Virus record (IMG/VR): IMGVR_UViG_3300013947_000021
Span: 157,228 to 221,227 of that record
From: a virus
Lineage: Duplodnaviria > Caudoviricetes
Length of the DNA: 64,000 bases
Direction: 5' to 3' (one strand)
In this document: positions 1 through 64,000 of the stretch, one piece after another
Layout: each line of letters opens with the position of its first letter
Numbering within the stretch: position 1 is the first letter of the stretch
Program-made: the position numbers and the translations under genes
Notes under the pieces: generated by a model
What the model was told of the DNA's origin: nothing
Database searches by the model: none
Seen by the model: only the letters and a program-made list of their open reading frames with translations

Positions 1-219
1 TCAATTTCAATGAGTGGCTCAGTATCAGAAGAAACTGGAAGTGTATCTGTTTCTGGCAATATTACTATAAATAATGCAGATACCAAGACTACAAAGATTA
101 CCGGAACATTAAAAATAAGGCCTAAAGATAGGATAATAAAAGCTCCTAGTAAATGGGCCGTTACATTTATAGGTGGAGATATATCAAAGCCTAGAATAAT
201 TTGTAGATTGTTAGATTGA
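1..219 (+). CDS. C-terminal end of a gene truncated by the window edge (hypothetical)
   Basis: Frame is open back to position 1; stop overlaps the RBS region of the endolysin. Confidence 0.55.
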   Translation, partial: SISMSGSVSEETGSVSVSGNITINNADTKTTKITGTLKIRPKDRIIKAPSKWAVTFIGGDISKPRIICRLLD

Positions 220-233
220 AGGAGGAAAATATT

Positions 234-1277
234 ATGTCAGTAATTATTTGTCTTGACCCTGGTCATGTACGTAATTATAATCATGGTGCATATGATCTTT
301 ATTATGAAGGTACCAAAATGTATGATCTTGCAGTAATGCTTAAACAAGAAATTGATAAGTATCCTGGTATGGAAGCTATCATTACCAGAAAGAATGTCGA
401 TGATAATCCTGAACTTCATATCAGAGGAAGAATTGCAAAGAATGCTGGGGCTAGATGCTTTATATCTCTTCATACCAATGCCGCAGTTAATCCCAATATT
501 AATCAGGTTACTATATTTAGATCTATTAAAATGCCTGGTACTGAAGCTCTTGCATGGAAACTTGAAAATGCTATAGCAGATCTTATCGGTAAGGATGTTC
601 CTACCACTAAGTATCCTAGAATTGCTACTAGACTTATTTCATCTGGTCCTAAGGCTGGACAGGATTATTATGGAGTACTTAGAGGAAGTACTGATGGATC
701 TATTAAGGAATCCATGATAATTGAGCATGTTTATCATACTAATTATAAACAGGCTGAATGGATGTATAACAATAATAATCTTAGACAGCTTGCTATAGTA
801 GAAGCTAAGGTTCTTGCAGATTATTATGCTGATCTTAGAGCTCAAGAAATAAATAAGCCTACTAATAATACTAATAATAACAATACAACTACTGTTGGAA
901 AAGCTTATATTGTAAAATCTGGAGATTCATGGTGGTCAATTGCTGCTAATCAGATGGGTTCAGGAGCTAAGATGTATGAACTTGCTGAATATAACAATTG
1001 TACTATAAAGTCTGTACTTGCTGTTGGAAGTACTATAAAGATTCCTACTATTGCAAGCAATAATGATAAGTCCAATAATAATTCTAGCAATACTAATACT
1101 ACTAAACCTGCTACTGGTTATAAATTCTATACTGTTAAAATAGGTGATTCTTGGTGGGGAATTGCTGCTAGAGAAATGGGTAATGGAGCTAAATATAAAG
1201 AACTTGCTGAATATAATGGACTTAAGACTACTAGTATTATAAAGCCTGGTCAGACTATAAAGATTCCTGTAGCATAA
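234..1277 (+). CDS. Endolysin-like N-acetylmuramoyl-L-alanine amidase (Amidase_3) with two C-terminal LysM domains
   Basis: LDPGH, E, SLHTNA and IIEHVY zinc-amidase motifs; two YxVKxGDSWWxIA...N LysM repeats with Asn/Thr linkers; GGAGG RBS before ATG 234. Confidence 0.92.
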   Translation: MSVIICLDPGHVRNYNHGAYDLYYEGTKMYDLAVMLKQEIDKYPGMEAIITRKNVDDNPELHIRGRIAKNAGARCFISLHTNAAVNPNINQVTIFRSIKMPGTEALAWKLENAIADLIGKDVPTTKYPRIATRLISSGPKAGQDYYGVLRGSTDGSIKESMIIEHVYHTNYKQAEWMYNNNNLRQLAIVEAKVLADYYADLRAQEINKPTNNTNNNNTTTVGKAYIVKSGDSWWSIAANQMGSGAKMYELAEYNNCTIKSVLAVGSTIKIPTIASNNDKSNNNSSNTNTTKPATGYKFYTVKIGDSWWGIAAREMGNGAKYKELAEYNGLKTTSIIKPGQTIKIPVA

Positions 1278-1283
1278 AAATAT

Positions 1284-1308
1284 CCCCTAGGAGAAATTCT
1301 CCTAGGGG
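1284..1308. terminator. Bidirectional intrinsic terminator
   Basis: CCCCTAGGAGA/TCTCCTAGGGG inverted repeat between convergent genes. Confidence 0.85.
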
Positions 1309-1315
1309 TTTATAT

Positions 1316-2464
1316 TTAATATCTATTCTCAACTATATCGGGATAATTAACAAATATACCATAATTTTTATTCTTATATACGGCTGTATTGGCAAGTTTC
1401 TCTCTCATAGCTTTAAATTGTTCGAGAACTTTTATCCACTTCTGCCGCATATCTTCATCTTGTTCTTCCATCGCATAATCATCAAGAATAGATATATTGT
1501 TATTAATAACTCTCATGAGATAAAGAGCATCTGCTTCTTCTTCTACATTCTTAATCTGCATAAGAAGTTCACAGTATGTACCTTCAATCATCTTGAGATT
1601 ATTAAGTCTATGTTTTCTCTTCTTTTCTGCAATTCTTTCTTTAATAGTAGATTCAAGAACCATATTATCATCAATATGCTTAATTCTCTTAATCATATTC
1701 TCATACTCAGTCTGCTCAATTCTAGATGCAGTAAATGCTCTTGCTCTAGCAAGTGTATTAATTGCTCCAACTCTTCTTATCTTAAGATTTCTATAAATAG
1801 AGAGAGCCCATGCAAAAATAGCAAACTTACTTACCTGAGCATTTGCATAAATAGAACCGAAATTTCTATATATAGTATCATGAGCCATTCCAAGATCATA
1901 TGCAAGTCCATATGCATTAAGGAATTCATTAGAATAGAATACATCACTATCTTCTATATAGAAGAAAGAATTAACTTTAGAAAGATAATCTCTAAGTCCA
2001 AATCCAAGAATATCTTTATAGTGAATAGAATCAGATATCTTTATATTATCTCTATTTGCATAAAGATATGCATTAAGTGTATCTCTAGTATTCTCCATAG
2101 GAGTAGAATCATTTACAAGTCTAGAAACTTCATAAAGAAGAATAGAAATAATCTTTTCTATATCAAGATTAAGAATAGGATCAAAAAGCTTAGAATCAAA
2201 TTCTATCATATAAGTATTTATTCTATAAGGATCATCATCAGAAATGAGATCATAAATACTCGATACATTGACGATAGGCATTATTTTAATACCAAAAAAC
2301 ATTCTATCAATATTAGTAGTATAAAGTACCTCTTTACATTCAGAATCAGTAAAGAATTTATTAAGTTCATTCTTAATAGTTTTAAGATCAGAGGTATTTA
2401 TATCGAATTTATTTTTCAGCCTACTAATAGCATCAGCTAAATTAGTAAAGTCATATTTAATCAT
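1316..2464 (-). CDS. Hypothetical, probable virion head protein
   Basis: 382 aa ORF, GGAGG RBS, AACT-N6-TAA promoter at 2492-2504, next to the capsid gene. Confidence 0.6.
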   Translation of the reverse strand: MIKYDFTNLADAISRLKNKFDINTSDLKTIKNELNKFFTDSECKEVLYTTNIDRMFFGIKIMPIVNVSSIYDLISDDDPYRINTYMIEFDSKLFDPILNLDIEKIISILLYEVSRLVNDSTPMENTRDTLNAYLYANRDNIKISDSIHYKDILGFGLRDYLSKVNSFFYIEDSDVFYSNEFLNAYGLAYDLGMAHDTIYRNFGSIYANAQVSKFAIFAWALSIYRNLKIRRVGAINTLARARAFTASRIEQTEYENMIKRIKHIDDNMVLESTIKERIAEKKRKHRLNNLKMIEGTYCELLMQIKNVEEEADALYLMRVINNNISILDDYAMEEQDEDMRQKWIKVLEQFKAMREKLANTAVYKNKNYGIFVNYPDIVENRY

Positions 2465-2531
2465 AACTAACCTCCTGCTAGCAATTATTAATTACATAAT
2501 AGTTGGCCTATTTTAGCTATATATAAAAAGA

Positions 2532-2559
2532 ATGAAGAGAGCAATTATGCTCTCTTCAT
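2532..2559 (-). terminator. Terminator of the major capsid gene
   Basis: ATGAAGAGAGCA/TGCTCTCTTCAT stem followed by a T-run on the minus strand. Confidence 0.85.
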
Positions 2560-2606
2560 CCCTGTTGTTCAACAAATTAGAAGTTTTGTAAATAATTAAT
2601 TTTTAA

Positions 2607-4424
2607 TTAGCCGTTATTCGTGATAAGGTTGAAATCCGACATATGGTTGCCAGTCTCATAATGAGTATCCTTATCAAACGGATCGGTGTTGGGAGCAATG
2701 TTCTCAAGTCCAGTCGGATGAAGGATCTTAATACGACCCTGAACAGGCTGATACTCATAGAACTTCCAACGCTCAAATGCATGAACTGCCGGAAGTGCCG
2801 GGTTAGCAGCATTTCTGATCTCGTTCGAGACATAGAGCTGGTAATCATAAATACGGTAAACAATACGATCACTATTTCTCGGGCAGAGAATGATAATGAG
2901 GTTAGTATTGCCACGGAGCTTATCAGACGAAATGAACTGGTAAACTCTCTTATCAGAAGTAACAACAGTCTTCGTGAAGTCAAGATCAACCGGACCGATT
3001 GCAGACGGAGTCTGATAAGTATACTCAGTAGGAGTAATCTTACGAATAAGCTCAGGAGCACCAAATACCGAGATGGTCATGTTCGGATCGTTAAGAACCT
3101 GGAAGAGACCAGTCGAAACAGTATCAAGGTAATCCATGAACGTCTTCTGTCTCCACTCAATGTGATCAAGAGCATAGCCCTGTCTCGGAGCGAAGTCAAA
3201 AGTGGTCTGATACTTGGAGTACTTGTCCATATGGCGGAACGAGTCATCAAGCTCATGATGGATAGCAGTATCCTTATACTCACCAAGAACGTCCTTCATA
3301 AGATCAAGAACCTTCGAGAGCTGATTTACGTTGTAAAGAGCACCAAGATCCTTAACCTCTTCCGGCGACACAGGAGTATTCATCGGAATAGCATTACCAA
3401 TCTCGACAACGTCAGTCTTAACAGCCCACTGAACCGATCCCATCGGATAGTTAGCAGAAGAGCTATCGAGCTGAGCCGAGATCTTAATAGCAGTGATAAC
3501 ACCCTTAGCGGAAAGGACAGAAACCTTATTCTTGTCCATCTTGCCATAGAGCTCATCTTCCTTAACAGTAGTCTTAGTCTCATCAGTAGCATCAGTGCAT
3601 TCAATCTGAACTCTCTGAGCCATGATACGATTAAGATCACCGTAGTTCGGAGTAAACATGTACTTTACCGGATACCAAACATCCTTCGTGGTAGCCTCAC
3701 CAAGAACCTCACCAGACTCAGGATCGATCTCACCAGCAGCAAAGTGAACATCCTTAACCTTAATAGCAGAAATATAAGTATCAATTGCGAAGCTGTCATC
3801 ATCAGTACCCTGAAGGTCAGTAAGAATCTCTTCAGACTGAGTCTCAGTAAGCGGAAGAGTAAACTCAAACTCCTTCATCGGACGAGTATTAAGCATAGCT
3901 CCGTAGATCTTGTTCTGCTCCTTGAACATATCGATCTTCTTGCCATCAGGAGTTACGAAGTAACGAGTCTCCATCGAGACAGTGAACTTCGGCTCTCTAG
4001 CGACAAACTTCGGAATAGCACCCTTGTCGAAGACCGTATTCATAAGAATATTCTTATGAACCGGGAAGGTCATACCGATAACAGGGTTGTAGGTATTAAG
4101 AGCTGCATTCTCAAGCACAGCCTGAGCATCATTATTGAAGAGCTCCTCATACATAAGATGTGCATCCTCAGCGAGGACTGCAGCATTTGCAGGATCAACA
4201 CTAGCGAACTCGTTATCATCAACACAGTTCTCAGTGTAGAAATTCTTAAGTGCTTCTCTAGAAGCTCTAACCGAAAGAGCAGTGACCGGATCTCTAAAGA
4301 GATCAACTGCACACTCAGAAAGAATATCCTTACAAGTAGAAATAAACGATTCTGTATATGCTCTATTAGCAGTAGTATAACCAGAACCAACAGTGGTCTG
4401 CTTTCTGTTACCAATTACAGGCAT
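2607..4424 (-). CDS. Probable major capsid protein precursor
   Basis: 605 aa, extreme high-expression codon bias, own promoter and terminator, head-gene neighbourhood; acidic N-terminal propeptide-like region ending near AVLE. Confidence 0.75.
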   Translation of the reverse strand: MPVIGNRKQTTVGSGYTTANRAYTESFISTCKDILSECAVDLFRDPVTALSVRASREALKNFYTENCVDDNEFASVDPANAAVLAEDAHLMYEELFNNDAQAVLENAALNTYNPVIGMTFPVHKNILMNTVFDKGAIPKFVAREPKFTVSMETRYFVTPDGKKIDMFKEQNKIYGAMLNTRPMKEFEFTLPLTETQSEEILTDLQGTDDDSFAIDTYISAIKVKDVHFAAGEIDPESGEVLGEATTKDVWYPVKYMFTPNYGDLNRIMAQRVQIECTDATDETKTTVKEDELYGKMDKNKVSVLSAKGVITAIKISAQLDSSSANYPMGSVQWAVKTDVVEIGNAIPMNTPVSPEEVKDLGALYNVNQLSKVLDLMKDVLGEYKDTAIHHELDDSFRHMDKYSKYQTTFDFAPRQGYALDHIEWRQKTFMDYLDTVSTGLFQVLNDPNMTISVFGAPELIRKITPTEYTYQTPSAIGPVDLDFTKTVVTSDKRVYQFISSDKLRGNTNLIIILCPRNSDRIVYRIYDYQLYVSNEIRNAANPALPAVHAFERWKFYEYQPVQGRIKILHPTGLENIAPNTDPFDKDTHYETGNHMSDFNLITNNG

Positions 4425-4496
4425 TTTATTTATCTCCTTTCAATAATTAAATTGAGAATTTTATTATTTTATTAATTACCGTATTTCGGTAATATT

Positions 4497-4509
4497 TTAT
4501 CATGATGTT
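4497..4509 (-). promoter_or_regulatory. Phage RNAP promoter AACA-N6-TAA for the capsid gene
   Basis: AACA TCATGA TAA on the minus strand; same motif precedes many genes in the window. Confidence 0.75.
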
Positions 4510-4546
4510 AGCAAATCATCTTTTTGCAAGACTTAAATTAACCAAA

Positions 4547-5257
4547 TTATTCAGTAGGAATATTCATTTCTTTAAGCATATTATTTATAGCGGTCAATGT
4601 AGCAAGATATCTATTATAAATTATAGAATTTTCTATATAAGATTTGGTCTTATACACATTCTCCATATAATCTATAATCATATCTTTAAGTTTTACTAAA
4701 TTATTAGAGGCAAATTCTATTATAGATACATTTTCTTCAGAAAGATTTGCTGCAGAAATTTTTTCTATAATAGCATTTATAAGCTCATATAGTGCGAGAT
4801 AGTTTCTCTTTAATTCTTTATGCTTAATATCAAGCTGTTCAGGAGTAAGATTGTTATAAAGCTCTTCTTCCTGTTTCTTAATATCATCTACTTTCTCATC
4901 ACTATTATCGTCTCCACCACTGGAATCGTTGCTATCTCCAGAACTGTTATTATCGTCAGAATTATCAGATCCTGAATCATCTCCAGAATCGTCTCCATCG
5001 AAATTCATATCAGTATAATCTGTATTGTCAGAATCATCTGAATTATTATCAGCATTATCATCCTGATTATTATTTTCAGTAGTATTTTCTTCAGCGTTAT
5101 TATCATTAGAATTTTGATCTGATGTATTAGCATCATTTGTATCATTAGTATCTGCTGTGTAATCAGTATTATTATCGTTACCAGCATCAGGACTATCTTC
5201 ATGTAAAGGAGATAGTCTATTGAAGTCAGATTTGCTTAATGAAAATAAAAGGCCCAT
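4547..5257 (-). CDS. Acidic D/N/S low-complexity protein with C-terminal helical domain (scaffold/inner-head candidate)
   Basis: 236 aa, RBS, promoter at 5281-5293, lies directly upstream of the capsid gene. Confidence 0.55.
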   Translation of the reverse strand: MGLLFSLSKSDFNRLSPLHEDSPDAGNDNNTDYTADTNDTNDANTSDQNSNDNNAEENTTENNNQDDNADNNSDDSDNTDYTDMNFDGDDSGDDSGSDNSDDNNSSGDSNDSSGGDDNSDEKVDDIKKQEEELYNNLTPEQLDIKHKELKRNYLALYELINAIIEKISAANLSEENVSIIEFASNNLVKLKDMIIDYMENVYKTKSYIENSIIYNRYLATLTAINNMLKEMNIPTE

Positions 5258-5338
5258 TATTATACCTCCTTTTTAATTAATTATTTGTATGTTGCAGATA
5301 GAAATAATAAAGAGGCCTCATGAGGCCTCTTATTGTTT

Positions 5339-7615
5339 TTACTCAACGCCCTTTGTATCATAAACTTTCTGTCCAAGTTCAACTTTCATCTTATACTTAA
5401 TTCTTTGAAGCTGTCTCTGAAGATTTCTCTGGATAGTAAGAAGCTGTTTTAATGCTTTCATATCATTCTTAGATTCAGCAATATCAATATACTTCTTACA
5501 CATTTCAAGTTCAATCTCAATGTCATCTATAATCATCTGTCTTTCTTTAGCCTTATATTTAGCACTAATGCCAAAATATCCTAAAGTACTAATAACTGCA
5601 AGTACAGGCTGGCCAATTGCAATAAGTCCAGCATTTAAAATACCAAGCTTAATAATCTTAGATGCAGAAGGGAGAATAGATCCTTTTATAATAGCTTCTC
5701 TATTATCATTTGTAAGAGACTTCTCAAAATTTTTAGTCAAATTACTCATAGAATAATCTACATTCTTAGATATCTGCTTCTGCTTATCGTTAAGATTTGT
5801 TAAAGAATTCTTTAATTTCTGTCCAGCTAATTTTAAATTATTAAGGAAAGATACTTCATTTAAAGGATATGATGATTTAGCATTAATAGTGTAATCATTC
5901 ATGGCTTTATAATAATTACATACTGCATCAGTATAATTAATACATTCAGCCAATGTATATAATTTAACAGAATCTATATCAATATCTTTAAATTCATTTA
6001 TACTATCTGGTATATTATTTGATATAATAAAATTATCACTTATATAAATAAGATTATCATAGATTTTATTCAATGCTTCATCAAAATTAAAATCAAAACC
6101 ATCGAAATTAAAATCATCATCAGAAGAATCAGAATCATATACTCCATCTTCTATTTCCTTATTATATCTATCTTCCTGCTCCTTTTCAGTAGATACATCA
6201 CCAAGATATTCATTAAGTTTATTCTTTGCATTATTAAGAGACTTTATATAAGCTTCAAGCTTCTTTTTAGTTTCTTCATCTGAAGTAGATGCAATCTTGG
6301 TTTTGGTATTTTTGATTTCATTATTAAAGCAATCAATCATTTTAATTGCATCCTGCTTTTTAATCTTCATAGATATAGCTCTATCAGCAATCAAAGTTCC
6401 AATACTCATTATAGGACCAACTGCAGGAATAGCAGCTATACCAAGAATAAAGAATCCTCTAATAAAGCTTAAGAATTTAGGAGTTCCTTTAGTAATATTA
6501 GTTACATTATTAGAGTAAAGCTTTCTTATCATCTTTCTAAGTTTACCTTCAGGCTTGCTATTAGCATCTTTAGAAAGCTCGCTCTTTTTATATTCATTAA
6601 ATAATTTATCAAAATCTATTTCTTCATCTTTAGATTCTTCTTTATTTTCAGAAGTATTATTATCAGAAGCTCCTTCTGTATAATTATCAATTCTTTTACT
6701 TATATAAGAAGAATTATCTAAATTATCAGATTCAGGTTCTTCCTCTGTAAGAATATCCACATCTTTAAGATCATCTTTATCAAAAAGAATAGTAGATTCT
6801 AATACATTTTTACAAGTATTAATTCCATCTTCTTTAAATAAGAAATAATCATTAGCAGTATTAATTACATCAGAAATCTTATATGACGTGGAATATTTTT
6901 CCAATCCATACCAGGCAGTTTCTATAATAGTATTATACTTAATAATATCAGGAATATTATAGGTATCAATAAAATTACATAATTCTATTACGGTATCTTG
7001 AATACCATTTATAGAAGGATTGGATGAGAATAGATTGTCTATATTAAATCTCTTTGATACTCTATTATAATTTTCAATAATAAGATCACAATATTCACAT
7101 AAATAAAGTTTATCTAAAATCTTATTATAAATAAGATTTATAGTATTTTCTTTAAGAGAATCATCTGTAGTTTCTGCAGGTGTAGAACTATCAACTTTAG
7201 CTACATTAGATCCAGTAGCATTAAATGATTTTTTAATAGCATCATTTATCTGATCTTGAATATTATGAGAAATTTTTAAAGCAGATTTATTTGTAACTCT
7301 ACTCATTCTCATCTTTATAACTTTAGCAGTTTCTTTTGCATCTCTTACTTTATCAACAGCCTCATTTATAATAAGATTACCCAATTTATTTATATTTGAT
7401 ATATTGGACTTTTCTGTAAAAATATCAAATATCTCCATACATATAAGCAAATTAGGACTGGAAGAACTAGTAATGCATTCTTCCATAAAAGAAAATATTT
7501 GTTTAGAACTGTAATGGGTCTTAATATTATTTAAAACTCTTTCTTGTATAATGGTTTCATTTGCGTCTAGCCCACGAATTCTAGATCGCATATCATTGAT
7601 ATTAATCGCTCCCAT
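5339..7615 (-). CDS. Large probable virion/inner-head protein
   Basis: 758 aa, promoter at 7641-7653, two similar hydrophobic-hairpin plus coiled-coil blocks. Confidence 0.55.
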   Translation of the reverse strand: MGAININDMRSRIRGLDANETIIQERVLNNIKTHYSSKQIFSFMEECITSSSSPNLLICMEIFDIFTEKSNISNINKLGNLIINEAVDKVRDAKETAKVIKMRMSRVTNKSALKISHNIQDQINDAIKKSFNATGSNVAKVDSSTPAETTDDSLKENTINLIYNKILDKLYLCEYCDLIIENYNRVSKRFNIDNLFSSNPSINGIQDTVIELCNFIDTYNIPDIIKYNTIIETAWYGLEKYSTSYKISDVINTANDYFLFKEDGINTCKNVLESTILFDKDDLKDVDILTEEEPESDNLDNSSYISKRIDNYTEGASDNNTSENKEESKDEEIDFDKLFNEYKKSELSKDANSKPEGKLRKMIRKLYSNNVTNITKGTPKFLSFIRGFFILGIAAIPAVGPIMSIGTLIADRAISMKIKKQDAIKMIDCFNNEIKNTKTKIASTSDEETKKKLEAYIKSLNNAKNKLNEYLGDVSTEKEQEDRYNKEIEDGVYDSDSSDDDFNFDGFDFNFDEALNKIYDNLIYISDNFIISNNIPDSINEFKDIDIDSVKLYTLAECINYTDAVCNYYKAMNDYTINAKSSYPLNEVSFLNNLKLAGQKLKNSLTNLNDKQKQISKNVDYSMSNLTKNFEKSLTNDNREAIIKGSILPSASKIIKLGILNAGLIAIGQPVLAVISTLGYFGISAKYKAKERQMIIDDIEIELEMCKKYIDIAESKNDMKALKQLLTIQRNLQRQLQRIKYKMKVELGQKVYDTKGVE

Positions 7616-7720
7616 ATTGGCCCTCCATAAATATTAAATATTATAAATAAGTTAAAATCGGTATTTATACAAAAAATAAATATAGGCAAGGTTTGCTTGT
7701 CTATATTTATTATAATTTAA

Positions 7721-8338
7721 TTACTCATCATTATCATCATTAGAAGATATAGATTCAATACAATCATCAATATCTAAATCTCCTTCTATCATTCTTTTAA
7801 GATTACTCTTATTTATATCAAAAAGTGTTGCAGCATGAGCAACTGCACATGAATTAAGCGGAACATAAATTCCATGAGGACCTTTAGCATTTCCTATATA
7901 GCAAGGATGATCAATTCTACCAAGATCATGAATAGTATCATCATCTTTAGTAGTACCAATATAATGGAATCCATCATCTACAGTATTTATAATTCCAGCC
8001 AATGGGATCTTATACTGTCTATCTGCCTTACAACCAACTCTTGCATCATGAACATTTGAAACTACTGGAGCTCCAAGCATAGCTCCAGAAAAAGTTGGAT
8101 CTCCAACAATTTCTACATCATGATCTTTATTAATAGCAAATCCATTTTCACTTATTGTATGCTGAAATCCTAATGCAAAATCAGCAAACTCATCAAGCTT
8201 ATCAATCTTATCTGCTATATCAAGCATATAATTATTAATCTGCTTAGCCATAGCATGTTCCGCTTCAGATTTATCTTCTTTCTTTATAAAGTCTAAATCC
8301 TCTGCAGGAATATGAAGTACATATTTCTTAGTTTCCAT
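7721..8338 (-). CDS. Hypothetical protein
   Basis: 205 aa ORF with AAGGAG RBS. Confidence 0.7.
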   Translation of the reverse strand: METKKYVLHIPAEDLDFIKKEDKSEAEHAMAKQINNYMLDIADKIDKLDEFADFALGFQHTISENGFAINKDHDVEIVGDPTFSGAMLGAPVVSNVHDARVGCKADRQYKIPLAGIINTVDDGFHYIGTTKDDDTIHDLGRIDHPCYIGNAKGPHGIYVPLNSCAVAHAATLFDINKSNLKRMIEGDLDIDDCIESISSNDDNDE

Positions 8339-8367
8339 TTTATTCTATCTCCTTTAAATAATTTTTA

Positions 8368-8994
8368 TTATATTTCAGATGTATCATATTTTAAAGCATA
8401 CTTCTCAAAAATCTTAAATTGTTCAAATTCTGTTTCTTCTTTTCCATAAATATTTTCAAATTCTTTATTTAATATAGAAGAGTCAAAATCGGGCATGGTG
8501 AAATTAAATATCATCATCATATTAATGCCATAATTATTAGCATATAATCCTAAAAGCGTTTTATACACTATAAAATTAGTATGGTCAAGATCAATATCAT
8601 TAAATTCTTTCTTAGTTTTTCTACTAAGTAAATAAGAATGAACAAAATGATTTGTTAAATTACATGATGCATAAAGAATCATATCAGAAAGATAATCTAT
8701 AACCTCTAATCCTTCTGGAGTAAAAAGTTGTAAGGAATTATATATTTTCTGATCTAATTCAGGAATCATACTACCATCAGTATTTGAAACCTGATCAAGC
8801 GTAATAATATTAAATCTATCTGTAATATTTTTATAATTAGAAATACTGTGATAGACTTTATTTATTATTTCTGTGCCTAAAACGTTTTCTGGTTGTTTTG
8901 TAGCTTTAATTTTATCTTTTAGGGTCTTTTCATTTGCTACAGCAAGTTTCATAAAACTCATTTTCGATATTGGTAAATAAGTGTCTTTTTTCAT
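8368..8994 (-). CDS. Hypothetical protein, probably early
   Basis: 208 aa, AGGAGAAAT RBS, GATATTAT motif at 9061-9068 plus leader hairpin. Confidence 0.7.
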   Translation of the reverse strand: MKKDTYLPISKMSFMKLAVANEKTLKDKIKATKQPENVLGTEIINKVYHSISNYKNITDRFNIITLDQVSNTDGSMIPELDQKIYNSLQLFTPEGLEVIDYLSDMILYASCNLTNHFVHSYLLSRKTKKEFNDIDLDHTNFIVYKTLLGLYANNYGINMMMIFNFTMPDFDSSILNKEFENIYGKEETEFEQFKIFEKYALKYDTSEI

Positions 8995-9087
8995 AATAAA
9001 TTTCTCCTAAATAAAATATATTTTTTTTTGAATACATTTTAATTATTTGTATTCAAAAATATAATATCTAATTATTTTAATAAATAA

Positions 9088-9266
9088 TAAAAAGAATTAA
9101 GGTGCAGCCATCTCAGCCGCACCTTAATCTATTTCAACAAAAGGAGAAATCATGAAACGAAAACAACAAAAATTTACACGAACACAAAAGCAATGAGCAA
9201 AATAAATGAAAGGAAAACAATGAAAACCAAATCACGAGCAGTAGAGATTGGGACTTAATCCCTACT
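9088..9266 (-). ncRNA. Candidate small RNA 1 (anti-SD / anti-start-codon)
   Basis: AACA-N6-TAG promoter 9265-9277, 5' hairpin, U-rich body, terminator 9098-9129; G-U pairs in both stems work only on the minus strand. Confidence 0.65.
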
Positions 9267-9296
9267 AATAATATGTTAATATTTTTTCATAAATAT

Positions 9297-9443
9297 AAAG
9301 AAAATAATGCAAGATGAATTTCCATCTTGCATTATAATTTTCTGAAAGGACAATAATACATAATAAATTGTAACGAAAATAAAATATATGAGGTTCCAAA
9401 ATCACCAATAGCTATCCCACAAATTAGATGGTGAGTCTAATTT
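9297..9443 (-). ncRNA. Candidate small RNA 2 (anti-SD)
   Basis: AACA-N6-TAA promoter 9442-9454, hairpin starting at predicted +1, UCCUUUCA core, terminator 9304-9335 with U-tract. Confidence 0.6.
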
Positions 9444-9495
9444 ATAATAGTGTTTGTAATATATTTTTAAATACCAGCCAAATTCTATATGTCCA

Positions 9496-9508
9496 AACAT
9501 ATCGATAA
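9496..9508 (+). promoter_or_regulatory. AACA-N6-TAA promoter of the prohead protease
   Basis: AACA TATCGA TAA about 30 nt before the start codon. Confidence 0.7.
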
Positions 9509-9538
9509 ATATATTTAAATACCGGAGGTGTATATAAT

Positions 9539-10354
9539 ATGGCAAATATGCCTATTGGATATATAATTCTTGAAGGTGCACCATCTGAAATTCCAGATGC
9601 CACTATAATAAAAGAATCTAATAAAAGAGTTATAGGAGAAGGAATTATTCAGACTGCAGAAGAAGAAAATAGAAATGGAAGATGTTATCTTCAGCCTGAT
9701 CTTTTAAGAGAAGTTCAGTGTGCAAGAACTAAAGAACTTCTTACTACAGGAAATATGCTTTCTGAGAATGGTCATCCTATGGATACATCTATGATTAGGC
9801 AGCAGACTATTGATCCTAATAATACTGTCGCTAGATTTCTTAAGATCTGGATGGATGGAAATAATGTAATGGCTCAATTTAAGGGAACTAATAATGCTAA
9901 GGGCGAAGAATTTGATCAGGATCTTAGGGAAGGCGTTCTTCCTAGCTGGTCTCTTAGAGCTCTTGGTTCTCTTGCAAATAAGGGTGGACGTAATGTAGTT
10001 GAAAATCTTAAGGTTATTACCTGGGATAGAGTTATTTATCCGTCTCATCCTCATGCTTATACTACTAGACTTGTAAGCGAGTCTGCTGGAATTCGTGATA
10101 ATTCTATTAATACTATGAATAAAAATGGTAAACTCATTCCTATTACAAATGAGTCTGTTGTTTCATATATTAAATCAGAATCTGGGAGAATTAAATCTCT
10201 TATTGAGCAGGTTGATTTTATGTATGAATCTACTGATATCGTAGATAATGGACGTAGAGTAAGACTTGTTGCTAAGAATGGTGATATCTTTATGATAAAT
10301 CTTGAAAATCATGTTGCTAATGAAATTGAAAAATATTGTCTGACTAGAAGATAA
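9539..10354 (+). CDS. Prohead core protease (T4 gp21-like)
   Basis: NRNGRCY, ENGHP, SLRALGS and DRVIYPS motifs. Confidence 0.88.
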   Translation: MANMPIGYIILEGAPSEIPDATIIKESNKRVIGEGIIQTAEEENRNGRCYLQPDLLREVQCARTKELLTTGNMLSENGHPMDTSMIRQQTIDPNNTVARFLKIWMDGNNVMAQFKGTNNAKGEEFDQDLREGVLPSWSLRALGSLANKGGRNVVENLKVITWDRVIYPSHPHAYTTRLVSESAGIRDNSINTMNKNGKLIPITNESVVSYIKSESGRIKSLIEQVDFMYESTDIVDNGRRVRLVAKNGDIFMINLENHVANEIEKYCLTRR

Positions 10355-10457
10355 ATAATACATGAATTAGGTAGAAGGGTTGTTCCCTTCTACCTAGCTT
10401 TTATTACGTCAACTTATAAATAAATATTAGATATATTGAAAGGAGGAAAATAATATT

Positions 10458-12671
10458 ATGCCTGTAATGTATAATAATGTAAATACTGGTGCACCGCAGC
10501 AGTTTAATATATATTATCATATGTCTACTAATAATAAGTCTTTTCTAGAAATGCATCAATTTCTAAAAGACCGTGGAATACAAAATAATAAATTTATGCT
10601 TGTTCTTCTAAACCCAGAACTTGCAAGAATAGATCCTAGGGATCCTAATCTTCCAATGCCTTATAGAGCTCTTGTATTAAGGGAATGCCTATCCAATCCT
10701 TGGTATTTCTTTAGAGAAATTATAAGGGTACCTCAGGAAGGTCAAACAGCAGGTGTACCTTTCCAATTAAATAGAGGAAACTTGGCACTTTTATTCTGTC
10801 TTATGCTCAATATGAATATATATCTTGAACTTCCTCGACAGACAGGTAAGACTATTGGAGCAGTTTGTTGGTATCTTTATTTGTATAACTTTGGAACTCA
10901 GAATTCTCAGATGTCTTTCTTAAATAAGAAGCTTGACGATGCTAAGCTTAACTTACAGCGTCTTAAGAATATAAGAGATCTTCTTCCTTCTTATTTAAAA
11001 ATGGATTCTGCTTATAGTGCAGATGGCACTAAGTTAAAGTCTAGAAGTAATGTCGAAAGTATGCAGCATGTCTTAAATAATAACAATATTAAGACCATGC
11101 CGTCTGCTAGATCTGCCAATGCAGCAGCCAGCCTTTTAAGAGGTCAGACTACGCCTATTATATACATGGATGAGTATGCCTTCATGCCATATAATAATAT
11201 CGTTTACTCTAACATGATTCCTGCATTTAATACTGCAGCGCAGAATGCTAAGCAAAATGGATCTCCTTATGGACTTCTTTTAACTTCTACCCCCGGATTC
11301 TTAACTACAGATGAAGGTAAAGCCGCATTTGATCTTAAGAATAGAGCTACTGTATTTAGTGAAAACTGGTATGATCTTCCTGTAAATGCAATTATGGATA
11401 TTATTCATACTAATACAAATTCTAATTTTGTATATATTAAATATACTTATCAGCAGCTTGGTAAATCTGAAGAATGGTTTAGAGATCTTTGTATTACTCT
11501 TAATAAGGATTGGGAAGCAATACGTCGAGAGATTCTTCTTGAATGGGCTCTTGCTAATACCAATTCTCCATTTAGTCCTGAAGATCTTGATACTATAAAG
11601 AGTTTATTAAGACAGCCTATAAATACAGTTCTTATAAATAATAAGTATGAATTAAGAATATATGAAAAAATAGATCTTAGATATCCGCCTATAATGGGAG
11701 TCGACGTCTCTGGTGGATATAGAAGAGACTCTTCTGCAATAACTATTATAGATTCTTATAGTACAAGGGTTACCGCAGAAATGAATAATAACTTTATATC
11801 TACCCCTGAATTAGCAATGGTTATATATAAAATAGTAACCGAATGGATTCCTAATGCAGTAGTAAATATAGAGCGAAATGGCGGATTCGGTGCATCTGTT
11901 ATTGCAAGATTACTTCAGACTTCTATAAGAAAGAATCTTTTCTATACAATAAAAGATAAAGTTGTAGAAGAAAGAGTTCTCGGATCTGCTATTCATAAAA
12001 CAACACAAAAAACAAAAGTTTATGGTTCAGATTCTACTAAAACTGAAAGAGAAACTCTTATGGAGATTCTCCGAGATAGAGTAGAATATCATAAAGACAA
12101 GATAGTATCTCCTATAATATATGAAGAACTTTCTGGTCTTGAAGTTAAAAAGGACGGTAGAATTGAGCATTCTAGTAATACTCATGACGACCAGGTATTC
12201 TCATGGCTCTGGGCTCTTTATGTATATTACTATGGTGGAGATTTAATGCGGAACTGGGGTATAACAAAACATGTTCTGCGTACTGATGCCGATCTTGAAG
12301 AAGCTGTTGTAGATATTGGAGAAGAACAGGAAGATGTTGTAGGAAGTATCGATACTGCAGATAATCCTGATATTCAATCACAGCTTGATGCTATGGATAG
12401 ATCTCCTGGTAAGAAATCTTATCAAGAATTTTCTAAAGAAGAAGAAGCTAAAGATAATGCATATTTAGCAAAAATTTTAGCAGATAAAAATATAAGAAAT
12501 ACATTAAATAGTAAATTTAAAGTTATGGCTTCTGAATATTCTAATAACGATGGAAGCTCTGTAACTAATATTCCTACAGATGTATTTATGAACTTTAATA
12601 AAGATGATAATGAAATAAATCAGTATTCAGTTTTACAAGGAAACTTGTCTAATTTATTTGGAGGTAAGTAA
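10458..12671 (+). CDS. terL: Terminase large subunit
   Basis: Walker A PRQTGKT, Walker B YMDEYAF, TSTP coupling motif, nuclease GVDVSGG, IERN and HDDQV. Confidence 0.95.
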   Translation: MPVMYNNVNTGAPQQFNIYYHMSTNNKSFLEMHQFLKDRGIQNNKFMLVLLNPELARIDPRDPNLPMPYRALVLRECLSNPWYFFREIIRVPQEGQTAGVPFQLNRGNLALLFCLMLNMNIYLELPRQTGKTIGAVCWYLYLYNFGTQNSQMSFLNKKLDDAKLNLQRLKNIRDLLPSYLKMDSAYSADGTKLKSRSNVESMQHVLNNNNIKTMPSARSANAAASLLRGQTTPIIYMDEYAFMPYNNIVYSNMIPAFNTAAQNAKQNGSPYGLLLTSTPGFLTTDEGKAAFDLKNRATVFSENWYDLPVNAIMDIIHTNTNSNFVYIKYTYQQLGKSEEWFRDLCITLNKDWEAIRREILLEWALANTNSPFSPEDLDTIKSLLRQPINTVLINNKYELRIYEKIDLRYPPIMGVDVSGGYRRDSSAITIIDSYSTRVTAEMNNNFISTPELAMVIYKIVTEWIPNAVVNIERNGGFGASVIARLLQTSIRKNLFYTIKDKVVEERVLGSAIHKTTQKTKVYGSDSTKTERETLMEILRDRVEYHKDKIVSPIIYEELSGLEVKKDGRIEHSSNTHDDQVFSWLWALYVYYYGGDLMRNWGITKHVLRTDADLEEAVVDIGEEQEDVVGSIDTADNPDIQSQLDAMDRSPGKKSYQEFSKEEEAKDNAYLAKILADKNIRNTLNSKFKVMASEYSNNDGSSVTNIPTDVFMNFNKDDNEINQYSVLQGNLSNLFGGK

Positions 12672-12672
12672 T

Positions 12673-13443
12673 ATGCCTATAGCAAATAAAATGAATAAAT
12701 TACTTGATAAAATAGAAAGACGTCTTGGAACTAGTCAGCTTAAACTCCCAGATTATCTTTCTAAAGATAAATGGGCTAGTGTAGTTATTTCTAATGAAAC
12801 TCTTGATACATTTAGCAGATATTTTCCTAATACATTAAAAATTAATCTCGATCTTTCTACTAGGCGAGTAGATGGATGGTATGTAATAGATGAATATGTA
12901 CCAGATGGAGTAGAAATACTTGGAGTTAGAGATATAGACTGGACTACATATAATGCAGATGCTTTTGCTTCTCAGCAAGCTGAAGGATATGGAGTTTATG
13001 GAATGCTTGTTAATAACTATGGATTAGATGATATTGCTCTTGCACAAATGAGAGCAGATATGCTTTCTCTTTACAATAATAATATCTTTGTAGATTTTAA
13101 AGCTCCTAATCTTGTAAAAGTAAACTCTGTATCTAGAAATGATATGGTTAAGTTTTCTGGTTCTATACCGATTGAATTACTTATTAAGCATGCTGATAAT
13201 CTTATGACAATTCCTGCAACTATGATGGAGATATTTGAAGATCTTGCTCAAGCAGATGTAGCTACATTCTTATATCAGGAACTTAAATATTATGATGGTC
13301 TTGAAACAGTATATGCAAATATTGATCTTAGACTCAATGATCTTGCAGATGCTGCAAGTAAGAGATCTGATATTGTAAGTCAGCTTGAAGATTCTTATGT
13401 TTCTGCTGCTAATAAAAATCAGCCAATTATGTTTACAGTATAA
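12673..13443 (+). CDS. Probable virion structural (neck/head completion-like) protein
   Basis: Coupled to terminase, GGAGGT RBS before ATG 12673; function inferred from context only. Confidence 0.5.
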   Translation: MPIANKMNKLLDKIERRLGTSQLKLPDYLSKDKWASVVISNETLDTFSRYFPNTLKINLDLSTRRVDGWYVIDEYVPDGVEILGVRDIDWTTYNADAFASQQAEGYGVYGMLVNNYGLDDIALAQMRADMLSLYNNNIFVDFKAPNLVKVNSVSRNDMVKFSGSIPIELLIKHADNLMTIPATMMEIFEDLAQADVATFLYQELKYYDGLETVYANIDLRLNDLADAASKRSDIVSQLEDSYVSAANKNQPIMFTV

Positions 13444-13449
13444 AAAATA

Positions 13450-13478
13450 AAGAGAAGAGCAAAATGCTCTTCTCCTTT
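13450..13478. terminator. Bidirectional terminator
   Basis: GAGAAGAGCA/TGCTCTTCTC stem flanked by A and T runs. Confidence 0.8.
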
Positions 13479-13488
13479 TTCTTTCCTA

Positions 13489-13914
13489 TTAAAACCCCAT
13501 ATAATCTATATTTTTATTAAAGAAATGCTCTCTAATAATATGAGAAACAGCACATAATTTCTTTAAATAATATTTCTGATCAAGATGAATAGCTAAATGA
13601 TTTTTACCATCTTTAGATATGTCTCTAGCTACATCTATATATTTAAATATGTATTTAATGAAATATTTAAATTCTTTTTCTGTAAAACTATCATATTTAT
13701 CACTAGTTTCAAATAAAGATGAAGTTTCATATCTTTGATTTATTTTTTCAACCTTTAATGAATCAAATTCAGTATATCTTTTAAAAAGAAGTTTATTATA
13801 AACATCTTGTGGAAGATCAGTAAGGAATAAATATAATTCATTATTTTTATCTATATAAAAATAATAATTTATATCAAAACTGTCCATTTCTTTAACAAAC
13901 TGCTGAATTATCAT
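13489..13914 (-). CDS. Hypothetical protein
   Basis: 141 aa ORF with RBS. Confidence 0.65.
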   Translation of the reverse strand: MIIQQFVKEMDSFDINYYFYIDKNNELYLFLTDLPQDVYNKLLFKRYTEFDSLKVEKINQRYETSSLFETSDKYDSFTEKEFKYFIKYIFKYIDVARDISKDGKNHLAIHLDQKYYLKKLCAVSHIIREHFFNKNIDYMGF

Positions 13915-13934
13915 AATTGATTTCTCCCTTTAAT

Positions 13935-14723
13935 TTATAAATATAATTGTAGATTATGTATAAGGTTAAATAAGTTCTCAGGGTTAGGTGATGGAAGCAA
14001 TCTATAACAAATAACAATTTTCTCTTTATTTTTTATTACATCAGAAAATTCTTCTTTGCTCATTTTAAGTATATCGCTCTTTACCATCTTTTTAATAAAT
14101 TTAAGATGTTTCTTTACATCAATATTCATATATAGCCATTCGCATTTACAATTTATTATTGGATTCATTATATTTTCTGCATTAACTTTATTATCGTGCA
14201 AAAGCATAGTTAAAAATTGATATTCACTATACCAAGCATTAGAAAATATATTTTCTACAGGTTTTCTTTTTCCAGATGCTATATCTTTTATGATCATATT
14301 CTTTATAATCTTCATATCTATAGAAATTAATTGATATGTGATATCTGGATATGGAGCGAGGGTTAAATCTAATAGATAACTAAAAAGTTCATTACAAAAA
14401 TTCTCAGTTCTTATATAATTTGCATATATAGGAATAGCAAACTGATATAGAGCATGATTCTTTTCACATTCATCTTTTAATTCATCTTTAAAATCTCTCG
14501 TTTCAGTTTCAAGAGGTATATCTGATATATTAATATTTTGAAATTGCTCTTCAATATTATCAAATGATATTCCATCAGGATCAAATGGTTCTGATGGTTT
14601 ATTCATGCTAAAGATTTGTTTCATTATAGCATTCTTTGATATATAAAGTAATGCATCATTATACTCTTCTTTATTCATGACAATATCTTTATCAAATAAA
14701 GGAATAAAATAATTATCATTCAT
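13935..14723 (-). CDS. Hypothetical protein
   Basis: 262 aa ORF in operon. Confidence 0.65.
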   Translation of the reverse strand: MNDNYFIPLFDKDIVMNKEEYNDALLYISKNAIMKQIFSMNKPSEPFDPDGISFDNIEEQFQNINISDIPLETETRDFKDELKDECEKNHALYQFAIPIYANYIRTENFCNELFSYLLDLTLAPYPDITYQLISIDMKIIKNMIIKDIASGKRKPVENIFSNAWYSEYQFLTMLLHDNKVNAENIMNPIINCKCEWLYMNIDVKKHLKFIKKMVKSDILKMSKEEFSDVIKNKEKIVICYRLLPSPNPENLFNLIHNLQLYL

Positions 14724-14725
14724 TT

Positions 14726-15481
14726 TTATTTTTCAAGGTCTTCTATATTATTAGAATTACTACCTTTAATAAACCGTCCTTCTATTGAATTTGATTTCTC
14801 TTCAGGTACTTCTTTAAATGTCCTTCCAGTTGCTAATACAACTTTATTTGTTCCAGGTTCTGGTCTCCCAACATAATTTAGCATATTACTTGCGGATAAA
14901 TACATATTAAAAGACATTATTGAATAATAGAGTCCCATAATTCTATCAAGATTCATATCACAATAATTATCAGGACTTGATAAATACATTCTTACTCCAG
15001 GTTCTTTGTCTGCATTAGCAATTCCTCTGTCTATTATATATGGAACAAACTCTATATATTTTCCCATAGGTAATCGCTTTATTTTACATTCTGGAGTAGG
15101 AGTAGTTATTATTAATTTTCCATTATAAGTTGCAAAAAGATTGCTATACTTTGGGCTATTAAACCACTCTATTATTTTTTCTAAATTATTCTTTATAAGA
15201 AAATATTCACTTGGACCTATTCTAATAAATGCTTTTTCTGATCCATTAGTAGGTTTAACTATATTTTCTATAGATAAATAATAATCAAAATTTCTTCTTA
15301 TTGTTGTTAATGATTTTATATTCTCTAATCCTTCTACAGGATATTCGAATTCATTATAATAAAGATTTCGTTTACCTCCAACTACTTTGGCAAATCCTGT
15401 GTTAAATTTTAATACAGCATTATTACCAATGATATATACGATATCAGACATCTTATCTATATTATCAATTGGATTACTCAT
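14726..15481 (-). CDS. Hypothetical protein
   Basis: 251 aa ORF, AACT-N6-TAA promoter at 15513-15525. Confidence 0.7.
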   Translation of the reverse strand: MSNPIDNIDKMSDIVYIIGNNAVLKFNTGFAKVVGGKRNLYYNEFEYPVEGLENIKSLTTIRRNFDYYLSIENIVKPTNGSEKAFIRIGPSEYFLIKNNLEKIIEWFNSPKYSNLFATYNGKLIITTPTPECKIKRLPMGKYIEFVPYIIDRGIANADKEPGVRMYLSSPDNYCDMNLDRIMGLYYSIMSFNMYLSASNMLNYVGRPEPGTNKVVLATGRTFKEVPEEKSNSIEGRFIKGSNSNNIEDLEK

Positions 15482-15595
15482 TATTTTTTGCTATAGCCTT
15501 TCTCGATTTTTGTTACTTTTAAGTTTTCAAATTTATAAAAAATAATAAAGTAACCCAGATACCTGTAAATAGGTATCTGGGAAACTATTATCTTT

Positions 15596-16975
15596 TTACA
15601 AAGCTGTTACTTCACAAGTTCCATCAGACTTGAATTTGATGGAATATCTCTTTATAATTCCCTGATTAGGAATTCCAAAGAAACATGTTCCATTATCCAT
15701 AGTCAGATCAAATTCACGAGTTGCTGCATTAACAGAAGTTATTCTGAATCTAAATGCAGCTCCTCTATTATTGTTTAATACATCTGCAAATGTAGGTGTA
15801 TTAAAATAAGCATTCTCAAGACGAGATGTTATCTCATGCTTGAGATCACTTGGGCAATTACCAATTGTAGAAAGATCTACAATTGTATTTAATTCCTTCA
15901 AACGAGAATCATACATTTCTCGTTTACGAATTGAATTTAATCCTCCTGTAAAGATAGATTCAATTAACTGTCGATCAAGAACCTTTTTCTTACTATTAGG
16001 ATCCTTGGTCTTGATCTCATATATGGGCATCATTTCATAACAAGTATTACCCATATTAATACCTGCTATAAGCTTGCGACGTCGATCAATAATGCAACCC
16101 GTATCAATCGTAAAGGATTTATCCGGAACCATTACATTGTTATTATTCAGTGTTATAATCTCTATCATACCTGTTGGTATATTAGAGTTAGGCCAGCACT
16201 GAGTTCTAACTTCTATTCTATAGCCACGAGAATTTGCTATCTTCTCAATTTCTGCTATAAAATCTAGATCGGAGTTATTTTCTGCAACCTTTGTTGCAGA
16301 CTGCGTGGTTGTATTTGTACTAAAAGTAATATCACCACCCTTAGGTCCAAATGCATTCTTTACCATATTAAAAATATCCTTTTGAGTATAATTCTTCTTT
16401 CTACCCTCAGGATTCTTTTCTATGATGCTACTGATGTTTTCCTTAATAAGATCTGTATCAGTATCACTTGTAGCCTTATCGGCTTTTGCTTTAGGATCAG
16501 GCTTCTTCTTTACAGGAGAAGTTGCTGCTGGGTCATTCTTCAGCCATCCATCACCAGCAGGATTTTCTGTAGCAGCAGTCTGAGTCTGGGCTTGCTGTTG
16601 AGTGGTTTTCGGTTCCTCTTTAACTATAGGAGCCTGGTCAGATGTAACATCATTTTCATGATGTACAGTAGTTTCATTGCTATAAATAGCAATGGTTTCA
16701 GCACTTGATTCTGTACCTTTGAAAGTAGAATCTGTATTCTCTGTCTTTACAGGTTCTACCTTAGAATCAGAAGCAACTTTAACCTCTTCATATATAGGGG
16801 TTGCTTCTTCTTTGACTTCCTCAGATGTAACATTTTCATCAGTCCGATTAGTATCATCGATGATTTTTGTATTTTCATCAGCAGATACCACCTTATCATA
16901 CTCCTTCTTAATCTTACGACCATAATATGCAATCTGCATATCAAGTATCGCATCCCGAATAAGTTCTCCAATCAT
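15596..16975 (-). CDS. Hypothetical probable early protein with disordered N-terminal half
   Basis: 459 aa, TATATTAT motif at 17038-17045, leader hairpin, AAGGAGAAAT RBS, own terminator near 15553-15582. Confidence 0.7.
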   Translation of the reverse strand: MIGELIRDAILDMQIAYYGRKIKKEYDKVVSADENTKIIDDTNRTDENVTSEEVKEEATPIYEEVKVASDSKVEPVKTENTDSTFKGTESSAETIAIYSNETTVHHENDVTSDQAPIVKEEPKTTQQQAQTQTAATENPAGDGWLKNDPAATSPVKKKPDPKAKADKATSDTDTDLIKENISSIIEKNPEGRKKNYTQKDIFNMVKNAFGPKGGDITFSTNTTTQSATKVAENNSDLDFIAEIEKIANSRGYRIEVRTQCWPNSNIPTGMIEIITLNNNNVMVPDKSFTIDTGCIIDRRRKLIAGINMGNTCYEMMPIYEIKTKDPNSKKKVLDRQLIESIFTGGLNSIRKREMYDSRLKELNTIVDLSTIGNCPSDLKHEITSRLENAYFNTPTFADVLNNNRGAAFRFRITSVNAATREFDLTMDNGTCFFGIPNQGIIKRYSIKFKSDGTCEVTAL

Positions 16976-17048
16976 TTTTTTATTTCTCCTTTTAAATTAA
17001 ATATATTTTATGAATCAAATATGTTTGATTCATAATAATAATATATAT

Positions 17049-18578
17049 TTATGAATTTATTTCATATTGATTCATAAATATCATAGGCTGAATTAATTTA
17101 GCCCTTGCATTCTCAACTTCAGATAATTTACTATCCAATGTATTAGCATTCATATTAACCTCAACACATTTGGTTGCATATTTACTAAAGACTGGCTTTT
17201 TATATTCATAAAATTTTCTAGTATAATAGAATCCATCATCTACTATATCTTTATAAATAGTATTAACGTCTCTGGTACGGCCAAATGTTTGTTGAGCTAA
17301 TACTCTACTCTTGAAGGGTTCAGCTAAATTAACTGTTTCAGTTAATCCTTTAATATCCATTGCTGCTCCAGCAGATTTAGTTGTAGTAAGAATTATCTTC
17401 TTGCTTAATTGCTCTGCTTTAAGCTCTGATGGAATTATACTTGTATAAATACCAACTTGATTTATTAACTCTGGGAAGTTTTCATAAATCCATTTCTGTA
17501 CTTCAAGTATAGCTTCATTGGTTCCTATATAAAATAGACTCTTACCAGGTTTACGAATTGCTGCATCTACCAAGATATATAGAAGTTTTAAGAAATTTTC
17601 ATTATGAATTAAATAATCAGTATATTTAATTCTATTCAATCCATAATTATTCTTACATTCTGTAGCTTCTACAGGACTTGGCATACTGTTAAATCTAATA
17701 GCAGCATACTTTGTATGAGGATCTTCATTTCGATTAAATAAATCTATAGATGGTACATTCTTAAAGTACAATCTATAAATATTATTTTCAGCCATATCAG
17801 ATCTTCCAGGTGTTGCTGTAAGATAATAAGTCAAATAAGTATTACTATAGCAATCTATTTGAAACATATTATCAAAATTTAAATGAGCTTCATCATAGAA
17901 TTTGATTCCTATATTACAATATTTAAAGAAATCAGATACTGTTTCCCAACCTTTGCTATCTCCAATACTTCTTAATGTAGAATGTGTAGAAAGAATAACT
18001 TTATATTTTGATACATCTCGATTCATTAATTTCATAAATGATGGAGCACCACTTATCAAATATATTTCATCCGCAGATATATCAGTATATTCTATAAAGA
18101 ACTTCTTCCACTGTTCTAGCCATCCCACACTATCAGTAATTACAATAGGTCTTAATTGTAAAAATGCTGTTGTAGCTATAGCGCAATATGTCTTACCTTT
18201 ACCAGTATTTAAATTCACACATAGCATTGGATAATGCTTATTATATGAATACTTACCAGAAGATATCATAAACCGTATAGCTTCAGATTGTGTTTCATCT
18301 CTAGGTTTATACTTAAGATTAATTTGTCCTATAGATTTATATGGGTCTACATCATAATCGATTACCGGATCAGAGGAAAATACTCGTGAAAGAAAATCAA
18401 GATCTATACCTCTAGGAAGGTATAGAATTTTCTTTTCTTTATCATATATCATCCCTTTTGGAAATCTTTTATGATAAGTCATATCATAAATAGAAAATGT
18501 CTTCTCAATTGTAGGTGCATCTCCTAGATTATAATCATATATTTCTATATGAGTTCGGTATGCAACTATTTTATTCAT
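17049..18578 (-). CDS. uvsW: SF2 DEAH helicase (UvsW-like)
   Basis: Q motif PRDETQ, NTGKGKT, DEAH, TATPGR, QTFGRTR. Confidence 0.88.
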   Translation of the reverse strand: MNKIVAYRTHIEIYDYNLGDAPTIEKTFSIYDMTYHKRFPKGMIYDKEKKILYLPRGIDLDFLSRVFSSDPVIDYDVDPYKSIGQINLKYKPRDETQSEAIRFMISSGKYSYNKHYPMLCVNLNTGKGKTYCAIATTAFLQLRPIVITDSVGWLEQWKKFFIEYTDISADEIYLISGAPSFMKLMNRDVSKYKVILSTHSTLRSIGDSKGWETVSDFFKYCNIGIKFYDEAHLNFDNMFQIDCYSNTYLTYYLTATPGRSDMAENNIYRLYFKNVPSIDLFNRNEDPHTKYAAIRFNSMPSPVEATECKNNYGLNRIKYTDYLIHNENFLKLLYILVDAAIRKPGKSLFYIGTNEAILEVQKWIYENFPELINQVGIYTSIIPSELKAEQLSKKIILTTTKSAGAAMDIKGLTETVNLAEPFKSRVLAQQTFGRTRDVNTIYKDIVDDGFYYTRKFYEYKKPVFSKYATKCVEVNMNANTLDSKLSEVENARAKLIQPMIFMNQYEINS

Positions 18579-18604
18579 ATTTTTATACTCCTTATATTAA
18601 TTCG

Positions 18605-18767
18605 AAAAAATAAAAGCCTATATATACTCTCTATATAAGTTGACTAAGCTTATATAGAAAGGTATATATAGGGTTGGAAGAAAATCAGACCGGAGAAATA
18701 TTTTAAGAAGGTCTGATTTTGTCGAAAATAAATTTGAGCAAATAATCTAATCTTTTTATTTACTCAT
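18605..18767 (-). ncRNA. Three-hairpin structured RNA / extended terminator downstream of the polymerase gene
   Basis: Stems at about 18617-18672, 18681-18720 and 18735-18766, ending in a U-tract on the minus strand. Confidence 0.45.
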
Positions 18768-18806
18768 ACTAATATTATATAATCAAAATATCAATTATTT
18801 CGATTA

Positions 18807-20467
18807 TTAGAAATGAATAATATTAGTTGTATTATTTGTATCAGAACCTCGTTTAACACCAATAGATTCAATAGGAAATCCTTTTACACTATCATTAACA
18901 ATTTCTGCTACTGAAACAAATGGTATTACCCATTTCGGAACAGGTTCTGCTATTGGAATTGCAATGGCATCTATTCCATCTGAATATTGTTTAGTTTTTA
19001 ATAATGCTATTGCTTTATTATATACTTCTGGAAATGTATCTCTGATCTTATCTATATTCTTAGAATTTATATCAACTTTTACAATGTCTATAGGATTTCT
19101 AGTTGTAAGATCAAGAGCTTCAGTTCCTTCTTCATGAAGCGCATTATATGCATATGATGCTACTATACCTTGAATACGCATAGGATTCTCATATGTGGAT
19201 ACTGCTTTCACTTGTGCAGGTTTATAATATTTCTTTTCTCCAGCATTTATAGAATCAAATATTTCTTGTTCTACTTTATTAATATCCTTTAATACTCTTA
19301 CTATATCAATAGATTCAGAATCAAGAATATCATCATAAAGTATTTTCTTTAAATGCTCTTGTGTTGTAGGATTACTTGTAGACTTAACAAATGCATCCAT
19401 TCCTTTTATATCAAGAGACTTCTCTTCAGGAACTATATGTCCTTCCTGAAGCTCTATCTTAGATGCATAATGTTTCTTTGCATCCGTTATAAGCAATCTC
19501 TTAAATAGAAATTCTGTTTTTAAACTCATCAAACATGGATTGGTATTATTTTTATTTGTATTAGAATTAGCACAATATACTTGCATATATGAGTTTACCA
19601 ATGAACTCATACAATACGTAAATACATTGATAATAGAATATCTTAATCCATCCTGAGGAGTTATAATCATAGGATTAATTTCTCTATCAGCTTCCATCTC
19701 TTCATCATAAGCTTCAGGATTATTAGGATCAAGTTCATTTACTTTAAGATCAGATACTTTAGATTTCATTGTGTCTACATCAGTTACCATTTTCTTTATC
19801 TTCATTGGTATACCTGCGCACATATTTCTTACGTATCTATACAATCCATCATAACAAACTATAGCACTATCAGTATCCTGAATAATACTTACTTTTCTTA
19901 TAAGAGATTTCATCTTTGCTACTCTATTTACAATTTGTTTATCATAATAAACAAATTCTTTTAATAAATCCCTAAGTTCATTAATCTCCTTCTTTATCTT
20001 TTCCGGAGGTTCATTAGGATCCATAAAAGGTTCATCTAATAATTGAAGAATGTAAATAGTAATATCTTGAACAGGCTTATTATCTATAAAATTATAAAGA
20101 TTATTTTTATAGAATAATCTATCAAGATCATCTTGAGGAAGTTTCTCAAGTATTTCCCAAATAATATTCATTTCCTGTTCGGATGGTACCCATCCAAATC
20201 CGGTAGAATGAAGTATCTGGAAAAATGTTTCTTCTATAGATGCATGATTTGTAATTACTTCATAATTTCTATAATATCTCTTTTCGTTAATTACATTATA
20301 AATGAATTCTATAACTTCTTCCATAGATGACATAGGTACATTATTTGCAAGGAAATTCTCAAAGAATAATGCTGCAGATGAAATTGCAGACTGTCCTTGA
20401 GTAGTTATTGCGCTTGCAACATGTACATTATAAAACATGGAAGAATACTGACCGCAAACGCCATAAA
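18807..20467 (-). CDS. polB: Family B DNA polymerase catalytic subunit, exon 2
   Basis: YG of motif B, QDTDS motif C, KKHY and LDIKG; in frame with exon 1 after splicing. Confidence 0.92.
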
Positions 20468-20819
20468 CAAATATGCGATCTGATTTTGTTCACATAGTTC
20501 GCTACTCTATGCAGTTCTTTTATGAACTTCTCTAGTATTTCTCTAGACGATCAGACTATATCTTTACCATTTTACAGGAATGAGTACAGGACTTAGCATT
20601 TTAAGCCTCTTAGTCGTTGAACCTTCTTAGAACTTTTTCTAAGATCGGCTGCTGATTATACATTCTTATCTACTTAGGGTTGCCCCATATAGAATCTCTT
20701 TTGTTGTTTCTGACTTTCGTCCCCATATATAATTTATGGTAAAAGAGCTTTAGCACTTCCCAGCAATTCTCACATTTTAATCGACATTCTTTCGAATGAA
20801 GTGGGCTCTATGGCATTTA
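20468..20819 (-). ncRNA. Group I self-splicing intron, 352 nt, no homing endonuclease
   Basis: Core elements AAUUGCUGGGAA, AAUCAGCAGCC, GUUCAACGACUA and AAGAUAUAGUC; P1 UGGGU/GCCCA; P10 GCCAUAGA/UUUAUGGC; terminal G; splicing restores KIDANGFYG. Confidence 0.95.
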
Positions 20820-21270
20820 ACCCATTCGCGTCAATCTTATAAAGGAGCTGCATTAGATTATACTTCTCAAAGTTTTCCGATCCTTTTGGATACTTAAACA
20901 TTTCTTTTTTAGTTGCTTTTCGAGCATCTATAAAACCTTGTATAAGTTCATATATAGGATTAGGTTTATTAGTATGGCGATTAAACATAACACCAGCAGA
21001 TGTAAATATCGGTTCCCTATCTGCAAGATAATCTGTTAATCTAGTTAATGTAGTTTCTATTTTTGTTTTCTTATAATTATTCTCTATTGTAACTGCTTGA
21101 TCTTTAAAATGTTTTGTAATAGAATTATCTATTACTGCAGCTAATTCTACTTCGGTTAATAATGGAAAATTAAGATGAAGCATATTCATCATAATATTTT
21201 TATATTGCGTAATCATATCATTTTCTGGATATCTAGCTTCTCCAGTTCTAAGTTGATCTCTTAGTTTCAT
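20820..21270 (-). CDS. polB: Family B DNA polymerase catalytic subunit, exon 1
   Basis: SAGVMF, RKATKKEM and QLLYKIDANG fingers / motif B start; spliced product 703 aa. Confidence 0.9.
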
Positions 21271-21400
21271 GAAGATCTCTCCTTAATTTATTTCATTATT
21301 CATAAGTTTTTTAGACATTGATTTTCTATATCACTTACAAAGTAATAGTATCTAATCGATCAACATTTATATAATTTATGGCCTATTAAGGAGGATAATT

Positions 21401-21850
21401 ATGTTTTTAAACACAAGTAAAATGGAATATAAAGAAAGTGCAGTATTTGGTAAAGGCCATGCTGTACTTGAAGGTGCTCTTAAGAATCCTAATCAGTTTA
21501 GAGAAGCTGTTTTATATGAAGCTATTGCTAATCTGCCTGATGATAAGGTAGATGAATTTGTTAAGTCTGATGAAGCTAAGTATATGGTTGATAAGGGCTA
21601 TATAACTGATGAGACTATCGAAAGGCTTAAGACTAATACTGACGATAAGTGTATGAATATTACTGTTTGTCATATGGCAAAAGAAGCTGGAGATCCACTT
21701 TGGGATGAACTTGTTGAATGTCGTCTCCAGGAACGTAGGATAATGGATGCTCTTATTGAAAAATATAAGGTTAAGGCTGCTCCTATTGCAGATAATGTAG
21801 AAACTGATTTTATTGAAAATTGTATTCCTAAGTACTTCAGAAAGAAGTAA
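21401..21850 (+). CDS. Hypothetical late protein
   Basis: 149 aa, promoter 21362-21374, GGAGG RBS, terminator 21858-21881. Confidence 0.7.
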   Translation: MFLNTSKMEYKESAVFGKGHAVLEGALKNPNQFREAVLYEAIANLPDDKVDEFVKSDEAKYMVDKGYITDETIERLKTNTDDKCMNITVCHMAKEAGDPLWDELVECRLQERRIMDALIEKYKVKAAPIADNVETDFIENCIPKYFRKK

Positions 21851-21981
21851 AATATTATGAGATGAGCCATGCTCATCTCATTTTCTTTTTTGAGCATATA
21901 ATATAATTATGAAGTACAAAGGTACTTTATTATAGCCCTGAAAACTATTTAATAAACTTTTATATTGAAAGGAATACAATT

Positions 21982-24216
21982 ATGAATTTTGTAACCAACC
22001 AATCAACAGAGCAGCCTACTATCAATATTGAAAACCCTGAAAATTATTGGGTTTATCTTCCTATTCTTCGAGGTGAAAATATTAATCTCGAAATAGGAGC
22101 AATAAATAGAGATAACTGGCAGCATCATTATGATTCTATACTTAATATTTTAAGGGATGCAATTGAAACTGATGAAGTTCAACATGCATTTATTTCTATT
22201 AAATTTAATGATGGAATCACTCTTGATCTCTCGGTTATGGACTATTTACTCAATCTCATAATGTGGAGTATGCTTATAAAAACAGCAGTTCCGATTCAGT
22301 CTTATCATGTATTCTTTGATGAAGAGATTAAAAAGGATTCTATCAAAGATTATATTGATAAATTTCTTATTAATGAATCTCGAAAGAAATATAGCAATAA
22401 GGAGTTGAATAATATCATCGATGATGCTCTATATCATTTTCATGATATAGATGAATTCTCTTTATATTTATCCAATACTGTAAATCTTGAAGATAATGTA
22501 GAATTAATGAACAAGAATCCAGAATTCTATGAGTGTATGCATGCAGATCTTTCTCAGGTTCCTCTTGAAGATGTAAAGTCAGTTGGTATGTCTTATGCAA
22601 ATAAGGCTATTGATTTAATGAAGCATTCTAAACAGTATCTTGGTTATGATCATTGTCTTGCAGATGCTTGTAGAGCTGGCGAAGGCATTAACCCTAAACA
22701 GTTTAAAGAGTTTACTATAAATATAGGTACTAAGCCTGATGGACGTGGTGGAGTATTTGAAAAACCTATACTTCATTCTTTCATTAATGGTGGCGTAGAT
22801 AATCCTGTAGATTATTTTATCGAATCTTCTACAGGTAGAACAGCACAGATTATAAAATATAATAACGTTGGTTCTTCTGGACACTTTGCTAGGCTTTTAG
22901 GTCTTAATAATATGGATTCTCATCTTTGTCATGATTCTCATTATGATTGCGGTAGTACAAACTTTATACAGCTTACAATCAAAGATAAGAAAATGCTTAA
23001 GATGCTTGTAAATCGATATTATAGAACAAATCCTAATGGTATAGAAAATTGTATTAAGAGAACTGATACTCATCTTATTGGACAGACTATATATTTAAGA
23101 TCTCCTATTACTTGTGCATCTGCAGCAAGAGGACAAGGTATATGCTATAAGTGTTATGGCGATCTTGCTTATACTGTTTATGATGCAGATATAAATTTTG
23201 GAGTTAATATTGGACGAGTTGCATCTGAAACTCTTTCATCTAGTTTAACTCAGAAGCTTCTTTCTGCAAAACATCTTCTTGAAACATTTATTGAGAAGAT
23301 TACTTGGAACCCAGAATTCTATAAGTATTTTGAGCTCGAAGGTAATATAATCAGAACTAATGGTGATATTGAAGATTCTGATTTAAAGGATCTTAAAATC
23401 ATTATTAATCCTGATAATATTGCATTGGTAGATGAAGAAGATGATGATCTTTCTTATGATGACGATGATGAGAAAGGAACTCCACTTTATAATGAATACA
23501 TTACAGAGTTTGATGTATTAAATGAAGCTAATGGAGAAGTGTCTCATATTTGTAATGATAAGAATGCAAAACTTTATATATCTTCCGAATTCAATACTGA
23601 GATTCGTCGTAAAGCAGAAGCAATAGATACTAGTGTAGCAATATCATTTAATGATATTAAAGATATTACTTTATTCATTATGCCTATTGAAAATAATGAA
23701 TTAAGTAAGACTCTTGATTATCTTAATGATCTTCTTAATAAGAAGAGTACTATTGAGAAATTTAATATTCATGATCTTCTTCAGAATATTATAGGAGCAG
23801 TTATAGATGGTGGTCTTAATATAGCATCAACTCATCTTGAGGTTATATTGAGCAATCAGTGTAGAGATGCTTCTAATATATTGGAGAAAGCAAAGTGGTA
23901 TCTGCATAATCCTGATTATCAGATACTTACTCTTGATCAAGCATTAACTTCTAATCCTTCTGTAACAGTTTCACTCAGTTATCAGAAAGTAAAACGTATG
24001 CTGTATAATCCTCTTACATTTAAAAAGAATGGTTCATCATTTATGGATTTATTCTTTATGGAACAGCCTCAATATGCTATTAAAGGTATAGAAAAGGATG
24101 AGAATAAAGAACCTGAGCATAAACCTGGAGATGTAATTGAGCCTATGATATTCTTTGAGAATCCTAATGGAATTACTACAACAGACAGTGAAGATGATGA
24201 TAGTGATGAAGGTTAA
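21982..24216 (+). CDS. rpoC: RNA polymerase beta-prime C-terminal half (probably non-virion RNAP)
   Basis: Bridge helix SSGHFARLL, DCGS, RSPITC...ICYKCYG zinc site, trigger loop TQKLLSAKH, THLEVIL. Confidence 0.9.
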   Translation: MNFVTNQSTEQPTINIENPENYWVYLPILRGENINLEIGAINRDNWQHHYDSILNILRDAIETDEVQHAFISIKFNDGITLDLSVMDYLLNLIMWSMLIKTAVPIQSYHVFFDEEIKKDSIKDYIDKFLINESRKKYSNKELNNIIDDALYHFHDIDEFSLYLSNTVNLEDNVELMNKNPEFYECMHADLSQVPLEDVKSVGMSYANKAIDLMKHSKQYLGYDHCLADACRAGEGINPKQFKEFTINIGTKPDGRGGVFEKPILHSFINGGVDNPVDYFIESSTGRTAQIIKYNNVGSSGHFARLLGLNNMDSHLCHDSHYDCGSTNFIQLTIKDKKMLKMLVNRYYRTNPNGIENCIKRTDTHLIGQTIYLRSPITCASAARGQGICYKCYGDLAYTVYDADINFGVNIGRVASETLSSSLTQKLLSAKHLLETFIEKITWNPEFYKYFELEGNIIRTNGDIEDSDLKDLKIIINPDNIALVDEEDDDLSYDDDDEKGTPLYNEYITEFDVLNEANGEVSHICNDKNAKLYISSEFNTEIRRKAEAIDTSVAISFNDIKDITLFIMPIENNELSKTLDYLNDLLNKKSTIEKFNIHDLLQNIIGAVIDGGLNIASTHLEVILSNQCRDASNILEKAKWYLHNPDYQILTLDQALTSNPSVTVSLSYQKVKRMLYNPLTFKKNGSSFMDLFFMEQPQYAIKGIEKDENKEPEHKPGDVIEPMIFFENPNGITTTDSEDDDSDEG

Positions 24217-24368
24217 GTAATTTAAAAGGGTAGACCAATAATCTACCCTTTTATTTTTTTTGAAATATTAATAGTTTTTGCATATATATTATAAATATGA
24301 ATAGTATAGGTTGAATTAGATCCTAATAATTTAACCAAAATCAAATACTATTCAAAAGGAGAAAATAA

Positions 24369-25847
24369 ATGAAAAAGGACGTTTACGAAAGAGGAGAAAT
24401 CCTCGAAAACAACAATAATCAGCGAATACTGATTGTTGGCAGAAGCAAGTATGGATACTCTACACTTGCTATAACGAACTTCAACTCAAATCAGGATATT
24501 CCTGATTTGAAAACCGACTTTGGAGAAGTGCTTCTTGGAGGTATGTTCTTCAAAAACTCGACTATAAGTGAGTATTATAGTCTTGTAGGAAGGCTGAGTA
24601 AAATTGATTATCTTAGAATAATCGATATAAACTCTGACTTTCAGAAGGGCCTTATTAATCTTGATAATAATGTTCTTCGATACGATGATTGGACTGATAA
24701 TGCATCGGTTCAATCCAAATATAGGATGATTAAGACATATCAGAAACCTCTTACATCATCCGAAACCAAACAAGAAGTATATAATACTTCTAACAATGTT
24801 TCTTCTGAGGCAGAAGAATCTTACTCTAATGAAGAGAAGATTAAAAGTGAATCAGTAGAAACAAAAATAGATACTTCTATCAAAGTATCTACCAAAATCT
24901 CTAAGGCAAATGCATCAATCAAATTGATTGATAATCTGCCGAGAGATAATACATCTGTAAAGGTGTATTATAACGATGAGGAAACTCTTAATATTGCAGG
25001 TATGTCTGTAAGGGCAATTATGCAAAAATATGGAGTTAAAAATTTCACCGCTATGCAGATGCAAGTTAATGCAAAAGCATATTGCGGCATTAAGACAACA
25101 AGAGTCAGAAAGAATGATTTTGTATCATTCTTTAAAGCTGGCGGAGATATTGAAGATTGGTTAAATGCAAATAAAAATGCAGACCAATCTACAATATACA
25201 ATGCAAAGAAATCGTATAAGAATTTTATCAAGAAAGAATCTTCAATTAAAATAGAAGGTTCTTCAATTGAGAACGTTCTTGATAATCTTCCTTTGAAGGA
25301 TATTGCCGCTCTTTGCAGTTTAATATCAGATGAGGAAGAAACCAAAGTTAGAGAAATCTATAAGTCGCAGATTCCAGCGGCTATAGATTTCAAGACTAAA
25401 GATAATATGGATTTTATAAATCAATATTATCTTTCGAAGTCAATATACTATCAGGCAGGAATCGATCCTGTAGTAGCATTTGACTCTGTCGACACGATGA
25501 TTTCATATTATAACAATACGAAATCAAAACTCAACAATATCATTCAGGAATTAATTAAATTCTTGAGTGAATTATCTCCGTACTACATTAAGTACTGGAA
25601 TAGGCATATTGATATCTCCAATAAGGTATTAACAATACCAGAATTGGATGATACTCAAATGCATGCCCTCTGGTATTTAGTATCGTCGAGATATACCAAT
25701 AGAATGTCCTTTGAAGGTTCATCGAAGGAGAAAGAGCTTCTTACTTGTAGTGGTACTACAATAGAAGCTGTATTATACTTCGGTATAACTCCTGAAAAGT
25801 TTTCAAGGCGTAAAACTAGTTATGCCGCAAGATTCCTTAAGAGCTAA
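24369..25847 (+). CDS. Probable early protein with possible PemK/MazF-like N-terminal domain
   Basis: 492 aa; TATATTAT at 24285-24292, leader hairpin, terminator near 25852-25889; RGEI..RILIV..LAIT..VGRL pattern. Confidence 0.55.
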   Translation: MKKDVYERGEILENNNNQRILIVGRSKYGYSTLAITNFNSNQDIPDLKTDFGEVLLGGMFFKNSTISEYYSLVGRLSKIDYLRIIDINSDFQKGLINLDNNVLRYDDWTDNASVQSKYRMIKTYQKPLTSSETKQEVYNTSNNVSSEAEESYSNEEKIKSESVETKIDTSIKVSTKISKANASIKLIDNLPRDNTSVKVYYNDEETLNIAGMSVRAIMQKYGVKNFTAMQMQVNAKAYCGIKTTRVRKNDFVSFFKAGGDIEDWLNANKNADQSTIYNAKKSYKNFIKKESSIKIEGSSIENVLDNLPLKDIAALCSLISDEEETKVREIYKSQIPAAIDFKTKDNMDFINQYYLSKSIYYQAGIDPVVAFDSVDTMISYYNNTKSKLNNIIQELIKFLSELSPYYIKYWNRHIDISNKVLTIPELDDTQMHALWYLVSSRYTNRMSFEGSSKEKELLTCSGTTIEAVLYFGITPEKFSRRKTSYAARFLKS

Positions 25848-25959
25848 TTAAATAATTACCCATATGGATTAATTTCCATATGGGTAATTTCATTTTAGTC
25901 ACATTTTATTTTTTGCTTAACTTTTACTTAATTAATATAATACGGAGGTATAATTTTAT

Positions 25960-26775
25960 ATGAGTAGCTTTAATTCAAATTTTATGGCTTATAATATTGT
26001 AACTGAAAATGAACTTTCTCAGGTTTTATCTCAATATGATACTAATTATGTAATTGACGTGGTTGAAGATGCAATGAAGAGTAGATACAATGAGGTTCCG
26101 ATTGTATCTACTCGTCCTAATGTTGTATATGCATGGGAACAGAATTTCAGAGGTTATCAGGCTTATTATGGATCTGATTCTGCTGCTCAAATTGCTGAGG
26201 TAAGAACTGAAACTTATAATGAAATTATTTCTACAATTTGTAAAGAATTTAATCTTAATTTTACTATAGATGATACTATAGATCTTTATTCTGCAGCTTC
26301 ATATCTTTATGATTTTCTTGTATGTAAGTTTAGTGATAATATGGTTTCTTTCTTTGCTAATTATATCTGTAAAGAAAAGAATACTATATTTGATGCACTT
26401 AATATGAATGAGCTTAGAAAGAATAAAGATACTTCTACTATTTATAATAAAAAGATTTATAAAGATAATAAGCTTGCCATTATTAATGCAAATATAGATA
26501 TGGCTCTTAGCTATATTTCTTCTATCGATATTCCTTTCTATACTATAGTATATACTATTTTTGGTACTAATTCAGATGTAGCAAATTATATTCTTTCTAT
26601 CATATCTTCTGAAGATAATGATTTTTATCATAGAGCTTATACTGATCTTCTTAATACAGATATTAGAGCTGAGATTATTACTGCTATTAGAATTAAGATC
26701 AATGATATTGCTGTTTCTCATGAAATGATTAATAATATCGAAGATATTACTAGTAAGACATCAGATGATGAGTAA
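25960..26775 (+). CDS. Hypothetical late protein
   Basis: 271 aa, promoter 25919-25931, GGAGGT RBS. Confidence 0.7.
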   Translation: MSSFNSNFMAYNIVTENELSQVLSQYDTNYVIDVVEDAMKSRYNEVPIVSTRPNVVYAWEQNFRGYQAYYGSDSAAQIAEVRTETYNEIISTICKEFNLNFTIDDTIDLYSAASYLYDFLVCKFSDNMVSFFANYICKEKNTIFDALNMNELRKNKDTSTIYNKKIYKDNKLAIINANIDMALSYISSIDIPFYTIVYTIFGTNSDVANYILSIISSEDNDFYHRAYTDLLNTDIRAEIITAIRIKINDIAVSHEMINNIEDITSKTSDDE

Positions 26776-26807
26776 TTATTAAAATTTAATGAAAGGATAA
26801 TAAAGCA

Positions 26808-27251
26808 ATGAGCAATACTAAAAAATATGTAATAAATACTAAAAATATTTTTGGATTAGAAAAATTTTTGCATATTAGTAAAGATAAATTAGAAGTTCCA
26901 GATGATTATTATAGTGATAAAGATGCATGGGATATGATAAATGAAGCGGCACATTTTAGTAACGATCTTTGTACACTTAAATTATTATATCCTCATGCAA
27001 ATTATAAAGATATTCTTATTGCATCATTTCAGGCTAATCCCAAATTACTAGCTTATATTTTGAGCATGTTTAAAATTTGTAAATCTGAAGGAAATCCAAT
27101 TGATGCAGATACAATAAATAATTGGATGGCTGAAGCTACAGTAGTAGATGGATCAGCTAATAAAGAATTACTTGCTAATTCATCAATTATCGATAATAAG
27201 TTTCCTAGCAAATCTAATAAGTCATATATACAGAAGGAGATAACAAAATGA
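26808..27251 (+). CDS. Hypothetical protein (candidate sRNA target)
   Basis: 147 aa ORF, GAAAGGA RBS. Confidence 0.65.
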   Translation: MSNTKKYVINTKNIFGLEKFLHISKDKLEVPDDYYSDKDAWDMINEAAHFSNDLCTLKLLYPHANYKDILIASFQANPKLLAYILSMFKICKSEGNPIDADTINNWMAEATVVDGSANKELLANSSIIDNKFPSKSNKSYIQKEITK

Positions 27252-28276
27252 GTGAAGAAAATAAGACTATTCTTACAGATGAACAGCTTGATAAAGTATG
27301 TGAAACTGCAGCAGCTTGTAGAATTCCAGATAATGATATAGAATATAGACCTGAAGATAATAATATTGCAGAAGAAATAACTGATACAAATACTGATAAT
27401 ATAAATAATCTTGATTCTATGTATGATAGTGAGGATTTTATCAAGATTTTTGATGTAGTTAAGCATCTAGATGATCCTAATTATAAAGTATATAAGAATC
27501 TTCCTACATGTTTCCAGGATACTGTTAGAAATATTGCTACAGAACAGAATATTTCTATTGAGCATTGGGAAGATGTTGCAAGAGAATTTGCATCTAAATT
27601 TAAAGATTATGCAAATGCAGATGATGAATTTGATAAACTTCAGAAAGAATTATCCGAAGCTCTTAAAGTTCCTTCTGTAATGGATATTTATAATGAGCAT
27701 ACTGAAGAAGTTATGAATAAGAATATTCCTGAACTTATTGAGAAGCTTAAGGATAGTGATCCTGATAAGGCTGATCAGCTTGCTAAGGTAAAAGAAATGT
27801 ATACTAAAGCATTTGATTTTTCTATAGCAAGAGAAAAGTATGATAATAATAGTAGAATTAGAAAGGCTGTAAGAAGATATAATAATGACTTTAATTCAAA
27901 GATAGATTATTATAATTCTAGAGTTCTTCATACAGATTTTAAGATGCATAACGCTATGGATGCATATAATGCACTAGTTTCTACTCTTATAAATCATACT
28001 AATCATAATTATACTGAAGTAGATGCTAAGAAGTTTATGATCTATATTCTTGCATCTACTGAAGATCTTGATTTTACAAATATTGCAGATGAATCTTATG
28101 CATATTATCTTATAAAAAATATTGCAATGCTTAAATATCTTGGTGAAGGTTTGACTGATTTCTCCTCGCAACTTATTAGTAATATATGTGATAATATAGA
28201 ATATATTACTAATAAGGAGGATGAATCTAATGCATCTCTGCAGAACAAATCAAAGTCTGGGTGCTGTAGGAACTGA
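27248..28276 (+). CDS. Hypothetical acidic helical protein
   Basis: 342 aa, ATGA overlap with the previous gene, AAGGAG RBS. Confidence 0.7.
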   Translation: MSEENKTILTDEQLDKVCETAAACRIPDNDIEYRPEDNNIAEEITDTNTDNINNLDSMYDSEDFIKIFDVVKHLDDPNYKVYKNLPTCFQDTVRNIATEQNISIEHWEDVAREFASKFKDYANADDEFDKLQKELSEALKVPSVMDIYNEHTEEVMNKNIPELIEKLKDSDPDKADQLAKVKEMYTKAFDFSIAREKYDNNSRIRKAVRRYNNDFNSKIDYYNSRVLHTDFKMHNAMDAYNALVSTLINHTNHNYTEVDAKKFMIYILASTEDLDFTNIADESYAYYLIKNIAMLKYLGEGLTDFSSQLISNICDNIEYITNKEDESNASLQNKSKSGCCRN

Positions 28277-29546
28277 AGTTAAATTCAATGGTGTTCAGAC
28301 AGTAACTTCAGAACTTGGTGAATATCTCAAGATTTCTTTTTTTAATCCTAGTACTAATAAGACCAGTAGTATTAGTGTTTTTCCTGGTCTAGAATATATA
28401 ATTGCTTATTATGATATAGGAACTAATTCAACTCGACAGATTACTGGTTTGGTTACTAAGATATATAGTGATCAGATTAGGGTTAAAGTAGCTCCTACTG
28501 ATAATGATACTAAAATTACATGTAATAAAGATAATTGCTCTACTTGTAGCAATTATTCTGCTTGTCTTGAAGCTGGTAAATTTAGTAATAATACCACAAA
28601 TGATACTACATCATTAGCAGCTTGTAATTGTATATTCAATCCTCCAAATATAGATAAATATGATGAACCTAAAGTTATATTCGTTCCTGTACAGAATATT
28701 ATTGCAATAAATTATGTAAAAGGAAATTGTGAATGTAATAATGGTTCAAATAATAATACTAATACTGGAGAGGAGAATATTAGAGTTATGCTATTAGGTA
28801 TTACTGCAGATATAGTCAAAGCTATAGTAATTAGACTTGACTTTATTGAAGAAAATCTCGATGAGGCTCTTAAATATGTAGAACTTCATACTGGTGGTAT
28901 ATATGATCTTACCTATGTAACTAGAGATAATAGTTGCATGAATGGAGGAACTTGTGGATATACTACTTATCAGTCTAGAGTAAAGCTTATGGAAATACAG
29001 GAAATTGATGATGAAAGTTGTCCTTGTAATACTAAGGCAGGATATGTAAGGGAGCATGTAGGTTGTTATAATGCTGTCTATACTTCTTGTCATCATGATA
29101 AGGATGATTTTATGAAAGCTGATCCTGTAAGAAAGATTAGACTTATAGTAGATACTTCTGAAACATTTGAAGGTAGATATGAGTCTATTATGCTTGATTG
29201 TGTTAGAGATTGTACTGAAGTTGATGAAATGGGTAATCCTAAACCATTTATCGAATATGATGATATTTGTAAGTGCTGTCCTCATAAATGTGAAGGATGT
29301 AATCCTGAATCTTGTGGGCATCATGATACTCCTGGTCAGGGTGGCTCCTCAGATCCTACAGTTCCTGCACCTGGAGATTCTTCATCTTGTGGATGTGGTC
29401 CTACAAAGACTTATGAGTACAGTTATACTGATGCAGATAATTCATATAAAGCAAGTGTAACTGGTGAATCTGTTGTACTTACTATTAAGGGTGCTGATAC
29501 AAAGCTTACTCTTGATGAACTTATTAAGTATTATTTAGGATTATAA
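28230..29546 (+). CDS. Cys-rich protein with duplicated beta-rich domain
   Basis: Several Cys clusters; start at 28230 chosen from RBS spacing. Confidence 0.7.
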   Translation: MHLCRTNQSLGAVGTEVKFNGVQTVTSELGEYLKISFFNPSTNKTSSISVFPGLEYIIAYYDIGTNSTRQITGLVTKIYSDQIRVKVAPTDNDTKITCNKDNCSTCSNYSACLEAGKFSNNTTNDTTSLAACNCIFNPPNIDKYDEPKVIFVPVQNIIAINYVKGNCECNNGSNNNTNTGEENIRVMLLGITADIVKAIVIRLDFIEENLDEALKYVELHTGGIYDLTYVTRDNSCMNGGTCGYTTYQSRVKLMEIQEIDDESCPCNTKAGYVREHVGCYNAVYTSCHHDKDDFMKADPVRKIRLIVDTSETFEGRYESIMLDCVRDCTEVDEMGNPKPFIEYDDICKCCPHKCEGCNPESCGHHDTPGQGGSSDPTVPAPGDSSSCGCGPTKTYEYSYTDADNSYKASVTGESVVLTIKGADTKLTLDELIKYYLGL

Positions 29547-29625
29547 AATTATACCCTGTCCCTACAAGGACAGGGTTATTCTTTCGCATAACTATTTAAT
29601 AAATTATTAAAATGGAGGTGTAAAT

Positions 29626-30456
29626 ATGCCTATAATTTCTGCAGAAGTTATTGATAGTAAGAATTATAGAGTGACTGTAACATTAGGTCATGGTGCTCTT
29701 GAAAATCTTGTAATAACTCCAGATGGCTTATATTCTATATTTTATATAAGAAATGGTTGTAGTCTTAACTTTACTGGTAAAATTCCAAATATAGTTTGTA
29801 ATAGAGCTATACCCCAGAATAGTTATGTACTCTTTGATCATTCCGAAGATAATTCTAATAAGAAAGAGAGAATTCTTTTTTCGCAGATTCAGTATATCAA
29901 AGATATTACCCCAAATGATGCATATCGAATTGCACTCGATCATGGATTTGTTGGTACTGTTGAAGATTGGCTTGAGTCAATGCGTGGCGCGCCTGGAAAA
30001 GATAATTATGAAATAGCTGTTGAGTGTGGTTATACTGGTACAAGACAGCAGTGGATTGAAGAAACCCGCGGTATGCAGGGATTCTCTGCATATGATATTG
30101 CTGTTAAGAATGGTTTTGTTGGTACAGAGGAGCAGTGGCTTAATAGTCTTAAGGGTGCTTCTGCTTATCAGCTTGCTGTTAAGAATGGTTATACTGGTAC
30201 AGAAGAAGAGTGGCTTAATAGTCTTAACGGAGCCGATGGTAAATCTGCGTTTGAAATAGCTGTAACTAATGGATTTGAAGGGTCAGAAGAAGATTGGCTT
30301 AAATCTCTTAAGGGTAAGAGTTCATATGAGCTTGCAGTAGCTAATGGATTTACTGGATCTGAAAAAGAATGGCTTGAAGATATTGGTGATAATACTGAGC
30401 TCAGACAGCGTGTTGCTAATATTGAATCTGTCCTTAACTGGATTCCTACTATGTAA
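29626..30456 (+). CDS. Fibre-associated repeat protein (GxSAYxxAVxNGFxGTEEEWLxSL repeats)
   Basis: Six repeats of a motif seen in collagen-like phage fibre proteins; promoter 29590-29602. Confidence 0.7.
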   Translation: MPIISAEVIDSKNYRVTVTLGHGALENLVITPDGLYSIFYIRNGCSLNFTGKIPNIVCNRAIPQNSYVLFDHSEDNSNKKERILFSQIQYIKDITPNDAYRIALDHGFVGTVEDWLESMRGAPGKDNYEIAVECGYTGTRQQWIEETRGMQGFSAYDIAVKNGFVGTEEQWLNSLKGASAYQLAVKNGYTGTEEEWLNSLNGADGKSAFEIAVTNGFEGSEEDWLKSLKGKSSYELAVANGFTGSEKEWLEDIGDNTELRQRVANIESVLNWIPTM

Positions 30457-30596
30457 TTATAACTAACCCTTATGAAAAATCATAAGGGTTAAATTTTAAG
30501 AAAATTTTTAAACACCTACTATTTTTAATGAGAACTTATTAAGTAAAGAGTTTTATATTTTAAAATTCTAAATTTTATAATAGGAGGAATTTAACT

Positions 30597-32525
30597 ATGC
30601 TTATGCAATGGCATATAGTCACATCTGCTGTATATAAGGCTGGTACGCCGGTAGATGGTGACATGTATTTCATTAGCGATACCCATGAAATTTATCGTGG
30701 TGCAGTACCATTCACAGAATCTGTTGTAATGTATACTGATCTCCCGGTAGATGGTATTGCAAAGAATAGACTGTATATTAATTCCACCACGCTTGAAGGT
30801 AAGATCCATGATGGCACTGAGTGGAAGACTGTAATCAGACCTATTGACGCAACTGTTACTGCTGATGGCATTAATGCTGTTTCTGGTAAGGCAGTTGCTG
30901 CATATGTTGCTGCAGAGATTGCTAAGGTTACTGCTAGCGGAGACGTTGTTAGTAAGCTTGCATGGGATTCTGCTGAGCATATGCTTACGGTTACTAAGGG
31001 ATCTAATGAGAGTGAGAATATCACTTTCACTGGTCTTGGTGTAAACCTTGACTATGAAGCTGCTACTGGTAACCTTCAGCTTACTGATGCTGCAGGTAAC
31101 AAGATTGGTGATCCGATTAAGCTCGATCTTGAGCGTTTCGTAAAGTCTGCTGAGTATATTGCAGCAGATAAAACTATCGTTCTTTACTTCGATGATGAGA
31201 AGAAGGATTCTATCTCGATTCCTGTTGGAGATCTTGTTGATACCTATACTGCTGAAGCTGCAGATAAGTCTCTTGAGCTTTCCGTTGCTGAAGGTAATGT
31301 AATTAAGGGTAAGGTTAAGATTTCCACTAAGAATGGTAATATTCTTACTCTTAATGATGATGGTCTTTATGTAGCAGCTCCTGATATCACTGGTAAGATG
31401 GATAAGGTTACCGATGGTGTAACTGGAAACATCCTTACTCTTGGTGCAGATGGTCAGGCAGTTGACTCTGGTAAGACCTTTAGCGATCTTGCATCAAATA
31501 ATAAGATTTATAAGGGTGCAACTCTTGAAGAGGCTGTAACTGGCAATACTCCTATTAAGGGTGACGTTGCTATTATTAGCAATAAGATTGGTAGTTCAGA
31601 CAAGGTTGAGCGCAAGGCATATATCCATGATGGTGAAACCTGGCTCCCGATGACCGAGTACTATAATGCCGCTAATGTCATTTTCCCTGAGAATCTTAAG
31701 ACTACTTATGCAATGGGTAATATTACCCTTACTAATGGTCAGGCTGAAATTAATAGTACGGGTAAGAGCTATCTCGATACCTGGAACATGATCTGGGTTA
31801 AGGAGAAGCAGCCTACTGTTACTCAGCCGTCTGTTTCTGTAACTCTTAACCAGGCTAAGGCATATGAGGTTGGTACTTCGGTAACTCCGTCTTATTCTGC
31901 TTCGCTCAATCCTGGTAAGTATGAGTTTAACCCGAATAATGGTGCTACTGGTATTACTGCTTCCAGTTGGGAGATTAGTGATACTGCTGGTCATACTGCT
32001 ACTACTAATACTGGCACGTTTGATGCTATTACTGTAGCAGATGGCATGAATTATAGCATTACTGCTAAGGCTAACTATGAGGATTCTCCGAATGCTCCGC
32101 TTACCAACCTTAGTAATGCAGCAGATGCTTCGAAGAAGATTCTTGCTGGTTCTAAGTCTGCAACTTCTGGTAAGATCACTGGTTTCAGAAATAGTTTCTA
32201 TGGAACTATTACTGAAGCTAATGATACTCCTGCTAGTGCAGATATTCGTAAACTTACAGCTTCTGGCAAGGCACTTGCAAAGGGTGCTAAGATTAACTTG
32301 ACTATTTCTAATACTGCAAAGAGAATTATTATTGCAATTCCTGCAACTCTTGGTGGTGTAGTGGTCACATATGATGAAGGTATGGGAGCAGATGTTACGG
32401 CATCGTTTGCAGCTACTCAGGTAGATGTTGAAGGTGCTAATGGCTATACTGCAGCTGCATATAAGGTATATGTTGCTCCTGCTGCATATTCGGGCACAGT
32501 TCATTATACTGTGGTAATTCAGTAA
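30597..32525 (+). CDS. Fibre/appendage-like structural protein A
   Basis: 642 aa, A/T/G/V-rich, high-expression codons; N-terminal ~300 aa paralogous to 34241-35518. Confidence 0.6.
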   Translation: MLMQWHIVTSAVYKAGTPVDGDMYFISDTHEIYRGAVPFTESVVMYTDLPVDGIAKNRLYINSTTLEGKIHDGTEWKTVIRPIDATVTADGINAVSGKAVAAYVAAEIAKVTASGDVVSKLAWDSAEHMLTVTKGSNESENITFTGLGVNLDYEAATGNLQLTDAAGNKIGDPIKLDLERFVKSAEYIAADKTIVLYFDDEKKDSISIPVGDLVDTYTAEAADKSLELSVAEGNVIKGKVKISTKNGNILTLNDDGLYVAAPDITGKMDKVTDGVTGNILTLGADGQAVDSGKTFSDLASNNKIYKGATLEEAVTGNTPIKGDVAIISNKIGSSDKVERKAYIHDGETWLPMTEYYNAANVIFPENLKTTYAMGNITLTNGQAEINSTGKSYLDTWNMIWVKEKQPTVTQPSVSVTLNQAKAYEVGTSVTPSYSASLNPGKYEFNPNNGATGITASSWEISDTAGHTATTNTGTFDAITVADGMNYSITAKANYEDSPNAPLTNLSNAADASKKILAGSKSATSGKITGFRNSFYGTITEANDTPASADIRKLTASGKALAKGAKINLTISNTAKRIIIAIPATLGGVVVTYDEGMGADVTASFAATQVDVEGANGYTAAAYKVYVAPAAYSGTVHYTVVIQ

Positions 32526-32540
32526 TAGGAGGGAATAAAA

Positions 32541-34115
32541 ATGGCTAGTTATGTACCCGTAACAAATATACTCGAATTCCCTATGGCCTTTGTGCCTACT
32601 GGAGCATTCCCGATTGATGGTAGATCAATGTTTGGTTCCTATGCTGAAGCAGTTACTGCTGCAGGTACTGTAGGAACTGAAGGGTCCAAATATTATATCG
32701 GTATGGCTCTTACTGTATATGAGAATGATACTGTTAAGATGTATCAGATCGCTGCAGATAAGACGCTTCAGGAAGTTGGTTCGGTAACTCTTACTGATGG
32801 TAAGACTATTGAATATGGTGATGATGGTAAGACCATCTCCCTTAAGAATTTTGGTAAGGAGTATTATGCATATAAGCCTGCTGATAAGATTATTGCATCT
32901 TCTGATGAGTATTCTTATCCGGATAGCATGCCTGCTGCTCCTGCTGCAAATAGTTATGTAAAGATTGCAGAAGCTTGGTATAAATACGATGGCTCTGCTT
33001 GGGCCGTTGCTGATGCTGAGCCTGCAACTGCTGCTACCTATGTTAAGACTACTGGTTGGAAGGCTGGTGTTCAGCCTAAGGCAGTTCTTAATGCTGAAGG
33101 TAATGGCTTTGAGATTGCATGGTATGAGCCGTCTACTACTACGGTTGAGGGTGTCTCTGAAACTGTAAGCTCGCTCCAGACGACTGTTGATTCTCTTGTT
33201 CAGAATGTCAATGAGACTATTCCTGGTCAGATTGAAACTGCAGTTGGTGAAGAAGAAACTAGAGCTAAGGGTGTTGAGTCTGGTCTTAGAACCGATGTAG
33301 ATACTAATACTGCTGCTATTACTAAACTTAATGGTGATGCTGAAACTGATGGTTCTGTGAAGAATCAGATTGCTGCAGCAATTGCTGGTATTATGAATAA
33401 CCCGGATGAAACTATGAACTCTATTCAGGAGCTCGTAGACTGGGTAAATAGTCATAATACTGAAGCTACCACTATGTCTAATAATATCAAGAAGAATACT
33501 GATGACATTAATACTATTAATACTCTTCTTGGTACTGCTCTTCCTGAGGGCACTACTGCTACTACTGTAATTGGTTATATTGCGGAGGCTGTTAAGGCTG
33601 AGGCAGACCGTGCTAAGGATGAAGAGGGTAAGAATGCTACTGCTATTGCAAATCTCAAGACTGCAGTTGAAGCAATTGATGTTACAGCTTTTGCTACTAA
33701 GGAACAGGGTCTCAAGGCAGATAGTGCTGTGCAGACTGTTGTTAAGGGTGAAACCAATGGTCATATTGCTGTAGATGGTGTTGATGTTGAGGTTTATACT
33801 GCTCCTATAGCATCTACTACTGCGCTTGGTCAGGTTCAGCTTGATGGTACTTCTATTACTGTAACTGATAAGGGTGTAGCATCTGTTGCTGCAGTTGATG
33901 CTACCAAGATTACTGGTCTTGATGGTAAGCTTACTGATACTCGGACTGCTGCTACTGAAGCTGCTAATACTTATACTGATGAAAATGCAGTTGCTAAGAC
34001 TGCTATCGTTGAGGATAGCACTAAGGCAGCAACATCGGTTGAAGCTGCATCTTCTGCAAAGGTTGTTTCTGAAAAGCTTCTTATGCAGTATCTTGAGTGG
34101 AAGACTGAGATGTAA
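32541..34115 (+). CDS. Fibre/appendage-like structural protein B with coiled-coil stalk
   Basis: 524 aa; C-terminus paralogous to 34241-35518. Confidence 0.6.
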   Translation: MASYVPVTNILEFPMAFVPTGAFPIDGRSMFGSYAEAVTAAGTVGTEGSKYYIGMALTVYENDTVKMYQIAADKTLQEVGSVTLTDGKTIEYGDDGKTISLKNFGKEYYAYKPADKIIASSDEYSYPDSMPAAPAANSYVKIAEAWYKYDGSAWAVADAEPATAATYVKTTGWKAGVQPKAVLNAEGNGFEIAWYEPSTTTVEGVSETVSSLQTTVDSLVQNVNETIPGQIETAVGEEETRAKGVESGLRTDVDTNTAAITKLNGDAETDGSVKNQIAAAIAGIMNNPDETMNSIQELVDWVNSHNTEATTMSNNIKKNTDDINTINTLLGTALPEGTTATTVIGYIAEAVKAEADRAKDEEGKNATAIANLKTAVEAIDVTAFATKEQGLKADSAVQTVVKGETNGHIAVDGVDVEVYTAPIASTTALGQVQLDGTSITVTDKGVASVAAVDATKITGLDGKLTDTRTAATEAANTYTDENAVAKTAIVEDSTKAATSVEAASSAKVVSEKLLMQYLEWKTEM

Positions 34116-34240
34116 AATAAAATTAGTCAAGGGTAAGGAAAATCTTACCCTTGATTTTCTTTTTCAGAACATAATTATAAATCTATGAGAAAAATATAAA
34201 TCATAGAAAAATTTTTAATTATCCAGGAGGAATTTAAGAT

Positions 34241-35518
34241 ATGCTTACTTGGCATTATATAACTAGAAAAGCTTTTGATGATGCAGCAGAAGCAACTAAG
34301 ACTGCTGACAAGCTTTATTTTATTTCTGATACGCATGAAATCTATAAGGGCACTCAGCTCTTCAATGAGTCTGTTACTCTCGTAGAAGAGTTCCCGGCTG
34401 CTGGTGGTGCAGTTGGAAGACTTTATGTCGATTCTACTACGCTTGAGGGTAAGATTTGGACTGGTGCTGCTTGGACCACTGTTATTCAGCCTGTTCAGGC
34501 TACGCTTACCGCTTCTGATACTGCTAAGCCGGTTTCTGGTAAGGCAGTTGCAGACTACGTTTCTGGTGAGATTGCAAAGGTAACTGGCTCGAAGGATCTT
34601 GTTACTGGTGTTGCATATGATGCAAATGGTAATAAGCTCACTGTTACGATGGCTGATACTACCACGACAGATGTTCCGCTTACTGGCACTGCAGTAGATC
34701 TTACTTATGATTCGACTACTGGCGAACTTAAGGTTAAGAATGCTTCTGGTACTGCTCTTGGTACTGGTGTTAAGCTTGACCTCGAGCGTTTCGTAAAGTC
34801 TGCTACTTATGATGATGAAAACAAGAAGATCATCCTCAACTTCAATGATGATAGCATTCCTCTTGAGATTGAGGTTGGTGATCTTGTTGATACTTACACT
34901 GCAAAGAACTCGACGACTGTTTCTCTTACTGTAACTGGTAATGAGTTTACTGCTGAGGCAATTGTTGCTGCTACTGCTGGTAATATGCTTAAGAAGACTG
35001 ATGCTGGTCTTTATGTTGCAGCTACTGATGTTTCTGGTAAGATCGATAAAGTTGCTGATGCTACGGCTGATGCAGTCGCTATCCTTATGGCTGATGGACA
35101 GATTGCTGATTCTGGTGTGAAGATTGGTGCTGCTGCTCTTGCAGAAACTGCTACTGCTTCGACTCTCGCTACCGAAGCTGCTGTTGCTGCAGTTCGTACT
35201 GCTCTTCAGACTGCTATCGATGGTAAGATGGCTAAGGTTGCAGCTTCCAAGGCAGATGAGGTCCTTGTTGCTACTGCTGATGGTAACGCTGCAGTTTCTG
35301 GCGTTAAGATCGGTGGAGAGGCTATGAAGGATACGAAGGATGCTTCTACTCTCGCTACTGAAAAGGCAGTTGAGACTTATGTAACTGGTTATGCAGTTGC
35401 TAAGACTGCTATCGTTACTGATGGTAATGTTGCTACGACTGTTGCTGCTGCTTCGGATGCAAAGGTTGCTTCTGAGAAGGCATTTGTTGATGCAATGACC
35501 TGGAAGACTACTGCATAA
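34241..35518 (+). CDS. Fibre/appendage-like structural protein C
   Basis: 425 aa Ala/Thr-rich; own promoter 34168-34180 and terminator near 35535-35566. Confidence 0.6.
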   Translation: MLTWHYITRKAFDDAAEATKTADKLYFISDTHEIYKGTQLFNESVTLVEEFPAAGGAVGRLYVDSTTLEGKIWTGAAWTTVIQPVQATLTASDTAKPVSGKAVADYVSGEIAKVTGSKDLVTGVAYDANGNKLTVTMADTTTTDVPLTGTAVDLTYDSTTGELKVKNASGTALGTGVKLDLERFVKSATYDDENKKIILNFNDDSIPLEIEVGDLVDTYTAKNSTTVSLTVTGNEFTAEAIVAATAGNMLKKTDAGLYVAATDVSGKIDKVADATADAVAILMADGQIADSGVKIGAAALAETATASTLATEAAVAAVRTALQTAIDGKMAKVAASKADEVLVATADGNAAVSGVKIGGEAMKDTKDASTLATEKAVETYVTGYAVAKTAIVTDGNVATTVAAASDAKVASEKAFVDAMTWKTTA

Positions 35519-35623
35519 GTTAAATACTTATAATTATAGAGGAAGGGCAAAAACCCTTCCTCTATTTATTTTATTTAAATTCACATCATAATAAATACTT
35601 TTATTAAAGGAGGATAATATAAA

Positions 35624-36100
35624 ATGGTTGTCCATTATGATATAACAGAAAGTTATTTAACTAATAAAAAGTTTGAAGCTGGAGCTATTTATTATTGTAA
35701 TGATACTGGAAATGTATTTCTTGATAGTGTGACTGAAAAAACTCGTATTCAGGTTTCAAGAGATATAATTCCGATTGCAACTGAAGCAGATAAGCCTATT
35801 GCGCCGCTTCCTAATAAGCTTTATTGTGTAATGGCTACTGGAACTCTTTGTATATTCTTTAATGGTGCTTGGGTAAATCTTGGTCGTCCTCAGATTCATT
35901 TTGCAAATGTTATGGTTCCTGCTAGTAGTGCACTTGAAATTTCAGATAATAGAATTATTTCTGCTGATAAGGCAGTATTTATTCCTGATCTTTCTGTAGC
36001 AGATCTTTGTACAAAATCTACTGCAACTTGTTCTGATGGAAAAGTTACTATATCTGTAACTGCAAGCTTTCCTATTATTGGAGAAGTAATTATAAACTAA
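35624..36100 (+). CDS. Small fibre-related protein
   Basis: 158 aa; GAIYYCNDTGNVF resembles the GDMYFISDTHEIY N-terminal motif of proteins A and C. Confidence 0.5.
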   Translation: MVVHYDITESYLTNKKFEAGAIYYCNDTGNVFLDSVTEKTRIQVSRDIIPIATEADKPIAPLPNKLYCVMATGTLCIFFNGAWVNLGRPQIHFANVMVPASSALEISDNRIISADKAVFIPDLSVADLCTKSTATCSDGKVTISVTASFPIIGEVIIN

Positions 36101-36116
36101 TTCCGAGGTGATATAA

Positions 36117-36845
36117 ATGGAATATGGTGTTCCCTCATTCTTAAAGAGAGATGGAGATGCTCTTTTATTTAATGAAGAAGGACAGTTTGTTTTCTATGTT
36201 CCTGAGACATATTTTGATCGAGGGGATGCTGAAATAAAAGGTGAATATGTAAATTTACTTGGAATTCTTGATTATAGCATCTTCAAGCCAGATGGAACTA
36301 ATATTGGTTTAAAGAGATTTAACTTCCCAACTGTATTTCTTGCTAAGCCTTCTAGAATTGAAAAGTTAAAAGGTGTACAGCTTAGAGATGTTGTTGATAA
36401 GCAAGATTATAGACTACTTGTTTTTGAAAAGGGAGATGCTGTTGTAGTATCTGTTAAAGTTCCTCAGAATATAGCAAATGTTGAGGACTTTTATAAGATA
36501 TTCCTTACTGGTAAACTTCCTACTACTATTCCATATGATAAACTTCAAAATTATTTTGTTGATTCTATAGAACTTAATGGTTCTTCTTATGGAATGAGTC
36601 TTCAGATGTTTGGAATTATTGTTGGTGAAATGTGTAGAGATCCTAAAGATCCTGCTAAAGCTTTCCGTCATACTAATTTTAAAGATATGATGGAATATAA
36701 AGCAATATCTATTAAAGATCTTCCTAAATATATTTCACCTAATTCTTCTATATCTTCTGAGAACTGGGATTTTGGTGTTATAGGTGCTATTATGAATCCT
36801 TCAAACGTCAATTCTCCGCTTGAAAGATTGATCATGGGTTCCTAA
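36117..36845 (+). CDS. Probable virion RNA polymerase beta-prime extreme C-terminal fragment
   Basis: NG..MSLQMFGIIVGEMCR and SISSENWD..IGAIMN..SPLERLIMG parallel the beta-prime C-terminal HIEVIVRQM and SFQET..ENVIVG motifs. Confidence 0.65.
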   Translation: MEYGVPSFLKRDGDALLFNEEGQFVFYVPETYFDRGDAEIKGEYVNLLGILDYSIFKPDGTNIGLKRFNFPTVFLAKPSRIEKLKGVQLRDVVDKQDYRLLVFEKGDAVVVSVKVPQNIANVEDFYKIFLTGKLPTTIPYDKLQNYFVDSIELNGSSYGMSLQMFGIIVGEMCRDPKDPAKAFRHTNFKDMMEYKAISIKDLPKYISPNSSISSENWDFGVIGAIMNPSNVNSPLERLIMGS

Positions 36846-36952
36846 CCAAATGCCCATTATTAACATAAAATTAAAGCTACGCTATTTTATATATAGCCTT
36901 AGTATATATCTTATAATTGTAGTAAATAATATTCTTAAAGGAGGAAATATAA

Positions 36953-38800
36953 ATGTATCCTGGCGTAATAGTTGAATACGAGGATCGGAGCGAACGTTCT
37001 GATCTTGCTATAACTACCGTACGGAATAGACCTCTCTTTTTGGCACTCTTTACCTCTGAGAAGGGTACTGAAGAGTGGACTAGAATTTCAGGTAGAGATT
37101 TCTTTACTATGTACGGAAATACAATTTCATTCAGCAGGCATGGTCAGCCTCTTCTTCAGGCAGCTATGTCTATTAATGCTGGTGCAGAGCTTCTTTGTAA
37201 GCGTCTTGTAGCTAGTGATTCTGCTCTTGCAAATATTGGTATTGTTGCTACTCTTGGTACTAAGCAGGTTCAGCGTACTGATGCTGATGGTAATCTTCTT
37301 TATACCAATAGCGATGGTAATGAGGTTACTGATGTAACTGATAATCCTGTTATGGATACCGTTAATACCATTTCTTATAGTCTTAAGACTGCTCCTGGTG
37401 TTAAGACTGTTGATGCTGCATATGAAGCAATTAAGGCTAAGATGACCGATGATAATAGTTATCTTCTTTATGTAATTGCTGATAATGGTAGAGGTACTTC
37501 TAAGAAGAGAATTAGAATTACTCCTAATTATACAATCTCTAGAACTCGTGAGTATACTACTTATAGTATCTCTGTTAGAGAAGGTGACTCTGAGATTGAG
37601 TCTATTTCTTTTGCTATTAATCCGAATCTTGTTGTAAATAATCAAAATATTTCTCTTCAGTCTATGGTAAATAGCAATTCTACCCAGATTGTTTGTAAGG
37701 CTGATGATGATAGTATCGAGAAGTTTGCTAAGAAGATGGCTGAGCTTAATGGTATTGAAGATGATAGCCTTATCTATAGCTACGATATTCTCTTTGGATG
37801 CTCGAATAAGGGTGTAACTCTTGATGGCTTTGAACTTGATTCTGAAGGTATTGATCTTAGATATAACTATGGTCAGATTCTTCAGAGTGGTAACAATGGT
37901 AAGTTTGGTGATAAGCCCTTTGAGCAGACTGAAGAGTGGTCTACTCAGGCAGTTGAGGCACTTAATGGTACTTTTGATGAAGTCATCTTCAACCTTGATC
38001 AGTTTATGATTAGTGCATGTGTTGATGCAAACTATCCTACTGCTGTTAAGAGAGCTATTGAACAGCTTGTTATGTTTAGAGAAGACTTCTTCTACTTCAG
38101 AGATCAGGGTCTTGGAAAGACTTCCATTGAGCTCATGACTAGTGAAGTTCAGAAAGAGGCTAAGAGCATGTTCTGTGCTACTTATCCTCAGTCTTATGAT
38201 GTAATTGATCCTTATACCAAGAGACAGATTACTGTGACCATGGGTTATTCTCTTGCACAACTTCTTGTTAATCATCTTGATAGAGGTGCAATTCTTCCGC
38301 CTGCAGGTATTCTCCATGATATGATCATTACTGATTGTATTTATGGTACTCTTTCATTTACTCCTGTTATTTGTCCTGATCCTAAGGGTAACCAGAAGGA
38401 GCAGATGGAAGAGATCGGTGTAAACTATGCATCATATATTGATAATGCTCTTGTTATTGAGTCTCTTTATACTTCTCAGGAGAAGAAGTCTCAGTGGAGC
38501 TATATTAATAATGTCATGGGAATTCAGGAAGTTGTACGTGCTATTCGTAGAAGATGCCCTGCTATTCGTTATAGCTTTATGGATGGAGAGGATCTTGAGA
38601 AATATCGTAAGGAAGTTGAGGAAGTAATTGCTCCTTATGCATCTAACTTTAAGACGCTTGAGCTTACTTATGTTGCTGATACTACTTACGCAGCTAATAA
38701 GATCTTCTACGCAGTCCTTAAGTGTGTCTATAAGGATTTTGTCCAGACTGAATGGTTCAAGGTCATTGCGCTTCCTACGCAGACTACTGTAGTAGAGTAA
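36953..38800 (+). CDS. Probable tail sheath protein
   Basis: MYPGVIVE start, LPPAG motif, sheath-like C-terminus, high-expression codons, promoter 36862-36874. Confidence 0.8.
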   Translation: MYPGVIVEYEDRSERSDLAITTVRNRPLFLALFTSEKGTEEWTRISGRDFFTMYGNTISFSRHGQPLLQAAMSINAGAELLCKRLVASDSALANIGIVATLGTKQVQRTDADGNLLYTNSDGNEVTDVTDNPVMDTVNTISYSLKTAPGVKTVDAAYEAIKAKMTDDNSYLLYVIADNGRGTSKKRIRITPNYTISRTREYTTYSISVREGDSEIESISFAINPNLVVNNQNISLQSMVNSNSTQIVCKADDDSIEKFAKKMAELNGIEDDSLIYSYDILFGCSNKGVTLDGFELDSEGIDLRYNYGQILQSGNNGKFGDKPFEQTEEWSTQAVEALNGTFDEVIFNLDQFMISACVDANYPTAVKRAIEQLVMFREDFFYFRDQGLGKTSIELMTSEVQKEAKSMFCATYPQSYDVIDPYTKRQITVTMGYSLAQLLVNHLDRGAILPPAGILHDMIITDCIYGTLSFTPVICPDPKGNQKEQMEEIGVNYASYIDNALVIESLYTSQEKKSQWSYINNVMGIQEVVRAIRRRCPAIRYSFMDGEDLEKYRKEVEEVIAPYASNFKTLELTYVADTTYAANKIFYAVLKCVYKDFVQTEWFKVIALPTQTTVVE

Positions 38801-38814
38801 GGGAGGAATAAATA

Positions 38815-39660
38815 ATGGCTAGTAATTTCAATATGTTTACTGATCTTAAGACCCCGAGAGATCTTAGTAAATATACACTTTATAGGGGTACTACTGATTT
38901 CTCGCAGCTTCAGCAGTTTGATCTTTATGAACAGGGTTATCCGCTTCTTGTGGTTGTTTCTGTTCCGAGATTCCTTGAGAAAATGGCTGAGAAGGATGCA
39001 ACTGTAAAGAATCTTATTGATTCGTATATCCATGTTCTTGAGTACGAGTTCAAGGGTATTTCTGGTGGTATTGATGATATGGGCTCTGATACTGGTGAGG
39101 TTACCAATGGAGTTCAGTCTATTAATGCTATTCTTAAGACCAATGGTCCGAATGGCACTACCATTAGTATGGAGTATCAGGAAAAGGCTGGTTCTACTAT
39201 TACTAAGATGCATGAGCTTTATCTTAGAAATGTAAGAGATCCTGCTAGTGGACTTAAGACTTATGGTGGTCTTATTGGACTTGGCGATACTGCAGATATT
39301 AGAGCAGAGGATGCTGGTTTTGATAAGGAAACCTTTAGCTTCCTTTACATGCATACTGATAATACTGGACTTCTTCTTGAGCGTGCTGTTTACTTCGTTG
39401 GATGCTCCCCGACAAGCGCTCAGCTTAGTATTTATCAGGGTACCAAGGGCGATGTTTCATTCCAGAATGTAACTTGTGAATTTAATGCATTCCCAATTCA
39501 TGGTGCTGAAGTTAATAAGCGTGCTAAGGCTGTTCTTGACTGGCTTAATAACGAGGCTAATGATAAGATGATTCATCGTATTTCTTGGGATTACAATTAT
39601 GCTGCTCTTAGTGATACTGCTGAGGGTCTTGCACAGACCAAGCTTACTGGTGGTAACTAA
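38815..39660 (+). CDS. Probable tail tube protein
   Basis: 281 aa directly after the sheath, high-expression codons, tube-like C-terminal pattern. Confidence 0.7.
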   Translation: MASNFNMFTDLKTPRDLSKYTLYRGTTDFSQLQQFDLYEQGYPLLVVVSVPRFLEKMAEKDATVKNLIDSYIHVLEYEFKGISGGIDDMGSDTGEVTNGVQSINAILKTNGPNGTTISMEYQEKAGSTITKMHELYLRNVRDPASGLKTYGGLIGLGDTADIRAEDAGFDKETFSFLYMHTDNTGLLLERAVYFVGCSPTSAQLSIYQGTKGDVSFQNVTCEFNAFPIHGAEVNKRAKAVLDWLNNEANDKMIHRISWDYNYAALSDTAEGLAQTKLTGGN

Positions 39661-39675
39661 TATAAAAAATAAAGC

Positions 39676-39701
39676 CGTAGAGGGGGAAACCCTCTACGGT
39701 A
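39676..39701. terminator. Bidirectional terminator
   Basis: CCGTAGAGGG/CCCTCTACGG stem between convergent genes. Confidence 0.85.
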
Positions 39702-39713
39702 TTTTCTTTTATA

Positions 39714-42095
39714 TTAATATCCAGAATCATTATCATTCTCGTCTGAATGGCTTTCATTCTTTTCAGCATTAACTTCAAGCATAGTCTTATCATAAAGTTC
39801 CTGATGCTTTGCCGTATCAAGATGAGTTCCAATATAATATTCAAATAGCTTATTTGTATAAGCATTCTTAAGTTTCTCATCATCGTTTCCAGCCATCTTC
39901 ATTTCAACAATATTCTGTACAAATTCCTTTGTATTAGTAATAAGCTGATTAGTATTAGTTACATTAATGAAACTAGGTGGAGGAAGAGTAACTTTAATTC
40001 TTTCATTCTCACTATACTCATAATTATATATAGGAGTAATGAGTTCAGAAAGAAGATGCTCATAAAGTTCCTGTCTCTTATAGCAGAATCTAAGAACCTT
40101 AGAAGAACTCATAGTAAGCTGCATAGCATAATCAACAGACTGACGAGTCTGAATTATTTCAATCGGAATTCCAGTACTATTAATAGCTGCTTCTTCAAGT
40201 GCTTGCATAAGTTCTGTAGGAGTCTGAATATCCTGACCTTGCATAACCTCAAACTGAATAGGTGCATCGCCAGAAGCATTAGTAGGAATTACATAATCAT
40301 TATATCTACCAGTAATATTAAGTATATTATTAATACTTTGGAACTGTCTAATATTAAAATTAGATTGCTTAATCTGATTTATGACATTAAGTAAGCATCC
40401 TGCAATATTCTTATCAGCAGTCTGTTTTACATAATAAACTCTCTTGTCTATACTTCTAGTAAGATTTCCTATAGAGGTAGTAATATAAAGAGATGCATAA
40501 ATCTTTGCAGGAATAAGACCCTTTTCAAGATCAGAAATTCCTCTATGAGTAATAGGATCCTGTTTAAAATAGAAATGGACCATATCTTCCGGAGGAATAA
40601 ATGTAACCTTAAAATTATTTATATTACCAATATTAAACTGGTCATTATATTTAAGAATCATATAAATTTCTCTAGAAAGATCCTGATTTGCATTTACAAA
40701 TTTCTTATCAATAAATCTGGAGAGCTGATTTGCTACATACTTAAGAGTTTCATCTCTCCTAATAGCATCTACTCCATTTATCATATTACCATTTCTACTA
40801 TTAGTAAGAGCATCACTAAAAATACTCTTAAATCCCATAAATGATTCACCATCAAGACTGGGATCAGATACTTCAAAGTAATAATATCCCATACACATAT
40901 CTTCAATGTAAATAGGATATACCATCTCTCTAGGACAACGTTTTACAACACATCCAGTTGCTTTTACATCAACAGGCTTTTGATTTACACCTGCAATAAG
41001 TCCATCATTAGCAACTACATAATCACTATTTTTACGTTTTGTAAGATCTATATCGCCATTAAGTTCAAACTTATCATTTGCTTCATTAATAGAATTTTCA
41101 TATATAGAAGCAAGGGATTTTACATTAGCAGTTTTATTATGAATTGCATTATATTTATCTTTAATAGCACTTTCAATAATACCCTTAGTACAAATCTCTA
41201 CTCCAATATTAAAAGATTCATCATTATGAAGATGACACAATGGTTCTATAGTAGCATTATCTCTATTAGAAGCTGCAGATTCAAGTATAGTTTCAGATCT
41301 ATGCTCATCTTTTATTACACATTTATTCTTATTAAGCGAAAATAAAAAGTGTTCATTCATAGGCATAGAATTATCGTTATCCGAATTTGCTTCCTTCATA
41401 GTATTCATAGGTATTTCTTCATTAGCCTGCTTTGAAGCAAGAAGTTTACCTATAGCAATATTATATGGTACTCTATAAACAAAACACTCACCATACTTAG
41501 CTATATCATCATACATTTCATCAGTAAGTTCAGCAAGCTTATATCTTGTTTCCATACGCTTACATCTCTCACTAAATGTAACTTCAGATGTTGCAGATGC
41601 AGACACTTTCTGGAAAGATAAAAAGTCTTTAGAGAAATGATCTGCAGATAATACACAATCTTTCTGTACTGCTAAAGCTTCTTCAAGCTTAGGCATATAC
41701 TTACAAATAGTATCTATTTCCTGATCAAGTTCTTTAAGATACTTATTATTCATAAAAGTATTATAAAGATCATCAGTCATAGATGCAGTATCAAACATCT
41801 GAGATATATCTTTAACTAACTCGTCTTCACTGGAATTATTGCCTGATAATGCCATTCTTGAATAAAGATTTGACATATTAGGTTTGCCGAATAATTCCAT
41901 ATTTTTATTAACTATTTTATCAAGATTTCTATTTATATCAGCACTAATTCTTTTAATATCATCATTTTGCTGAGAAGAAGACATATATGTAGATCTATAT
42001 AAGTAATCCATATTATTTTTTACATTGTCTGCTAATTTAGATATGGTTTTATTAGCTCTATTTATGCCTCGCGATTTATTATTTTTATTAGCCAT
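39714..42095 (-). CDS. Portal protein (T4 gp20-like)
   Basis: YGECF, RSIDKRVYYV, DYVIPT..G..PIQFEVMQG and TGIP patterns; promoter 42122-42134. Confidence 0.8.
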   Translation of the reverse strand: MANKNNKSRGINRANKTISKLADNVKNNMDYLYRSTYMSSSQQNDDIKRISADINRNLDKIVNKNMELFGKPNMSNLYSRMALSGNNSSEDELVKDISQMFDTASMTDDLYNTFMNNKYLKELDQEIDTICKYMPKLEEALAVQKDCVLSADHFSKDFLSFQKVSASATSEVTFSERCKRMETRYKLAELTDEMYDDIAKYGECFVYRVPYNIAIGKLLASKQANEEIPMNTMKEANSDNDNSMPMNEHFLFSLNKNKCVIKDEHRSETILESAASNRDNATIEPLCHLHNDESFNIGVEICTKGIIESAIKDKYNAIHNKTANVKSLASIYENSINEANDKFELNGDIDLTKRKNSDYVVANDGLIAGVNQKPVDVKATGCVVKRCPREMVYPIYIEDMCMGYYYFEVSDPSLDGESFMGFKSIFSDALTNSRNGNMINGVDAIRRDETLKYVANQLSRFIDKKFVNANQDLSREIYMILKYNDQFNIGNINNFKVTFIPPEDMVHFYFKQDPITHRGISDLEKGLIPAKIYASLYITTSIGNLTRSIDKRVYYVKQTADKNIAGCLLNVINQIKQSNFNIRQFQSINNILNITGRYNDYVIPTNASGDAPIQFEVMQGQDIQTPTELMQALEEAAINSTGIPIEIIQTRQSVDYAMQLTMSSSKVLRFCYKRQELYEHLLSELITPIYNYEYSENERIKVTLPPPSFINVTNTNQLITNTKEFVQNIVEMKMAGNDDEKLKNAYTNKLFEYYIGTHLDTAKHQELYDKTMLEVNAEKNESHSDENDNDSGY

Positions 42096-42202
42096 ATTAT
42101 AACCTCCTTATTTTAAATAAGTTAATTAAATGTTCCAGTTATCGATGAATATAAAAAATAAAACCCTATAGGTATTTTGCCTATAGGGTTTATATTCTTC
42201 GA

Positions 42203-43006
42203 TTAAAAGTCTATACACTTAATATGAATTTTTTCCTTAAAAGAATAATGATAATTTCCATATGATATAGGATTCTTTTTCTTATTAGGAATAAAAGTTA
42301 CTGCATATATTCTAGATATATCAGAAAATCTAACTACAATATCAAGTTGATCATTTTTTGCTAATGTAAATAATCCTTTATAGAGTGATATAGTTACATT
42401 TCTATTAAATCCATTTATATTACTACAAGGTAAACTTATATATACAGATCCTAAAGAAACTTTATTATCAAATACTTTTCTAACTCCAACCATATTTTGT
42501 ACATCTGTAAATACATATGGTTCAGATAGATTTTTCATTGATAAGAATCCGTCCAATTCATTATTGAATGCCTGATATACATAATCATTACTCAATAACT
42601 TTGGAAGCATTTGAATTTGTGGAATACGACTATTACCAGAATATAATATATATAGATCTTCAGATATTACATATCTAGCTCTTATTTTGCCAAGTCTATA
42701 TTCTTCATACGTATAATCTGGTAAAATTACCCAAGGAAAATCCTCAGGTATATAGAATGCTTCGGTACTTTGAAGTATATCTTTATCTAAGCATTCTGTT
42801 CTAAAAGTAATATCAGTATTCAATTCATATGGAATATCTATCTCGTGAATACAAGCTGCATCTGCAGGTCCACCATATAATTTATTGGTGGACTTGAGAG
42901 CAATAAATGTTTGACATTTGCTACATCTAGCAAGTTCACATAAATATCTAAAATCAGAGATTGGTCTTAGAGTTGATGAATTGCTGGTTAGGAGTTGCAG
43001 TCGCAT
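42203..43006 (-). CDS. Hypothetical protein co-transcribed with the polymerase exonuclease subunit
   Basis: AAGGA RBS before ATG 43006, overlapping the end of the upstream gene. Confidence 0.6.
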   Translation of the reverse strand: MRLQLLTSNSSTLRPISDFRYLCELARCSKCQTFIALKSTNKLYGGPADAACIHEIDIPYELNTDITFRTECLDKDILQSTEAFYIPEDFPWVILPDYTYEEYRLGKIRARYVISEDLYILYSGNSRIPQIQMLPKLLSNDYVYQAFNNELDGFLSMKNLSEPYVFTDVQNMVGVRKVFDNKVSLGSVYISLPCSNINGFNRNVTISLYKGLFTLAKNDQLDIVVRFSDISRIYAVTFIPNKKKNPISYGNYHYSFKEKIHIKCIDF

Positions 43007-45029
43007 AATCTCTAAATTCCTTCCATTTATCATAATCAGGATCTTTCTTATTTTCAATATATTCCTGATCAATTTTTCCTATTTCAATTTTATTAAGTTT
43101 CTCATGAGAAACTAATCCAATTTCCATAGGATTAATTAAATCTTCTTTTGGTTTCTTCATAAATATCATAGGTTCAATAAGTTCTGGCTTTACTTTACCA
43201 TCTACTATTGTTTTATTTATGACTTTATTTTCACCAAAGAATTCCATTACATTAATAAGTTTAGGCATATTCTCAAATGCAAACTCTTCTGCACTATTAT
43301 ATTTTAATCCATATTGCGGTTTCATAATATGAGTAAAGAAGTTTATGACCTCATTATACAATTCTGTATATCCAGCAAGATTAAAATATTTGCATGCTGT
43401 AGGAATTATAGATCTAGACAGATAATAATCTGCAAAATCATTATCAAATTCTACTTTACCTATCATATTATAAGACATAATAAGAAATTCTCTTATAATA
43501 GATGGATATAGCGAACTAAAGTCACTATCTATCGCATTATCTACTACATCAATTGGATTTCCATATATTTTTATCTTATTATCATCAGATACCTTCATCG
43601 GATCTGCAACAAATGCACCAGAATATTTTTCATTAGGTTTAGGATTAAACTTGTTTACATTATTACCCATTATATATCCTAATTTATAAAATTCTTTTAT
43701 TGCTCGATTTGTAAGATAAACTGTTTGACGATGAACTTTAGACTGTCGAGTATTATTCATTATAGATTTCATTGATGTATAGTCTATATCTCCACAAACT
43801 GCTTCAATACAATACTGTACAACAGTATCCATAATATTATAGAATACAAATGTCTTATAATCAAGATATGGAAGCTGCTTAATATCTGTAGTTATATGCT
43901 TATAATCAAGCTTTCTAACTTTTGCTATTACAGAACCAATATCATCAAGTTTATATGATTTAAACTTAGTCCGTCCTTTTCTTATAGAAGCAAACTGAAT
44001 AAGTTGATCAAGATAAACTGTATAAGAAGATATCTGCCCAAAGTCTGTTCTTTCTGCAAAATCTCCTTTATGCTCTTCATCTACAAAATAATATGCAACC
44101 TTATTTTCAAAATCAGGATGACACATTATATCTCTTGGATTAACTCCGAGCTGTTCAATTCTTGCAATAATGTATGGAATATCGAAGCCCGCGTTCCATG
44201 CCATTATATAGTCTGGTTTAAATGTATTAACTGTCTTAAAGAAATCAGATATTAAATTTATTTCTTTATCTTCATCATAGAATCTAAATACAATATTGAA
44301 ATCCATTAAAGGTCTATACTTTGGATTATCTTCAGCATCAACTGCATTATATAAAAAGTCTTTTAATTCTTTCATTAATACAGGACCAGTTTCTTTATTT
44401 GCCAAAGTGTTATAAAATTCATCTATAAGAGCATTTCCTTTTGTACGTAATAAGAATACATTGATTTGTTTCTCTTTATCAAATATACTACTTATTGCAT
44501 TAATTGGACATTCTCCAGGTTGCGCAAAATCTCCAACTGCATTAATGCCATCGACCTCAATATCAAAGAATGCTTTAGTTGGATTATAAGAACTATTGAC
44601 ATATTTTTTATCAAATCTGAATCTATAATTATCTTCTATATTCATATCTGAATTAAATATATCTGGTTCCATATGAAGTTTCTTATTATCTCTTGCATTT
44701 TTAGTTCTTAGATTGTCATAAAAGAACTCTAACGCTCGTTTTCCAAGATGAGTTGCTATATCTTTTTCAAGATCTTTAAATTTGCATGTAACCTTATCTA
44801 CATCATCTTTATCTATATACATTCTTGGATAAGATACACGTTTATCTGGTTTTGCTATATAATATTCATAAGTTGGATTCTTGATTTCCTCTTTATATTT
44901 TAATCCAGTATCCAAATCTTTATAAACAATTGTTAAATAGTCGTTTTCATCATTTTCCTTATAATTTCCGCGATGATACTCAGTATTAAGTATGGATATA
45001 TTAGCTCCATCCTTATAATGCTTAATCAT
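42954..45029 (-). CDS. polB: Family B DNA polymerase N-terminal subunit (3'-5' exonuclease plus motif A)
   Basis: FDIEVD, WNAGFDIPY, YNIMD, YSGAFV, DFSSLYPSII; motifs B and C absent. Confidence 0.92.
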   Translation of the reverse strand: MIKHYKDGANISILNTEYHRGNYKENDENDYLTIVYKDLDTGLKYKEEIKNPTYEYYIAKPDKRVSYPRMYIDKDDVDKVTCKFKDLEKDIATHLGKRALEFFYDNLRTKNARDNKKLHMEPDIFNSDMNIEDNYRFRFDKKYVNSSYNPTKAFFDIEVDGINAVGDFAQPGECPINAISSIFDKEKQINVFLLRTKGNALIDEFYNTLANKETGPVLMKELKDFLYNAVDAEDNPKYRPLMDFNIVFRFYDEDKEINLISDFFKTVNTFKPDYIMAWNAGFDIPYIIARIEQLGVNPRDIMCHPDFENKVAYYFVDEEHKGDFAERTDFGQISSYTVYLDQLIQFASIRKGRTKFKSYKLDDIGSVIAKVRKLDYKHITTDIKQLPYLDYKTFVFYNIMDTVVQYCIEAVCGDIDYTSMKSIMNNTRQSKVHRQTVYLTNRAIKEFYKLGYIMGNNVNKFNPKPNEKYSGAFVADPMKVSDDNKIKIYGNPIDVVDNAIDSDFSSLYPSIIREFLIMSYNMIGKVEFDNDFADYYLSRSIIPTACKYFNLAGYTELYNEVINFFTHIMKPQYGLKYNSAEEFAFENMPKLINVMEFFGENKVINKTIVDGKVKPELIEPMIFMKKPKEDLINPMEIGLVSHEKLNKIEIGKIDQEYIENKKDPDYDKWKEFRDYATATPNQQFINSKTNL

Positions 45030-45117
45030 GATTTTACTCCTCCTATATTTACCTAATTAGATAAGTTTAGAAGCCTATTTATTTTATTTTTCTTATTATT
45101 TAAATATTTGACCATAT

Positions 45118-45229
45118 ATAAAATAATATATCTAGGCCATTTGAAGGCCTAGATATATTACATAATTAAGAAAGGGGTTTCATATGTCATCAAAACAATA
45201 TAGATAGGGACAGACAACTTATCTATATT
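45118..45229 (-). ncRNA. Candidate small RNA 3 (anti-SD / anti-start-codon)
   Basis: AACATATTATTAA promoter 45228-45240, hairpin at +1, unpaired UGACAU..CCCCUUUCUU, terminator 45124-45160. Confidence 0.6.
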
Positions 45230-45304
45230 AATAATATGTTACTGTGCTAGTATTTAACTACTTTAACACTTTTATAAATAAAATTAAGGAGGTTAATATA
45301 TAAA

Positions 45305-46219
45305 ATGAGCGATTTAGGAATAGATATTTCTTATCTTGTAAAGGATGAGAAAAAGGAAGAAGAAGGCGGCATTAAACTTGGTACAATTAATATGAGTGAT
45401 AAGCCTCCTGCAGAAGTTATTGAAGATGCTCCTAAAAAGAAAAAGAGAGAATCTAAAGCTCCTGATGTAAATGCTATGGCATCTAATGCAGCATCTGTTG
45501 AAACTCAAAATTATGCAGATTCATATAATGAAACTAATAATATTATTCGTGGTGCTATTATTCAGGCTGATGTTCTTAGTGGCGAAATTAAACAGGATAT
45601 AGATGCAGTTAGATCTAGTAAAACTATAAAAAATAAATATACTTATATTACTAATCTTACAGCATCAGCTAGTGCACTTATCAATACAAAGATAGCTGCT
45701 GTAAAAGAACTTAATTCATCTATTACTCAGTCTCATAGATTTAATCTTGATAGACTTAAGATGTTTAATAATGAAAATAAAGATGGTAATGATGATGCTA
45801 GAACAATGGACCTTTATAATATGTATCTTACTGGTCCTATGGGTGGTTATATTCCCAATACTCCTTCAGTACAAGATATTAATCTTGGAGTAAATGGTTC
45901 ATCTACTGGAAATATTCAAGGAGTTGATATGGGTGTTAATAATAATGGTGGACAGCCTCTTACTCCTGAACAGAAGAGAATGAGATTTGAATCAAATCCT
46001 GATATCAAAGTTGTAGTAAAATTTGATCAAGCATCTGGAAAAAGATTCTTCGATGTAATTGATGGATCTGGAAAGAGTATTCCTGATTATCCTAGGCCCG
46101 ATGATTTTCTTCTTGAAGATACAACTATTGATGTTGCAGCAGGAGTTGCAAAGAATAGAAATATTAATCAGATCTGGCCTCTTATTATTATCGGTAGTGG
46201 CAATATTAATGAGTATTAA
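45305..46219 (+). CDS. Hypothetical late protein
   Basis: 304 aa, promoter 45265-45277, GGAGGT RBS. Confidence 0.7.
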   Translation: MSDLGIDISYLVKDEKKEEEGGIKLGTINMSDKPPAEVIEDAPKKKKRESKAPDVNAMASNAASVETQNYADSYNETNNIIRGAIIQADVLSGEIKQDIDAVRSSKTIKNKYTYITNLTASASALINTKIAAVKELNSSITQSHRFNLDRLKMFNNENKDGNDDARTMDLYNMYLTGPMGGYIPNTPSVQDINLGVNGSSTGNIQGVDMGVNNNGGQPLTPEQKRMRFESNPDIKVVVKFDQASGKRFFDVIDGSGKSIPDYPRPDDFLLEDTTIDVAAGVAKNRNINQIWPLIIIGSGNINEY

Positions 46220-46439
46220 AAAAAAAAGAAGAAGACAGTAGCCCATGGCGGCTACTGTCTTTTTATATTCAAAATCAGATGTATCATCTTTTTATGAGGC
46301 ATACATGTACATTTATTAAGGCAATCGAAGAAATCTATCTATGACAAAATTCTGTTCAAAACTTTTATATATCTTTTGAAAGGATGGTGTTTACGATTTA
46401 CGGATTTGTCCAACGAACAAGAATTTATACATCTGATTT
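46218..46439 (-). ncRNA. Candidate small RNA 4 (closed long stem, anti-SD loop)
   Basis: AACT-N6-TAA promoter 46438-46450, 13-bp stem 46427-46439/46272-46284, terminator 46232-46262. Confidence 0.55.
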
Positions 46440-46466
46440 AATTTGTAGTTAGTATATTAGTAAAAT

Positions 46467-49184
46467 TTAATAACTCCAAATTATATTTCCTCTATTATAA
46501 TCAGGATTATTTGCATCATGCTTAAGAAGAATAATATCTGCATTATCTAACTGTAACTCTGAATTATGAGATATCATAATACACTGTTCAGTTCCCATAA
46601 TACTCATTATTCTATTTAATACATCTGCAAAATAAACTCTATTATTATAATCAAGAGGTCCATCAATCTCATCAAGTTTAATTATATTGTATTTAGTACT
46701 ACTATTATACAATAAAGAGAAACTTAATATCATAGATATCATTCCAATTTGTGAACTACTCATAGAAGATATATCATCATTTAAATATCCAGATCCTAAG
46801 CAAGGAATTCTAAATTCAGATTCATTAATAATAAATGGCTGAATTACATATTCCCCATTAAATAATAATGCTAATAATTCATTTGCTAAAGATATAATCT
46901 TTCCCATATATAATTCCATAAATACTAATTGAATTCCTGTTGTAGGAGATGAATAATATTTTATAGTTTCTATATATTCATATTTCTGTTGAAGCTCTTG
47001 AATTTCATTATTATAATCTGAAACTAAACTAATTAAGTGCTTTAATTTGTCTCTTTCAGCAATTAATGGATTAATTTCTTTAGTACAAGATTCTATATTA
47101 CTATTAGCAGCATATACATTAGTTATAGCTTTATTAATCTCATCCATATTTTTCTGAAGCATAGAAATATTATTTAATACTTCATTATCTTCAGATTTAT
47201 ATGAATTCAATTTATCTTCTATCTCAAATATATTAGAATAAATACTTTCAAGATTTTTAAGATTAGTTAATCTAGTTTCTCTCTCAATTATTTTATTCTT
47301 AAGAGGTTCTATCTTATTAACTAAATCAGAAATTTCTTTATTTATTTTTTCTATATCTTCATTAATAGAATTAATAATGTCAAATTTGCTTTCATATAAA
47401 TCTAATTGTTTCTTCATATCATCATATATAGATTTATTCTTCTTATAAATATCATAAAGATTACATATATCTATATAATTATTAATATCTTCAATAAATT
47501 TATATAATTCACTATTATCTGTCAATAAAGCTAATACATATTGCTTAATATCAGATGCATAATAACTAATTCTAGGAATCTTAGATAATATTCCAGAGTT
47601 CATATTATGCATTCTAATTATATTATTAAAATCATTTACAGCATTATTAAATATCTCTATATTAGAGATATTTGCTTTTATTTGATTTATTTCATCAGAT
47701 AATATTTTTTCTGATTCTAATAAATTATTTATATAATTTGCTGTATATTTATTCTGAAAATCTAGTGCTGCTTTTATAAAAGGACAATCATCTATATTAC
47801 AATTAGAAGGACGTTGTTTTATAATATTGAGAATATCATTTCTACTATTGTAATCATTAATACTTCCTCTAATAGATTCAAGCTCTTTCTCTTTCTGAGA
47901 TAAAATATTAGATAACTGAGATTTATCTTTATAAGATAATCTACCATCATTCTCAATATTATTTATTATCTCATTCTGAATATCATAAGAATACTGTCCT
48001 TTAAATATAGAATATGCTTCATAGATATCATGAATAGTCTGAATAGATAATTGGTATTCTTCTCTGCTCATAGCAAGAATATCATCTACTCCAGTAAATT
48101 TCTTAAATTCATTTTCTATATCTAAAATAGTTTTATGATAAGATTCACATCTAGATTTATATTCATCATAATTTATTCCATTAGCTAAATTTTGAATTTG
48201 CTGAACTTTTCTACTAAGTTCAGCAGCCTCATCATCTTTTTTATCTATAAATAAATCTAATGAACTTCTATCTATCTGATTATCTATAAAAATTTGCTTT
48301 TCTTCATTTATAATCTTTTCATAATCAAATTTATAATTATCAGAAAGATTATAATCACTCTTTATTTTATCTAAAAGAGATTCATACTTATCTATTTCTT
48401 TTAAATAATTATCATGAGTATTATTTAAAGTCTCATATCTATTTTGAATAGATCCATCTGGATCAAGTAATTTTATACGAGACTGAGCTTCTGCTAATAA
48501 AGATATAGCATAATCTTTATTTTTCTGAGCATTGACAATCTTAATCTCAATAGCATCTAATTGTGATTTAAGATTATTAGTATCTCCCATCATCTGAAGT
48601 TTTGATGCTACAGATGATATCATAGATTTTAGATTAGAAGATTTCTTGCTAAGAACTTTATAAATATTATTATATACATCAAGAGAATTTATAATAGAAT
48701 TTACAAATCTTTTTCTTTCAGCAGGTTTTTTATCTGCTAATCCTCTATCATCATTTGATAATTGAGATAGTGCTACAAAGTTAGCATCTAATCCTAATTC
48801 ACTAAAGATAATATCTTTATAAGATGATACATTTCCATTAGGATTTAATTCTATAAATTCAGGTCCATGAGCTTTAGATATATATGCTTTAGTTGTTTCT
48901 CTATCACCATTTTGTTTAACTTCATGAACAAAAGAAAGTTTATAGATAGATTCCGAATCGCCTAAATAAATTTCTTTAAATGCAGGTAATCCAGGTATAA
49001 AAGAATCATTAGGATCGGGAAATACATTTAATGATTTCATAAGTGTAGATTTTCCAGATCCGTTATCTCCACGAATAATTATTATATTATTTTTGCATTT
49101 TGCCATATCTATATGAATCTCATATAGTCCCATACCATTATAAATACCTATATAATTCTTAAGGTATATTGATATAAATTTCAT
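46467..49184 (-). CDS. sbcC: SbcC/Rad50-like ATPase
   Basis: GDNGSGKS, Q-loop, coiled coils, central Cys hook region, MSSSQ signature, LDEIDGPLD, ISH. Confidence 0.93.
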   Translation of the reverse strand: MKFISIYLKNYIGIYNGMGLYEIHIDMAKCKNNIIIIRGDNGSGKSTLMKSLNVFPDPNDSFIPGLPAFKEIYLGDSESIYKLSFVHEVKQNGDRETTKAYISKAHGPEFIELNPNGNVSSYKDIIFSELGLDANFVALSQLSNDDRGLADKKPAERKRFVNSIINSLDVYNNIYKVLSKKSSNLKSMISSVASKLQMMGDTNNLKSQLDAIEIKIVNAQKNKDYAISLLAEAQSRIKLLDPDGSIQNRYETLNNTHDNYLKEIDKYESLLDKIKSDYNLSDNYKFDYEKIINEEKQIFIDNQIDRSSLDLFIDKKDDEAAELSRKVQQIQNLANGINYDEYKSRCESYHKTILDIENEFKKFTGVDDILAMSREEYQLSIQTIHDIYEAYSIFKGQYSYDIQNEIINNIENDGRLSYKDKSQLSNILSQKEKELESIRGSINDYNSRNDILNIIKQRPSNCNIDDCPFIKAALDFQNKYTANYINNLLESEKILSDEINQIKANISNIEIFNNAVNDFNNIIRMHNMNSGILSKIPRISYYASDIKQYVLALLTDNSELYKFIEDINNYIDICNLYDIYKKNKSIYDDMKKQLDLYESKFDIINSINEDIEKINKEISDLVNKIEPLKNKIIERETRLTNLKNLESIYSNIFEIEDKLNSYKSEDNEVLNNISMLQKNMDEINKAITNVYAANSNIESCTKEINPLIAERDKLKHLISLVSDYNNEIQELQQKYEYIETIKYYSSPTTGIQLVFMELYMGKIISLANELLALLFNGEYVIQPFIINESEFRIPCLGSGYLNDDISSMSSSQIGMISMILSFSLLYNSSTKYNIIKLDEIDGPLDYNNRVYFADVLNRIMSIMGTEQCIMISHNSELQLDNADIILLKHDANNPDYNRGNIIWSY

Positions 49185-49285
49185 TATTCTCCCTCATTTC
49201 AAGCGTTTAGGAATGCTTTTATATTTTTGTTATGGATAACTTAAAAAATAAATAGAAGGAGGATAAATTCCTCCTTCTATTTTCT

Positions 49286-49588
49286 TTAGCATTTATTCAA
49301 AAATCCATATAAAAAGTAATTTAATTTATTATTGTCAAGTAGTGGTTTTGGAAAACCAGAAGACCAATCTATCATATATTCTTTATTGCAAGATTTACAT
49401 TTCATAGATCGAATTTCATACTTGTCAAAATAAGTCATTTTTCCTTTTAAATAATTTGTTACAGCTTCTGAATAATGCTGTGGATAACCATTAAAACTAA
49501 TAAGTTCTATTCTCTGAGCTTTACAATTTGGACATACATCTGGTCTTATAAATTTAATTGGTTCAATCATGACTGATACTTGTACCAA
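49286..49588 (-). CDS. Zinc-ribbon protein
   Basis: CPNC...CKSC. Confidence 0.7.
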   Translation of the reverse strand: MVQVSVMIEPIKFIRPDVCPNCKAQRIELISFNGYPQHYSEAVTNYLKGKMTYFDKYEIRSMKCKSCNKEYMIDWSSGFPKPLLDNNKLNYFLYGFLNKC

Positions 49589-50355
49589 GCACCTATCATA
49601 TTTCCAAGTGTGTTCATAAGTGTAAGCTCAGATACGCCAAGAGTATTAAAACTATTCTCGTTAGCTTCTATAAGAATTTCTTTAATAGAAGAAATATTAT
49701 TCTTTAATTCCTTCTTGATATTTACATTCTCAGCATTAAATCCAGCAGATGATATTGTAGATTTAGTACTGCTAAGAGCATAGCAAATTAAATCTACAAT
49801 ATAAAATTCATCTGTAATATTCATATTAAAAGCAAATTTAAGAGCGATATATAATGGAATTGTTCTAAGAGTCTTTGCGACAAAATTCTGTTCCCAAATG
49901 TCTAAAGTACTATAATCAATATATATGCACTTTAAACTATCAAATATGATTTTAAGAAAATCATACTTTTCTTTATCAGAAATATTCTTATTAGTAATAT
50001 TTACATACTTATCCTTAATCATATTAAGATATCCAACTCTTAATACATATTCTTTTTCAATAAATGCGTTATTATCACTTCTTATAACTGTCTTAAAATT
50101 ATTCAAATTAGAATATCTAGAATTTGGAGTATCAGTATCTTCATTATCTGGAGCTATAAATGTATAGATCTCACTAATCCTAGAGAAATTAGAGTCTATC
50201 ATAGATTGTACTAATTTACAATCATCCAATTTGTATCCAAGTTCATCAGCTATACATCTTGTTGGCTCCATATAGGTCTGCTGACCTATATTACCATTTA
50301 TAATTCTATTATAATGATTAATAATCTGAAAATTATAATTATTTAAAATACTCAT
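49567..50355 (-). CDS. Hypothetical protein
   Basis: 262 aa ORF overlapping both neighbours. Confidence 0.65.
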   Translation of the reverse strand: MSILNNYNFQIINHYNRIINGNIGQQTYMEPTRCIADELGYKLDDCKLVQSMIDSNFSRISEIYTFIAPDNEDTDTPNSRYSNLNNFKTVIRSDNNAFIEKEYVLRVGYLNMIKDKYVNITNKNISDKEKYDFLKIIFDSLKCIYIDYSTLDIWEQNFVAKTLRTIPLYIALKFAFNMNITDEFYIVDLICYALSSTKSTISSAGFNAENVNIKKELKNNISSIKEILIEANENSFNTLGVSELTLMNTLGNMIGAWYKYQS

Positions 50356-50678
50356 TCTTCATTTTTATCCAAAGGATTCTTTCCCAATGGCCTTTCATTT
50401 TTAAGTTGTTCTAGAAGTTTGCCTCTAATGAATATTAAAGATGCTCTGGTATATGGAATATATCCGCCCTGCCATCTAATCATCTTAACTTGATATCCAC
50501 AATTCTTACAAACTCCTATACATTTAATTTCAGTATCTTCTGATATAGGATCACCATCATCTGTTAAATCCATAACTGTAACCTCACTATCTACTACAGT
50601 TAATGGAGATGAACATTTATGACAGCATCCTGGTCCATGATATATAAATGGATTAATTTCTATTTCCTTTTTTCCCAT
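50352..50678 (-). CDS. Zinc-ribbon protein
   Basis: CHKC...CKNC; resembles 49286-49588. Confidence 0.7.
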   Translation of the reverse strand: MGKKEIEINPFIYHGPGCCHKCSSPLTVVDSEVTVMDLTDDGDPISEDTEIKCIGVCKNCGYQVKMIRWQGGYIPYTRASLIFIRGKLLEQLKNERPLGKNPLDKNEE

Positions 50679-50679
50679 T

Positions 50680-50901
50680 TTATATCGCCTCCGGTTCTGT
50701 ATATCTCATAGTTTCAACTTCTCCTTCTGCTACTAACTTTGCATCAGGATATCTTGAACTATCTTTAGATGTCAGTTCAGTGAATGGTTTTTTAACACCA
50801 TTCACTATAACATGGCCTACTATAAAATTTCTACCTCTCTTCTTTTCTAACTCTACTCTAAGCTTAAGTTGTTCAGAAGAATAATAAAAATATTTATACA
50901 T
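50680..50901 (-). CDS. Small hypothetical protein
   Basis: 73 aa, GGAGGAG RBS, tightly coupled to neighbours. Confidence 0.7.
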   Translation of the reverse strand: MYKYFYYSSEQLKLRVELEKKRGRNFIVGHVIVNGVKKPFTELTSKDSSRYPDAKLVAEGEVETMRYTEPEAI

Positions 50902-52702
50902 TGCTTATCTCCTCCAAGCTTACAATTTCACCTTCATCAGCATTAATTACAGGTTTAATGATAGATTGCATTGTAGCAATAACTTCATTAGCAACTGCAA
51001 TTTGATCAGAATAATCTTTACCTGTAAGTTTGGAATCAAATACCATAGCATCTCGAATATTAATAGTTTTCTTATAGCTTTCCATAGCTTCAAAGAATTC
51101 TTTATCCCAAGTATTTGGTTCTTGATAATCTTCAAAGAATCCTCCTTCATATATAGGAGCATAAGGACAAATAGTTCCAGTAATACCCGGATTACCATCT
51201 GATGATGAATCAAGATCTACTTTACCAATGTGAGATGGATAAATAGATCTATAAATTTCAGGAATAGAGTTATTAGAACCTTCACCTAATCCTGCTATTC
51301 CTTTATAAGTGAATTTAAGAGCTTGCATAGCATCCATATCAGATACCATATTTCTGTAAGAAACCATTCTAGATGTCGATATTGCATTAAGCAAATAACT
51401 AGGATCAGTTCTTATAGCTTTCTTTATACTTGCTATACTAGCTTTTTTATTCATATCAGAAACTCTATATATACCTTTTACTATCTTAAAAGCATAGAGA
51501 GAAGCTATATATTCTGCGAATCTAATTCTCTTATAATTGATATCAAGATTATCTTTAAGTCTAAGAGCATTAAATTCTCTCATTATCCATCTGAAAATAT
51601 GATAAGTTGTTGCTTTATCTTCTTCAGGAAGTCTGATAGATTTACGTGTAGATATATCATATATAGATTCAAAAGAACTTAAAATACTATATCCTTTTTC
51701 AAGAGGATCTGCTATAGTATCTCCATCTTCTGGATTATAAAACTGATATATTTTTTCATTACAATGAGAACCAAATTCTGCACCAAGGCTTCTAACCCAA
51801 TATTTATCATCGAATATAATTTCATATGGAAGTCCAGGAACTATATTCTTATAAAGGGTTAATACCAAAGTCTGTATAATTGGATTCTTATCAAGTAATA
51901 CCTTAGGACTACTAATATATACTCCTTCAGAAGGACTTATTGTATACATATTTTCATCCTTAGGATCATAGTCAGAAAGATATATAGCACCATTTAATTC
52001 AAGGAAATTAAGAGTGCCATAATATCCAAATTTTGCGAGAATATACTTAACTGCAGAAATACCTTTATTAAATATTCTCGAATGATAATAAGTTAATTTA
52101 AGATTCTCTCCTGCAGTTGTAGTAATACTATTATCAAAATATCTAGTGACTCTAGCTGCCATAAATACTATCTTAAATGTAATTGATGGTACCTTTGCAT
52201 TAGAAGTTCCATTATTATAAGTAGAACCATCTACTATCTGGAATAAAGTGGATCTCATAATACCATTAATCTTAAAATAATATTTCTCAACTATTCTAGG
52301 AATTGCTATAAGAACATCAAAATATTCTTCACTAGGGTTCTCTTCAGTTCCACGAGAATCCTTAGCATAATAAGTTACTATAAGAAGTCTTATAGCAGAT
52401 TCTTTAATATTGATATAATCATACTGATTATCACGTTTCTTCTTCTTATTCTTATTTTTATTCATATCCTCATAATAAGAATAAAGAATAGAATTTATTT
52501 CATCATAATTGTCTACAACTCTATATGAATGTACTTTTATTGTGAAATAAGGATTTTCTCTTTCACAAGAATAAATTACATTCATAAGTTCTGTTACAAT
52601 TTCATCTTCATTTCTCTGAAAGAATATCGGATTGAAATGTTCTCTACTATCTTTTATATACTGAGATATTGCTTCTCTTGGATTAGTAGGATTATTCATC
52701 AT
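50894..52702 (-). CDS. rpoB: RNA polymerase beta N-terminal half (probably non-virion RNAP)
   Basis: IP..YFKING..FQIV and RSIYPSHIGKVD..SSDGNPG fork-region motifs; start near 52702 from RBS. Confidence 0.88.
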   Translation of the reverse strand: MMNNPTNPREAISQYIKDSREHFNPIFFQRNEDEIVTELMNVIYSCERENPYFTIKVHSYRVVDNYDEINSILYSYYEDMNKNKNKKKKRDNQYDYINIKESAIRLLIVTYYAKDSRGTEENPSEEYFDVLIAIPRIVEKYYFKINGIMRSTLFQIVDGSTYNNGTSNAKVPSITFKIVFMAARVTRYFDNSITTTAGENLKLTYYHSRIFNKGISAVKYILAKFGYYGTLNFLELNGAIYLSDYDPKDENMYTISPSEGVYISSPKVLLDKNPIIQTLVLTLYKNIVPGLPYEIIFDDKYWVRSLGAEFGSHCNEKIYQFYNPEDGDTIADPLEKGYSILSSFESIYDISTRKSIRLPEEDKATTYHIFRWIMREFNALRLKDNLDINYKRIRFAEYIASLYAFKIVKGIYRVSDMNKKASIASIKKAIRTDPSYLLNAISTSRMVSYRNMVSDMDAMQALKFTYKGIAGLGEGSNNSIPEIYRSIYPSHIGKVDLDSSSDGNPGITGTICPYAPIYEGGFFEDYQEPNTWDKEFFEAMESYKKTINIRDAMVFDSKLTGKDYSDQIAVANEVIATMQSIIKPVINADEGEIVSLEEISNV

Positions 52703-53336
52703 CACTTTCTCCTCCATCTCCATAAGAACCTGTAAGTTCTGCAGATATACTCGTCCCAATTGGATTAGGAACATCTGGTGCATTATCTTCAAGAATTAAG
52801 GTTGCCTTAATATCAAGGGCATTACATATATCTTTAAGCTTTCTAAATGTAATGCTACCTTTTCCAAGGAGTCTCTTATCATTATTATAATTAACTCCAA
52901 ATCTTTCACCATATTTATCAAGATCTATATGTTTAGATATAATAGCTTCTTTAATTGCCTTCATTTCAGGATCATCATTTGCTCCTACTTTTGGTACAAA
53001 TAAATTATCTATTGTAGTCAATATAGATCTTTCTTCAGAAGCTAATTTCTGTTGACTTTGTATAATCTCTTTTAAATTACTAGCTTCTCTAAAATTTATA
53101 ATATTCTGCTCACTATACATAGACCTTTCTGAACCCTGAGGCTGAACATAAATATTCATGCCGCCAGTCATATAAACACCAGGTCTATTATCAAACCTAT
53201 TTCTTACTGGATAAATATATCCATCATTATTTCTTACAGCAGTATACTGGCCAAATAATTCAGGATGTTCCATCAATTCTTTTTCGGTGGTGACATCATA
53301 TATAGCATCACCTATTTTAGCTTTTTCTAATGACAT
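52692..53336 (-). CDS. Hypothetical protein with possible C-terminal HTH
   Basis: ITFRKLKDICNALD is XRE-like; RBS before ATG 53336. Confidence 0.6.
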   Translation of the reverse strand: MSLEKAKIGDAIYDVTTEKELMEHPELFGQYTAVRNNDGYIYPVRNRFDNRPGVYMTGGMNIYVQPQGSERSMYSEQNIINFREASNLKEIIQSQQKLASEERSILTTIDNLFVPKVGANDDPEMKAIKEAIISKHIDLDKYGERFGVNYNNDKRLLGKGSITFRKLKDICNALDIKATLILEDNAPDVPNPIGTSISAELTGSYGDGGESDDE

Positions 53337-53413
53337 TTTTATCCCTTTCTTATATATCAATATAAAAATAAAAGAGGTGGGTTTTTTCCCACCTCTTTTT
53401 TACTTTGAAATTA

Positions 53414-54019
53414 TCAAAGGCCCTTATCGTTCTTAATAATCTGCTTAATATACTCACCAGGAGTAATTGTATATATCTTTGTATCTCCATCTACAGATAC
53501 TCCTGCAGTAAATACAGATCTGAGAGTTACCTGAAGCTCTTCATCAGGAGATGCATTCTTATCGAGGAACTTCTTAAGAACATCGATAAGAGTACCAAGC
53601 ATCTGATCAGTATGCTCAAGTGTTACGAATCTACCATAAAGAATAGATTCAGCTTCATGGTCACAGCATGTAATAAAGAGATCAGAATGATTATCAATCT
53701 CCTTATCAGCATCCTTAAGATCATCTTCATTAAATGTAAACGAGAGGAACCAGTTACCCTTATCCTCCTCATCTTCATCCGGCTCAATGAATTCAAGAGC
53801 TGCTCCAAAGATAAATTCACCCTTAGTATTCTTATACTTAAATGCAATCTTCTTATAGCTCTTATCTTCAGACAGCTTCAGTACATCTGCTATTGTACTG
53901 AAAAATATACGATACATATCTGCGGTTCTAGATTCGACCCACATGAAATTAAAGTTGTCATGGAGCTCGATGCTATAGTTTGCTGCAATGCTCGTGTTTT
54001 CAAAGTTAAATTCTTTCAT
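53414..54019 (-). CDS. Abundant acidic probable early protein
   Basis: High-expression codons, GATATTAT at 54097-54104, leader hairpin, own terminator near 53370-53400. Confidence 0.7.
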   Translation of the reverse strand: MKEFNFENTSIAANYSIELHDNFNFMWVESRTADMYRIFFSTIADVLKLSEDKSYKKIAFKYKNTKGEFIFGAALEFIEPDEDEEDKGNWFLSFTFNEDDLKDADKEIDNHSDLFITCCDHEAESILYGRFVTLEHTDQMLGTLIDVLKKFLDKNASPDEELQVTLRSVFTAGVSVDGDTKIYTITPGEYIKQIIKNDKGL

Positions 54020-54137
54020 GATAAATTTCTCCTTAAATATAATAATATTATTTTTAAGAGTCTTAATCATATTGATTAAGACTCTTTTACACAAATATAA
54101 TATCTACTTATCTAAACGTTTAGTTTAGATTAAAATT

Positions 54138-56435
54138 TTACAAATATTTATCTGGATTTGCTTTAAATGAAGCCATATCTACAATAATTGCTTCAGGACG
54201 TATTTTAGAAGTTTTGGAACTACTAAATCCTATATATGGTACTACCAATATATCAGTTGTTCTAGTAACTCCTGCATCTCCTCTAGCATCACATCCTTTA
54301 CTATCAAGATATGACTGAAGTTCTTCATCTGGTCTACAACCAGTAAATCTTATTACCTTTCCAGTATCAATTGTTCCATATGATTGAATTATATTATTCA
54401 TATTAGATATGAATAATAAATCTTCTTTAAGATCATTTCTTTCAGAAACAATTGTATTAGCTATTACATTTCCAATTCCATGAATAGCTCTTAATTTCTC
54501 ATAAAGTATTTCATCTGTATCTCTTATAATTTCTTTTAGAGTTATACACTTTAAAATCTTTTTCCAAGTCTCAATTGCTATTCCTGTAAACCCAATACTT
54601 CCAATAAGCTTATAATCTTGAATAGGTGTATTCTTTATTACATTTATTCTTTCTATAAGAGCTTCAGAAGTTTTAGGACCAAGAAATTCAAGATCTTTAA
54701 TTGTATAATTCATTAATTCACTAAATGATGAAGTCTTTAACGTTCTAAAAGTTTCTTCTCCAAAATCTTTTAGATTTAATTTATCCATCATATTAGCCAT
54801 TTTAGATATTAATCTCTCAGGGCATTTCTTATTTGGGCATATTACAGATTTTCCTGATTCATTTATAATCAATTCAGTTCCACAATATGGACAAACTTTT
54901 GGAAATTCTTCTGGAGGATTTGGATTATGAAGATTATTATTTGTATACAGCTTGCTTACATATGGCATTACATCATTTGTATATTCAATCTGTACTACAT
55001 CTCCAATTGCTAATCCTAAATCCATAAACCGTTTATAAGAATGACCACTAGATTTTGTATGAATGGTTCCATAAAATTCTACTGGAGTATAATGAATCAT
55101 TGGGGTTACAATTCCGTCTTGTCCAATGGTATACGTATATCCAGTAAATATAGCTTCTCTTACTAAAGGATTAAATTTGATTGCTATACTATATTTATTT
55201 ATAGAATTTTCTCTTCCAAGAGCTTTAATAATCTTTGGATCTGTATAAGAAATTACTACTCCATCGTACATAAATGGAAGTATATTTCTCATAGCTTGAG
55301 CTTCTTGTACAAATTTATATACTTGGAATAATACTTGTGTATAGGTTCCTCTAAGAATTGCATACTTAAGATATATTCCAGAATTATAATATTTATTAAG
55401 AAACTCTATTTCTGTTATTCTATCAATATCATCAATAGAAGTTGCTAATGGAACAAGGGTTATAAGATCTCTATAATCATATGCATCAGAAGATCCTAAT
55501 AATCCTATTATTCCATTTCGTGAATTTTTATATGCTTTACCTCTTAATCTTGACATTTTATCGAGATTATTATAGGTCATAATAGCCTCAAATTTCATAC
55601 CAAAAGATTTATCTATAGGTTTAGCATATGGGAATTTATATCCACCAAGAATATCTGTAAGATCTGCTGCTATATCTTCATTAGCATCTCCTCTACTTCT
55701 TGCTGATATAATATGATCAGTTACATCTGCTTCTACAGATACACCATCATACTTTAATTCTGCTACCATTTCAAATGGAGTTGTCATATCAATGAGTCCC
55801 ATCTGTAAATGTTTTCCAAGAAAATCTCTTTCAAAAACTTTTACATTTTCATCATTAAATACTCCACGATCAATAGCTTCTTTATCCAAAGTAAATTTAC
55901 ACTTATCAAGTGAGCCAACTAACTTTGGATATTTATGAGGAATATTTATATTACGTTTCGATATAGTTTTTCCACTTGAAATAAATTCTTTATCTATATA
56001 AAGATTAGGGTCTATTGGTGGACTTTTTATTATATCATCATAATACAAACTATCATTAACAAATTTATCAATATCTGGAGTATCTATAAATACCATAGGA
56101 TCTTTCATATCCTGATTGGTTACAAGTTCTCCATTTTGATTAAATTCAATTACTGGTGCTCCTATTTGAAAATTCTCATTATATTTTTTATATTTTTCAA
56201 GCAAAAGATCATAAACACCATCATCAAGAAATAATACAGATTTGTCTGTATTATTATAAACTATCTGACTTATAGAAATTATAATACTTGCATTGGCTAC
56301 ATCAAAATTATCTAATGTATCTTTTGCTAATATCTTCATAGTTTCATCAGAAACTAATTTAATATTAGTTGCATTTAATACACTTAAATCACCAGACATT
56401 AGTCTTTGTAAAATATTATTTAATATTTCTTGCAT
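54138..56435 (-). CDS. ligA: NAD-dependent DNA ligase
   Basis: ELKYDG, SRGD, DGVV, AIKF, CPYC..CPN..C zinc finger, HhH and BRCT. Confidence 0.95.
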   Translation of the reverse strand: MQEILNNILQRLMSGDLSVLNATNIKLVSDETMKILAKDTLDNFDVANASIIISISQIVYNNTDKSVLFLDDGVYDLLLEKYKKYNENFQIGAPVIEFNQNGELVTNQDMKDPMVFIDTPDIDKFVNDSLYYDDIIKSPPIDPNLYIDKEFISSGKTISKRNINIPHKYPKLVGSLDKCKFTLDKEAIDRGVFNDENVKVFERDFLGKHLQMGLIDMTTPFEMVAELKYDGVSVEADVTDHIISARSRGDANEDIAADLTDILGGYKFPYAKPIDKSFGMKFEAIMTYNNLDKMSRLRGKAYKNSRNGIIGLLGSSDAYDYRDLITLVPLATSIDDIDRITEIEFLNKYYNSGIYLKYAILRGTYTQVLFQVYKFVQEAQAMRNILPFMYDGVVISYTDPKIIKALGRENSINKYSIAIKFNPLVREAIFTGYTYTIGQDGIVTPMIHYTPVEFYGTIHTKSSGHSYKRFMDLGLAIGDVVQIEYTNDVMPYVSKLYTNNNLHNPNPPEEFPKVCPYCGTELIINESGKSVICPNKKCPERLISKMANMMDKLNLKDFGEETFRTLKTSSFSELMNYTIKDLEFLGPKTSEALIERINVIKNTPIQDYKLIGSIGFTGIAIETWKKILKCITLKEIIRDTDEILYEKLRAIHGIGNVIANTIVSERNDLKEDLLFISNMNNIIQSYGTIDTGKVIRFTGCRPDEELQSYLDSKGCDARGDAGVTRTTDILVVPYIGFSSSKTSKIRPEAIIVDMASFKANPDKYL

Positions 56436-56497
56436 AAAATTATTCCCTTCAATAAATTAATAGAGATAGGATGTTATTCCTATCTCTATTATAATAT

Positions 56498-58681
56498 TTA
56501 TTTGAAAAACTTCATCGGATAAATTACTATTGGATGCTTCATATCCCTTTCTTTAATATGCCGTGCAGCTTCTTCTCTCCAATCCAATTTCTCATTCTTA
56601 TCAAAGAATGTAAATGGGCTAATGAGTTTATCTTCTGGCGGTCTATTAAATACCATAGGATAGATTTCCATTGATACAGCTTTCTTTTTAGGATGCCTTG
56701 TAAATATTAACTTTAGACCCATAGATTTTAGATATGCATTAAGAATTTCAACATTTCTATTCTTAGATTCCATATCAAGTTTAATATCTATATTGAATGG
56801 GTCATCTGTTAATAGTGCTTCAGTTAATCGTCTTGCATGAGGAGATGTAGAATAAATCATAAGCATCTGTACAACAAGTTCTGCACCAAGATGAATAAGA
56901 TTTCCTGTCTCCATATTACCGAATCTAATCGGTGTCCTAGCAAAAATTGATTTATAGTTATTGCTACTCTTACTCTTACTATTTTCATTTCTGACATTAG
57001 TAGCAGAAAGAGAAGTAACACTAAACTTTTCCTCGGCATACTGCTTAAGCCTATAAATATATTGATATCCATATACCATAGGTCTTCTGGAACAAGCATA
57101 ACGTATTTTTCCATTAGAACCTACAACAGGCATATACATATATTCTGGCTTAATCCAAGGAAATGTTTTATAAAGTTGATCTACCTTATCAATAGTCATA
57201 TTCTCAGACATTGGCTCTATTGCAAGATAGAAAGATTTCTCATTACCCATAAGCATATGCATATATTGGATACAATCAAAGTCACTATGACTTTCAAAGA
57301 AATCCAGTGAATATTCATACATACTGGGTGATACTATCTTAAGAAAATCTAGATACATTCTAATACAATCGCTTATGTCAAAAACGTTCATATTAAAATA
57401 TTCTATAAGTTTCATTGAGATATAGCTTACAGTTATTTCAAATAACTGACCTGCATTTTCTCGTCCATAGACACCACACATATTAAGTATGACATCTACA
57501 ACTTCTCCAGATTCAGTTCTAGGCATTTCATCATCAGGTTTTATCTTTGCAGTAATTCCTTTGCCTCCATACCTATTACTAAGTTTATCTCCTTGAGCTA
57601 CATTTATTTCTTCAACAAGTGTAATCTCAAGTACAATATTTGAGAATGCTCTTTCAGAATAATATTGTTTTCCATTAAGAGTATTCTGTGCTATAGAATA
57701 GAGTCTCTGAAGATCATAGTCCATCTTATATCCAGTATTTACAAATGGAGAAAGAATTTCAACTATCTCTTCGCACATTCTCATATTCTCTTTATAATAT
57801 TTATTGATCTGTGCATTATATGCATATTCCTCAAGTTTCTGAGGAGCATTACAATAAACATCAATATCTACCACTCTACCAGCTACAGTATATCTTTCAT
57901 CAGAGATCGATAATTCTCTAAGTCTAGCATAAGACTGGCTGTATAAAGATTCTTCTCGCTTCTCTCTTCTTAATCCACAAAGAATACTATCTTTAACCTT
58001 TTCTCCTATATCAGGGAAGATTTTATAGATATTATTATCTCCATAAAGATTAAGAGGAATATCGTTATCATTAATAACGATAGAAACTTTCTTTACAAGA
58101 GGAGATGCTAATTTCTTTGAAGCTGATTCAGAAATTACTATAGCATCTTCCATAGTCTTCTCACAAGCAGAATACATTGTAAGAAGATTCTTTCCATCCA
58201 TTCGATTATCAAATTCATCAAAAGCCATAGACTTCTGAATTATTGTTCCTTCTGGAATACGTTCTCCAACCATAAGACTATCTATTTTATTATTATCAAA
58301 TAAATAGCCATAGTTTTCAGTTACATGTTTATATTCTTTTCGTTCAAATACATGAATATTATCATCAGTATCAATAGTAAATACATAAAATTGATGCTTG
58401 GGATCATAGGAAAATTTAGGTACAATGCCTATAACTTCCATATCCCTGTCTACATCAATAAATGATGATGAATTTCGTCCAAATTCCATTTCATATCCAG
58501 TTTGGATATATGGAACATCTGGTTTCATTAGTGGTAATCTATGTTCAAGCTGCGTACCAAACATAAGTTTTCTTGAACCAGAGTTAGATGCATTAAATGG
58601 CATCTGTAGTCCCTTGCCAAGAATGTGATCAATATTATCTACTTTCACATTCTCAACTTGATTCAAAATATTAAGTGACAT
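56498..58681 (-). CDS. rpoB: RNA polymerase beta C-terminal half (probably non-virion RNAP)
   Basis: EDAIVIS, GDKLSNRYGGKG, DVILN..GRENAGQ, YIYRLKQ, RFGNMET. Confidence 0.92.
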   Translation of the reverse strand: MSLNILNQVENVKVDNIDHILGKGLQMPFNASNSGSRKLMFGTQLEHRLPLMKPDVPYIQTGYEMEFGRNSSSFIDVDRDMEVIGIVPKFSYDPKHQFYVFTIDTDDNIHVFERKEYKHVTENYGYLFDNNKIDSLMVGERIPEGTIIQKSMAFDEFDNRMDGKNLLTMYSACEKTMEDAIVISESASKKLASPLVKKVSIVINDNDIPLNLYGDNNIYKIFPDIGEKVKDSILCGLRREKREESLYSQSYARLRELSISDERYTVAGRVVDIDVYCNAPQKLEEYAYNAQINKYYKENMRMCEEIVEILSPFVNTGYKMDYDLQRLYSIAQNTLNGKQYYSERAFSNIVLEITLVEEINVAQGDKLSNRYGGKGITAKIKPDDEMPRTESGEVVDVILNMCGVYGRENAGQLFEITVSYISMKLIEYFNMNVFDISDCIRMYLDFLKIVSPSMYEYSLDFFESHSDFDCIQYMHMLMGNEKSFYLAIEPMSENMTIDKVDQLYKTFPWIKPEYMYMPVVGSNGKIRYACSRRPMVYGYQYIYRLKQYAEEKFSVTSLSATNVRNENSKSKSSNNYKSIFARTPIRFGNMETGNLIHLGAELVVQMLMIYSTSPHARRLTEALLTDDPFNIDIKLDMESKNRNVEILNAYLKSMGLKLIFTRHPKKKAVSMEIYPMVFNRPPEDKLISPFTFFDKNEKLDWREEAARHIKERDMKHPIVIYPMKFFK

Positions 58682-58752
58682 ATTATTTCTCCTTTATATA
58701 AAAATAATTCTGATGGAGTATATCCATCAGAATTATAATATCTCTTTAATAT

Positions 58753-60003
58753 TTAATTTGACAAACAAGGGTTAAGTTTGTTAAGAATGCTTCTACTTAC
58801 ATTAAATTCAGACTGTACTTGTTGTTCATCTTCTATATCATATTGATCAAGATCTTCTTTAAGATATTTAAGTGCTTCATTAATAAACACTTCTCTAAAT
58901 TCTTCATCGCTATTAAGCTTTTCTTTAAAGTTTTTCTGAGCAAACTTAAGATCACTTCTATCTCCAAAATAAAGATATGCTCCTGCTCCATTTACTCTCT
59001 TTGCATTCTTAAGCTCAAGGAATAATGAAAGATCTGCATCAAATCCTTCAGCCTGATTAAATACCATAGTACAAGATTTACCAGCTCTATTATTTCTAGA
59101 TTTTACAAGAGTAATATCAACAAGATTTCCAGGAATACCAAATGCTTCATCTTCCTTAAGTTTTGTATTATCATCAAATCTAAGAAGAAGATTTGTAAGA
59201 TATATAATTGTATTACCGCCAGGAAGAGATTCATCCTGCTTAAGATAAGAAAGCTGTGCTTTAGATCTCTGCATAGGATTAATATCTATCTTCTTATTAA
59301 TATGATTAATCATAAGAAGAATAATATTAGCAGATTTAAGCATAGGAATTATTCTCTTAAAACTCATAGAGTTTACTTTAGCTGCTGCTGTAGCAGACAT
59401 TGAACCAGAAAGTTCCTCTTCTTCTGTATACTGTTCAGGCATAAGAAGTGCAACTGAATCGAGAATATATACAGTAGGTTCAAGTTTAAATATTCTTTCT
59501 CCATGAGCATCAAATAATCCAGTATCATATTCGTATGCTTCACGATTATTAAGTTTCATATCATGAATCATACGAATTCTTTCGTAAAAGTTTTCTGCAG
59601 TAATACCAGTATTTCTAGAAATATATCTATTCTTTAAATCATCTCCATGGAATCCAGAAAGGAGTTCTTTTCTATATTCAGTAAGACCTCCTTCAATATC
59701 ATCATGGAAAATACAAGCATTAGGAAAATCTCTTATAATATTAGATGCTGCCTGAATTGCAAAAGTGGTTTTACCGCATCCAGAACGACCAATAAGCATT
59801 ACAAGGCATCCATCTTGAATACCTACAGAATAATATTTTGTATGTCTTACATCAGAATTAACGTGTACAACAGTTCCATTCATAAAATCAAAGTTAAGAA
59901 ATCCAGTAGAATATCCTACACTAGATGTGGATTCTTCCTTCATTCTAGTATCCTTATGCTTAGAAACTGCTTCTCTAAATAAACTCGAAAGTAATCCTGC
60001 CAT
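58753..60003 (-). CDS. uvsX: UvsX/RecA recombinase
   Basis: STGFLNFD, GRSGCGKTT, ILDSVA, INH, PGG, KSR. Confidence 0.9.
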   Translation of the reverse strand: MAGLLSSLFREAVSKHKDTRMKEESTSSVGYSTGFLNFDFMNGTVVHVNSDVRHTKYYSVGIQDGCLVMLIGRSGCGKTTFAIQAASNIIRDFPNACIFHDDIEGGLTEYRKELLSGFHGDDLKNRYISRNTGITAENFYERIRMIHDMKLNNREAYEYDTGLFDAHGERIFKLEPTVYILDSVALLMPEQYTEEEELSGSMSATAAAKVNSMSFKRIIPMLKSANIILLMINHINKKIDINPMQRSKAQLSYLKQDESLPGGNTIIYLTNLLLRFDDNTKLKEDEAFGIPGNLVDITLVKSRNNRAGKSCTMVFNQAEGFDADLSLFLELKNAKRVNGAGAYLYFGDRSDLKFAQKNFKEKLNSDEEFREVFINEALKYLKEDLDQYDIEDEQQVQSEFNVSRSILNKLNPCLSN

Positions 60004-60037
60004 TATAATTTCTCCCTTAAATATATTTTATTATATA

Positions 60038-60529
60038 TTACTTCTCTGCTTCCCAATCATCATCAGATATAATATTATTTTCAGTAGAAGTATCATATTT
60101 TACATCATCAGATGTAGATGTTTTTATATTCTTAATACTAGTTATCCATTCAAGAATCTTACTAGCATTTTCTTCACGCTGAATATTCTTTTGTGCTTCT
60201 ATCATAAAATTAAGAAGATTTGCAAATACTGCTGCAGAATTTGGATAGAGTTCCATAAACTTCTTATATTTATCTGCAACTTTTTCTATAGTAATATCAT
60301 CTTCATAATGAGTATAAAGATTTTCAGTATTCTTAATAATACTGGAATCAGATTCCATATAATTAAGTAATTCATTAAAGATATCTACTTCTTCAGGATG
60401 CTCTTTTGCTTTATCAATAAATTTGCTAAGATCTTCATTCATCTGAGGAATTTCAAAAGATGCAATTATATTAAATGCATCCGGATTGCTTTCATTTCGG
60501 GTAATTGAAGGTGTGAATTCATATTTCAT
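60038..60529 (-). CDS. Hypothetical protein
   Basis: 163 aa, RBS, promoter 60555-60567. Confidence 0.65.
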   Translation of the reverse strand: MKYEFTPSITRNESNPDAFNIIASFEIPQMNEDLSKFIDKAKEHPEEVDIFNELLNYMESDSSIIKNTENLYTHYEDDITIEKVADKYKKFMELYPNSAAVFANLLNFMIEAQKNIQREENASKILEWITSIKNIKTSTSDDVKYDTSTENNIISDDDWEAEK

Positions 60530-60627
60530 GATTAAGTTCTCCTTTGATATTTTATTATGAATAAGTTAAAAAACATGTAATTTTGAAAAAAAAATAAATA
60601 GGGAGAATAATATATTCTCCCTATAAA

Positions 60628-61434
60628 TTATGGAACCATTAAATTATTTTTATTCATATCTTCAACAATATTTAATACTTTAGAATAATCATTACTGATA
60701 GATCTAAGATTAAATCTTGTTTTAGGTTTACCTTTTTCTATCCACATTTTACTATATTTAGTAAGCACTAATTCGATTTTATCTTCAGGCATATTGTTAA
60801 GAATAATAAGAACAGCATTACTTACAGATCCATAAATTTCTGTAAATGAATCTCCAAAATCATCCTGTTCAGTTTCATCATATGTCTCGAACATTGTGCC
60901 TAAGAAAAGATCTGTAATAGAGTCAAATAGTTTTTCATAAATCCAAACTATTTTTTGTTCATCCATTATACAAGGATCTCTAAAATATATAGAGAAATTT
61001 AATCTCTTTACATTAGTAATTTCATTCTTTGAAGAGAATCTACAAAGAGCTAAATTACAAGCTGTATTTTGATCAAGTCCAATAGACTTAAGTTTTTCTA
61101 TATAATTATTATTAATTATATTAGACATATCCAAGTATTGCTGTTTAATTATAGCATCAGGATTTTCTGAAGTAAAATAATCATATGCTATTTTATTGCA
61201 CATTAGTCTTGTAGAATATTCAAGAGGTATGCTTCTAATAGCTTTGATAAAAGGTACAATAAATCTTATATCTCTAAGCATATTAGAATATTTTGTTTCA
61301 TTCTCAAGTATGTCATTAGAGATGGTTCCAATATTAGTTTTAATAGTATTAATTAAAGTTTCTTCATTCATGTAAGGGTAATTAAATAATTGATTGATCG
61401 AAAAATTATTTGCATAATTTGTAAGAGGAAACAA
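60628..61434 (-). CDS. Hypothetical protein
   Basis: Probable TTG start at 61434 after AAGGAGG. Confidence 0.65.
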   Translation of the reverse strand: MFPLTNYANNFSINQLFNYPYMNEETLINTIKTNIGTISNDILENETKYSNMLRDIRFIVPFIKAIRSIPLEYSTRLMCNKIAYDYFTSENPDAIIKQQYLDMSNIINNNYIEKLKSIGLDQNTACNLALCRFSSKNEITNVKRLNFSIYFRDPCIMDEQKIVWIYEKLFDSITDLFLGTMFETYDETEQDDFGDSFTEIYGSVSNAVLIILNNMPEDKIELVLTKYSKMWIEKGKPKTRFNLRSISNDYSKVLNIVEDMNKNNLMVP

Positions 61435-61580
61435 AATAAAAACCTCCTTTATAATATAATACAAATCCCCTAGCTATTACACTAGGGGATTTGTATTGTT
61501 AAAACTTTTGCAATAACTTGTTTTTAAATAAGACACGTATATCGTTTTTATTCGATAAATCTATATTTTTATAGATTTAT

Positions 61581-62732
61581 TTAATTGTTTGGTACTATGT
61601 AAACATTTACTCCTCTCTTAGTTACAGGACCACAATCTTCATGAGTAGGACAGCATATATCTATAAGACCATCTCTAGGTCCTCTATCTTCTACTACATA
61701 ATATCCATATCCTTCAATATATATTGTGGTTCCAAAAGGTAAAGATGGACCAGCAGCTACTGTATATCCATTTATAGCTTTTACTCCACTTGCAGTTATG
61801 CCTTCAGCAGATTCACAGCAATGAACGCATCCTGGAGTATATCCAGTAATTCTCCATGCACCTACTAATTCATAACCAGATGTATCTACTTCTCCTGTGT
61901 AGTTTTTCATATCACTACCATCAGGTACAGTTATATCAACAGCAGGATTCATTCTAGTTCCATATTGGTATTCTCCATTTGTTCCTGCTTTAATAGTAGT
62001 TCCTTTTACCGAATCCTGAAATTCTTTAAGAGACTTTGCAAATTGATTTGCAATATCCTCATTTATTTTTAATAATTCAGGATCATCTTTAGAAGGGATA
62101 ATTATTTCCATACCAGCATGAATATATCCTTCTATTTTATTATATTTCTGAAGAGCTTTAAAAAGTTCTCCAGTTCCATAATATTTTGTAGCTATAGTAT
62201 ACCAGTTATCTCCATTCTGAATAGTATACTTAGTTCCATTATTTGATACTGTATAATTTGTAGGTATTTCTGCTTTTACATCTTTTATTTCAGAAACAAG
62301 TACAGAATTATCAGGTTTTGGTTTTTCTACAATAGATGGCTGTTCAATAACTTCTATTGTTTCTTCTTCTGGAAAAACAATTTCTTCATTAATAGATTCT
62401 TCTAGTTCAGAACCATTATCTTTTTCAGATAATTCGATATTTGGTTCATAACTAAAATCTGCTTCTATATTAGAAGTTATTATTTCTTCTTCAAATTCAG
62501 GGTTATTGAAATAAATCGCTCTAAATCTTACCGATTCTTTTATATCCCCTTCTATATAATCAGTATTAATAGATTCAGTAGTTTCTTCAATAATGGTGGT
62601 TTCTGTGGTGTCATTAATACCTATGGAATCTTTTCTTTCATCCGTCATTCCCATTATACAGATTATCATGCATATTACTATTATGACAGTCATTATTATA
62701 ATAGAAATATTGAATTTGGTAAAAATATTCAT
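61581..62732 (-). CDS. Membrane-anchored LysM plus 3D-domain cell-wall enzyme
   Basis: N-terminal TM helix, acidic linker, LysM (YTIQNGDNW), 3D domain (ITGY, TASG, PFGT, EDRG, IDI). Confidence 0.85.
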   Translation of the reverse strand: MNIFTKFNISIIIMTVIIVICMIICIMGMTDERKDSIGINDTTETTIIEETTESINTDYIEGDIKESVRFRAIYFNNPEFEEEIITSNIEADFSYEPNIELSEKDNGSELEESINEEIVFPEEETIEVIEQPSIVEKPKPDNSVLVSEIKDVKAEIPTNYTVSNNGTKYTIQNGDNWYTIATKYYGTGELFKALQKYNKIEGYIHAGMEIIIPSKDDPELLKINEDIANQFAKSLKEFQDSVKGTTIKAGTNGEYQYGTRMNPAVDITVPDGSDMKNYTGEVDTSGYELVGAWRITGYTPGCVHCCESAEGITASGVKAINGYTVAAGPSLPFGTTIYIEGYGYYVVEDRGPRDGLIDICCPTHEDCGPVTKRGVNVYIVPNN

Positions 62733-62801
62733 AGTTTTTAAATCTCCTTTAATTTTAGACAAAAAGATACACCTAGAGTTTTCTCTAGGTGTTTTTATAT
62801 T

Positions 62802-62957
62802 TTACTTCTTGTCTTTATTTTCTTTGTTATTAGATTTTTCATCTGCTTTAGACTTAAGGTCTTTTTTCTTGAGCTTGTTTTCGGCAATAGGATTAAATCC
62901 AAGTCCATTACCTGCAACAAAACCCTGTTCAGTAATAACTCCAATATTCTTACTCAT
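62802..62957 (-). CDS. 51-aa Lys-rich small protein missing from the ORF track
   Basis: AAAGGAGG RBS, GATATTAT at 63023-63030, terminator near 62769-62792; MSKNIGVITEQGFVAGNGLGFNP... Confidence 0.7.
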   Translation of the reverse strand: MSKNIGVITEQGFVAGNGLGFNPIAENKLKKKDLKSKADEKSNNKENKDKK

Positions 62958-63040
62958 ATTAGAATTCCTCCTTTATATAAGAATTTATTTTATGAGTTTA
63001 TTTCTATGTATAACTCAATTTTATAATATCCAATTATTAT

Positions 63041-63766
63041 TTAACTTTCTCTACTTACCTTTGCCTGTTTATCTGCTAAAGTCTTAGGAAGCATATAATC
63101 ATTATTAAGTATATTAGTATTAAGTAATGAAGATATCATATATGCATTTAAAGTGTTTTTAGCAATAGAATCTGTTTCAGATATTTTAATATCTTTTTCA
63201 GATATCTTTCCAAGTACAGAAATAGTTTGATATGCTTCAGATTTAGCATCCATATAGTCTGCTCTCCAAGTAGACATTTCTTCCATAGTTTTATCAAGAC
63301 CTATAACTGCTAATGCTTCCATTTCTCTATCTGCAGTTTTGCCACCTTTATCATGTCCTACAAGTAATCCAGATTTCATATCTCTATTATCTATATTAGA
63401 AGGAGTAGAATTTTTCTTTGTAAGAAACTGTTTCATCTTCTTTATATGAATATAGATAACCATTCCAGGTTTAGACCATACTGGATTTCCTTTGGAATCT
63501 GTATATAAATATGGTAATGCTACTTTTTCAAGTAGAGGTACATTTAATACTTTTAATGCATCTTCTATTTCATACATTTTAGGTTCTATTTCAAAAGGTT
63601 TGGTATGAAATCTAAAAGGTAAATTCTTTTTACAAAATTCTAGGAATTGAGTATCTGTCATAGAAGAAAATAACTTTTGGTAATATGCACTATTATATCC
63701 TTTACTATCTAATTTATCCATAACAGAATATATTAATTCTTCTGCTTTTTGTCTTTTACTATTCAA
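63041..63766 (-). CDS. Probable virion RNA polymerase beta extreme C-terminal fragment
   Basis: YIHIKKMKQ..R..SG..GHDKGGKTADREMEAL parallels YxxKLxH..GGQRFGEME; GGAGG plus TTG start. Confidence 0.75.
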   Translation of the reverse strand: MNSKRQKAEELIYSVMDKLDSKGYNSAYYQKLFSSMTDTQFLEFCKKNLPFRFHTKPFEIEPKMYEIEDALKVLNVPLLEKVALPYLYTDSKGNPVWSKPGMVIYIHIKKMKQFLTKKNSTPSNIDNRDMKSGLLVGHDKGGKTADREMEALAVIGLDKTMEEMSTWRADYMDAKSEAYQTISVLGKISEKDIKISETDSIAKNTLNAYMISSLLNTNILNNDYMLPKTLADKQAKVSRES

Positions 63767-63923
63767 AGTTATTGGACCTCCTTTATATATAGTATATTTT
63801 AATATAATGTCAATAGAAATAATTAATTAAGATAGATTATTAAAAAATATATGTAAAATGTAATAAAATAATAAAGAACTAACAAAATTGTAAGGGCCAA
63901 AAGGAAGGGCTAGGGGTAAGGAG

Positions 63924-64000
63924 AAAATAGAATAAAATATAAGATTAAAAAATATAAAAATAGAATAAAATATAAGATTAAAAAATATAAAAATAGAATA
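63924..64000. repeat. 33-bp tandem direct repeat running off the window
   Basis: AAAATAGAATAAAATATAAGATTAAAAAATATA at 63924 and 63957, third copy starting at 63990. Confidence 0.85.

Follow-up and report, generated by a model that had tools for sequence, protein, structure and literature searches.

The window, the whole stretch of 64,000 nt that was analysed, comes from a 221-kb gut jumbo phage and was compared with relatives from gut metagenomes. The phage is a phiKZ/AR9-type jumbo phage of gut metagenomes and carries RNA polymerase beta-like genes at 56498–58681 and 21982–24216. Four intergenic units on the minus strand, referred to here as U1 to U4, had been described in an earlier note, and their coordinates and motifs were confirmed. 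Each unit is preceded by AACW-N6-TAA, the AR9-type late promoter motif. The late consensus of AR9 is AACA-N6-T(A/G), with the last base being the transcription start (PMC5312081); U1, U2 and U3 contain AACA-N6-TA and U4 contains AACT-N6-TA, position 4 of the promoter in this phage being A in 64% and T in 34% of cases. The motif is a genuine promoter of this phage genome-wide: it was found in the upstream regions of 64 of 145 genes, mostly 34–47 nt before the ATG, and 65 of the 86 sites scoring at least 9 bits on a position weight matrix (PWM) in a genome scan were located upstream of genes. The phage shows the AR9-type combination of a motif at a short fixed distance before many genes and genes for split multisubunit RNA polymerase subunits. 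The bare promoter pattern was not over-represented in the window (40 matches, 45 expected), and neither sigma-70-like promoters in the unit regions nor the AR9-early-like word TGTATATTATAAT in the window exceeded chance. The PWM scores of the unit promoters were uneven, giving 10.8 bits for U3, 6.8 for U2, 3.0 for U4 and less than 3 for U1, where a G replaces the near-invariant A at +2 and lowers the score.

The U1 promoter AACATATTATTA lies at 9277–9266 on the minus strand, and its last A at 9266 is the predicted +1. The predicted RNA of approximately 181 nt (9086–9266, minus strand) consists of a 5' hairpin (9266–9240), an open body, a terminator stem (9129–9095) that was independently called by a separate scan, and a U tract. 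The body contains the words UUCCUUUCA, with CCUUUC at 9213–9208, and CUCCUUUU at 9146–9139, each with a CAU 5 nt upstream; the probabilities of these two motifs being unpaired were 0.75 and 0.95 and the fold gave a z-score of -4.07. The U2 promoter AACACTATTATA(A) occupies 9454–9443 on the same strand, with +1 at 9443. Its RNA of approximately 148 nt (9296–9443, minus strand) has a 5' hairpin formed by AAAUUAGA and UCUAAUUU (9443–9421), which is present in the centroid structure, and a body in which the word GUCCUUUCA places CCUUUC at 9349–9344, 9 nt before the terminator (stem 9335–9304). The U2 fold z-score was -2.92.

U3 is located upstream of the DNA polymerase gene (42954–45029, minus strand). 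Its promoter AACATATTATTA(A) at 45240–45229, with +1 at 45229, ranks approximately 65th in the genome. The minus-strand RNA of approximately 114 nt (45116–45229) comprises a 5' hairpin starting at +1 (45229–45197), an open part in which CAU is followed by CCCCUUUCUU (CCUUUC at 45175–45170), and a terminator (stem 45161–45123), with a fold z-score of -5.48. U4 lies between convergent genes and is a longer RNA closed by a 5'–3' stem, a build that differs from that of U1 and U3. The promoter AACTACAAATTA(A) at 46450–46439, with +1 at 46439, begins 16 nt past the stop codon of an SbcC-like gene (46467–49184, minus strand). In the minus-strand RNA of approximately 222 nt (46218–46439; z-score -3.72) a closing stem of 13 bp pairs 46439–46427 with 46285–46273, the interior word AUCCUUUCAAA places CCUUUC at 46383–46378, and the terminator (stem 46261–46232) is bidirectional and shared with the plus-strand gene 45305–46219. 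Relatives of the protein of that gene were found only through a large protein search, a pattern scan of viral or metagenome contigs having given none. The SbcC-like gene lacks a terminator of its own in the window, so that U4 might alternatively be produced as the 3' end of its message. A clear promoter is present at the U4 place in the relatives G004, G002 and L101; in the first two it comes after a distinct SbcC terminator.

The common layout of promoter, 5' stem and terminator was borne out in all four units. The stem begins at +1 in U1, U3 and U4, and in the centroid structure for U2, and the units have 5' hairpins flush with +1 more often than 49 gene leaders do (Mann-Whitney P=1.4e-4). 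Intrinsic terminators, a G+C stem followed immediately by a U tract, were found at four minus-strand sites and amounted to 3 per region compared with 0.1–0.2 in shuffled sequences; those of the units had strengths of -16 to -24 kcal/mol together with U tracts, and, apart from the U2 hairpin, a U tract comes after the hairpin solely on the minus strand. No open reading frame led by a Shine-Dalgarno (SD) sequence occurs on the minus strand of any unit, consistent with their description as non-coding. The units had also been called a family; they have layout and motif in common with no detectable homology to one another, and the only sequence shared by U1 and U3 is the 13-nt promoter word. Profiles built with nhmmer from the family upstream of the DNA polymerase and from the U1-type family matched their own members only. 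Nothing in the window reached the gathering score of an Rfam family, and only sub-threshold hairpin noise appeared at E up to 10. 6S RNA and tRNA-like genes were rejected as identities, with no covariance-model match and no result from a tRNA search respectively, and a CRISPR array was considered and rejected. Searches with blastn gave no match in deposited phages and only short, weak matches between the intergenic regions and five related records.

Comparison with related phages, which the earlier note had proposed as a check, revealed a unit at each of the four places, with compensatory changes in the hairpins and in the U4 closing stem. The conserved units adjoin DNA polymerase, SbcC-like and prohead-protease genes in this clade of gut jumbo phages, and the invariant promoter positions stay fixed in the relatives. 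The U1 type was found in four lineages; its homologues occupy the same place in L004/L008, L006/L007 and L055, TTCCTTTC is invariant among them, and they start with the same TAACATAT word and have T-G(+1) or T-A(+1), both of which are allowed by the AR9 rule. The U2 place is occupied in relatives by a different, longer, purine-rich structured RNA of approximately 230–350 nt. More than 10 lineages have a unit at the U3 place, upstream of the polymerase gene, and it persists across phages with 42–60% polymerase identity. In eight sequences related to this unit the 5' and terminator stems covary and the word UCCUCU occurs twice without change; they were compared by folding each sequence separately, an alignment with MAFFT and RNAalifold having misaligned them and recovered only 6 pairs. 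The U3 promoter is identical in L099, L103–106 and L101, and the U3 terminator shows a compensatory CG to TA change in relatives. In L099 the flanks are near-identical and the promoter, 5' hairpin and terminator are kept, but the U3 body is replaced; the new body still has a UUCCUUU word 8 nt before the terminator. More generally, the YCCUUUC/CCUCU word persists even where the rest of a unit body has been replaced.

The U4 place is occupied in the window, L099, L103, L101 and G004. The closing stem changes from A-U to G-C in L099 and from U-A to U-G in L103, and in L101 and G004 its arms are entirely different yet paired. The promoter in L099 keeps AACT and TAA while the N6 spacer varies, and three alleles share an unchanged ATCCTTTCAAA. 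The comparison of alleles gave no support to pairs predicted in the interior of the U4 fold. U4-type RNAs combine the closing stem with AUCCUUUC.

The ribosome-binding sites of the phage are AAAGGAGG and GAAAGG, and their complement is the word found in the units. On the plus strand, the start-like words of the earlier note were located at 9139–9154, 9207–9222, 9343–9354, 45168–45186 and 46376–46389. The proposal that the RNAs expose anti-SD sequence agreed with an automated census, in which anti-SD 5-mers were significantly enriched in the unpaired bodies, occurring in 14 of 18 independent units where 6.4 were expected (P=5e-5) and being absent from the other 4; sense SD words, used as a control, occurred in 2 against 2.1 expected. 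The top k-mers found de novo were TCCTTT (7 units, 1.3 expected) and CCTTTC (6 units, 0.47 expected), and the motifs were mostly unpaired in the predicted folds. The accompanying anti-AUG element was likewise upheld, 8 of 15 units having a CAU located 3–12 nt 5' of the anti-SD word compared with 3.4 expected (P=0.008). In a second genome, G004, the words were present in all 4 eligible units, two of them newly found. Against the anti-SD reading, the sole CU word of the polymerase-upstream unit in G002 is buried in the 5' hairpin.

The gene starts in the window that had been thought to match the units did not stand up as targets, their complementarity being no better than that of shuffled controls. 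The longest complementary runs for U1 to U4 were 14, 12, 10 and 13 nt, lengths that were reached by 59, 223, 332 and 74 of 500 dinucleotide shuffles respectively, and no unit exceeded its shuffles in this search of phage gene starts. Ungapped pairing scores against 215 phage gene starts were no better than dinucleotide shuffles for U2, U3 and U4, and the mean pairing score was above shuffles only for U1 and for a unit at genome position 20508. Short matches are common because the genome is AT-rich. Adjacent sites for U1 and U2 on the start region of gene 26808–27251, 14 nt each, were rejected as being within chance; no orthologue of this gene was found in the relatives.

The earlier note knew of no description of such a mechanism in phages of this kind, and a precedent for the anti-SD and anti-AUG layout exists in the csRNAs of streptococci (PMC3091779). 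These are transcribed from dispersed cia-dependent genes, have an unpaired middle with anti-SD and CAU sequence between a 5' stem-loop and a terminator stem-loop, and are proposed to block translation-initiation regions (PMC3091779). The phage units resemble them in that several dispersed genes per genome encode two stem-loops flanking an anti-SD/anti-AUG middle, a layout that is clear in U1 and U3, is present in the centroid structure of U2, and is departed from by U4 because of its closing stem. The csRNA model of Rfam was matched neither at the gathering score nor, in either of the two regions, at E values up to 10. One difference is the promoter, which is the phage AACW-N6-TAA motif instead of a CiaR site; furthermore, the units belong to a virulent-type jumbo phage and their bodies are unrelated in sequence. 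The best reading of these likenesses is that U1 to U4 would work like csRNAs but are not members of the csRNA family. RoxS/RsaE and LhrC-type RNAs of Bacillota also pair with SD sequences without long complementarity, using pyrimidine- or C-rich single-stranded motifs of which there are sometimes multiple copies. The motif of the units differs in that it is U-rich, being YCCUUUC or CCUCU where those RNAs have CCCC or UCCC, and the units are of phage origin, have a phage promoter and match no Rfam family. Within phages, the c4 antisense RNA of P1 and P7 blocks a ribosome-binding site on a phage message (PMC12197685). Like c4, the units are phage-encoded and carry a ribosome-binding-site complement; c4, however, has one specific target (ant) in an immunity operon of temperate phages, whereas the units are several, carry a generic SD complement and have no specific phage target that was detected.

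It is suggested, tentatively and at somewhat less than an even chance, that U1 to U4 are stable non-coding RNAs made late by the phage polymerase and acting on translation-initiation regions in the manner of csRNAs. This reading takes genes, conservation, structural covariation and motif enrichment as observed, and extends them to expression, timing, pairing and effect. By analogy with AR9, the non-virion multisubunit RNA polymerase would take the final base of AACW-N6-TA as its start site. The resulting RNAs of 110–220 nt would begin directly with a stem and finish in an intrinsic terminator, which would make them resistant to exonucleases, as expected of 5'-terminal stems in Bacillota. Their single-stranded middle would display YCCUUUC or CUCCU, in many cases preceded at a short distance by CAU; these words complement the SD sequence and the start codon. 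The RNAs would most likely pair with the initiation regions of further messages and prevent 30S subunits from binding there, as do csRNAs, RoxS/RsaE and LhrC. Candidate partners of CCUUUC are GAAAGGAGG-type start regions; the seed is nearly the generic complement of SD sequences, so that the RNAs may have many targets among host or early phage messages. The RNAs would probably block translation of some messages. Such an action would give phages with polymerases of their own a further level of control, by RNA, over the early-to-late switch or the shut-off of the host, and the units would form a small, testable collection of natural translation blockers; with the swapped-body alleles and covarying stems now compared, the question can be tested directly. 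To our knowledge, hardly any work has been done on small RNAs in virulent and jumbo phages. A 2025 review of phage small RNAs (PMC12197685) does not use the terms 'lytic phage', 'giant' or 'PA5oct'. AR9 has cis-antisense and internal transcripts from late promoters (PMC5312081), and a single 75-nt small RNA was predicted, unconfirmed, in the phiKZ transcriptome (PMC8244752). These phages are of the same kind and the AR9 promoter rule is shared, but conserved intergenic small RNA genes with anti-SD words do not feature in either paper (PMC5312081, PMC8244752).

The units could alternatively be cis-acting leaders or insulators, promoter–terminator modules that tune or time read-through into the downstream same-strand gene (8368–8994, or the DNA polymerase gene) while the CU word folds back on the downstream SD. 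U1, U2 and U3 are all upstream of same-strand genes, the second U1 motif AUUUCUCCU is by eye complementary to AGGAGAAAU in the start region of gene 8368–8994, and other units of the genome, such as that at genome 17087–17167 (minus strand), end only 28 nt before a gene. However, the unit terminators are strong, the polymerase gene of the relatives has its own late promoter between unit and gene, U4 has nothing downstream, and the U3 word CCCCUUUCUU fits the polymerase SD AGGAGGAG poorly, and we regard action in cis as unlikely.

A role as structured RNAs with another job is considered quite unlikely, the pyrimidine word being in that case a protein site and the RNA a decoy or sponge that captures an RNA-binding protein of host or phage, a ribosomal protein or an RNase. 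That the enriched word is exactly the SD complement, that CAU occurs at start-codon spacing above chance, and that there is no match to 6S or another Rfam family argue against it, and we know of no partner protein. The pairing tests, in which no specific mRNA target stands out, are in keeping with a decoy, as are the purine-rich RNA at the U2 place in relatives and the U4 homologues, whose length is 220–400 nt, whose closing stem is conserved and whose fold z-scores are strongly negative. The best candidates for such a role are RNAs of the U4 type, which are longer and have the closing stem, and the long 'unit A' RNA of relatives. Returning to translation-blocking RNAs, a bolder form of that proposal, which we hold doubtful, is that the units are fast-evolving cassettes, several late mimics of the 16S tail that would shut down SD-dependent translation of the host, of early phage genes or of both, with bodies swapped between close relatives, as seen for U3 in L099, to retarget them or to escape host counter-measures. 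If true, this would be a phage-wide translational switch run by RNA.

It is very unlikely that the units are non-functional, the terminators merely shielding neighbouring divergent or convergent genes, the promoter words being spurious and the CU words relic ribosome-binding sites. The bare promoter pattern at chance frequency, the poor PWM scores of U1 and U4 and the short matches common in an AT-rich genome would fit this view; the promoter's invariant positions conserved while the spacer varies, the compensatory stem changes, the persistence of the polymerase-upstream unit at 42–60% polymerase identity and the motif enrichment oppose it. Tiny plus-strand peptides of 14, 12, 7 and 22 codons are hardly credible as the working product and were rejected, even though good SD-spacer-ATG words occur at 9139–9154, 9207–9222 and 45168–45186 and the polymerase-upstream family conserves a CAT at constant distance from the CU word: the mini-ORFs are not conserved in relatives (by eye, 12 aa, no start, 16 aa and 11 aa for the U1 type and 17, 6 and 8 aa for the polymerase-upstream family), no plus-strand promoter is present (the best PWM site near U1 lacks TA and reaches 5.6 bits), a start codon is missing from U2, the U4 ATG abuts the SD, U tracts other than at the U2 hairpin are confined to the minus strand, and only the minus-strand RNA of L103 can form the G-U pair of its U4 closing stem.

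The four intergenic minus-strand units U1 (9086–9266), U2 (9296–9443), U3 (45116–45229) and U4 (46218–46439) are, judging from sequence comparison, very probably real and selected non-coding RNA genes. The window, bases 157228–221227 of a virus record of 221,227 bp (29.6% G+C), has genes for two RNA polymerase beta-like proteins and a family-B DNA polymerase, for an SbcC-like protein and a terminase, and for a prohead protease, a major head protein and a tail sheath. This gene content identifies the phage as a phiKZ/AR9-type jumbo phage; its close relatives came from gut metagenome assemblies. A rough gene call of our own gave 213 genes, nearly every one with its own terminator 2–20 nt past the stop codon. 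Searches of the window gave neither tRNAs nor any Rfam family at gathering score.

The pattern AAC[AT]-N6-T[AT] was present in 64 of 145 upstream regions of this gene call, mostly 34–47 nt before the ATG. Forty-six of these sites were used for a matrix, whose consensus is AACW-twtwwA-TAA, with an A after the TA in 97%. Across the genome 86 sites scored 9 bits or more, and for 65 of them a gene followed within 110 nt. The promoter is the same as the AR9 late promoter AACA-N6-T(A/G), where transcription starts at the last base (PMC5312081), and on this evidence AACW-N6-TAA is a genuine promoter of the phage. The bare pattern was not over-represented in the window (40 vs 45 expected); position and conservation count for promoter calls, not the pattern match alone. 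As the earlier note had proposed, a phage-type promoter precedes all four units, its invariant positions being present in each, with matrix scores of 10.8 bits for U3, 6.8 for U2, 3.0 for U4 and below 3 for U1, which has a G at +2.

The terminators of U1, U2 and U3 are true orphans, because no gene precedes them on their strand, and that of U4 is common to the convergent gene 45305–46219 (+). All predicted RNAs folded better than shuffled sequences (z of −4.07, −2.92, −5.48 and −3.72 for U1 to U4). The proposed stem from the predicted transcription start (+1) was recovered in U1, U3, U4 and the U2 centroid, and no unit holds a Shine-Dalgarno (SD)-led ORF of 25 codons or more (census filter for U2–U4, by eye for U1). 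Two terminator-like hairpins also occur in succession at 18579–18806 (−), between genes 18807–20438 and 17049–18578; the second is long and AT-rich with CCUUUC within its stem, and no AAC-type promoter was found there.

In phages whose DNA polymerase is 42–60% identical, a unit precedes the polymerase gene (42954–45029 (−) in the window), and between unit and gene the polymerase has a late promoter of its own. Comparison of eight related sequences showed a 5′ stem that begins at +1 and a terminator stem, both varying in sequence with pairing kept, and two UCCUCU words and ACAUGA that are fixed and mostly open. Close relatives, obtained through protein 45305–46219 (90–91% identical), are the most telling for U3. 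Related locus L099 (1295–1460, against window 45100–45260) has an unrelated, unalignable body of ~55 nt between almost identical flanks; the promoter, first 12 nt and terminator are nearly identical, one terminator pair is changed from C-G to U-A, and a 5′ hairpin is kept, as is GUUCCUUUAUU, 8 nt ahead of the terminator. U3 of L099 looks like a swappable cassette between fixed promoter and terminator. L101 (1120–1450 (−)) has two such units in tandem ahead of its polymerase gene; their terminators are similar and their bodies differ, as after a probable duplication. Loci L013, L015, L068 (genome G004) and L069 (genome G002) have GTATATTATAAT in common, about 60–75 nt upstream of the polymerase ATG, after the terminator of the small RNA and before the polymerase's late promoter. 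It resembles the AR9 early promoter AAATATATATTAT; in the window itself it was not above chance.

At the place and on the strand of U1 and U2, relatives with a 77–79% identical protease (L004/5/8, L006/7, L055) show a tandem pair of units, each running from promoter to terminator. The one adjoining the downstream gene is homologous to U1: it has the promoter start TAACATAT, then GCTCGTGA or GAGCTGA, GGTTT, TTCCTTTC (which is invariant) and its own terminator. The other is a purine-rich structured RNA of 230–350 nt, dissimilar to U2 and without an Rfam match. Clear homology links its copies at L055:2130–2390, L006:1790–2030 and L008:2555–2900 (all minus strand), each of which has an AAC-type promoter, a terminator and a covarying hairpin (GGATCTT/AAGATCC vs GG-CCC/GGGCC).

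The closing stem of U4 covaries across five lineages. CAGAUGUAU pairs with AUACAUCUG in the window, L099 has G-C for A-U, L103 has U-G for U-A, a pairing possible solely in the minus-strand RNA, and the stem is AAAUCAAGCAAUA with UAUUGCUUGAUUU in L101 and AAUCAGGCU with AGCCUGAUU in G004. AUCCUUUCAAA of U4 is unchanged in three alleles; the interior of the predicted fold was without support in the comparison of relatives. In G004 and G002 a separate terminator of the SbcC-like gene (46467–49184 (−) in the window) is followed by a clear promoter and then an RNA of 300–400 nt. A protein-less, G+C-rich and structured-looking stretch of 840 nt between the SbcC-like and convergent genes of another relative (L013:1905–2747) had no Rfam match and contains a pair of units; GGTAGCGGA/TCCGCTACC closes one of them.

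An automated census of the whole genome and 70 loci yielded 28 units in 18 independent groups. To be counted, a promoter word had to be followed within 330 nt by a terminator at −9 kcal/mol or better; SD-led ORFs had to be absent and overlap with long ORFs small. The earlier note's claim of anti-SD sequence was borne out: of the six anti-SD 5-mers tried, at least one stood ahead of the terminator in 14 of the 18 groups, where dinucleotide shuffles predict 6.4 (P = 5e-5), and in the sense direction these words gave 2 vs 2.1 expected. When k-mers were ranked without a preset list, TCCTT, CTTTC, CTCCT, TCCTTT, CCTTTC and CTCCTT came out as most enriched; they are complementary to AAAGGAGG and GAAAGG, with which the phage marks its ribosome-binding sites. 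The claimed anti-AUG was also found beside the anti-SD word, with CAU 3–12 nt upstream of it in 8 of 15 units (3.4 expected, P = 0.008). 5′ hairpins were commoner in the units than in gene leaders (P = 1.4e-4). Across the whole G004 genome, anti-SD words occurred in four of four eligible units, two at new places. Further promoter-to-terminator units lie outside the window at genome positions 123090–123260 (−), with UCAUCCUCAUUCAUCCUUUUUUCCUUUC, and 20508–20628 (−), with UAUCCUCCAU and GUUCUCCUUG and a promoter of 13.8 bits.

The csRNAs pair in trans with SD sequences and start codons (PMC3091779). By analogy, the phage polymerase would make the predicted RNAs late and these would pair in the same way, a specific mechanism that we put forward tentatively, at a little under even chance. 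The likeness would be one of mode of action; the units are not csRNA family members, because promoter and model match both fail. Neither a single family nor matching phage gene starts emerged: the units have no detectable homology to each other, and their bodies paired with the phage's gene starts no better than shuffled bodies, except for a higher mean score of U1. Sites of 14 nt for U1 and U2 on gene 26808–27251 were within chance as targets. A literature search found nothing equivalent described for jumbo phages.

It is unlikely that the RNAs instead serve as cis leaders or insulators. Rather less likely are roles as protein decoys or other structured RNAs, chiefly for U4. That the units are without function is improbable. 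Plus-strand peptides can be given very little credence, since the mini-ORFs have no promoter and their length, sequence and even presence are not conserved in relatives.

Elsewhere in the genome, outside the window, the intergenic stretches 9109–9454, 9665–10007, 32983–33265, 33875–34099 and 119119–119424 have group-I-intron-like core words in common (GTTCAACGACTA..., GATATAGTC, AGAGAAGTTCATAAGAGAACTGC), so that several genes around them are probably split by introns. Slipped-strand on/off switching is suggested for the paralogous genes at about 96700–107400 by a run of 10–11 G soon after the start of each. At 94144 (+), a late-type promoter word within the 5′ end of a minus-strand gene is directed antisense across the ribosome-binding site of that gene, ending at the bidirectional terminator of its neighbour, and may produce a cis-antisense RNA.

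Follow-up and report, generated by a model that had tools for sequence, protein, structure and literature searches.

The described architecture closest to that of the RNA considered here, sRNA 1, is that of the streptococcal csRNAs, CiaR-dependent RNAs made up of a stem-loop, an unpaired stretch complementary to both the Shine-Dalgarno (SD) sequence and the start codon, and a terminator stem-loop (PMC3091779). The trinucleotide CAU is found in 53 of 61 csRNAs, several sibling copies occur per genome, and they have been proposed to block translation initiation (PMC3091779). Like them sRNA 1 has an unpaired anti-SD and anti-AUG stretch between two stem-loops, and by analogy of architecture it is built as they are without being homologous to them: it has no sequence or covariance-model similarity (Rfam), it is encoded by a phage, it has an AR9-type late promoter as opposed to a CiaR promoter, and its body is longer and duplicated. 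In Firmicutes the trans-acting sRNAs RsaE/RoxS, LhrC and the RNAIII of S. aureus use C/U-rich seeds to occlude the SD and end in an intrinsic terminator; these seeds usually lie in hairpin loops (UCCC/CCCC) and the RNAs are host-encoded. The resemblance of sRNA 1 to this group is looser, as it shares a pyrimidine-rich, unpaired, SD-complementary seed and a terminator but is phage-encoded and has no match to these families in Rfam at E <= 10.

Among phages, the c4 antisense RNA of P1 and P7 covers the ribosome-binding region with short complementary segments and so blocks translation, its defined target (ant/icd) lying in its own transcript as part of a temperate-phage immunity circuit (PMC12197685). 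sRNA 1 is likewise a phage RNA with short segments complementary to ribosome-binding regions, however no defined target has been found for it and it has no Rfam C4 match. Bacillus phage AR9 makes late and antisense transcripts (PMC5312081), and the giant phages phiKZ and 201phi2-1 make sRNAs of unexplored function, some of which are conserved in position (PMC11512511, PMC8244752); those of the phiKZ group are mostly 5'UTR-derived, with 8 of the 11 in 201phi2-1 being products of premature termination (PMC11512511). The promoter grammar of sRNA 1 is that of AR9 late promoters (PMC5312081), but the papers on these phages describe neither anti-SD/anti-AUG boxes nor an RNA family of this kind (PMC5312081, PMC11512511, PMC8244752). 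Jumbo phages go unmentioned in a 2025 review of phage sRNAs (PMC12197685), and our search of the literature found no description of such anti-initiation RNA units in AR9-like phages.

Little is known of regulatory RNAs in virulent phages, and if a conserved late RNA that mirrors start sites were truly present, a giant phage could reprogramme its own early translation, or that of its host, without a protein factor. What is described below has the look of a real, conserved RNA gene; the view of it as three copied gene starts aimed at three specific targets, put forward in a sequence-only reading of the same DNA, fails both a chance test and the comparison with relatives.

A predicted late transcription unit upstream of the prohead protease gene

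The stretch of DNA analysed (the window, 64,000 nt) forms the final 64 kb of an IMG/VR virus record that is 221,227 bp long and has a GC content of about 30%. A multisubunit RNA polymerase (RNAP), a prohead protease and a terminase are encoded in this record, which is therefore that of an RNAP-encoding jumbo phage; a DNA polymerase is also encoded in the window, and the 221-kb source virus is an uncultured AR9-like jumbo phage. Within the window there is a GC-richer block (30600-39700, 38-41% against about 29%) in which very long ORFs on the two strands overlap one another, for example 32541-34115 (plus) and 32625-34130 (minus). The features of the locus and the genes referred to below are as follows.

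8995-9538: divergent intergenic region of 544 nt between gene 8368-8994 (minus) and the protease gene, holding sRNA 1
9539-10354, plus strand: T4-type prohead protease (PF03420), by domain match
start 10458, plus strand: gene for a terminase-like protein
start 21982, plus strand: multisubunit RNAP subunit (RNAP beta'-like; phrog_3015)
9277-9266, minus strand: late promoter of sRNA 1, AACATATTATTA (AACA-N6-TA), predicted +1 the A at 9266
9266 to about 9088, minus strand: predicted transcript of sRNA 1, 181 nt (about 180), from late promoter to terminator
9240-9266, minus strand: 5' hairpin from +1, 10 bp with one G.U, by folding
9185-9237, minus strand: body unit 1, with an anti-AUG CAU, the conserved anti-SD box and the complement of module 1
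complement of 9220-9222, minus strand: anti-AUG CAU of unit 1
complement of GAAAGGA 9208-9214, minus strand: conserved anti-SD box UUCCUUUC (module 2)
9138-9181, minus strand: body unit 2, a diverged tandem copy of unit 1, with AUUUCUCCUUUUG and CAU
complement of 9152-9154, minus strand: CAU of unit 2
complement of 9138-9150, minus strand: AUUUCUCCUUUUG (module 3, box B)
9086-9129, minus strand: intrinsic terminator, a 16-pair stem (9129-9095) with two wobble pairs, then CUUUUUAUUAUU
9054-9070, minus strand: AR9-like early promoter (GATATTAT-N6-G) serving gene 8368-8994 (minus), outside the RNA and bounding it

In AR9 the late consensus, A(-11)ACA-(6N)-T-A/G(+1), has been mapped experimentally and is read by the non-virion RNAP (PMC7598289; PMC5312081). 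A motif test found that AACATATTATTA at 9277-9266 agrees with this consensus. The motif is also recovered from the phage itself: a k-mer scan upstream of genes returned AAC[AT]TAT, more generally AAC[AT]-N6-T[AG], which is located 26-50 nt 5' of many gene starts. Intergenic DNA is enriched 2.4-fold in the form AAC[AT]N6TA; of the 88 copies there, 48 lie no more than 70 nt upstream of a gene start on the same strand, and the form precedes the protease (motif at 9496) and the terminase (motif at 10411). An unrestricted EM promoter search drifted to generic AT-rich sequence, yet still recovered the T at +10 after AAC.

The early consensus of AR9 is AAATATATATTAT-(6N)-G (PMC5312081). Its equal, TATATTAT-N6-G, precedes other genes in G000, the genome of this phage (for example 24285, plus), where a hairpin beginning at +1 often comes next, and at 9070-9054 it is followed by a hairpin, an SD and gene 8994. 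As the early motif recurs before genes alongside the late motif, both AR9 promoter classes seem, from their sequence, to be conserved in this uncultured group of gut phages. A sanity check of the promoter and terminator grammar is given by a tRNA-Met of a related genome, G004, which is enclosed by its own late promoter and terminator (L075:12731-12860, equal to G004 212731-212860, plus) and has its mature 5' end 2 nt after the predicted +1.

With the late promoter on one side and the terminator and early promoter on the other, the unit is bounded on both sides. A terminator scan of the region returned 3 sites where 0.1 would be expected, and the U-run of the sRNA 1 terminator is present on the minus strand only. 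The strand is further indicated by the two stems, which, as the sequence-only reading had pointed out, need G.U pairs that form on the minus strand alone; the same positions are A.C mismatches on the plus strand, where the stems are interrupted, and the minimum free energy is -43.2 kcal/mol (z -4.25) on the minus strand against -26.5 on the plus. Between the stems the body, about 110 nt, is U-rich and mostly unpaired in both the MFE and the centroid folds. No minus-strand ORF of at least 40 aa lies within 9086-9266, so that the locus has its own promoter, an intrinsic terminator on the same strand and no maintained ORF, as a stand-alone sRNA gene should. On these sequence features an RNA gene at 9266-9088 (minus) is very probably real, and a minus-strand small RNA is the supported, best model of the region.

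The sequence of the RNA belongs to no catalogued family. No Rfam family reached its gathering score in the whole window or in the loci of six relatives, and at E <= 10 the region 8950-9560 gave noise only, with no csRNA-type, RsaE/RoxS, LhrC or C4 match; the best hits are to unrelated families far below the gathering score (for example Srn266, 27.7 bits against 63). A DNA search of the phage collection likewise found no record similar in sequence to the sRNA 1 region.

The gene downstream, 8368-8994 (minus), encodes a 208-aa product for which Pfam, PHROG and PADLOC gave no match and which has no homologue in G002, G004 or the loci of the relatives in which the RNA is kept. Having an early promoter to itself, the gene resembles an insertion specific to this lineage. 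In relatives the sRNA is followed by a gene to which 7721-8338, the next one along in the window, is weakly homologous. A type III toxin-antitoxin system (ToxI-like repeats with a ToxN/AbiQ-like toxin) was considered and rejected: the 208-aa protein is without a match in the three collections, there are two diverged units of 45-53 nt and a single unit in relatives, and the 208-aa gene has its own early promoter and is absent where relatives keep the RNA.

Conservation of the cassette and of its anti-SD box

Relatives of the protease number about 1,287 at E <= 1e-40, and the upstream regions of about 20 lineages were compared, together with two whole genomes (G004 and G002). Copies with 100% protease identity have an identical region and are uninformative; the identical sequence recurs in ERZ27300217, ERZ26858442 and SRR29834399/461. 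At 75-80% protease identity the cassette is present in L001/G004, L026, L041-44, L045/46, L083 and G002 with its order and strand kept; other lineages have a short intergenic region upstream of the protease and the cassette is absent there. Seven diverged lineages have it next to the prohead protease, with one gene inserted between the two in G002, and its order of late promoter, body, terminator and then early promoter is conserved. The late promoter is kept at the equivalent place, and the early motif, as ATATTATA, comes after the sRNA terminator in L001, L041, L053 and L083. The terminator stems of the relatives are unrelated in sequence but equivalent in position, each being followed by a U-run, and between L041 and L043 a C-to-U change in the terminator leaves the pairing to survive only as G.U on the sRNA strand. 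The bodies of the relatives, 42-85 nt, are hard to align, and MAFFT on whole cassettes was not useful as the lengths are too variable.

Within these diverged bodies UCCUUU is kept in 7 of 7 lineages, though as the seven are of common ancestry its retention does not amount to seven independent events, and the longer UUCCUUUC is kept in most. In 6 of the 7 a CAU lies 4-14 nt 5' of UCCUUU. Read on the opposite strand, CAU-N4-14-UCCUUU is GAAAGGA-N-ATG, a ribosome-binding site and start codon.

An internal tandem duplication of the body brings the window RNA to about twice the length of its homologues. The two halves (9237-9185 and 9181-9138) align with a score of 39 against 26.5 +/- 3.9 for shuffled sequence, a score reached by 3 of 500 shuffles. 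In unit 2 the old box has decayed to UUUUCGUUUCA, and AUUUCUCCUUUUG has arisen as a new one; the complement of the latter, AAAAGGAGAAAT, is an exact 12-mer before 8 genes of the phage, and no SD context is commoner in the genome. Module 1 (9187-9200) sits in unit 1 where unit 2 has box B, and the unit 2 segment is missing from the diverged relatives, which have a single unit. Of the three modules, the second is thus the conserved box, the third a lineage-specific extra box that would stem from the internal duplication, and the first is unconserved. The sequence-only reading had named a lack of conservation of the matches in relatives as a refutation: the box of module 2 is found in seven lineages, and modules 1 and 3 are absent from the diverged relatives.

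The plus strand of the same DNA contains two very short reading frames.

9152-9196, plus strand: mini-ORF of 14 aa, MKRKQQKFTRTQKQ, by translation, with a perfect SD and spacing
9193-9258, plus strand: mini-ORF of 21 aa, MSKINERKTMKTKSRAVEIGT, by translation, overlapping the 14-aa ORF as ATGA

There is also a good plus-strand SD before 9220. The mini-ORFs are not maintained, as L001 has ATA in place of ATG and a frame shift relative to the conserved nucleotides, and L041 has three codons only; the plus-strand peptides of L026, L045 and L083 are unrelated and 11-15 aa long. They are read here as a probable mirror image of the boxes complementary to translation initiation regions (anti-TIR boxes), and not as genes.

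Complementarity to initiation regions and the search for targets

The sequence-only reading had assigned each of three modules to particular gene starts, and the matches it listed are present. Module 1 is identical to 26802-26815 at the start of gene 26808; module 2, as 9207-9221, matches 21966-21980 before the RNAP beta'-like gene at 14 of 15 positions; and module 3 (9138-9150) differs at one position from the SD region before 24369 and from that before 16975, with AAAGGAGAAAT preceding 58681 and AAGGAGAAAT preceding the start near 54019. What does not hold is their significance. Judged one pattern at a time they look striking, but the proper null is that of any k-mer of a 190-nt tile compared with 128 kb of 30% GC sequence, and 207 of 336 tiles (62%) had an exact match of at least 14 nt elsewhere. 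The sRNA 1 tile has 9 matches of at least 12 nt, the mean being 8.1. Its distinct 14/15 matches number 7, where 30 random tiles average 6.6 and 97% of them have at least one. The 14-nt and 14/15 matches thus occur at chance frequency and none of the three is remarkable for its length.

The proposed targets fare no better when relatives are compared, for none of them co-varies with the sRNA. Gene 26808 has a match of chance length to a segment that is absent from all diverged relatives, and it has no orthologue in G004. Pairing with its leader at two sites, by AATGAAAGGA and the 14-mer, was also rejected, since these stand there in the order opposite to that in the RNA and one continuous antiparallel duplex is thus impossible. 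The leader of the G004 orthologue of the RNAP beta'-like gene differs (AAAAGGAGAATGAAAATG), a difference for which the RNA of G004 does not compensate, and module 3 fits the commonest SD of the phage and no particular genes. No specific target among those proposed is supported. Of the suggestion that this is a multi-target RNA built from copied gene starts, the part that stands is the complementarity of the body to ribosome-binding sites and start codons; the three specific targets are not supported. Its origin is better put as the complement of a generic SD and AUG, one of the two copies having apparently arisen by internal tandem duplication.

The complementarity of the window RNA to start sites as a class exceeds chance. 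Its body is complementary over at least 9 contiguous nt to 44 of 203 initiation regions, against 6 of 203 mid-gene regions and 14.6 +/- 5.5 for dinucleotide-shuffled bodies; over at least 10 contiguous nt the count is 26 of 203, against 1 mid-gene and 5.5 +/- 3.6 shuffled. Such contiguous-complement counts were used in place of RNAduplex energies, which when calculated against all leaders mainly reflected long A-U duplexes with big loops and were uninformative. The G004 and G002 homologues do not surpass their own shuffled sequences in matching initiation regions.

At the level of the family, a set was made of every intergenic late promoter with an intrinsic terminator within 45-300 nt and no gene between, and antisense SD-N3-10-ATG motifs were counted in these late-promoter-to-terminator cassettes. 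There are 6 in the G000 cassettes against 1.41 +/- 1.09, a number reached by 0 of 500 shuffles, and 3 in those of G004 against 0.45 +/- 0.63, reached by 0.2% of shuffles. This was not replicated in the G002 cassettes, with 2 anti-TIR motifs against 0.7 +/- 0.82 (17% of shuffles) and 5 anti-SD motifs against 4.3.

Candidate messages were sought in other ways. Energies of cognate against non-cognate pairs of sRNA and leader show no convincing difference for the protease (-15.3 against -14.3, n = 7) or the terminase (-20.3 against -17.8, n = 4), and the genes with GAAAGGA[AT] leaders in three genomes have no orthologous pair in common. By promoter class, the window RNA matches 11 of 30 early-promoter leaders against 5 of 56 late-promoter leaders (Fisher p = 0.003, post hoc); this preference rests on the lineage-specific box B, was not reproduced by the G002 homologue and is reversed in G004. 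It would fit a late shut-off of early messages, offered here as a hypothesis only. SD type also differs by class in G000, with late-promoter genes having GGAGG in 32 of 56 and GAGGT in 21 of 56, and early-promoter genes having GGAGA in 12 of 30 and GGAGG in 5 of 30. A wider scheme, in which AR9-like gut jumbo phages would use sets of late-promoter sRNAs mimicking the anti-SD (plus anti-AUG) as a translational switch, sRNA 1 masking early GGAGA leaders whilst late GGAGG(U) leaders escape, is doubtful.

The reading that we favour, with a probability of about 0.5, is that sRNA 1 would be a late, trans-acting, anti-translation-initiation sRNA of about 180 nt with its own stand-alone phage gene. 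The non-virion RNAP of the phage would start at the AACA-N6-TA late promoter and make a transcript with a 5' hairpin at +1, a U-rich body of about 110 nt that is largely unpaired and a strong intrinsic terminator. The body would display CAU-N-UCCUUUC modules, the complement of an SD and then AUG, of which the first module is conserved and the second, from the tandem duplication, would fit the commonest SD of the phage, AAAAGGAGAAAU. These modules would pair in trans with the initiation regions of mRNAs and block binding of the 30S subunit late in infection. The grammar of the sequence, the strand asymmetry, the conserved cassette and box and the excess complementarity to initiation regions are observed, whereas expression of the RNA, its late timing, its action by pairing and the choice of messages are inferred; pairing with initiation regions is its most likely mode of action.

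Alternative readings and related cassettes

It is possible, if rather unlikely, that the RNA is late but that its boxes (UCCUUUC and CUCCUUUU) serve otherwise, as a site for S1, Hfq or another U-rich binder or for a neighbouring structured RNA, or that it is a functionless remnant, the transcribed leftover of a decayed gene start on the opposite strand in a hypervariable region. Gene gain and loss are indeed concentrated beside the protease, the search for a conserved target in the phage gave none, and a large structured RNA immediately upstream in relatives contains GAAAGGA-like sequences. Such readings would have to account for a box and a CAU that keep TIR-like spacing in 6 of 7 lineages whose flanks have diverged, and for the enrichment of antisense SD and ATG in cassettes of this kind in two genomes.

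A cis-acting leader or attenuator is decidedly unlikely. Here the late promoter at 9277 would serve gene 8994 as well, the 180-nt RNA would be its prematurely terminated leader, and the gene would be expressed both late and early in the manner of the 'continuously expressed' class of AR9, a phage that does have genes with both early and late promoters (PMC7598289). The order of late promoter, terminator, early promoter and gene, conserved in relatives, would suit this reading, as would the precedent of the 5'UTR-derived termination products that make up 8 of the 11 sRNAs in 201phi2-1 (PMC11512511). However the terminator has a long stem of 16 pairs and a good U-run, the downstream gene varies by lineage (8994 being lineage-specific) whereas the box in the RNA is conserved, and a leader leaves the conserved anti-SD and CAU box and its duplication unexplained.

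Least probable is that the micro-peptides of 14 and 21 aa, coupled by ATGA, are the products and the minus-strand features incidental, for although the plus-strand boxes read as two textbook ribosome-binding sites with start codons, and L045, L026 and L083 also have short ORFs after an SD-like box, no plus-strand promoter of either phage class lies upstream, the U-run hairpin is on that strand 5' of the ORFs with no T-run after it, the stems there carry the A.C mismatches, and neither the ORF nor the sequence and length of the peptide is kept in relatives.

Units resembling sRNA 1, as a late promoter and a terminator without a gene between, were found at three further places in the window; relatives carry, in addition, a large late-promoter RNA.

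9297-9454, minus strand: second cassette, directly upstream of sRNA 1, promoter AACACTATTATA, +1 at 9443
45118-45240, minus strand (RNA 45229-45118): late-promoter/terminator cassette without a gene, with 5' hairpin, ACCCCUUUCUU and a 16-bp terminator (z = -5.5)
about 46232-46450, minus strand (RNA about 46345-46232): weaker cassette, late promoter and terminator, no gene
L083 about 1003-1394, minus strand, and G002 185202-185438; also in L041, L045, L053, L056 and L082: large late-promoter RNA of relatives

In the cassette directly upstream of sRNA 1 (9443-9297, minus) the 5' hairpin is AAUUAGA/UCUAAUU and the U-rich body closes with UUGUCCUUUCAG; the terminator, at 9335-9304, is so symmetrical that it scores on both strands. 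The cassette at 45229-45118 (minus) carries CCCCUUUCUU; its stems are perfect palindromes and its strand thus rests upon the promoter and the U-run only. The large RNA of the relatives, for which Rfam gave no match, has the conserved boxes GACAUUCAGGGC and AGAGUGAUGAACUUU, a GUAUGUAAGGACCCUUUAUACAGGGCC hairpin and several hairpins; it is 240-400 nt long, lies between the sRNA 1 homologue and the protease, and is missing in the phage of the window. The cassettes at 45118-45240 and about 46232-46450 flank the DNA-polymerase region.

Follow-up and report, generated by a model that had tools for sequence, protein, structure and literature searches.

The same short peptide sits on the loose ends of unrelated replication and transcription proteins of an uncultured gut phage and is respelt jointly in the phage's relatives, a pattern which, judged from the sequences, most likely marks a private docking tag. 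Our best guess for its partner is a sliding-clamp-like protein whose gene directly follows that of the DNA polymerase. With a probability of about one half, the tag is a docking peptide read by a single phage-encoded receptor, most likely this clamp-fold protein (42203-43006), which would act as a toolbelt.

The window, a stretch of 64,000 nucleotides, is part of a record of 221,227 bp that is 89% complete (genome G000, with an ORF set of 216 proteins). Among these proteins, the seven-residue tag I.PM.F ([LIV]-I-x-P-M-x-F) occurred 8 times, compared to 0.25 times expected from residue shuffles that preserve the composition of each protein. The extended form I.PM.F[FMY] was found 7 times (0.03 expected) and the relaxed form [LI].P[MF].F 11 times (1.1 expected). 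Scans with a position matrix built from helicase tails gave 11 matches in G000 versus 0.5 in shuffles, 15 versus 0.8 in the related genome G001 and 11 versus 0.55 in G004. The excess in these three genomes was 20- to 200-fold, while Bacillus phage AR9 showed no tag enrichment and 0 matches. Strong matches were located no more than 70 residues from a protein end in 35 of 37 cases (three genomes; p = 2e-11). An artefact of chance or composition could draw on the abundance of I, N, K, F and M in this AT-rich genome, but composition-keeping shuffles expect only 0.03-1.1 copies where 7-11 were observed, tag positions are conserved in orthologues and the matches cluster at protein ends. Shuffles, orthologue conservation, matrix scans and end-clustering have therefore already refuted this explanation.

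The tag is also unevenly distributed among protein classes. It occurs in 12 of about 22 families of DNA/RNA enzymes versus none of about 26 virion families (Fisher p = 9e-6, with families grouped manually), and the genome scans gave no match in homologues of AR9 virion proteins or virion RNA polymerase subunits. Carriers in G000 are an SF2 helicase, the DNA polymerase exonuclease subunit, the ligase, several non-virion RNA polymerase subunits, two zinc-ribbon proteins and small proteins of no known function. Three further carriers lie beyond the window: one of 254 aa that has two copies, one of 272 aa with its copy at the C-terminus, and one of 53 aa. Relatives add DnaB, SbcD, a gp226-like polymerase subunit and homing endonucleases, and up to four of the five non-virion RNA polymerase subunits are tagged in G001, some with two or three copies. 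Gyrase, UvsX, primase, the RecD-like helicase and RNase H were untagged in every genome examined. An earlier note on this DNA had described a short motif that is common to unrelated replication and transcription proteins, usually located in terminal tails or insertions and not seen in capsid, sheath, tube or fibres; all of this held, and each instance it listed is present in the proteins. The features concerned are:

17076..17096, minus strand: tag LIQPMIF at residue 495 of 509, C-tail of an SF2 (ResIII) helicase (gene 17049-18578)
19662..19679, minus strand: weak tag-like INPMII, DNA polymerase catalytic subunit (exon 18807-20438)
24133..24156, plus strand: tag VIEPMIFF at residue 718 of 744, C-tail of the non-virion RNA polymerase beta' C-terminal subunit (gene 21982-24216; AR9 g154 homologue)
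43119..43259, minus strand: tags LINVMEFF, LIEPMIFM and LINPMEI at residues 591, 617 and 631 of 691, C-tail of the family-B DNA polymerase exonuclease subunit (gene 42954-45029)
45305..46219, plus strand: 304-aa protein of no assigned function, with an N-terminal tag in G001, G002 and G003 and none in G000
49550..49567, minus strand: N-terminal tag (M)IEPIKF, 94-aa zinc-ribbon protein (gene 49286-49570)
50640..50657, minus strand: N-terminal tag INPFIY, second zinc-ribbon protein (gene 50352-50678)
50894..52783, minus strand: non-virion RNA polymerase beta N-terminal subunit (AR9 g105 homologue)
56088..56108, minus strand: weak tag MKDPMVF, NAD-dependent DNA ligase (gene 54138-56435)
56504..56665, minus strand: tags IYPMVF, LISPFTFF and VIYPMKFF at residues 673, 686 and 719 of 727, C-tail of the non-virion RNA polymerase beta C-terminal subunit (gene 56498-58681; AR9 g089 homologue)

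Across 50 helicase orthologues, P498 and F501 are invariant and M499 nearly so, while the rest of the tails varies. In the AF2 model of the helicase the tag forms a coil right after the last long helix, where pLDDT falls from 93 through 73 to 53. The tail of the beta' C-terminal subunit has no AR9 counterpart past residue 689, and its orthologues retain the tag at the same place, each in the spelling of its own lineage. Likewise, the exonuclease subunits of G001, G002 and G003 carry one to three tags in the same place and in their own spelling, and the beta C-terminal subunits of G001, G004 and G003 carry two to three. The ligase tag lies inside an insertion of about 45 residues that the AR9 ligase does not have; orthologues read FIEPMVF (G001) and YSEPISF (G004) at this place. 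The catalytic-subunit site, a stretch missing in the AR9 homologue, reads LIDPMVI in G001; the status of INPMII as a tag is uncertain because the final F is missing. The C-tail of the beta N-terminal subunit contains IIKPVIN in G000 versus a full tag, IIKPMIF, in G001. N-termini of orthologues of the 94-aa zinc-ribbon protein read LIDPFII, LINPIIF, LINPLLH and QKMIEF, and the second zinc-ribbon protein has LIEPMIY in G001 and IEPIEIY in G004. The motif is conserved in orthologues at the same positions with lineage-specific spelling, and its proposed multivalency in two proteins is borne out by the three tags each in the tails of the beta C-terminal and exonuclease subunits.

While orthologous positions persist, the spelling shifts jointly across the proteins of a genome. 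The tag is spelt PM.F in G000 and G001, PI.F in G004 and Y.PV.F in the L069 lineage. G002 uses LI[DN]PL (17 observed versus 4 expected) and G003 uses [KQPS]M[VI].F, approximately [KQ]xM[VI]xF (17 observed versus 2.8 expected). A change from P to A in some helicase tails is not concerted, as the L070 helicase has A and its beta' C-terminal subunit retains P. The tags on homing endonucleases suggest that these selfish elements track the current spelling. The clamp-fold protein diverges along with the spelling: its Smith-Waterman score is 538 between G000 and G001, which share a spelling, versus 53 between G000 and G002, which do not. Its G002/G001 score ratio is 0.10; among 60 other shared proteins the median ratio was 0.67 and the lowest 0.28, a comparison biased by the exclusion of proteins that BLAST no longer detects in G002. 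Counting against the clamp-fold protein as a co-evolving receptor, its identity between G000 and either G001 or G004 ranks only in the lower quartile. IMG/VR yielded six clamp loci, too few for a covariation test.

The proposed receptor is encoded as follows:

42203..43006, minus strand: putative sliding clamp of 267 aa, assigned from its AF2 fold

The first 53 nt of this gene, which has the ribosome-binding site GGAAGGAA upstream, coincide with the end of the exonuclease subunit gene. The AF2 model (pLDDT 92.4, pTM 0.89) has two topologically similar clamp domains per protomer. A Foldseek search of the PDB returned clamps as all top matches (probability up to 0.98). In VIA-align, 50 of the 50 listed rows were clamps, spanning residues 6-267, and the best were T4 and RB69 gp45 (Z 8.5-8.7, rmsd 4.4 A over 189 residues). 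It is the modelled fold by itself (Z 7-8.7, TM-scores of about 0.3) that points to a clamp. Neither Pfam nor PHROGs matched the protein, searching PDB sequences with its profile gave nothing relevant and no sequence similarity to solved clamps, and tblastn against 50,697 phage records gave no match. Among 1.8 billion proteins, a profile search recovered only relatives of at most 282 aa (57 of 57 representatives). Using a family HMM, we found one copy directly after the polymerase exonuclease gene in five of five tag-bearing genomes and no family member in AR9, which also has no tags. The AR9 annotation lists no sliding clamp, and g131, which follows the polymerase exonuclease subunit gene in AR9, proved unrelated to the clamp family. 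Direct profile comparison of the clamp alignment (A2) with the positional ORF of G002 was weak (probability 24%, E 8e-4); homology of the G002 protein was established through intermediates and the family HMM. Co-folding of the clamp-like protein (A2) with the helicase tail (A3, residues 470-509) returned 0.00 in both runs, which speaks neither for nor against binding.

A search for DnaN-like proteins (PF02768) found nothing in the 221-kb record. The same record, at 89% completeness, yielded no AAA+ clamp loader: PF00004 gave sub-threshold P-loop matches only, in the RecD-like and UvsX genes, a Walker A scan listed no RFC-like protein, and a 246-aa P-loop protein matched no family. Given this completeness, a loader could sit in the missing part; without one, a closed ring would have no known route onto DNA. 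We also weighed a very conserved pair of paralogues of 221 and 238 aa (phrog_12252) as a clamp, but its invariant C, E-x-H-H, D-x-C, H and H residues resemble those of a metal-dependent nuclease, so we set it aside; a protein-atlas search of the pair added nothing.

The clamp-fold protein and its putative clients call to mind several known systems. The clients of T4 gp45 are the gp43 polymerase, the ligase and the late-transcription proteins gp33 and gp55. As in T4 and RB69, a short hydrophobic and aromatic peptide is present on flexible ends of polymerase, ligase and late-transcription machinery, and a clamp-fold protein of two domains, structurally best matched by gp45 chains, is encoded alongside the polymerase. 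By this analogy, the tagged proteins resemble known clamp clients. In contrast to T4, we found neither a gp44/62-type loader nor sequence similarity to gp45; tags sit directly on phage multisubunit RNA polymerase subunits, helicases and homing endonucleases, may be N-terminal, internal or repeated, and are respelt by lineage, and clamp binding is predicted. Moreover, known clamp networks do not typically have tags on DnaB or on three or four subunits of a single polymerase, and such tags would fit a targeting signal on each subunit equally well.

The fold matches also include proteins of phages RP12, Noxifer and Wellington that are labelled 'ribonuclease H' and are about 500 aa long (E 1e-3 to 7e-3), which we take to be RNase H-clamp (Rhc) proteins. 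Rhc, represented by Goslar gp190 and PhiKZ gp155 in the nucleus-forming Chimalliviridae, has a clamp-derived domain that binds the split polymerase and pulls down non-virion RNA polymerase subunits, and it is needed for late transcription (PMC13648698). According to the same 2026 preprint (PMC13648698), chimalliviruses have no identifiable sliding clamp and Rhc forms no ring, so that it would need no loader; a word search of the text found no mention of a motif. Rhc is linked to the split family-B polymerase of a jumbo phage with its own multisubunit RNA polymerases, and the protein described here, whose gene overlaps that of the polymerase exonuclease subunit, may be linked to its polymerase in a similar way. 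However, the protein described here stands alone with 267 aa, has the clamp fold throughout and lacks an N-terminal RNase H domain (the RNase H homologue of G000 is a separate gene, 137713-138441), and its phage is AR9-like rather than a chimallivirus.

Proteins that bind PCNA carry the PIP box, Q-x-x-[LIM]-x-x-[FY]-[FY], and the bacterial clamp motif is QL[SD]LF; both consensus sequences are stable across whole domains of life. Like them, the tag is a short, terminal, hydrophobic and aromatic motif, sometimes repeated, that is common to polymerases, ligases, nucleases and helicases. In direct comparison of spacing, I-x-P-M-x-F-F fitted neither Q-x-x-h-x-x-a-a nor Q-L-[SD]-L-F: the tag has M-x-F-F spacing, an invariant proline before M and no conserved Q, and is private to a small phage lineage. 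The herpesvirus processivity factors UL42 and UL44 have a clamp fold, do without a loader and attach to the C-tail of the family-B polymerase of the virus. One herpesvirus processivity factor was among the fold matches of 42203-43006, which shares the clamp fold with UL42 and UL44, but these have a single client, the polymerase, instead of a dozen, and no sequence relation to it.

The earlier note had also proposed a common docking hub for replication and transcription. Comparative tests favour such a hub, whose identity we infer, yet not all candidates fared alike: 42203-43006 has the clamp fold and fits the T4 analogy, no Pfam or PHROGs family was found for the candidate at about 53414-54019, and the third is tagged itself in related genomes and appears client-like:

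14726..15481, minus strand: AR9 g161 homologue of 251 aa; N-terminal tag degenerated to SNPIDN in G000

It is unlikely that the receptor is this or another phage replisome protein. A g161-like protein, possibly binding single-stranded DNA, might use its own N-terminal tag for cooperative self-association; it is conserved in five of five genomes and adjoins the helicase, and the SSB-like acidic tips of AR9 g161 (DDDIPF and a final GGINF) hint at an SSB-type role. But the tag is present in G001, G002, G003, G004 and the L069 lineage, so the protein looks like a client and not a hub; in G000 this tag is lost while all others persist, and neither Pfam nor PHROGs matches the protein. A host receptor, such as the beta clamp or SSB, seems very improbable. 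Some phages do exploit the host clamp, according to abstracts of papers on late transcription in phage Mu, and this phage encodes no recognisable loader. It does, however, have its own clamp-fold gene, and its tag lies outside the QL[SD]LF consensus. Related gut phages differ sharply in how the tag is spelt, whereas the QL[SD]LF motif and the pockets of host clamps are widely conserved, and such a conserved pocket could hardly drive such fast respelling.

It is conceivable, though rather doubtful, that the tag is an address signal that recruits subunits one by one into a replication compartment or condensate, where a scaffold or import receptor would read it, much like the encapsulation peptides of microcompartments or encapsulins. 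One RNA polymerase has tags on several of its subunits (in G001 on as many as four of the five), some of them multiply, which would suit proteins that are targeted before they assemble or that partition multivalently; tags also occur on homing endonucleases and small DNA-binding proteins, and virion RNA polymerase subunits have none. Against an address signal, AR9-like phages have no known compartment, and a review places AR9 outside the chimallin family (Chimalliviridae). Our literature search found no paper on a tag of this kind in jumbo phages, nor one on a compartment in AR9-like phages. The lack of tags on gyrase, UvsX, primase, the RecD-like helicase and RNase H in all genomes examined also argues against it. 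In addition, Pfam and PHROGs scans gave no candidate scaffold, and the large proteins of no known function matched no Pfam family.

In the docking mechanism that we prefer, tags carried on flexible termini, and in one case on an inserted loop, of proteins acting on phage DNA would all be read by one phage-encoded receptor that co-evolves with them, and this co-evolution would give each lineage its private spelling. On DNA, the clamp-fold protein would serve as a toolbelt that holds the polymerase for processivity, recruits helicases, ligase and nucleases, and tethers the late RNA polymerase to replicating DNA, as T4 gp45 does with gp43, ligase, gp33 and gp55. Tag-clamp binding, the oligomeric state of the clamp, its route onto DNA and a coupling of transcription to replication are the parts of this mechanism that we infer. 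More tentatively, a loader-free clamp-fold hub might use the tags on several subunits of the multisubunit late RNA polymerase to tie this enzyme to the replisome, in an independent reinvention of T4-style replication-coupled late transcription. Fast respelling might then keep the machinery exclusive to its lineage: it would not be compatible with co-infecting relatives, and only resident endonucleases that copy the spelling would have access.

Concerted respelling would present a clean natural case of motif-receptor co-evolution. With a free-standing clamp-fold protein and a tag that can be read on some dozen clients, one could draw up how the replisome and the late-transcription machinery are wired in a large clade of uncultured gut phages. 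Should the late RNA polymerase dock on the replication clamp, late transcription in these phages could be tied to replication.

A short peptide, [LIV]-I-x-P-M-x-F(-F/M), recurs on the replication and transcription enzymes of this phage. The earlier note had proposed it as a docking motif, and every copy it listed is present where it was placed. Its own pattern, [LI].P[MF].F, is enriched proteome-wide: among the 216 ORFs called over the whole genome (G000), we found 11 matches versus 1.1 in per-protein shuffles. Narrower patterns gave 8 versus 0.25 (I.PM.F) and 7 versus 0.03 (I.PM.F[FMY]). With a scoring matrix, nine strong copies were set apart from all other matches by a clear score gap. A second matrix, derived from the tails of helicase orthologues, matched 11 times in this genome (0.5 expected), 15 times in the related contig G001 (0.8 expected) and 11 times in the related contig G004 (0.55 expected); the same scan of AR9, a cultured Bacillus phage, gave no match.

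The tag lies mostly in terminal tails or insertions, as had been claimed. In 35 of the 37 matches the distance to the protein end is at most 70 residues (p = 2e-11). AlphaFold2 models the helicase tag as coil that follows immediately on the last long helix, with confidence declining from 93 via 73 to 53, and the ligase copy sits inside an insertion of ~45 residues that is absent from AR9 ligase. These placements indicate that the motif is exposed and not buried in folded cores.

Tag-bearing proteins
RNA polymerase beta'C subunit, homologue of AR9 gene g154
RNA polymerase betaC subunit, homologue of AR9 g089
RNA polymerase betaN subunit, homologue of AR9 g105; weak copy here, full copy in G001
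RNA polymerase gp226-like subunit, tag at the N-terminus, in relatives
SF2 helicase, here
Polymerase exonuclease subunit, three copies, here
Ligase, here
Two zinc-ribbon proteins, here
Proteins of 254, 272 and 53 aa, here
DnaB-like helicase, in relatives
SbcD, in relatives
AR9 g161 homologue, in relatives
Protein at window 45305-46219, in relatives
Intron-encoded HNH endonucleases, in relatives

RNA polymerase subunits were assigned by homology to AR9 genes, and because of this homology the tagged ones are assigned to the non-virion (late) RNA polymerase. No tag was found in homologues of AR9 virion proteins or virion RNA polymerase subunits. When families were grouped manually, 12 of ~22 DNA/RNA-enzyme families bore the tag versus 0 of ~26 virion families (p = 9e-6), in line with the earlier remark that the motif was not seen in capsid, sheath, tube or fibres. 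Three carriers deserve separate mention:

G000 119425-120018 (-), intron-encoded HNH homing endonuclease with N-terminal tag TNPVIFY
G001 199893-200519 (+), intron-encoded HNH homing endonuclease with N-terminal tag MLIQPMIF
G000 149332-150055 (-), 53-aa protein ending in the tag, with a conserved 177-aa gene always coming after it (G000, G002 and G004)

The homing endonucleases bear the tag in its current spelling; it appears that such selfish elements copy the address code of the phage itself. In G001, where the small ORF was not called, a site coding for IEPMIF at 109265 suggests that the 53-aa-type gene is present too.

Most of 120 helicase orthologues (57-100% identity) retain a recognisable [LIV]-[IV]-Q-P-[MI]-x-F within an otherwise variable tail, some of them in two copies, and P498 and F501 are invariant in a 50-sequence subset. 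We then extended the comparison to the complete proteomes of four relatives, contigs G001 to G004, and to one further locus. The tag occurs at equivalent positions of equivalent proteins, but its spelling is lineage-specific.

Spelling of the tag by lineage
G000 and G001: [LI]-I-x-P-M-x-F
G004: L-[IV]-x-P-I-x-F
L069 (a further locus): Y-x-P-V-x-F; helicase twice, beta'C and g161-like protein
G002: L-I-[DN]-P-L; 17 observed, 4 expected
G003: [KQPS]-M-[VI]-x-F; 17 observed versus 2.8 expected, while the other genomes have 1-2

Individual proteins gained and lost the tag between lineages, and short linear motifs are commonly gained and lost. Because the positions are the same and the spelling changes lineage by lineage, the comparison points to a single phage-encoded receptor that co-evolves with the tags. 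The same pattern argues against a conserved host pocket as the reader of the tag, and a host protein is a less likely receptor.

AR9 contains no I-x-P-M-x-F tags. Other tail motifs were observed there and in the g161-like protein:

L057:3583-5268, AR9 DnaB-like helicase (g007), ending in DSGIPF
L059:33973-34998, AR9 g161, with DDDIPF inside and GGINF at the end
Window 14726-14760 (-), g161-like protein, second small motif N-I-x-x-L-E/G at the extreme C-terminus (G000, G001, G002 and G004)

Since these AR9 g007 and g161 motifs resemble the bacterial SSB C-terminal tip, the tail code of AR9 may be a different one.

None of the hub candidates of the earlier note (42203-43006, 14726-15481 and 53414-54019) matched Pfam or PHROGs. 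The first is a 267-aa protein with 72 homologues of ~266 aa; the start of its ORF overlaps the end of the polymerase exonuclease gene by 53 nt and is preceded by a GGAAGGAA ribosome-binding site.

Window 42203-43006 (-), candidate receptor; residues C28, C31 and H54 (C-x-x-C ... H-E) invariant across the family, basic loop P-x-K-K-K-N-P conserved
Window 42954-43000 (-), polymerase exonuclease subunit past its tags; conserved N-(P)-N-Q-[HQ]-[YF] at or near the C-terminus (G000, G001 and G002)

If the invariant residues form a metal site, this would be unusual for a clamp. The exonuclease motif might be a contact to the catalytic subunit. The structural model of the candidate (pLDDT 92.4, pTM 0.89) was searched against the PDB with Foldseek, and the top matches were all sliding clamps (beta clamp, PCNA, ASFV PCNA and 9-1-1; best E 4.6e-4, probability up to 0.98, TM-scores ~0.3). 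In VIA-align, 50 of 50 rows were clamps and spanned the whole model, with T4 and RB69 gp45 ranking first (Z 8.5-8.7, rmsd 4.4 A over 189 residues). Given the moderate scores and the lack of sequence resemblance to solved clamps, we call the product a clamp-fold protein, as modelled, and not a proven ring clamp. Neither an AAA+ loader nor a DnaN-like gene was detectable in the genome (record 89% complete).

Searched with a family HMM, G000, G001, G002, G003 and G004 each yielded a single member, which in every case immediately follows the polymerase exonuclease gene; AR9, which likewise lacks the tags, yielded none. The clamp similarity score was 538 for the pair G000/G001, with a common spelling, and 53 for G000/G002, whose spellings differ. 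The resulting ratio, 0.10, lies below the values for 60 other shared proteins (median 0.67, minimum 0.28); that set consists of proteins that BLAST still detects in G002, which biases the comparison. We put the probability that the clamp-fold protein is the tag receptor at roughly one half; another replisome protein in this role is less likely.

The window is the final 64 kb of a 221,227-bp record (G+C 29.6%; completeness 89% according to CheckV). Because the beta' subunit is 29% identical to its AR9/PBS1 counterpart, neighbouring gene order is common to both and no close cultured relatives were found, we class the phage, on its sequence, as an uncultured jumbo phage that is AR9-like but distant. 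The sequencing runs in which its DNA is best represented are animal-gut metagenomes, and one of these carries the label bovine gut. The family-B DNA polymerase is split into exonuclease and catalytic subunits, as in AR9, and there are two sets of multisubunit RNA polymerase genes, both split. Further features were observed:

Window 20533-20851 (-), group I intron splitting the polymerase catalytic-subunit gene, between ORFs 18807-20438 and 20770-21270, which match the same 701-aa G001 protein (RF00028, 48.8 bits versus a gathering score of 50, E 3.8e-11)
Window ~20483-20579, 80-97-nt piece with ~80% identity to stretches that lie within unrelated genes in many phages
Window 30597-35518 (+), three neighbouring ORFs (642, 524 and 425 aa) that match the same 546-aa G001 protein; G+C content within the window peaks here (0.41 versus about 0.29 elsewhere)
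L007:9381-10046 (+) and G000 139321-140037 (-), paralogues of 221 and 238 aa (phrog_12252, AR9 g242 homologues), among the clade's most conserved proteins (80% identity to G001)
L008:5580-7031 (-), 483-aa protein with a ThyX (flavin-dependent thymidylate synthase) domain, adjoining a weak thymidylate-kinase-like gene and the 272-aa tag carrier

The phrog_12252 pair has C, E-x-H-H, D-x-C, H and H as invariant residues, a set suggestive of an HNH-like metal enzyme. The AR9 annotation lists no thymidylate synthase. Should the DNA of AR9-type phages contain uracil, the present phage may make thymidine DNA instead.

Fold matches of the clamp-fold model also include ~500-aa 'Ribonuclease H' proteins of phages RP12, Noxifer and Wellington, which we take to be Rhc proteins. 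Rhc is carried by chimalliviruses, whose polymerase is split in the same manner; it joins an RNase H and a clamp-derived domain in one protein, forms no ring and is a subunit of the polymerase (PMC13648698, preprint October 2026). It pulled down non-virion RNA polymerase subunits, and late transcription requires it (PMC13648698). As far as a word search shows, the preprint mentions no motif. By analogy with these properties and given the fold matches, a loader-independent clamp-like hub for replication and late transcription is plausible in this clade too.

The comparison across relatives supports the docking-tag reading of the earlier note well. What the data show are the comparative facts and the modelled fold; binding of the tag to the clamp, the clamp's oligomeric state, its loading on DNA and any coupling of transcription to replication are inferred. 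Tags on flexible ends would dock their carriers on the clamp-fold protein sitting on DNA. The polymerase would thereby gain processivity, and the same docking would bring helicases, ligase, nucleases and selfish endonucleases to replicating DNA. For the late RNA polymerase, several of whose subunits together bear up to about six tags, tethering there would be of high avidity. The main rival reading treats the tag as an address signal that directs each subunit separately to a replication compartment or condensate. If the tags do dock on the clamp-fold protein, the set described here would be a variant of the clamp-toolbelt principle, which is already known.
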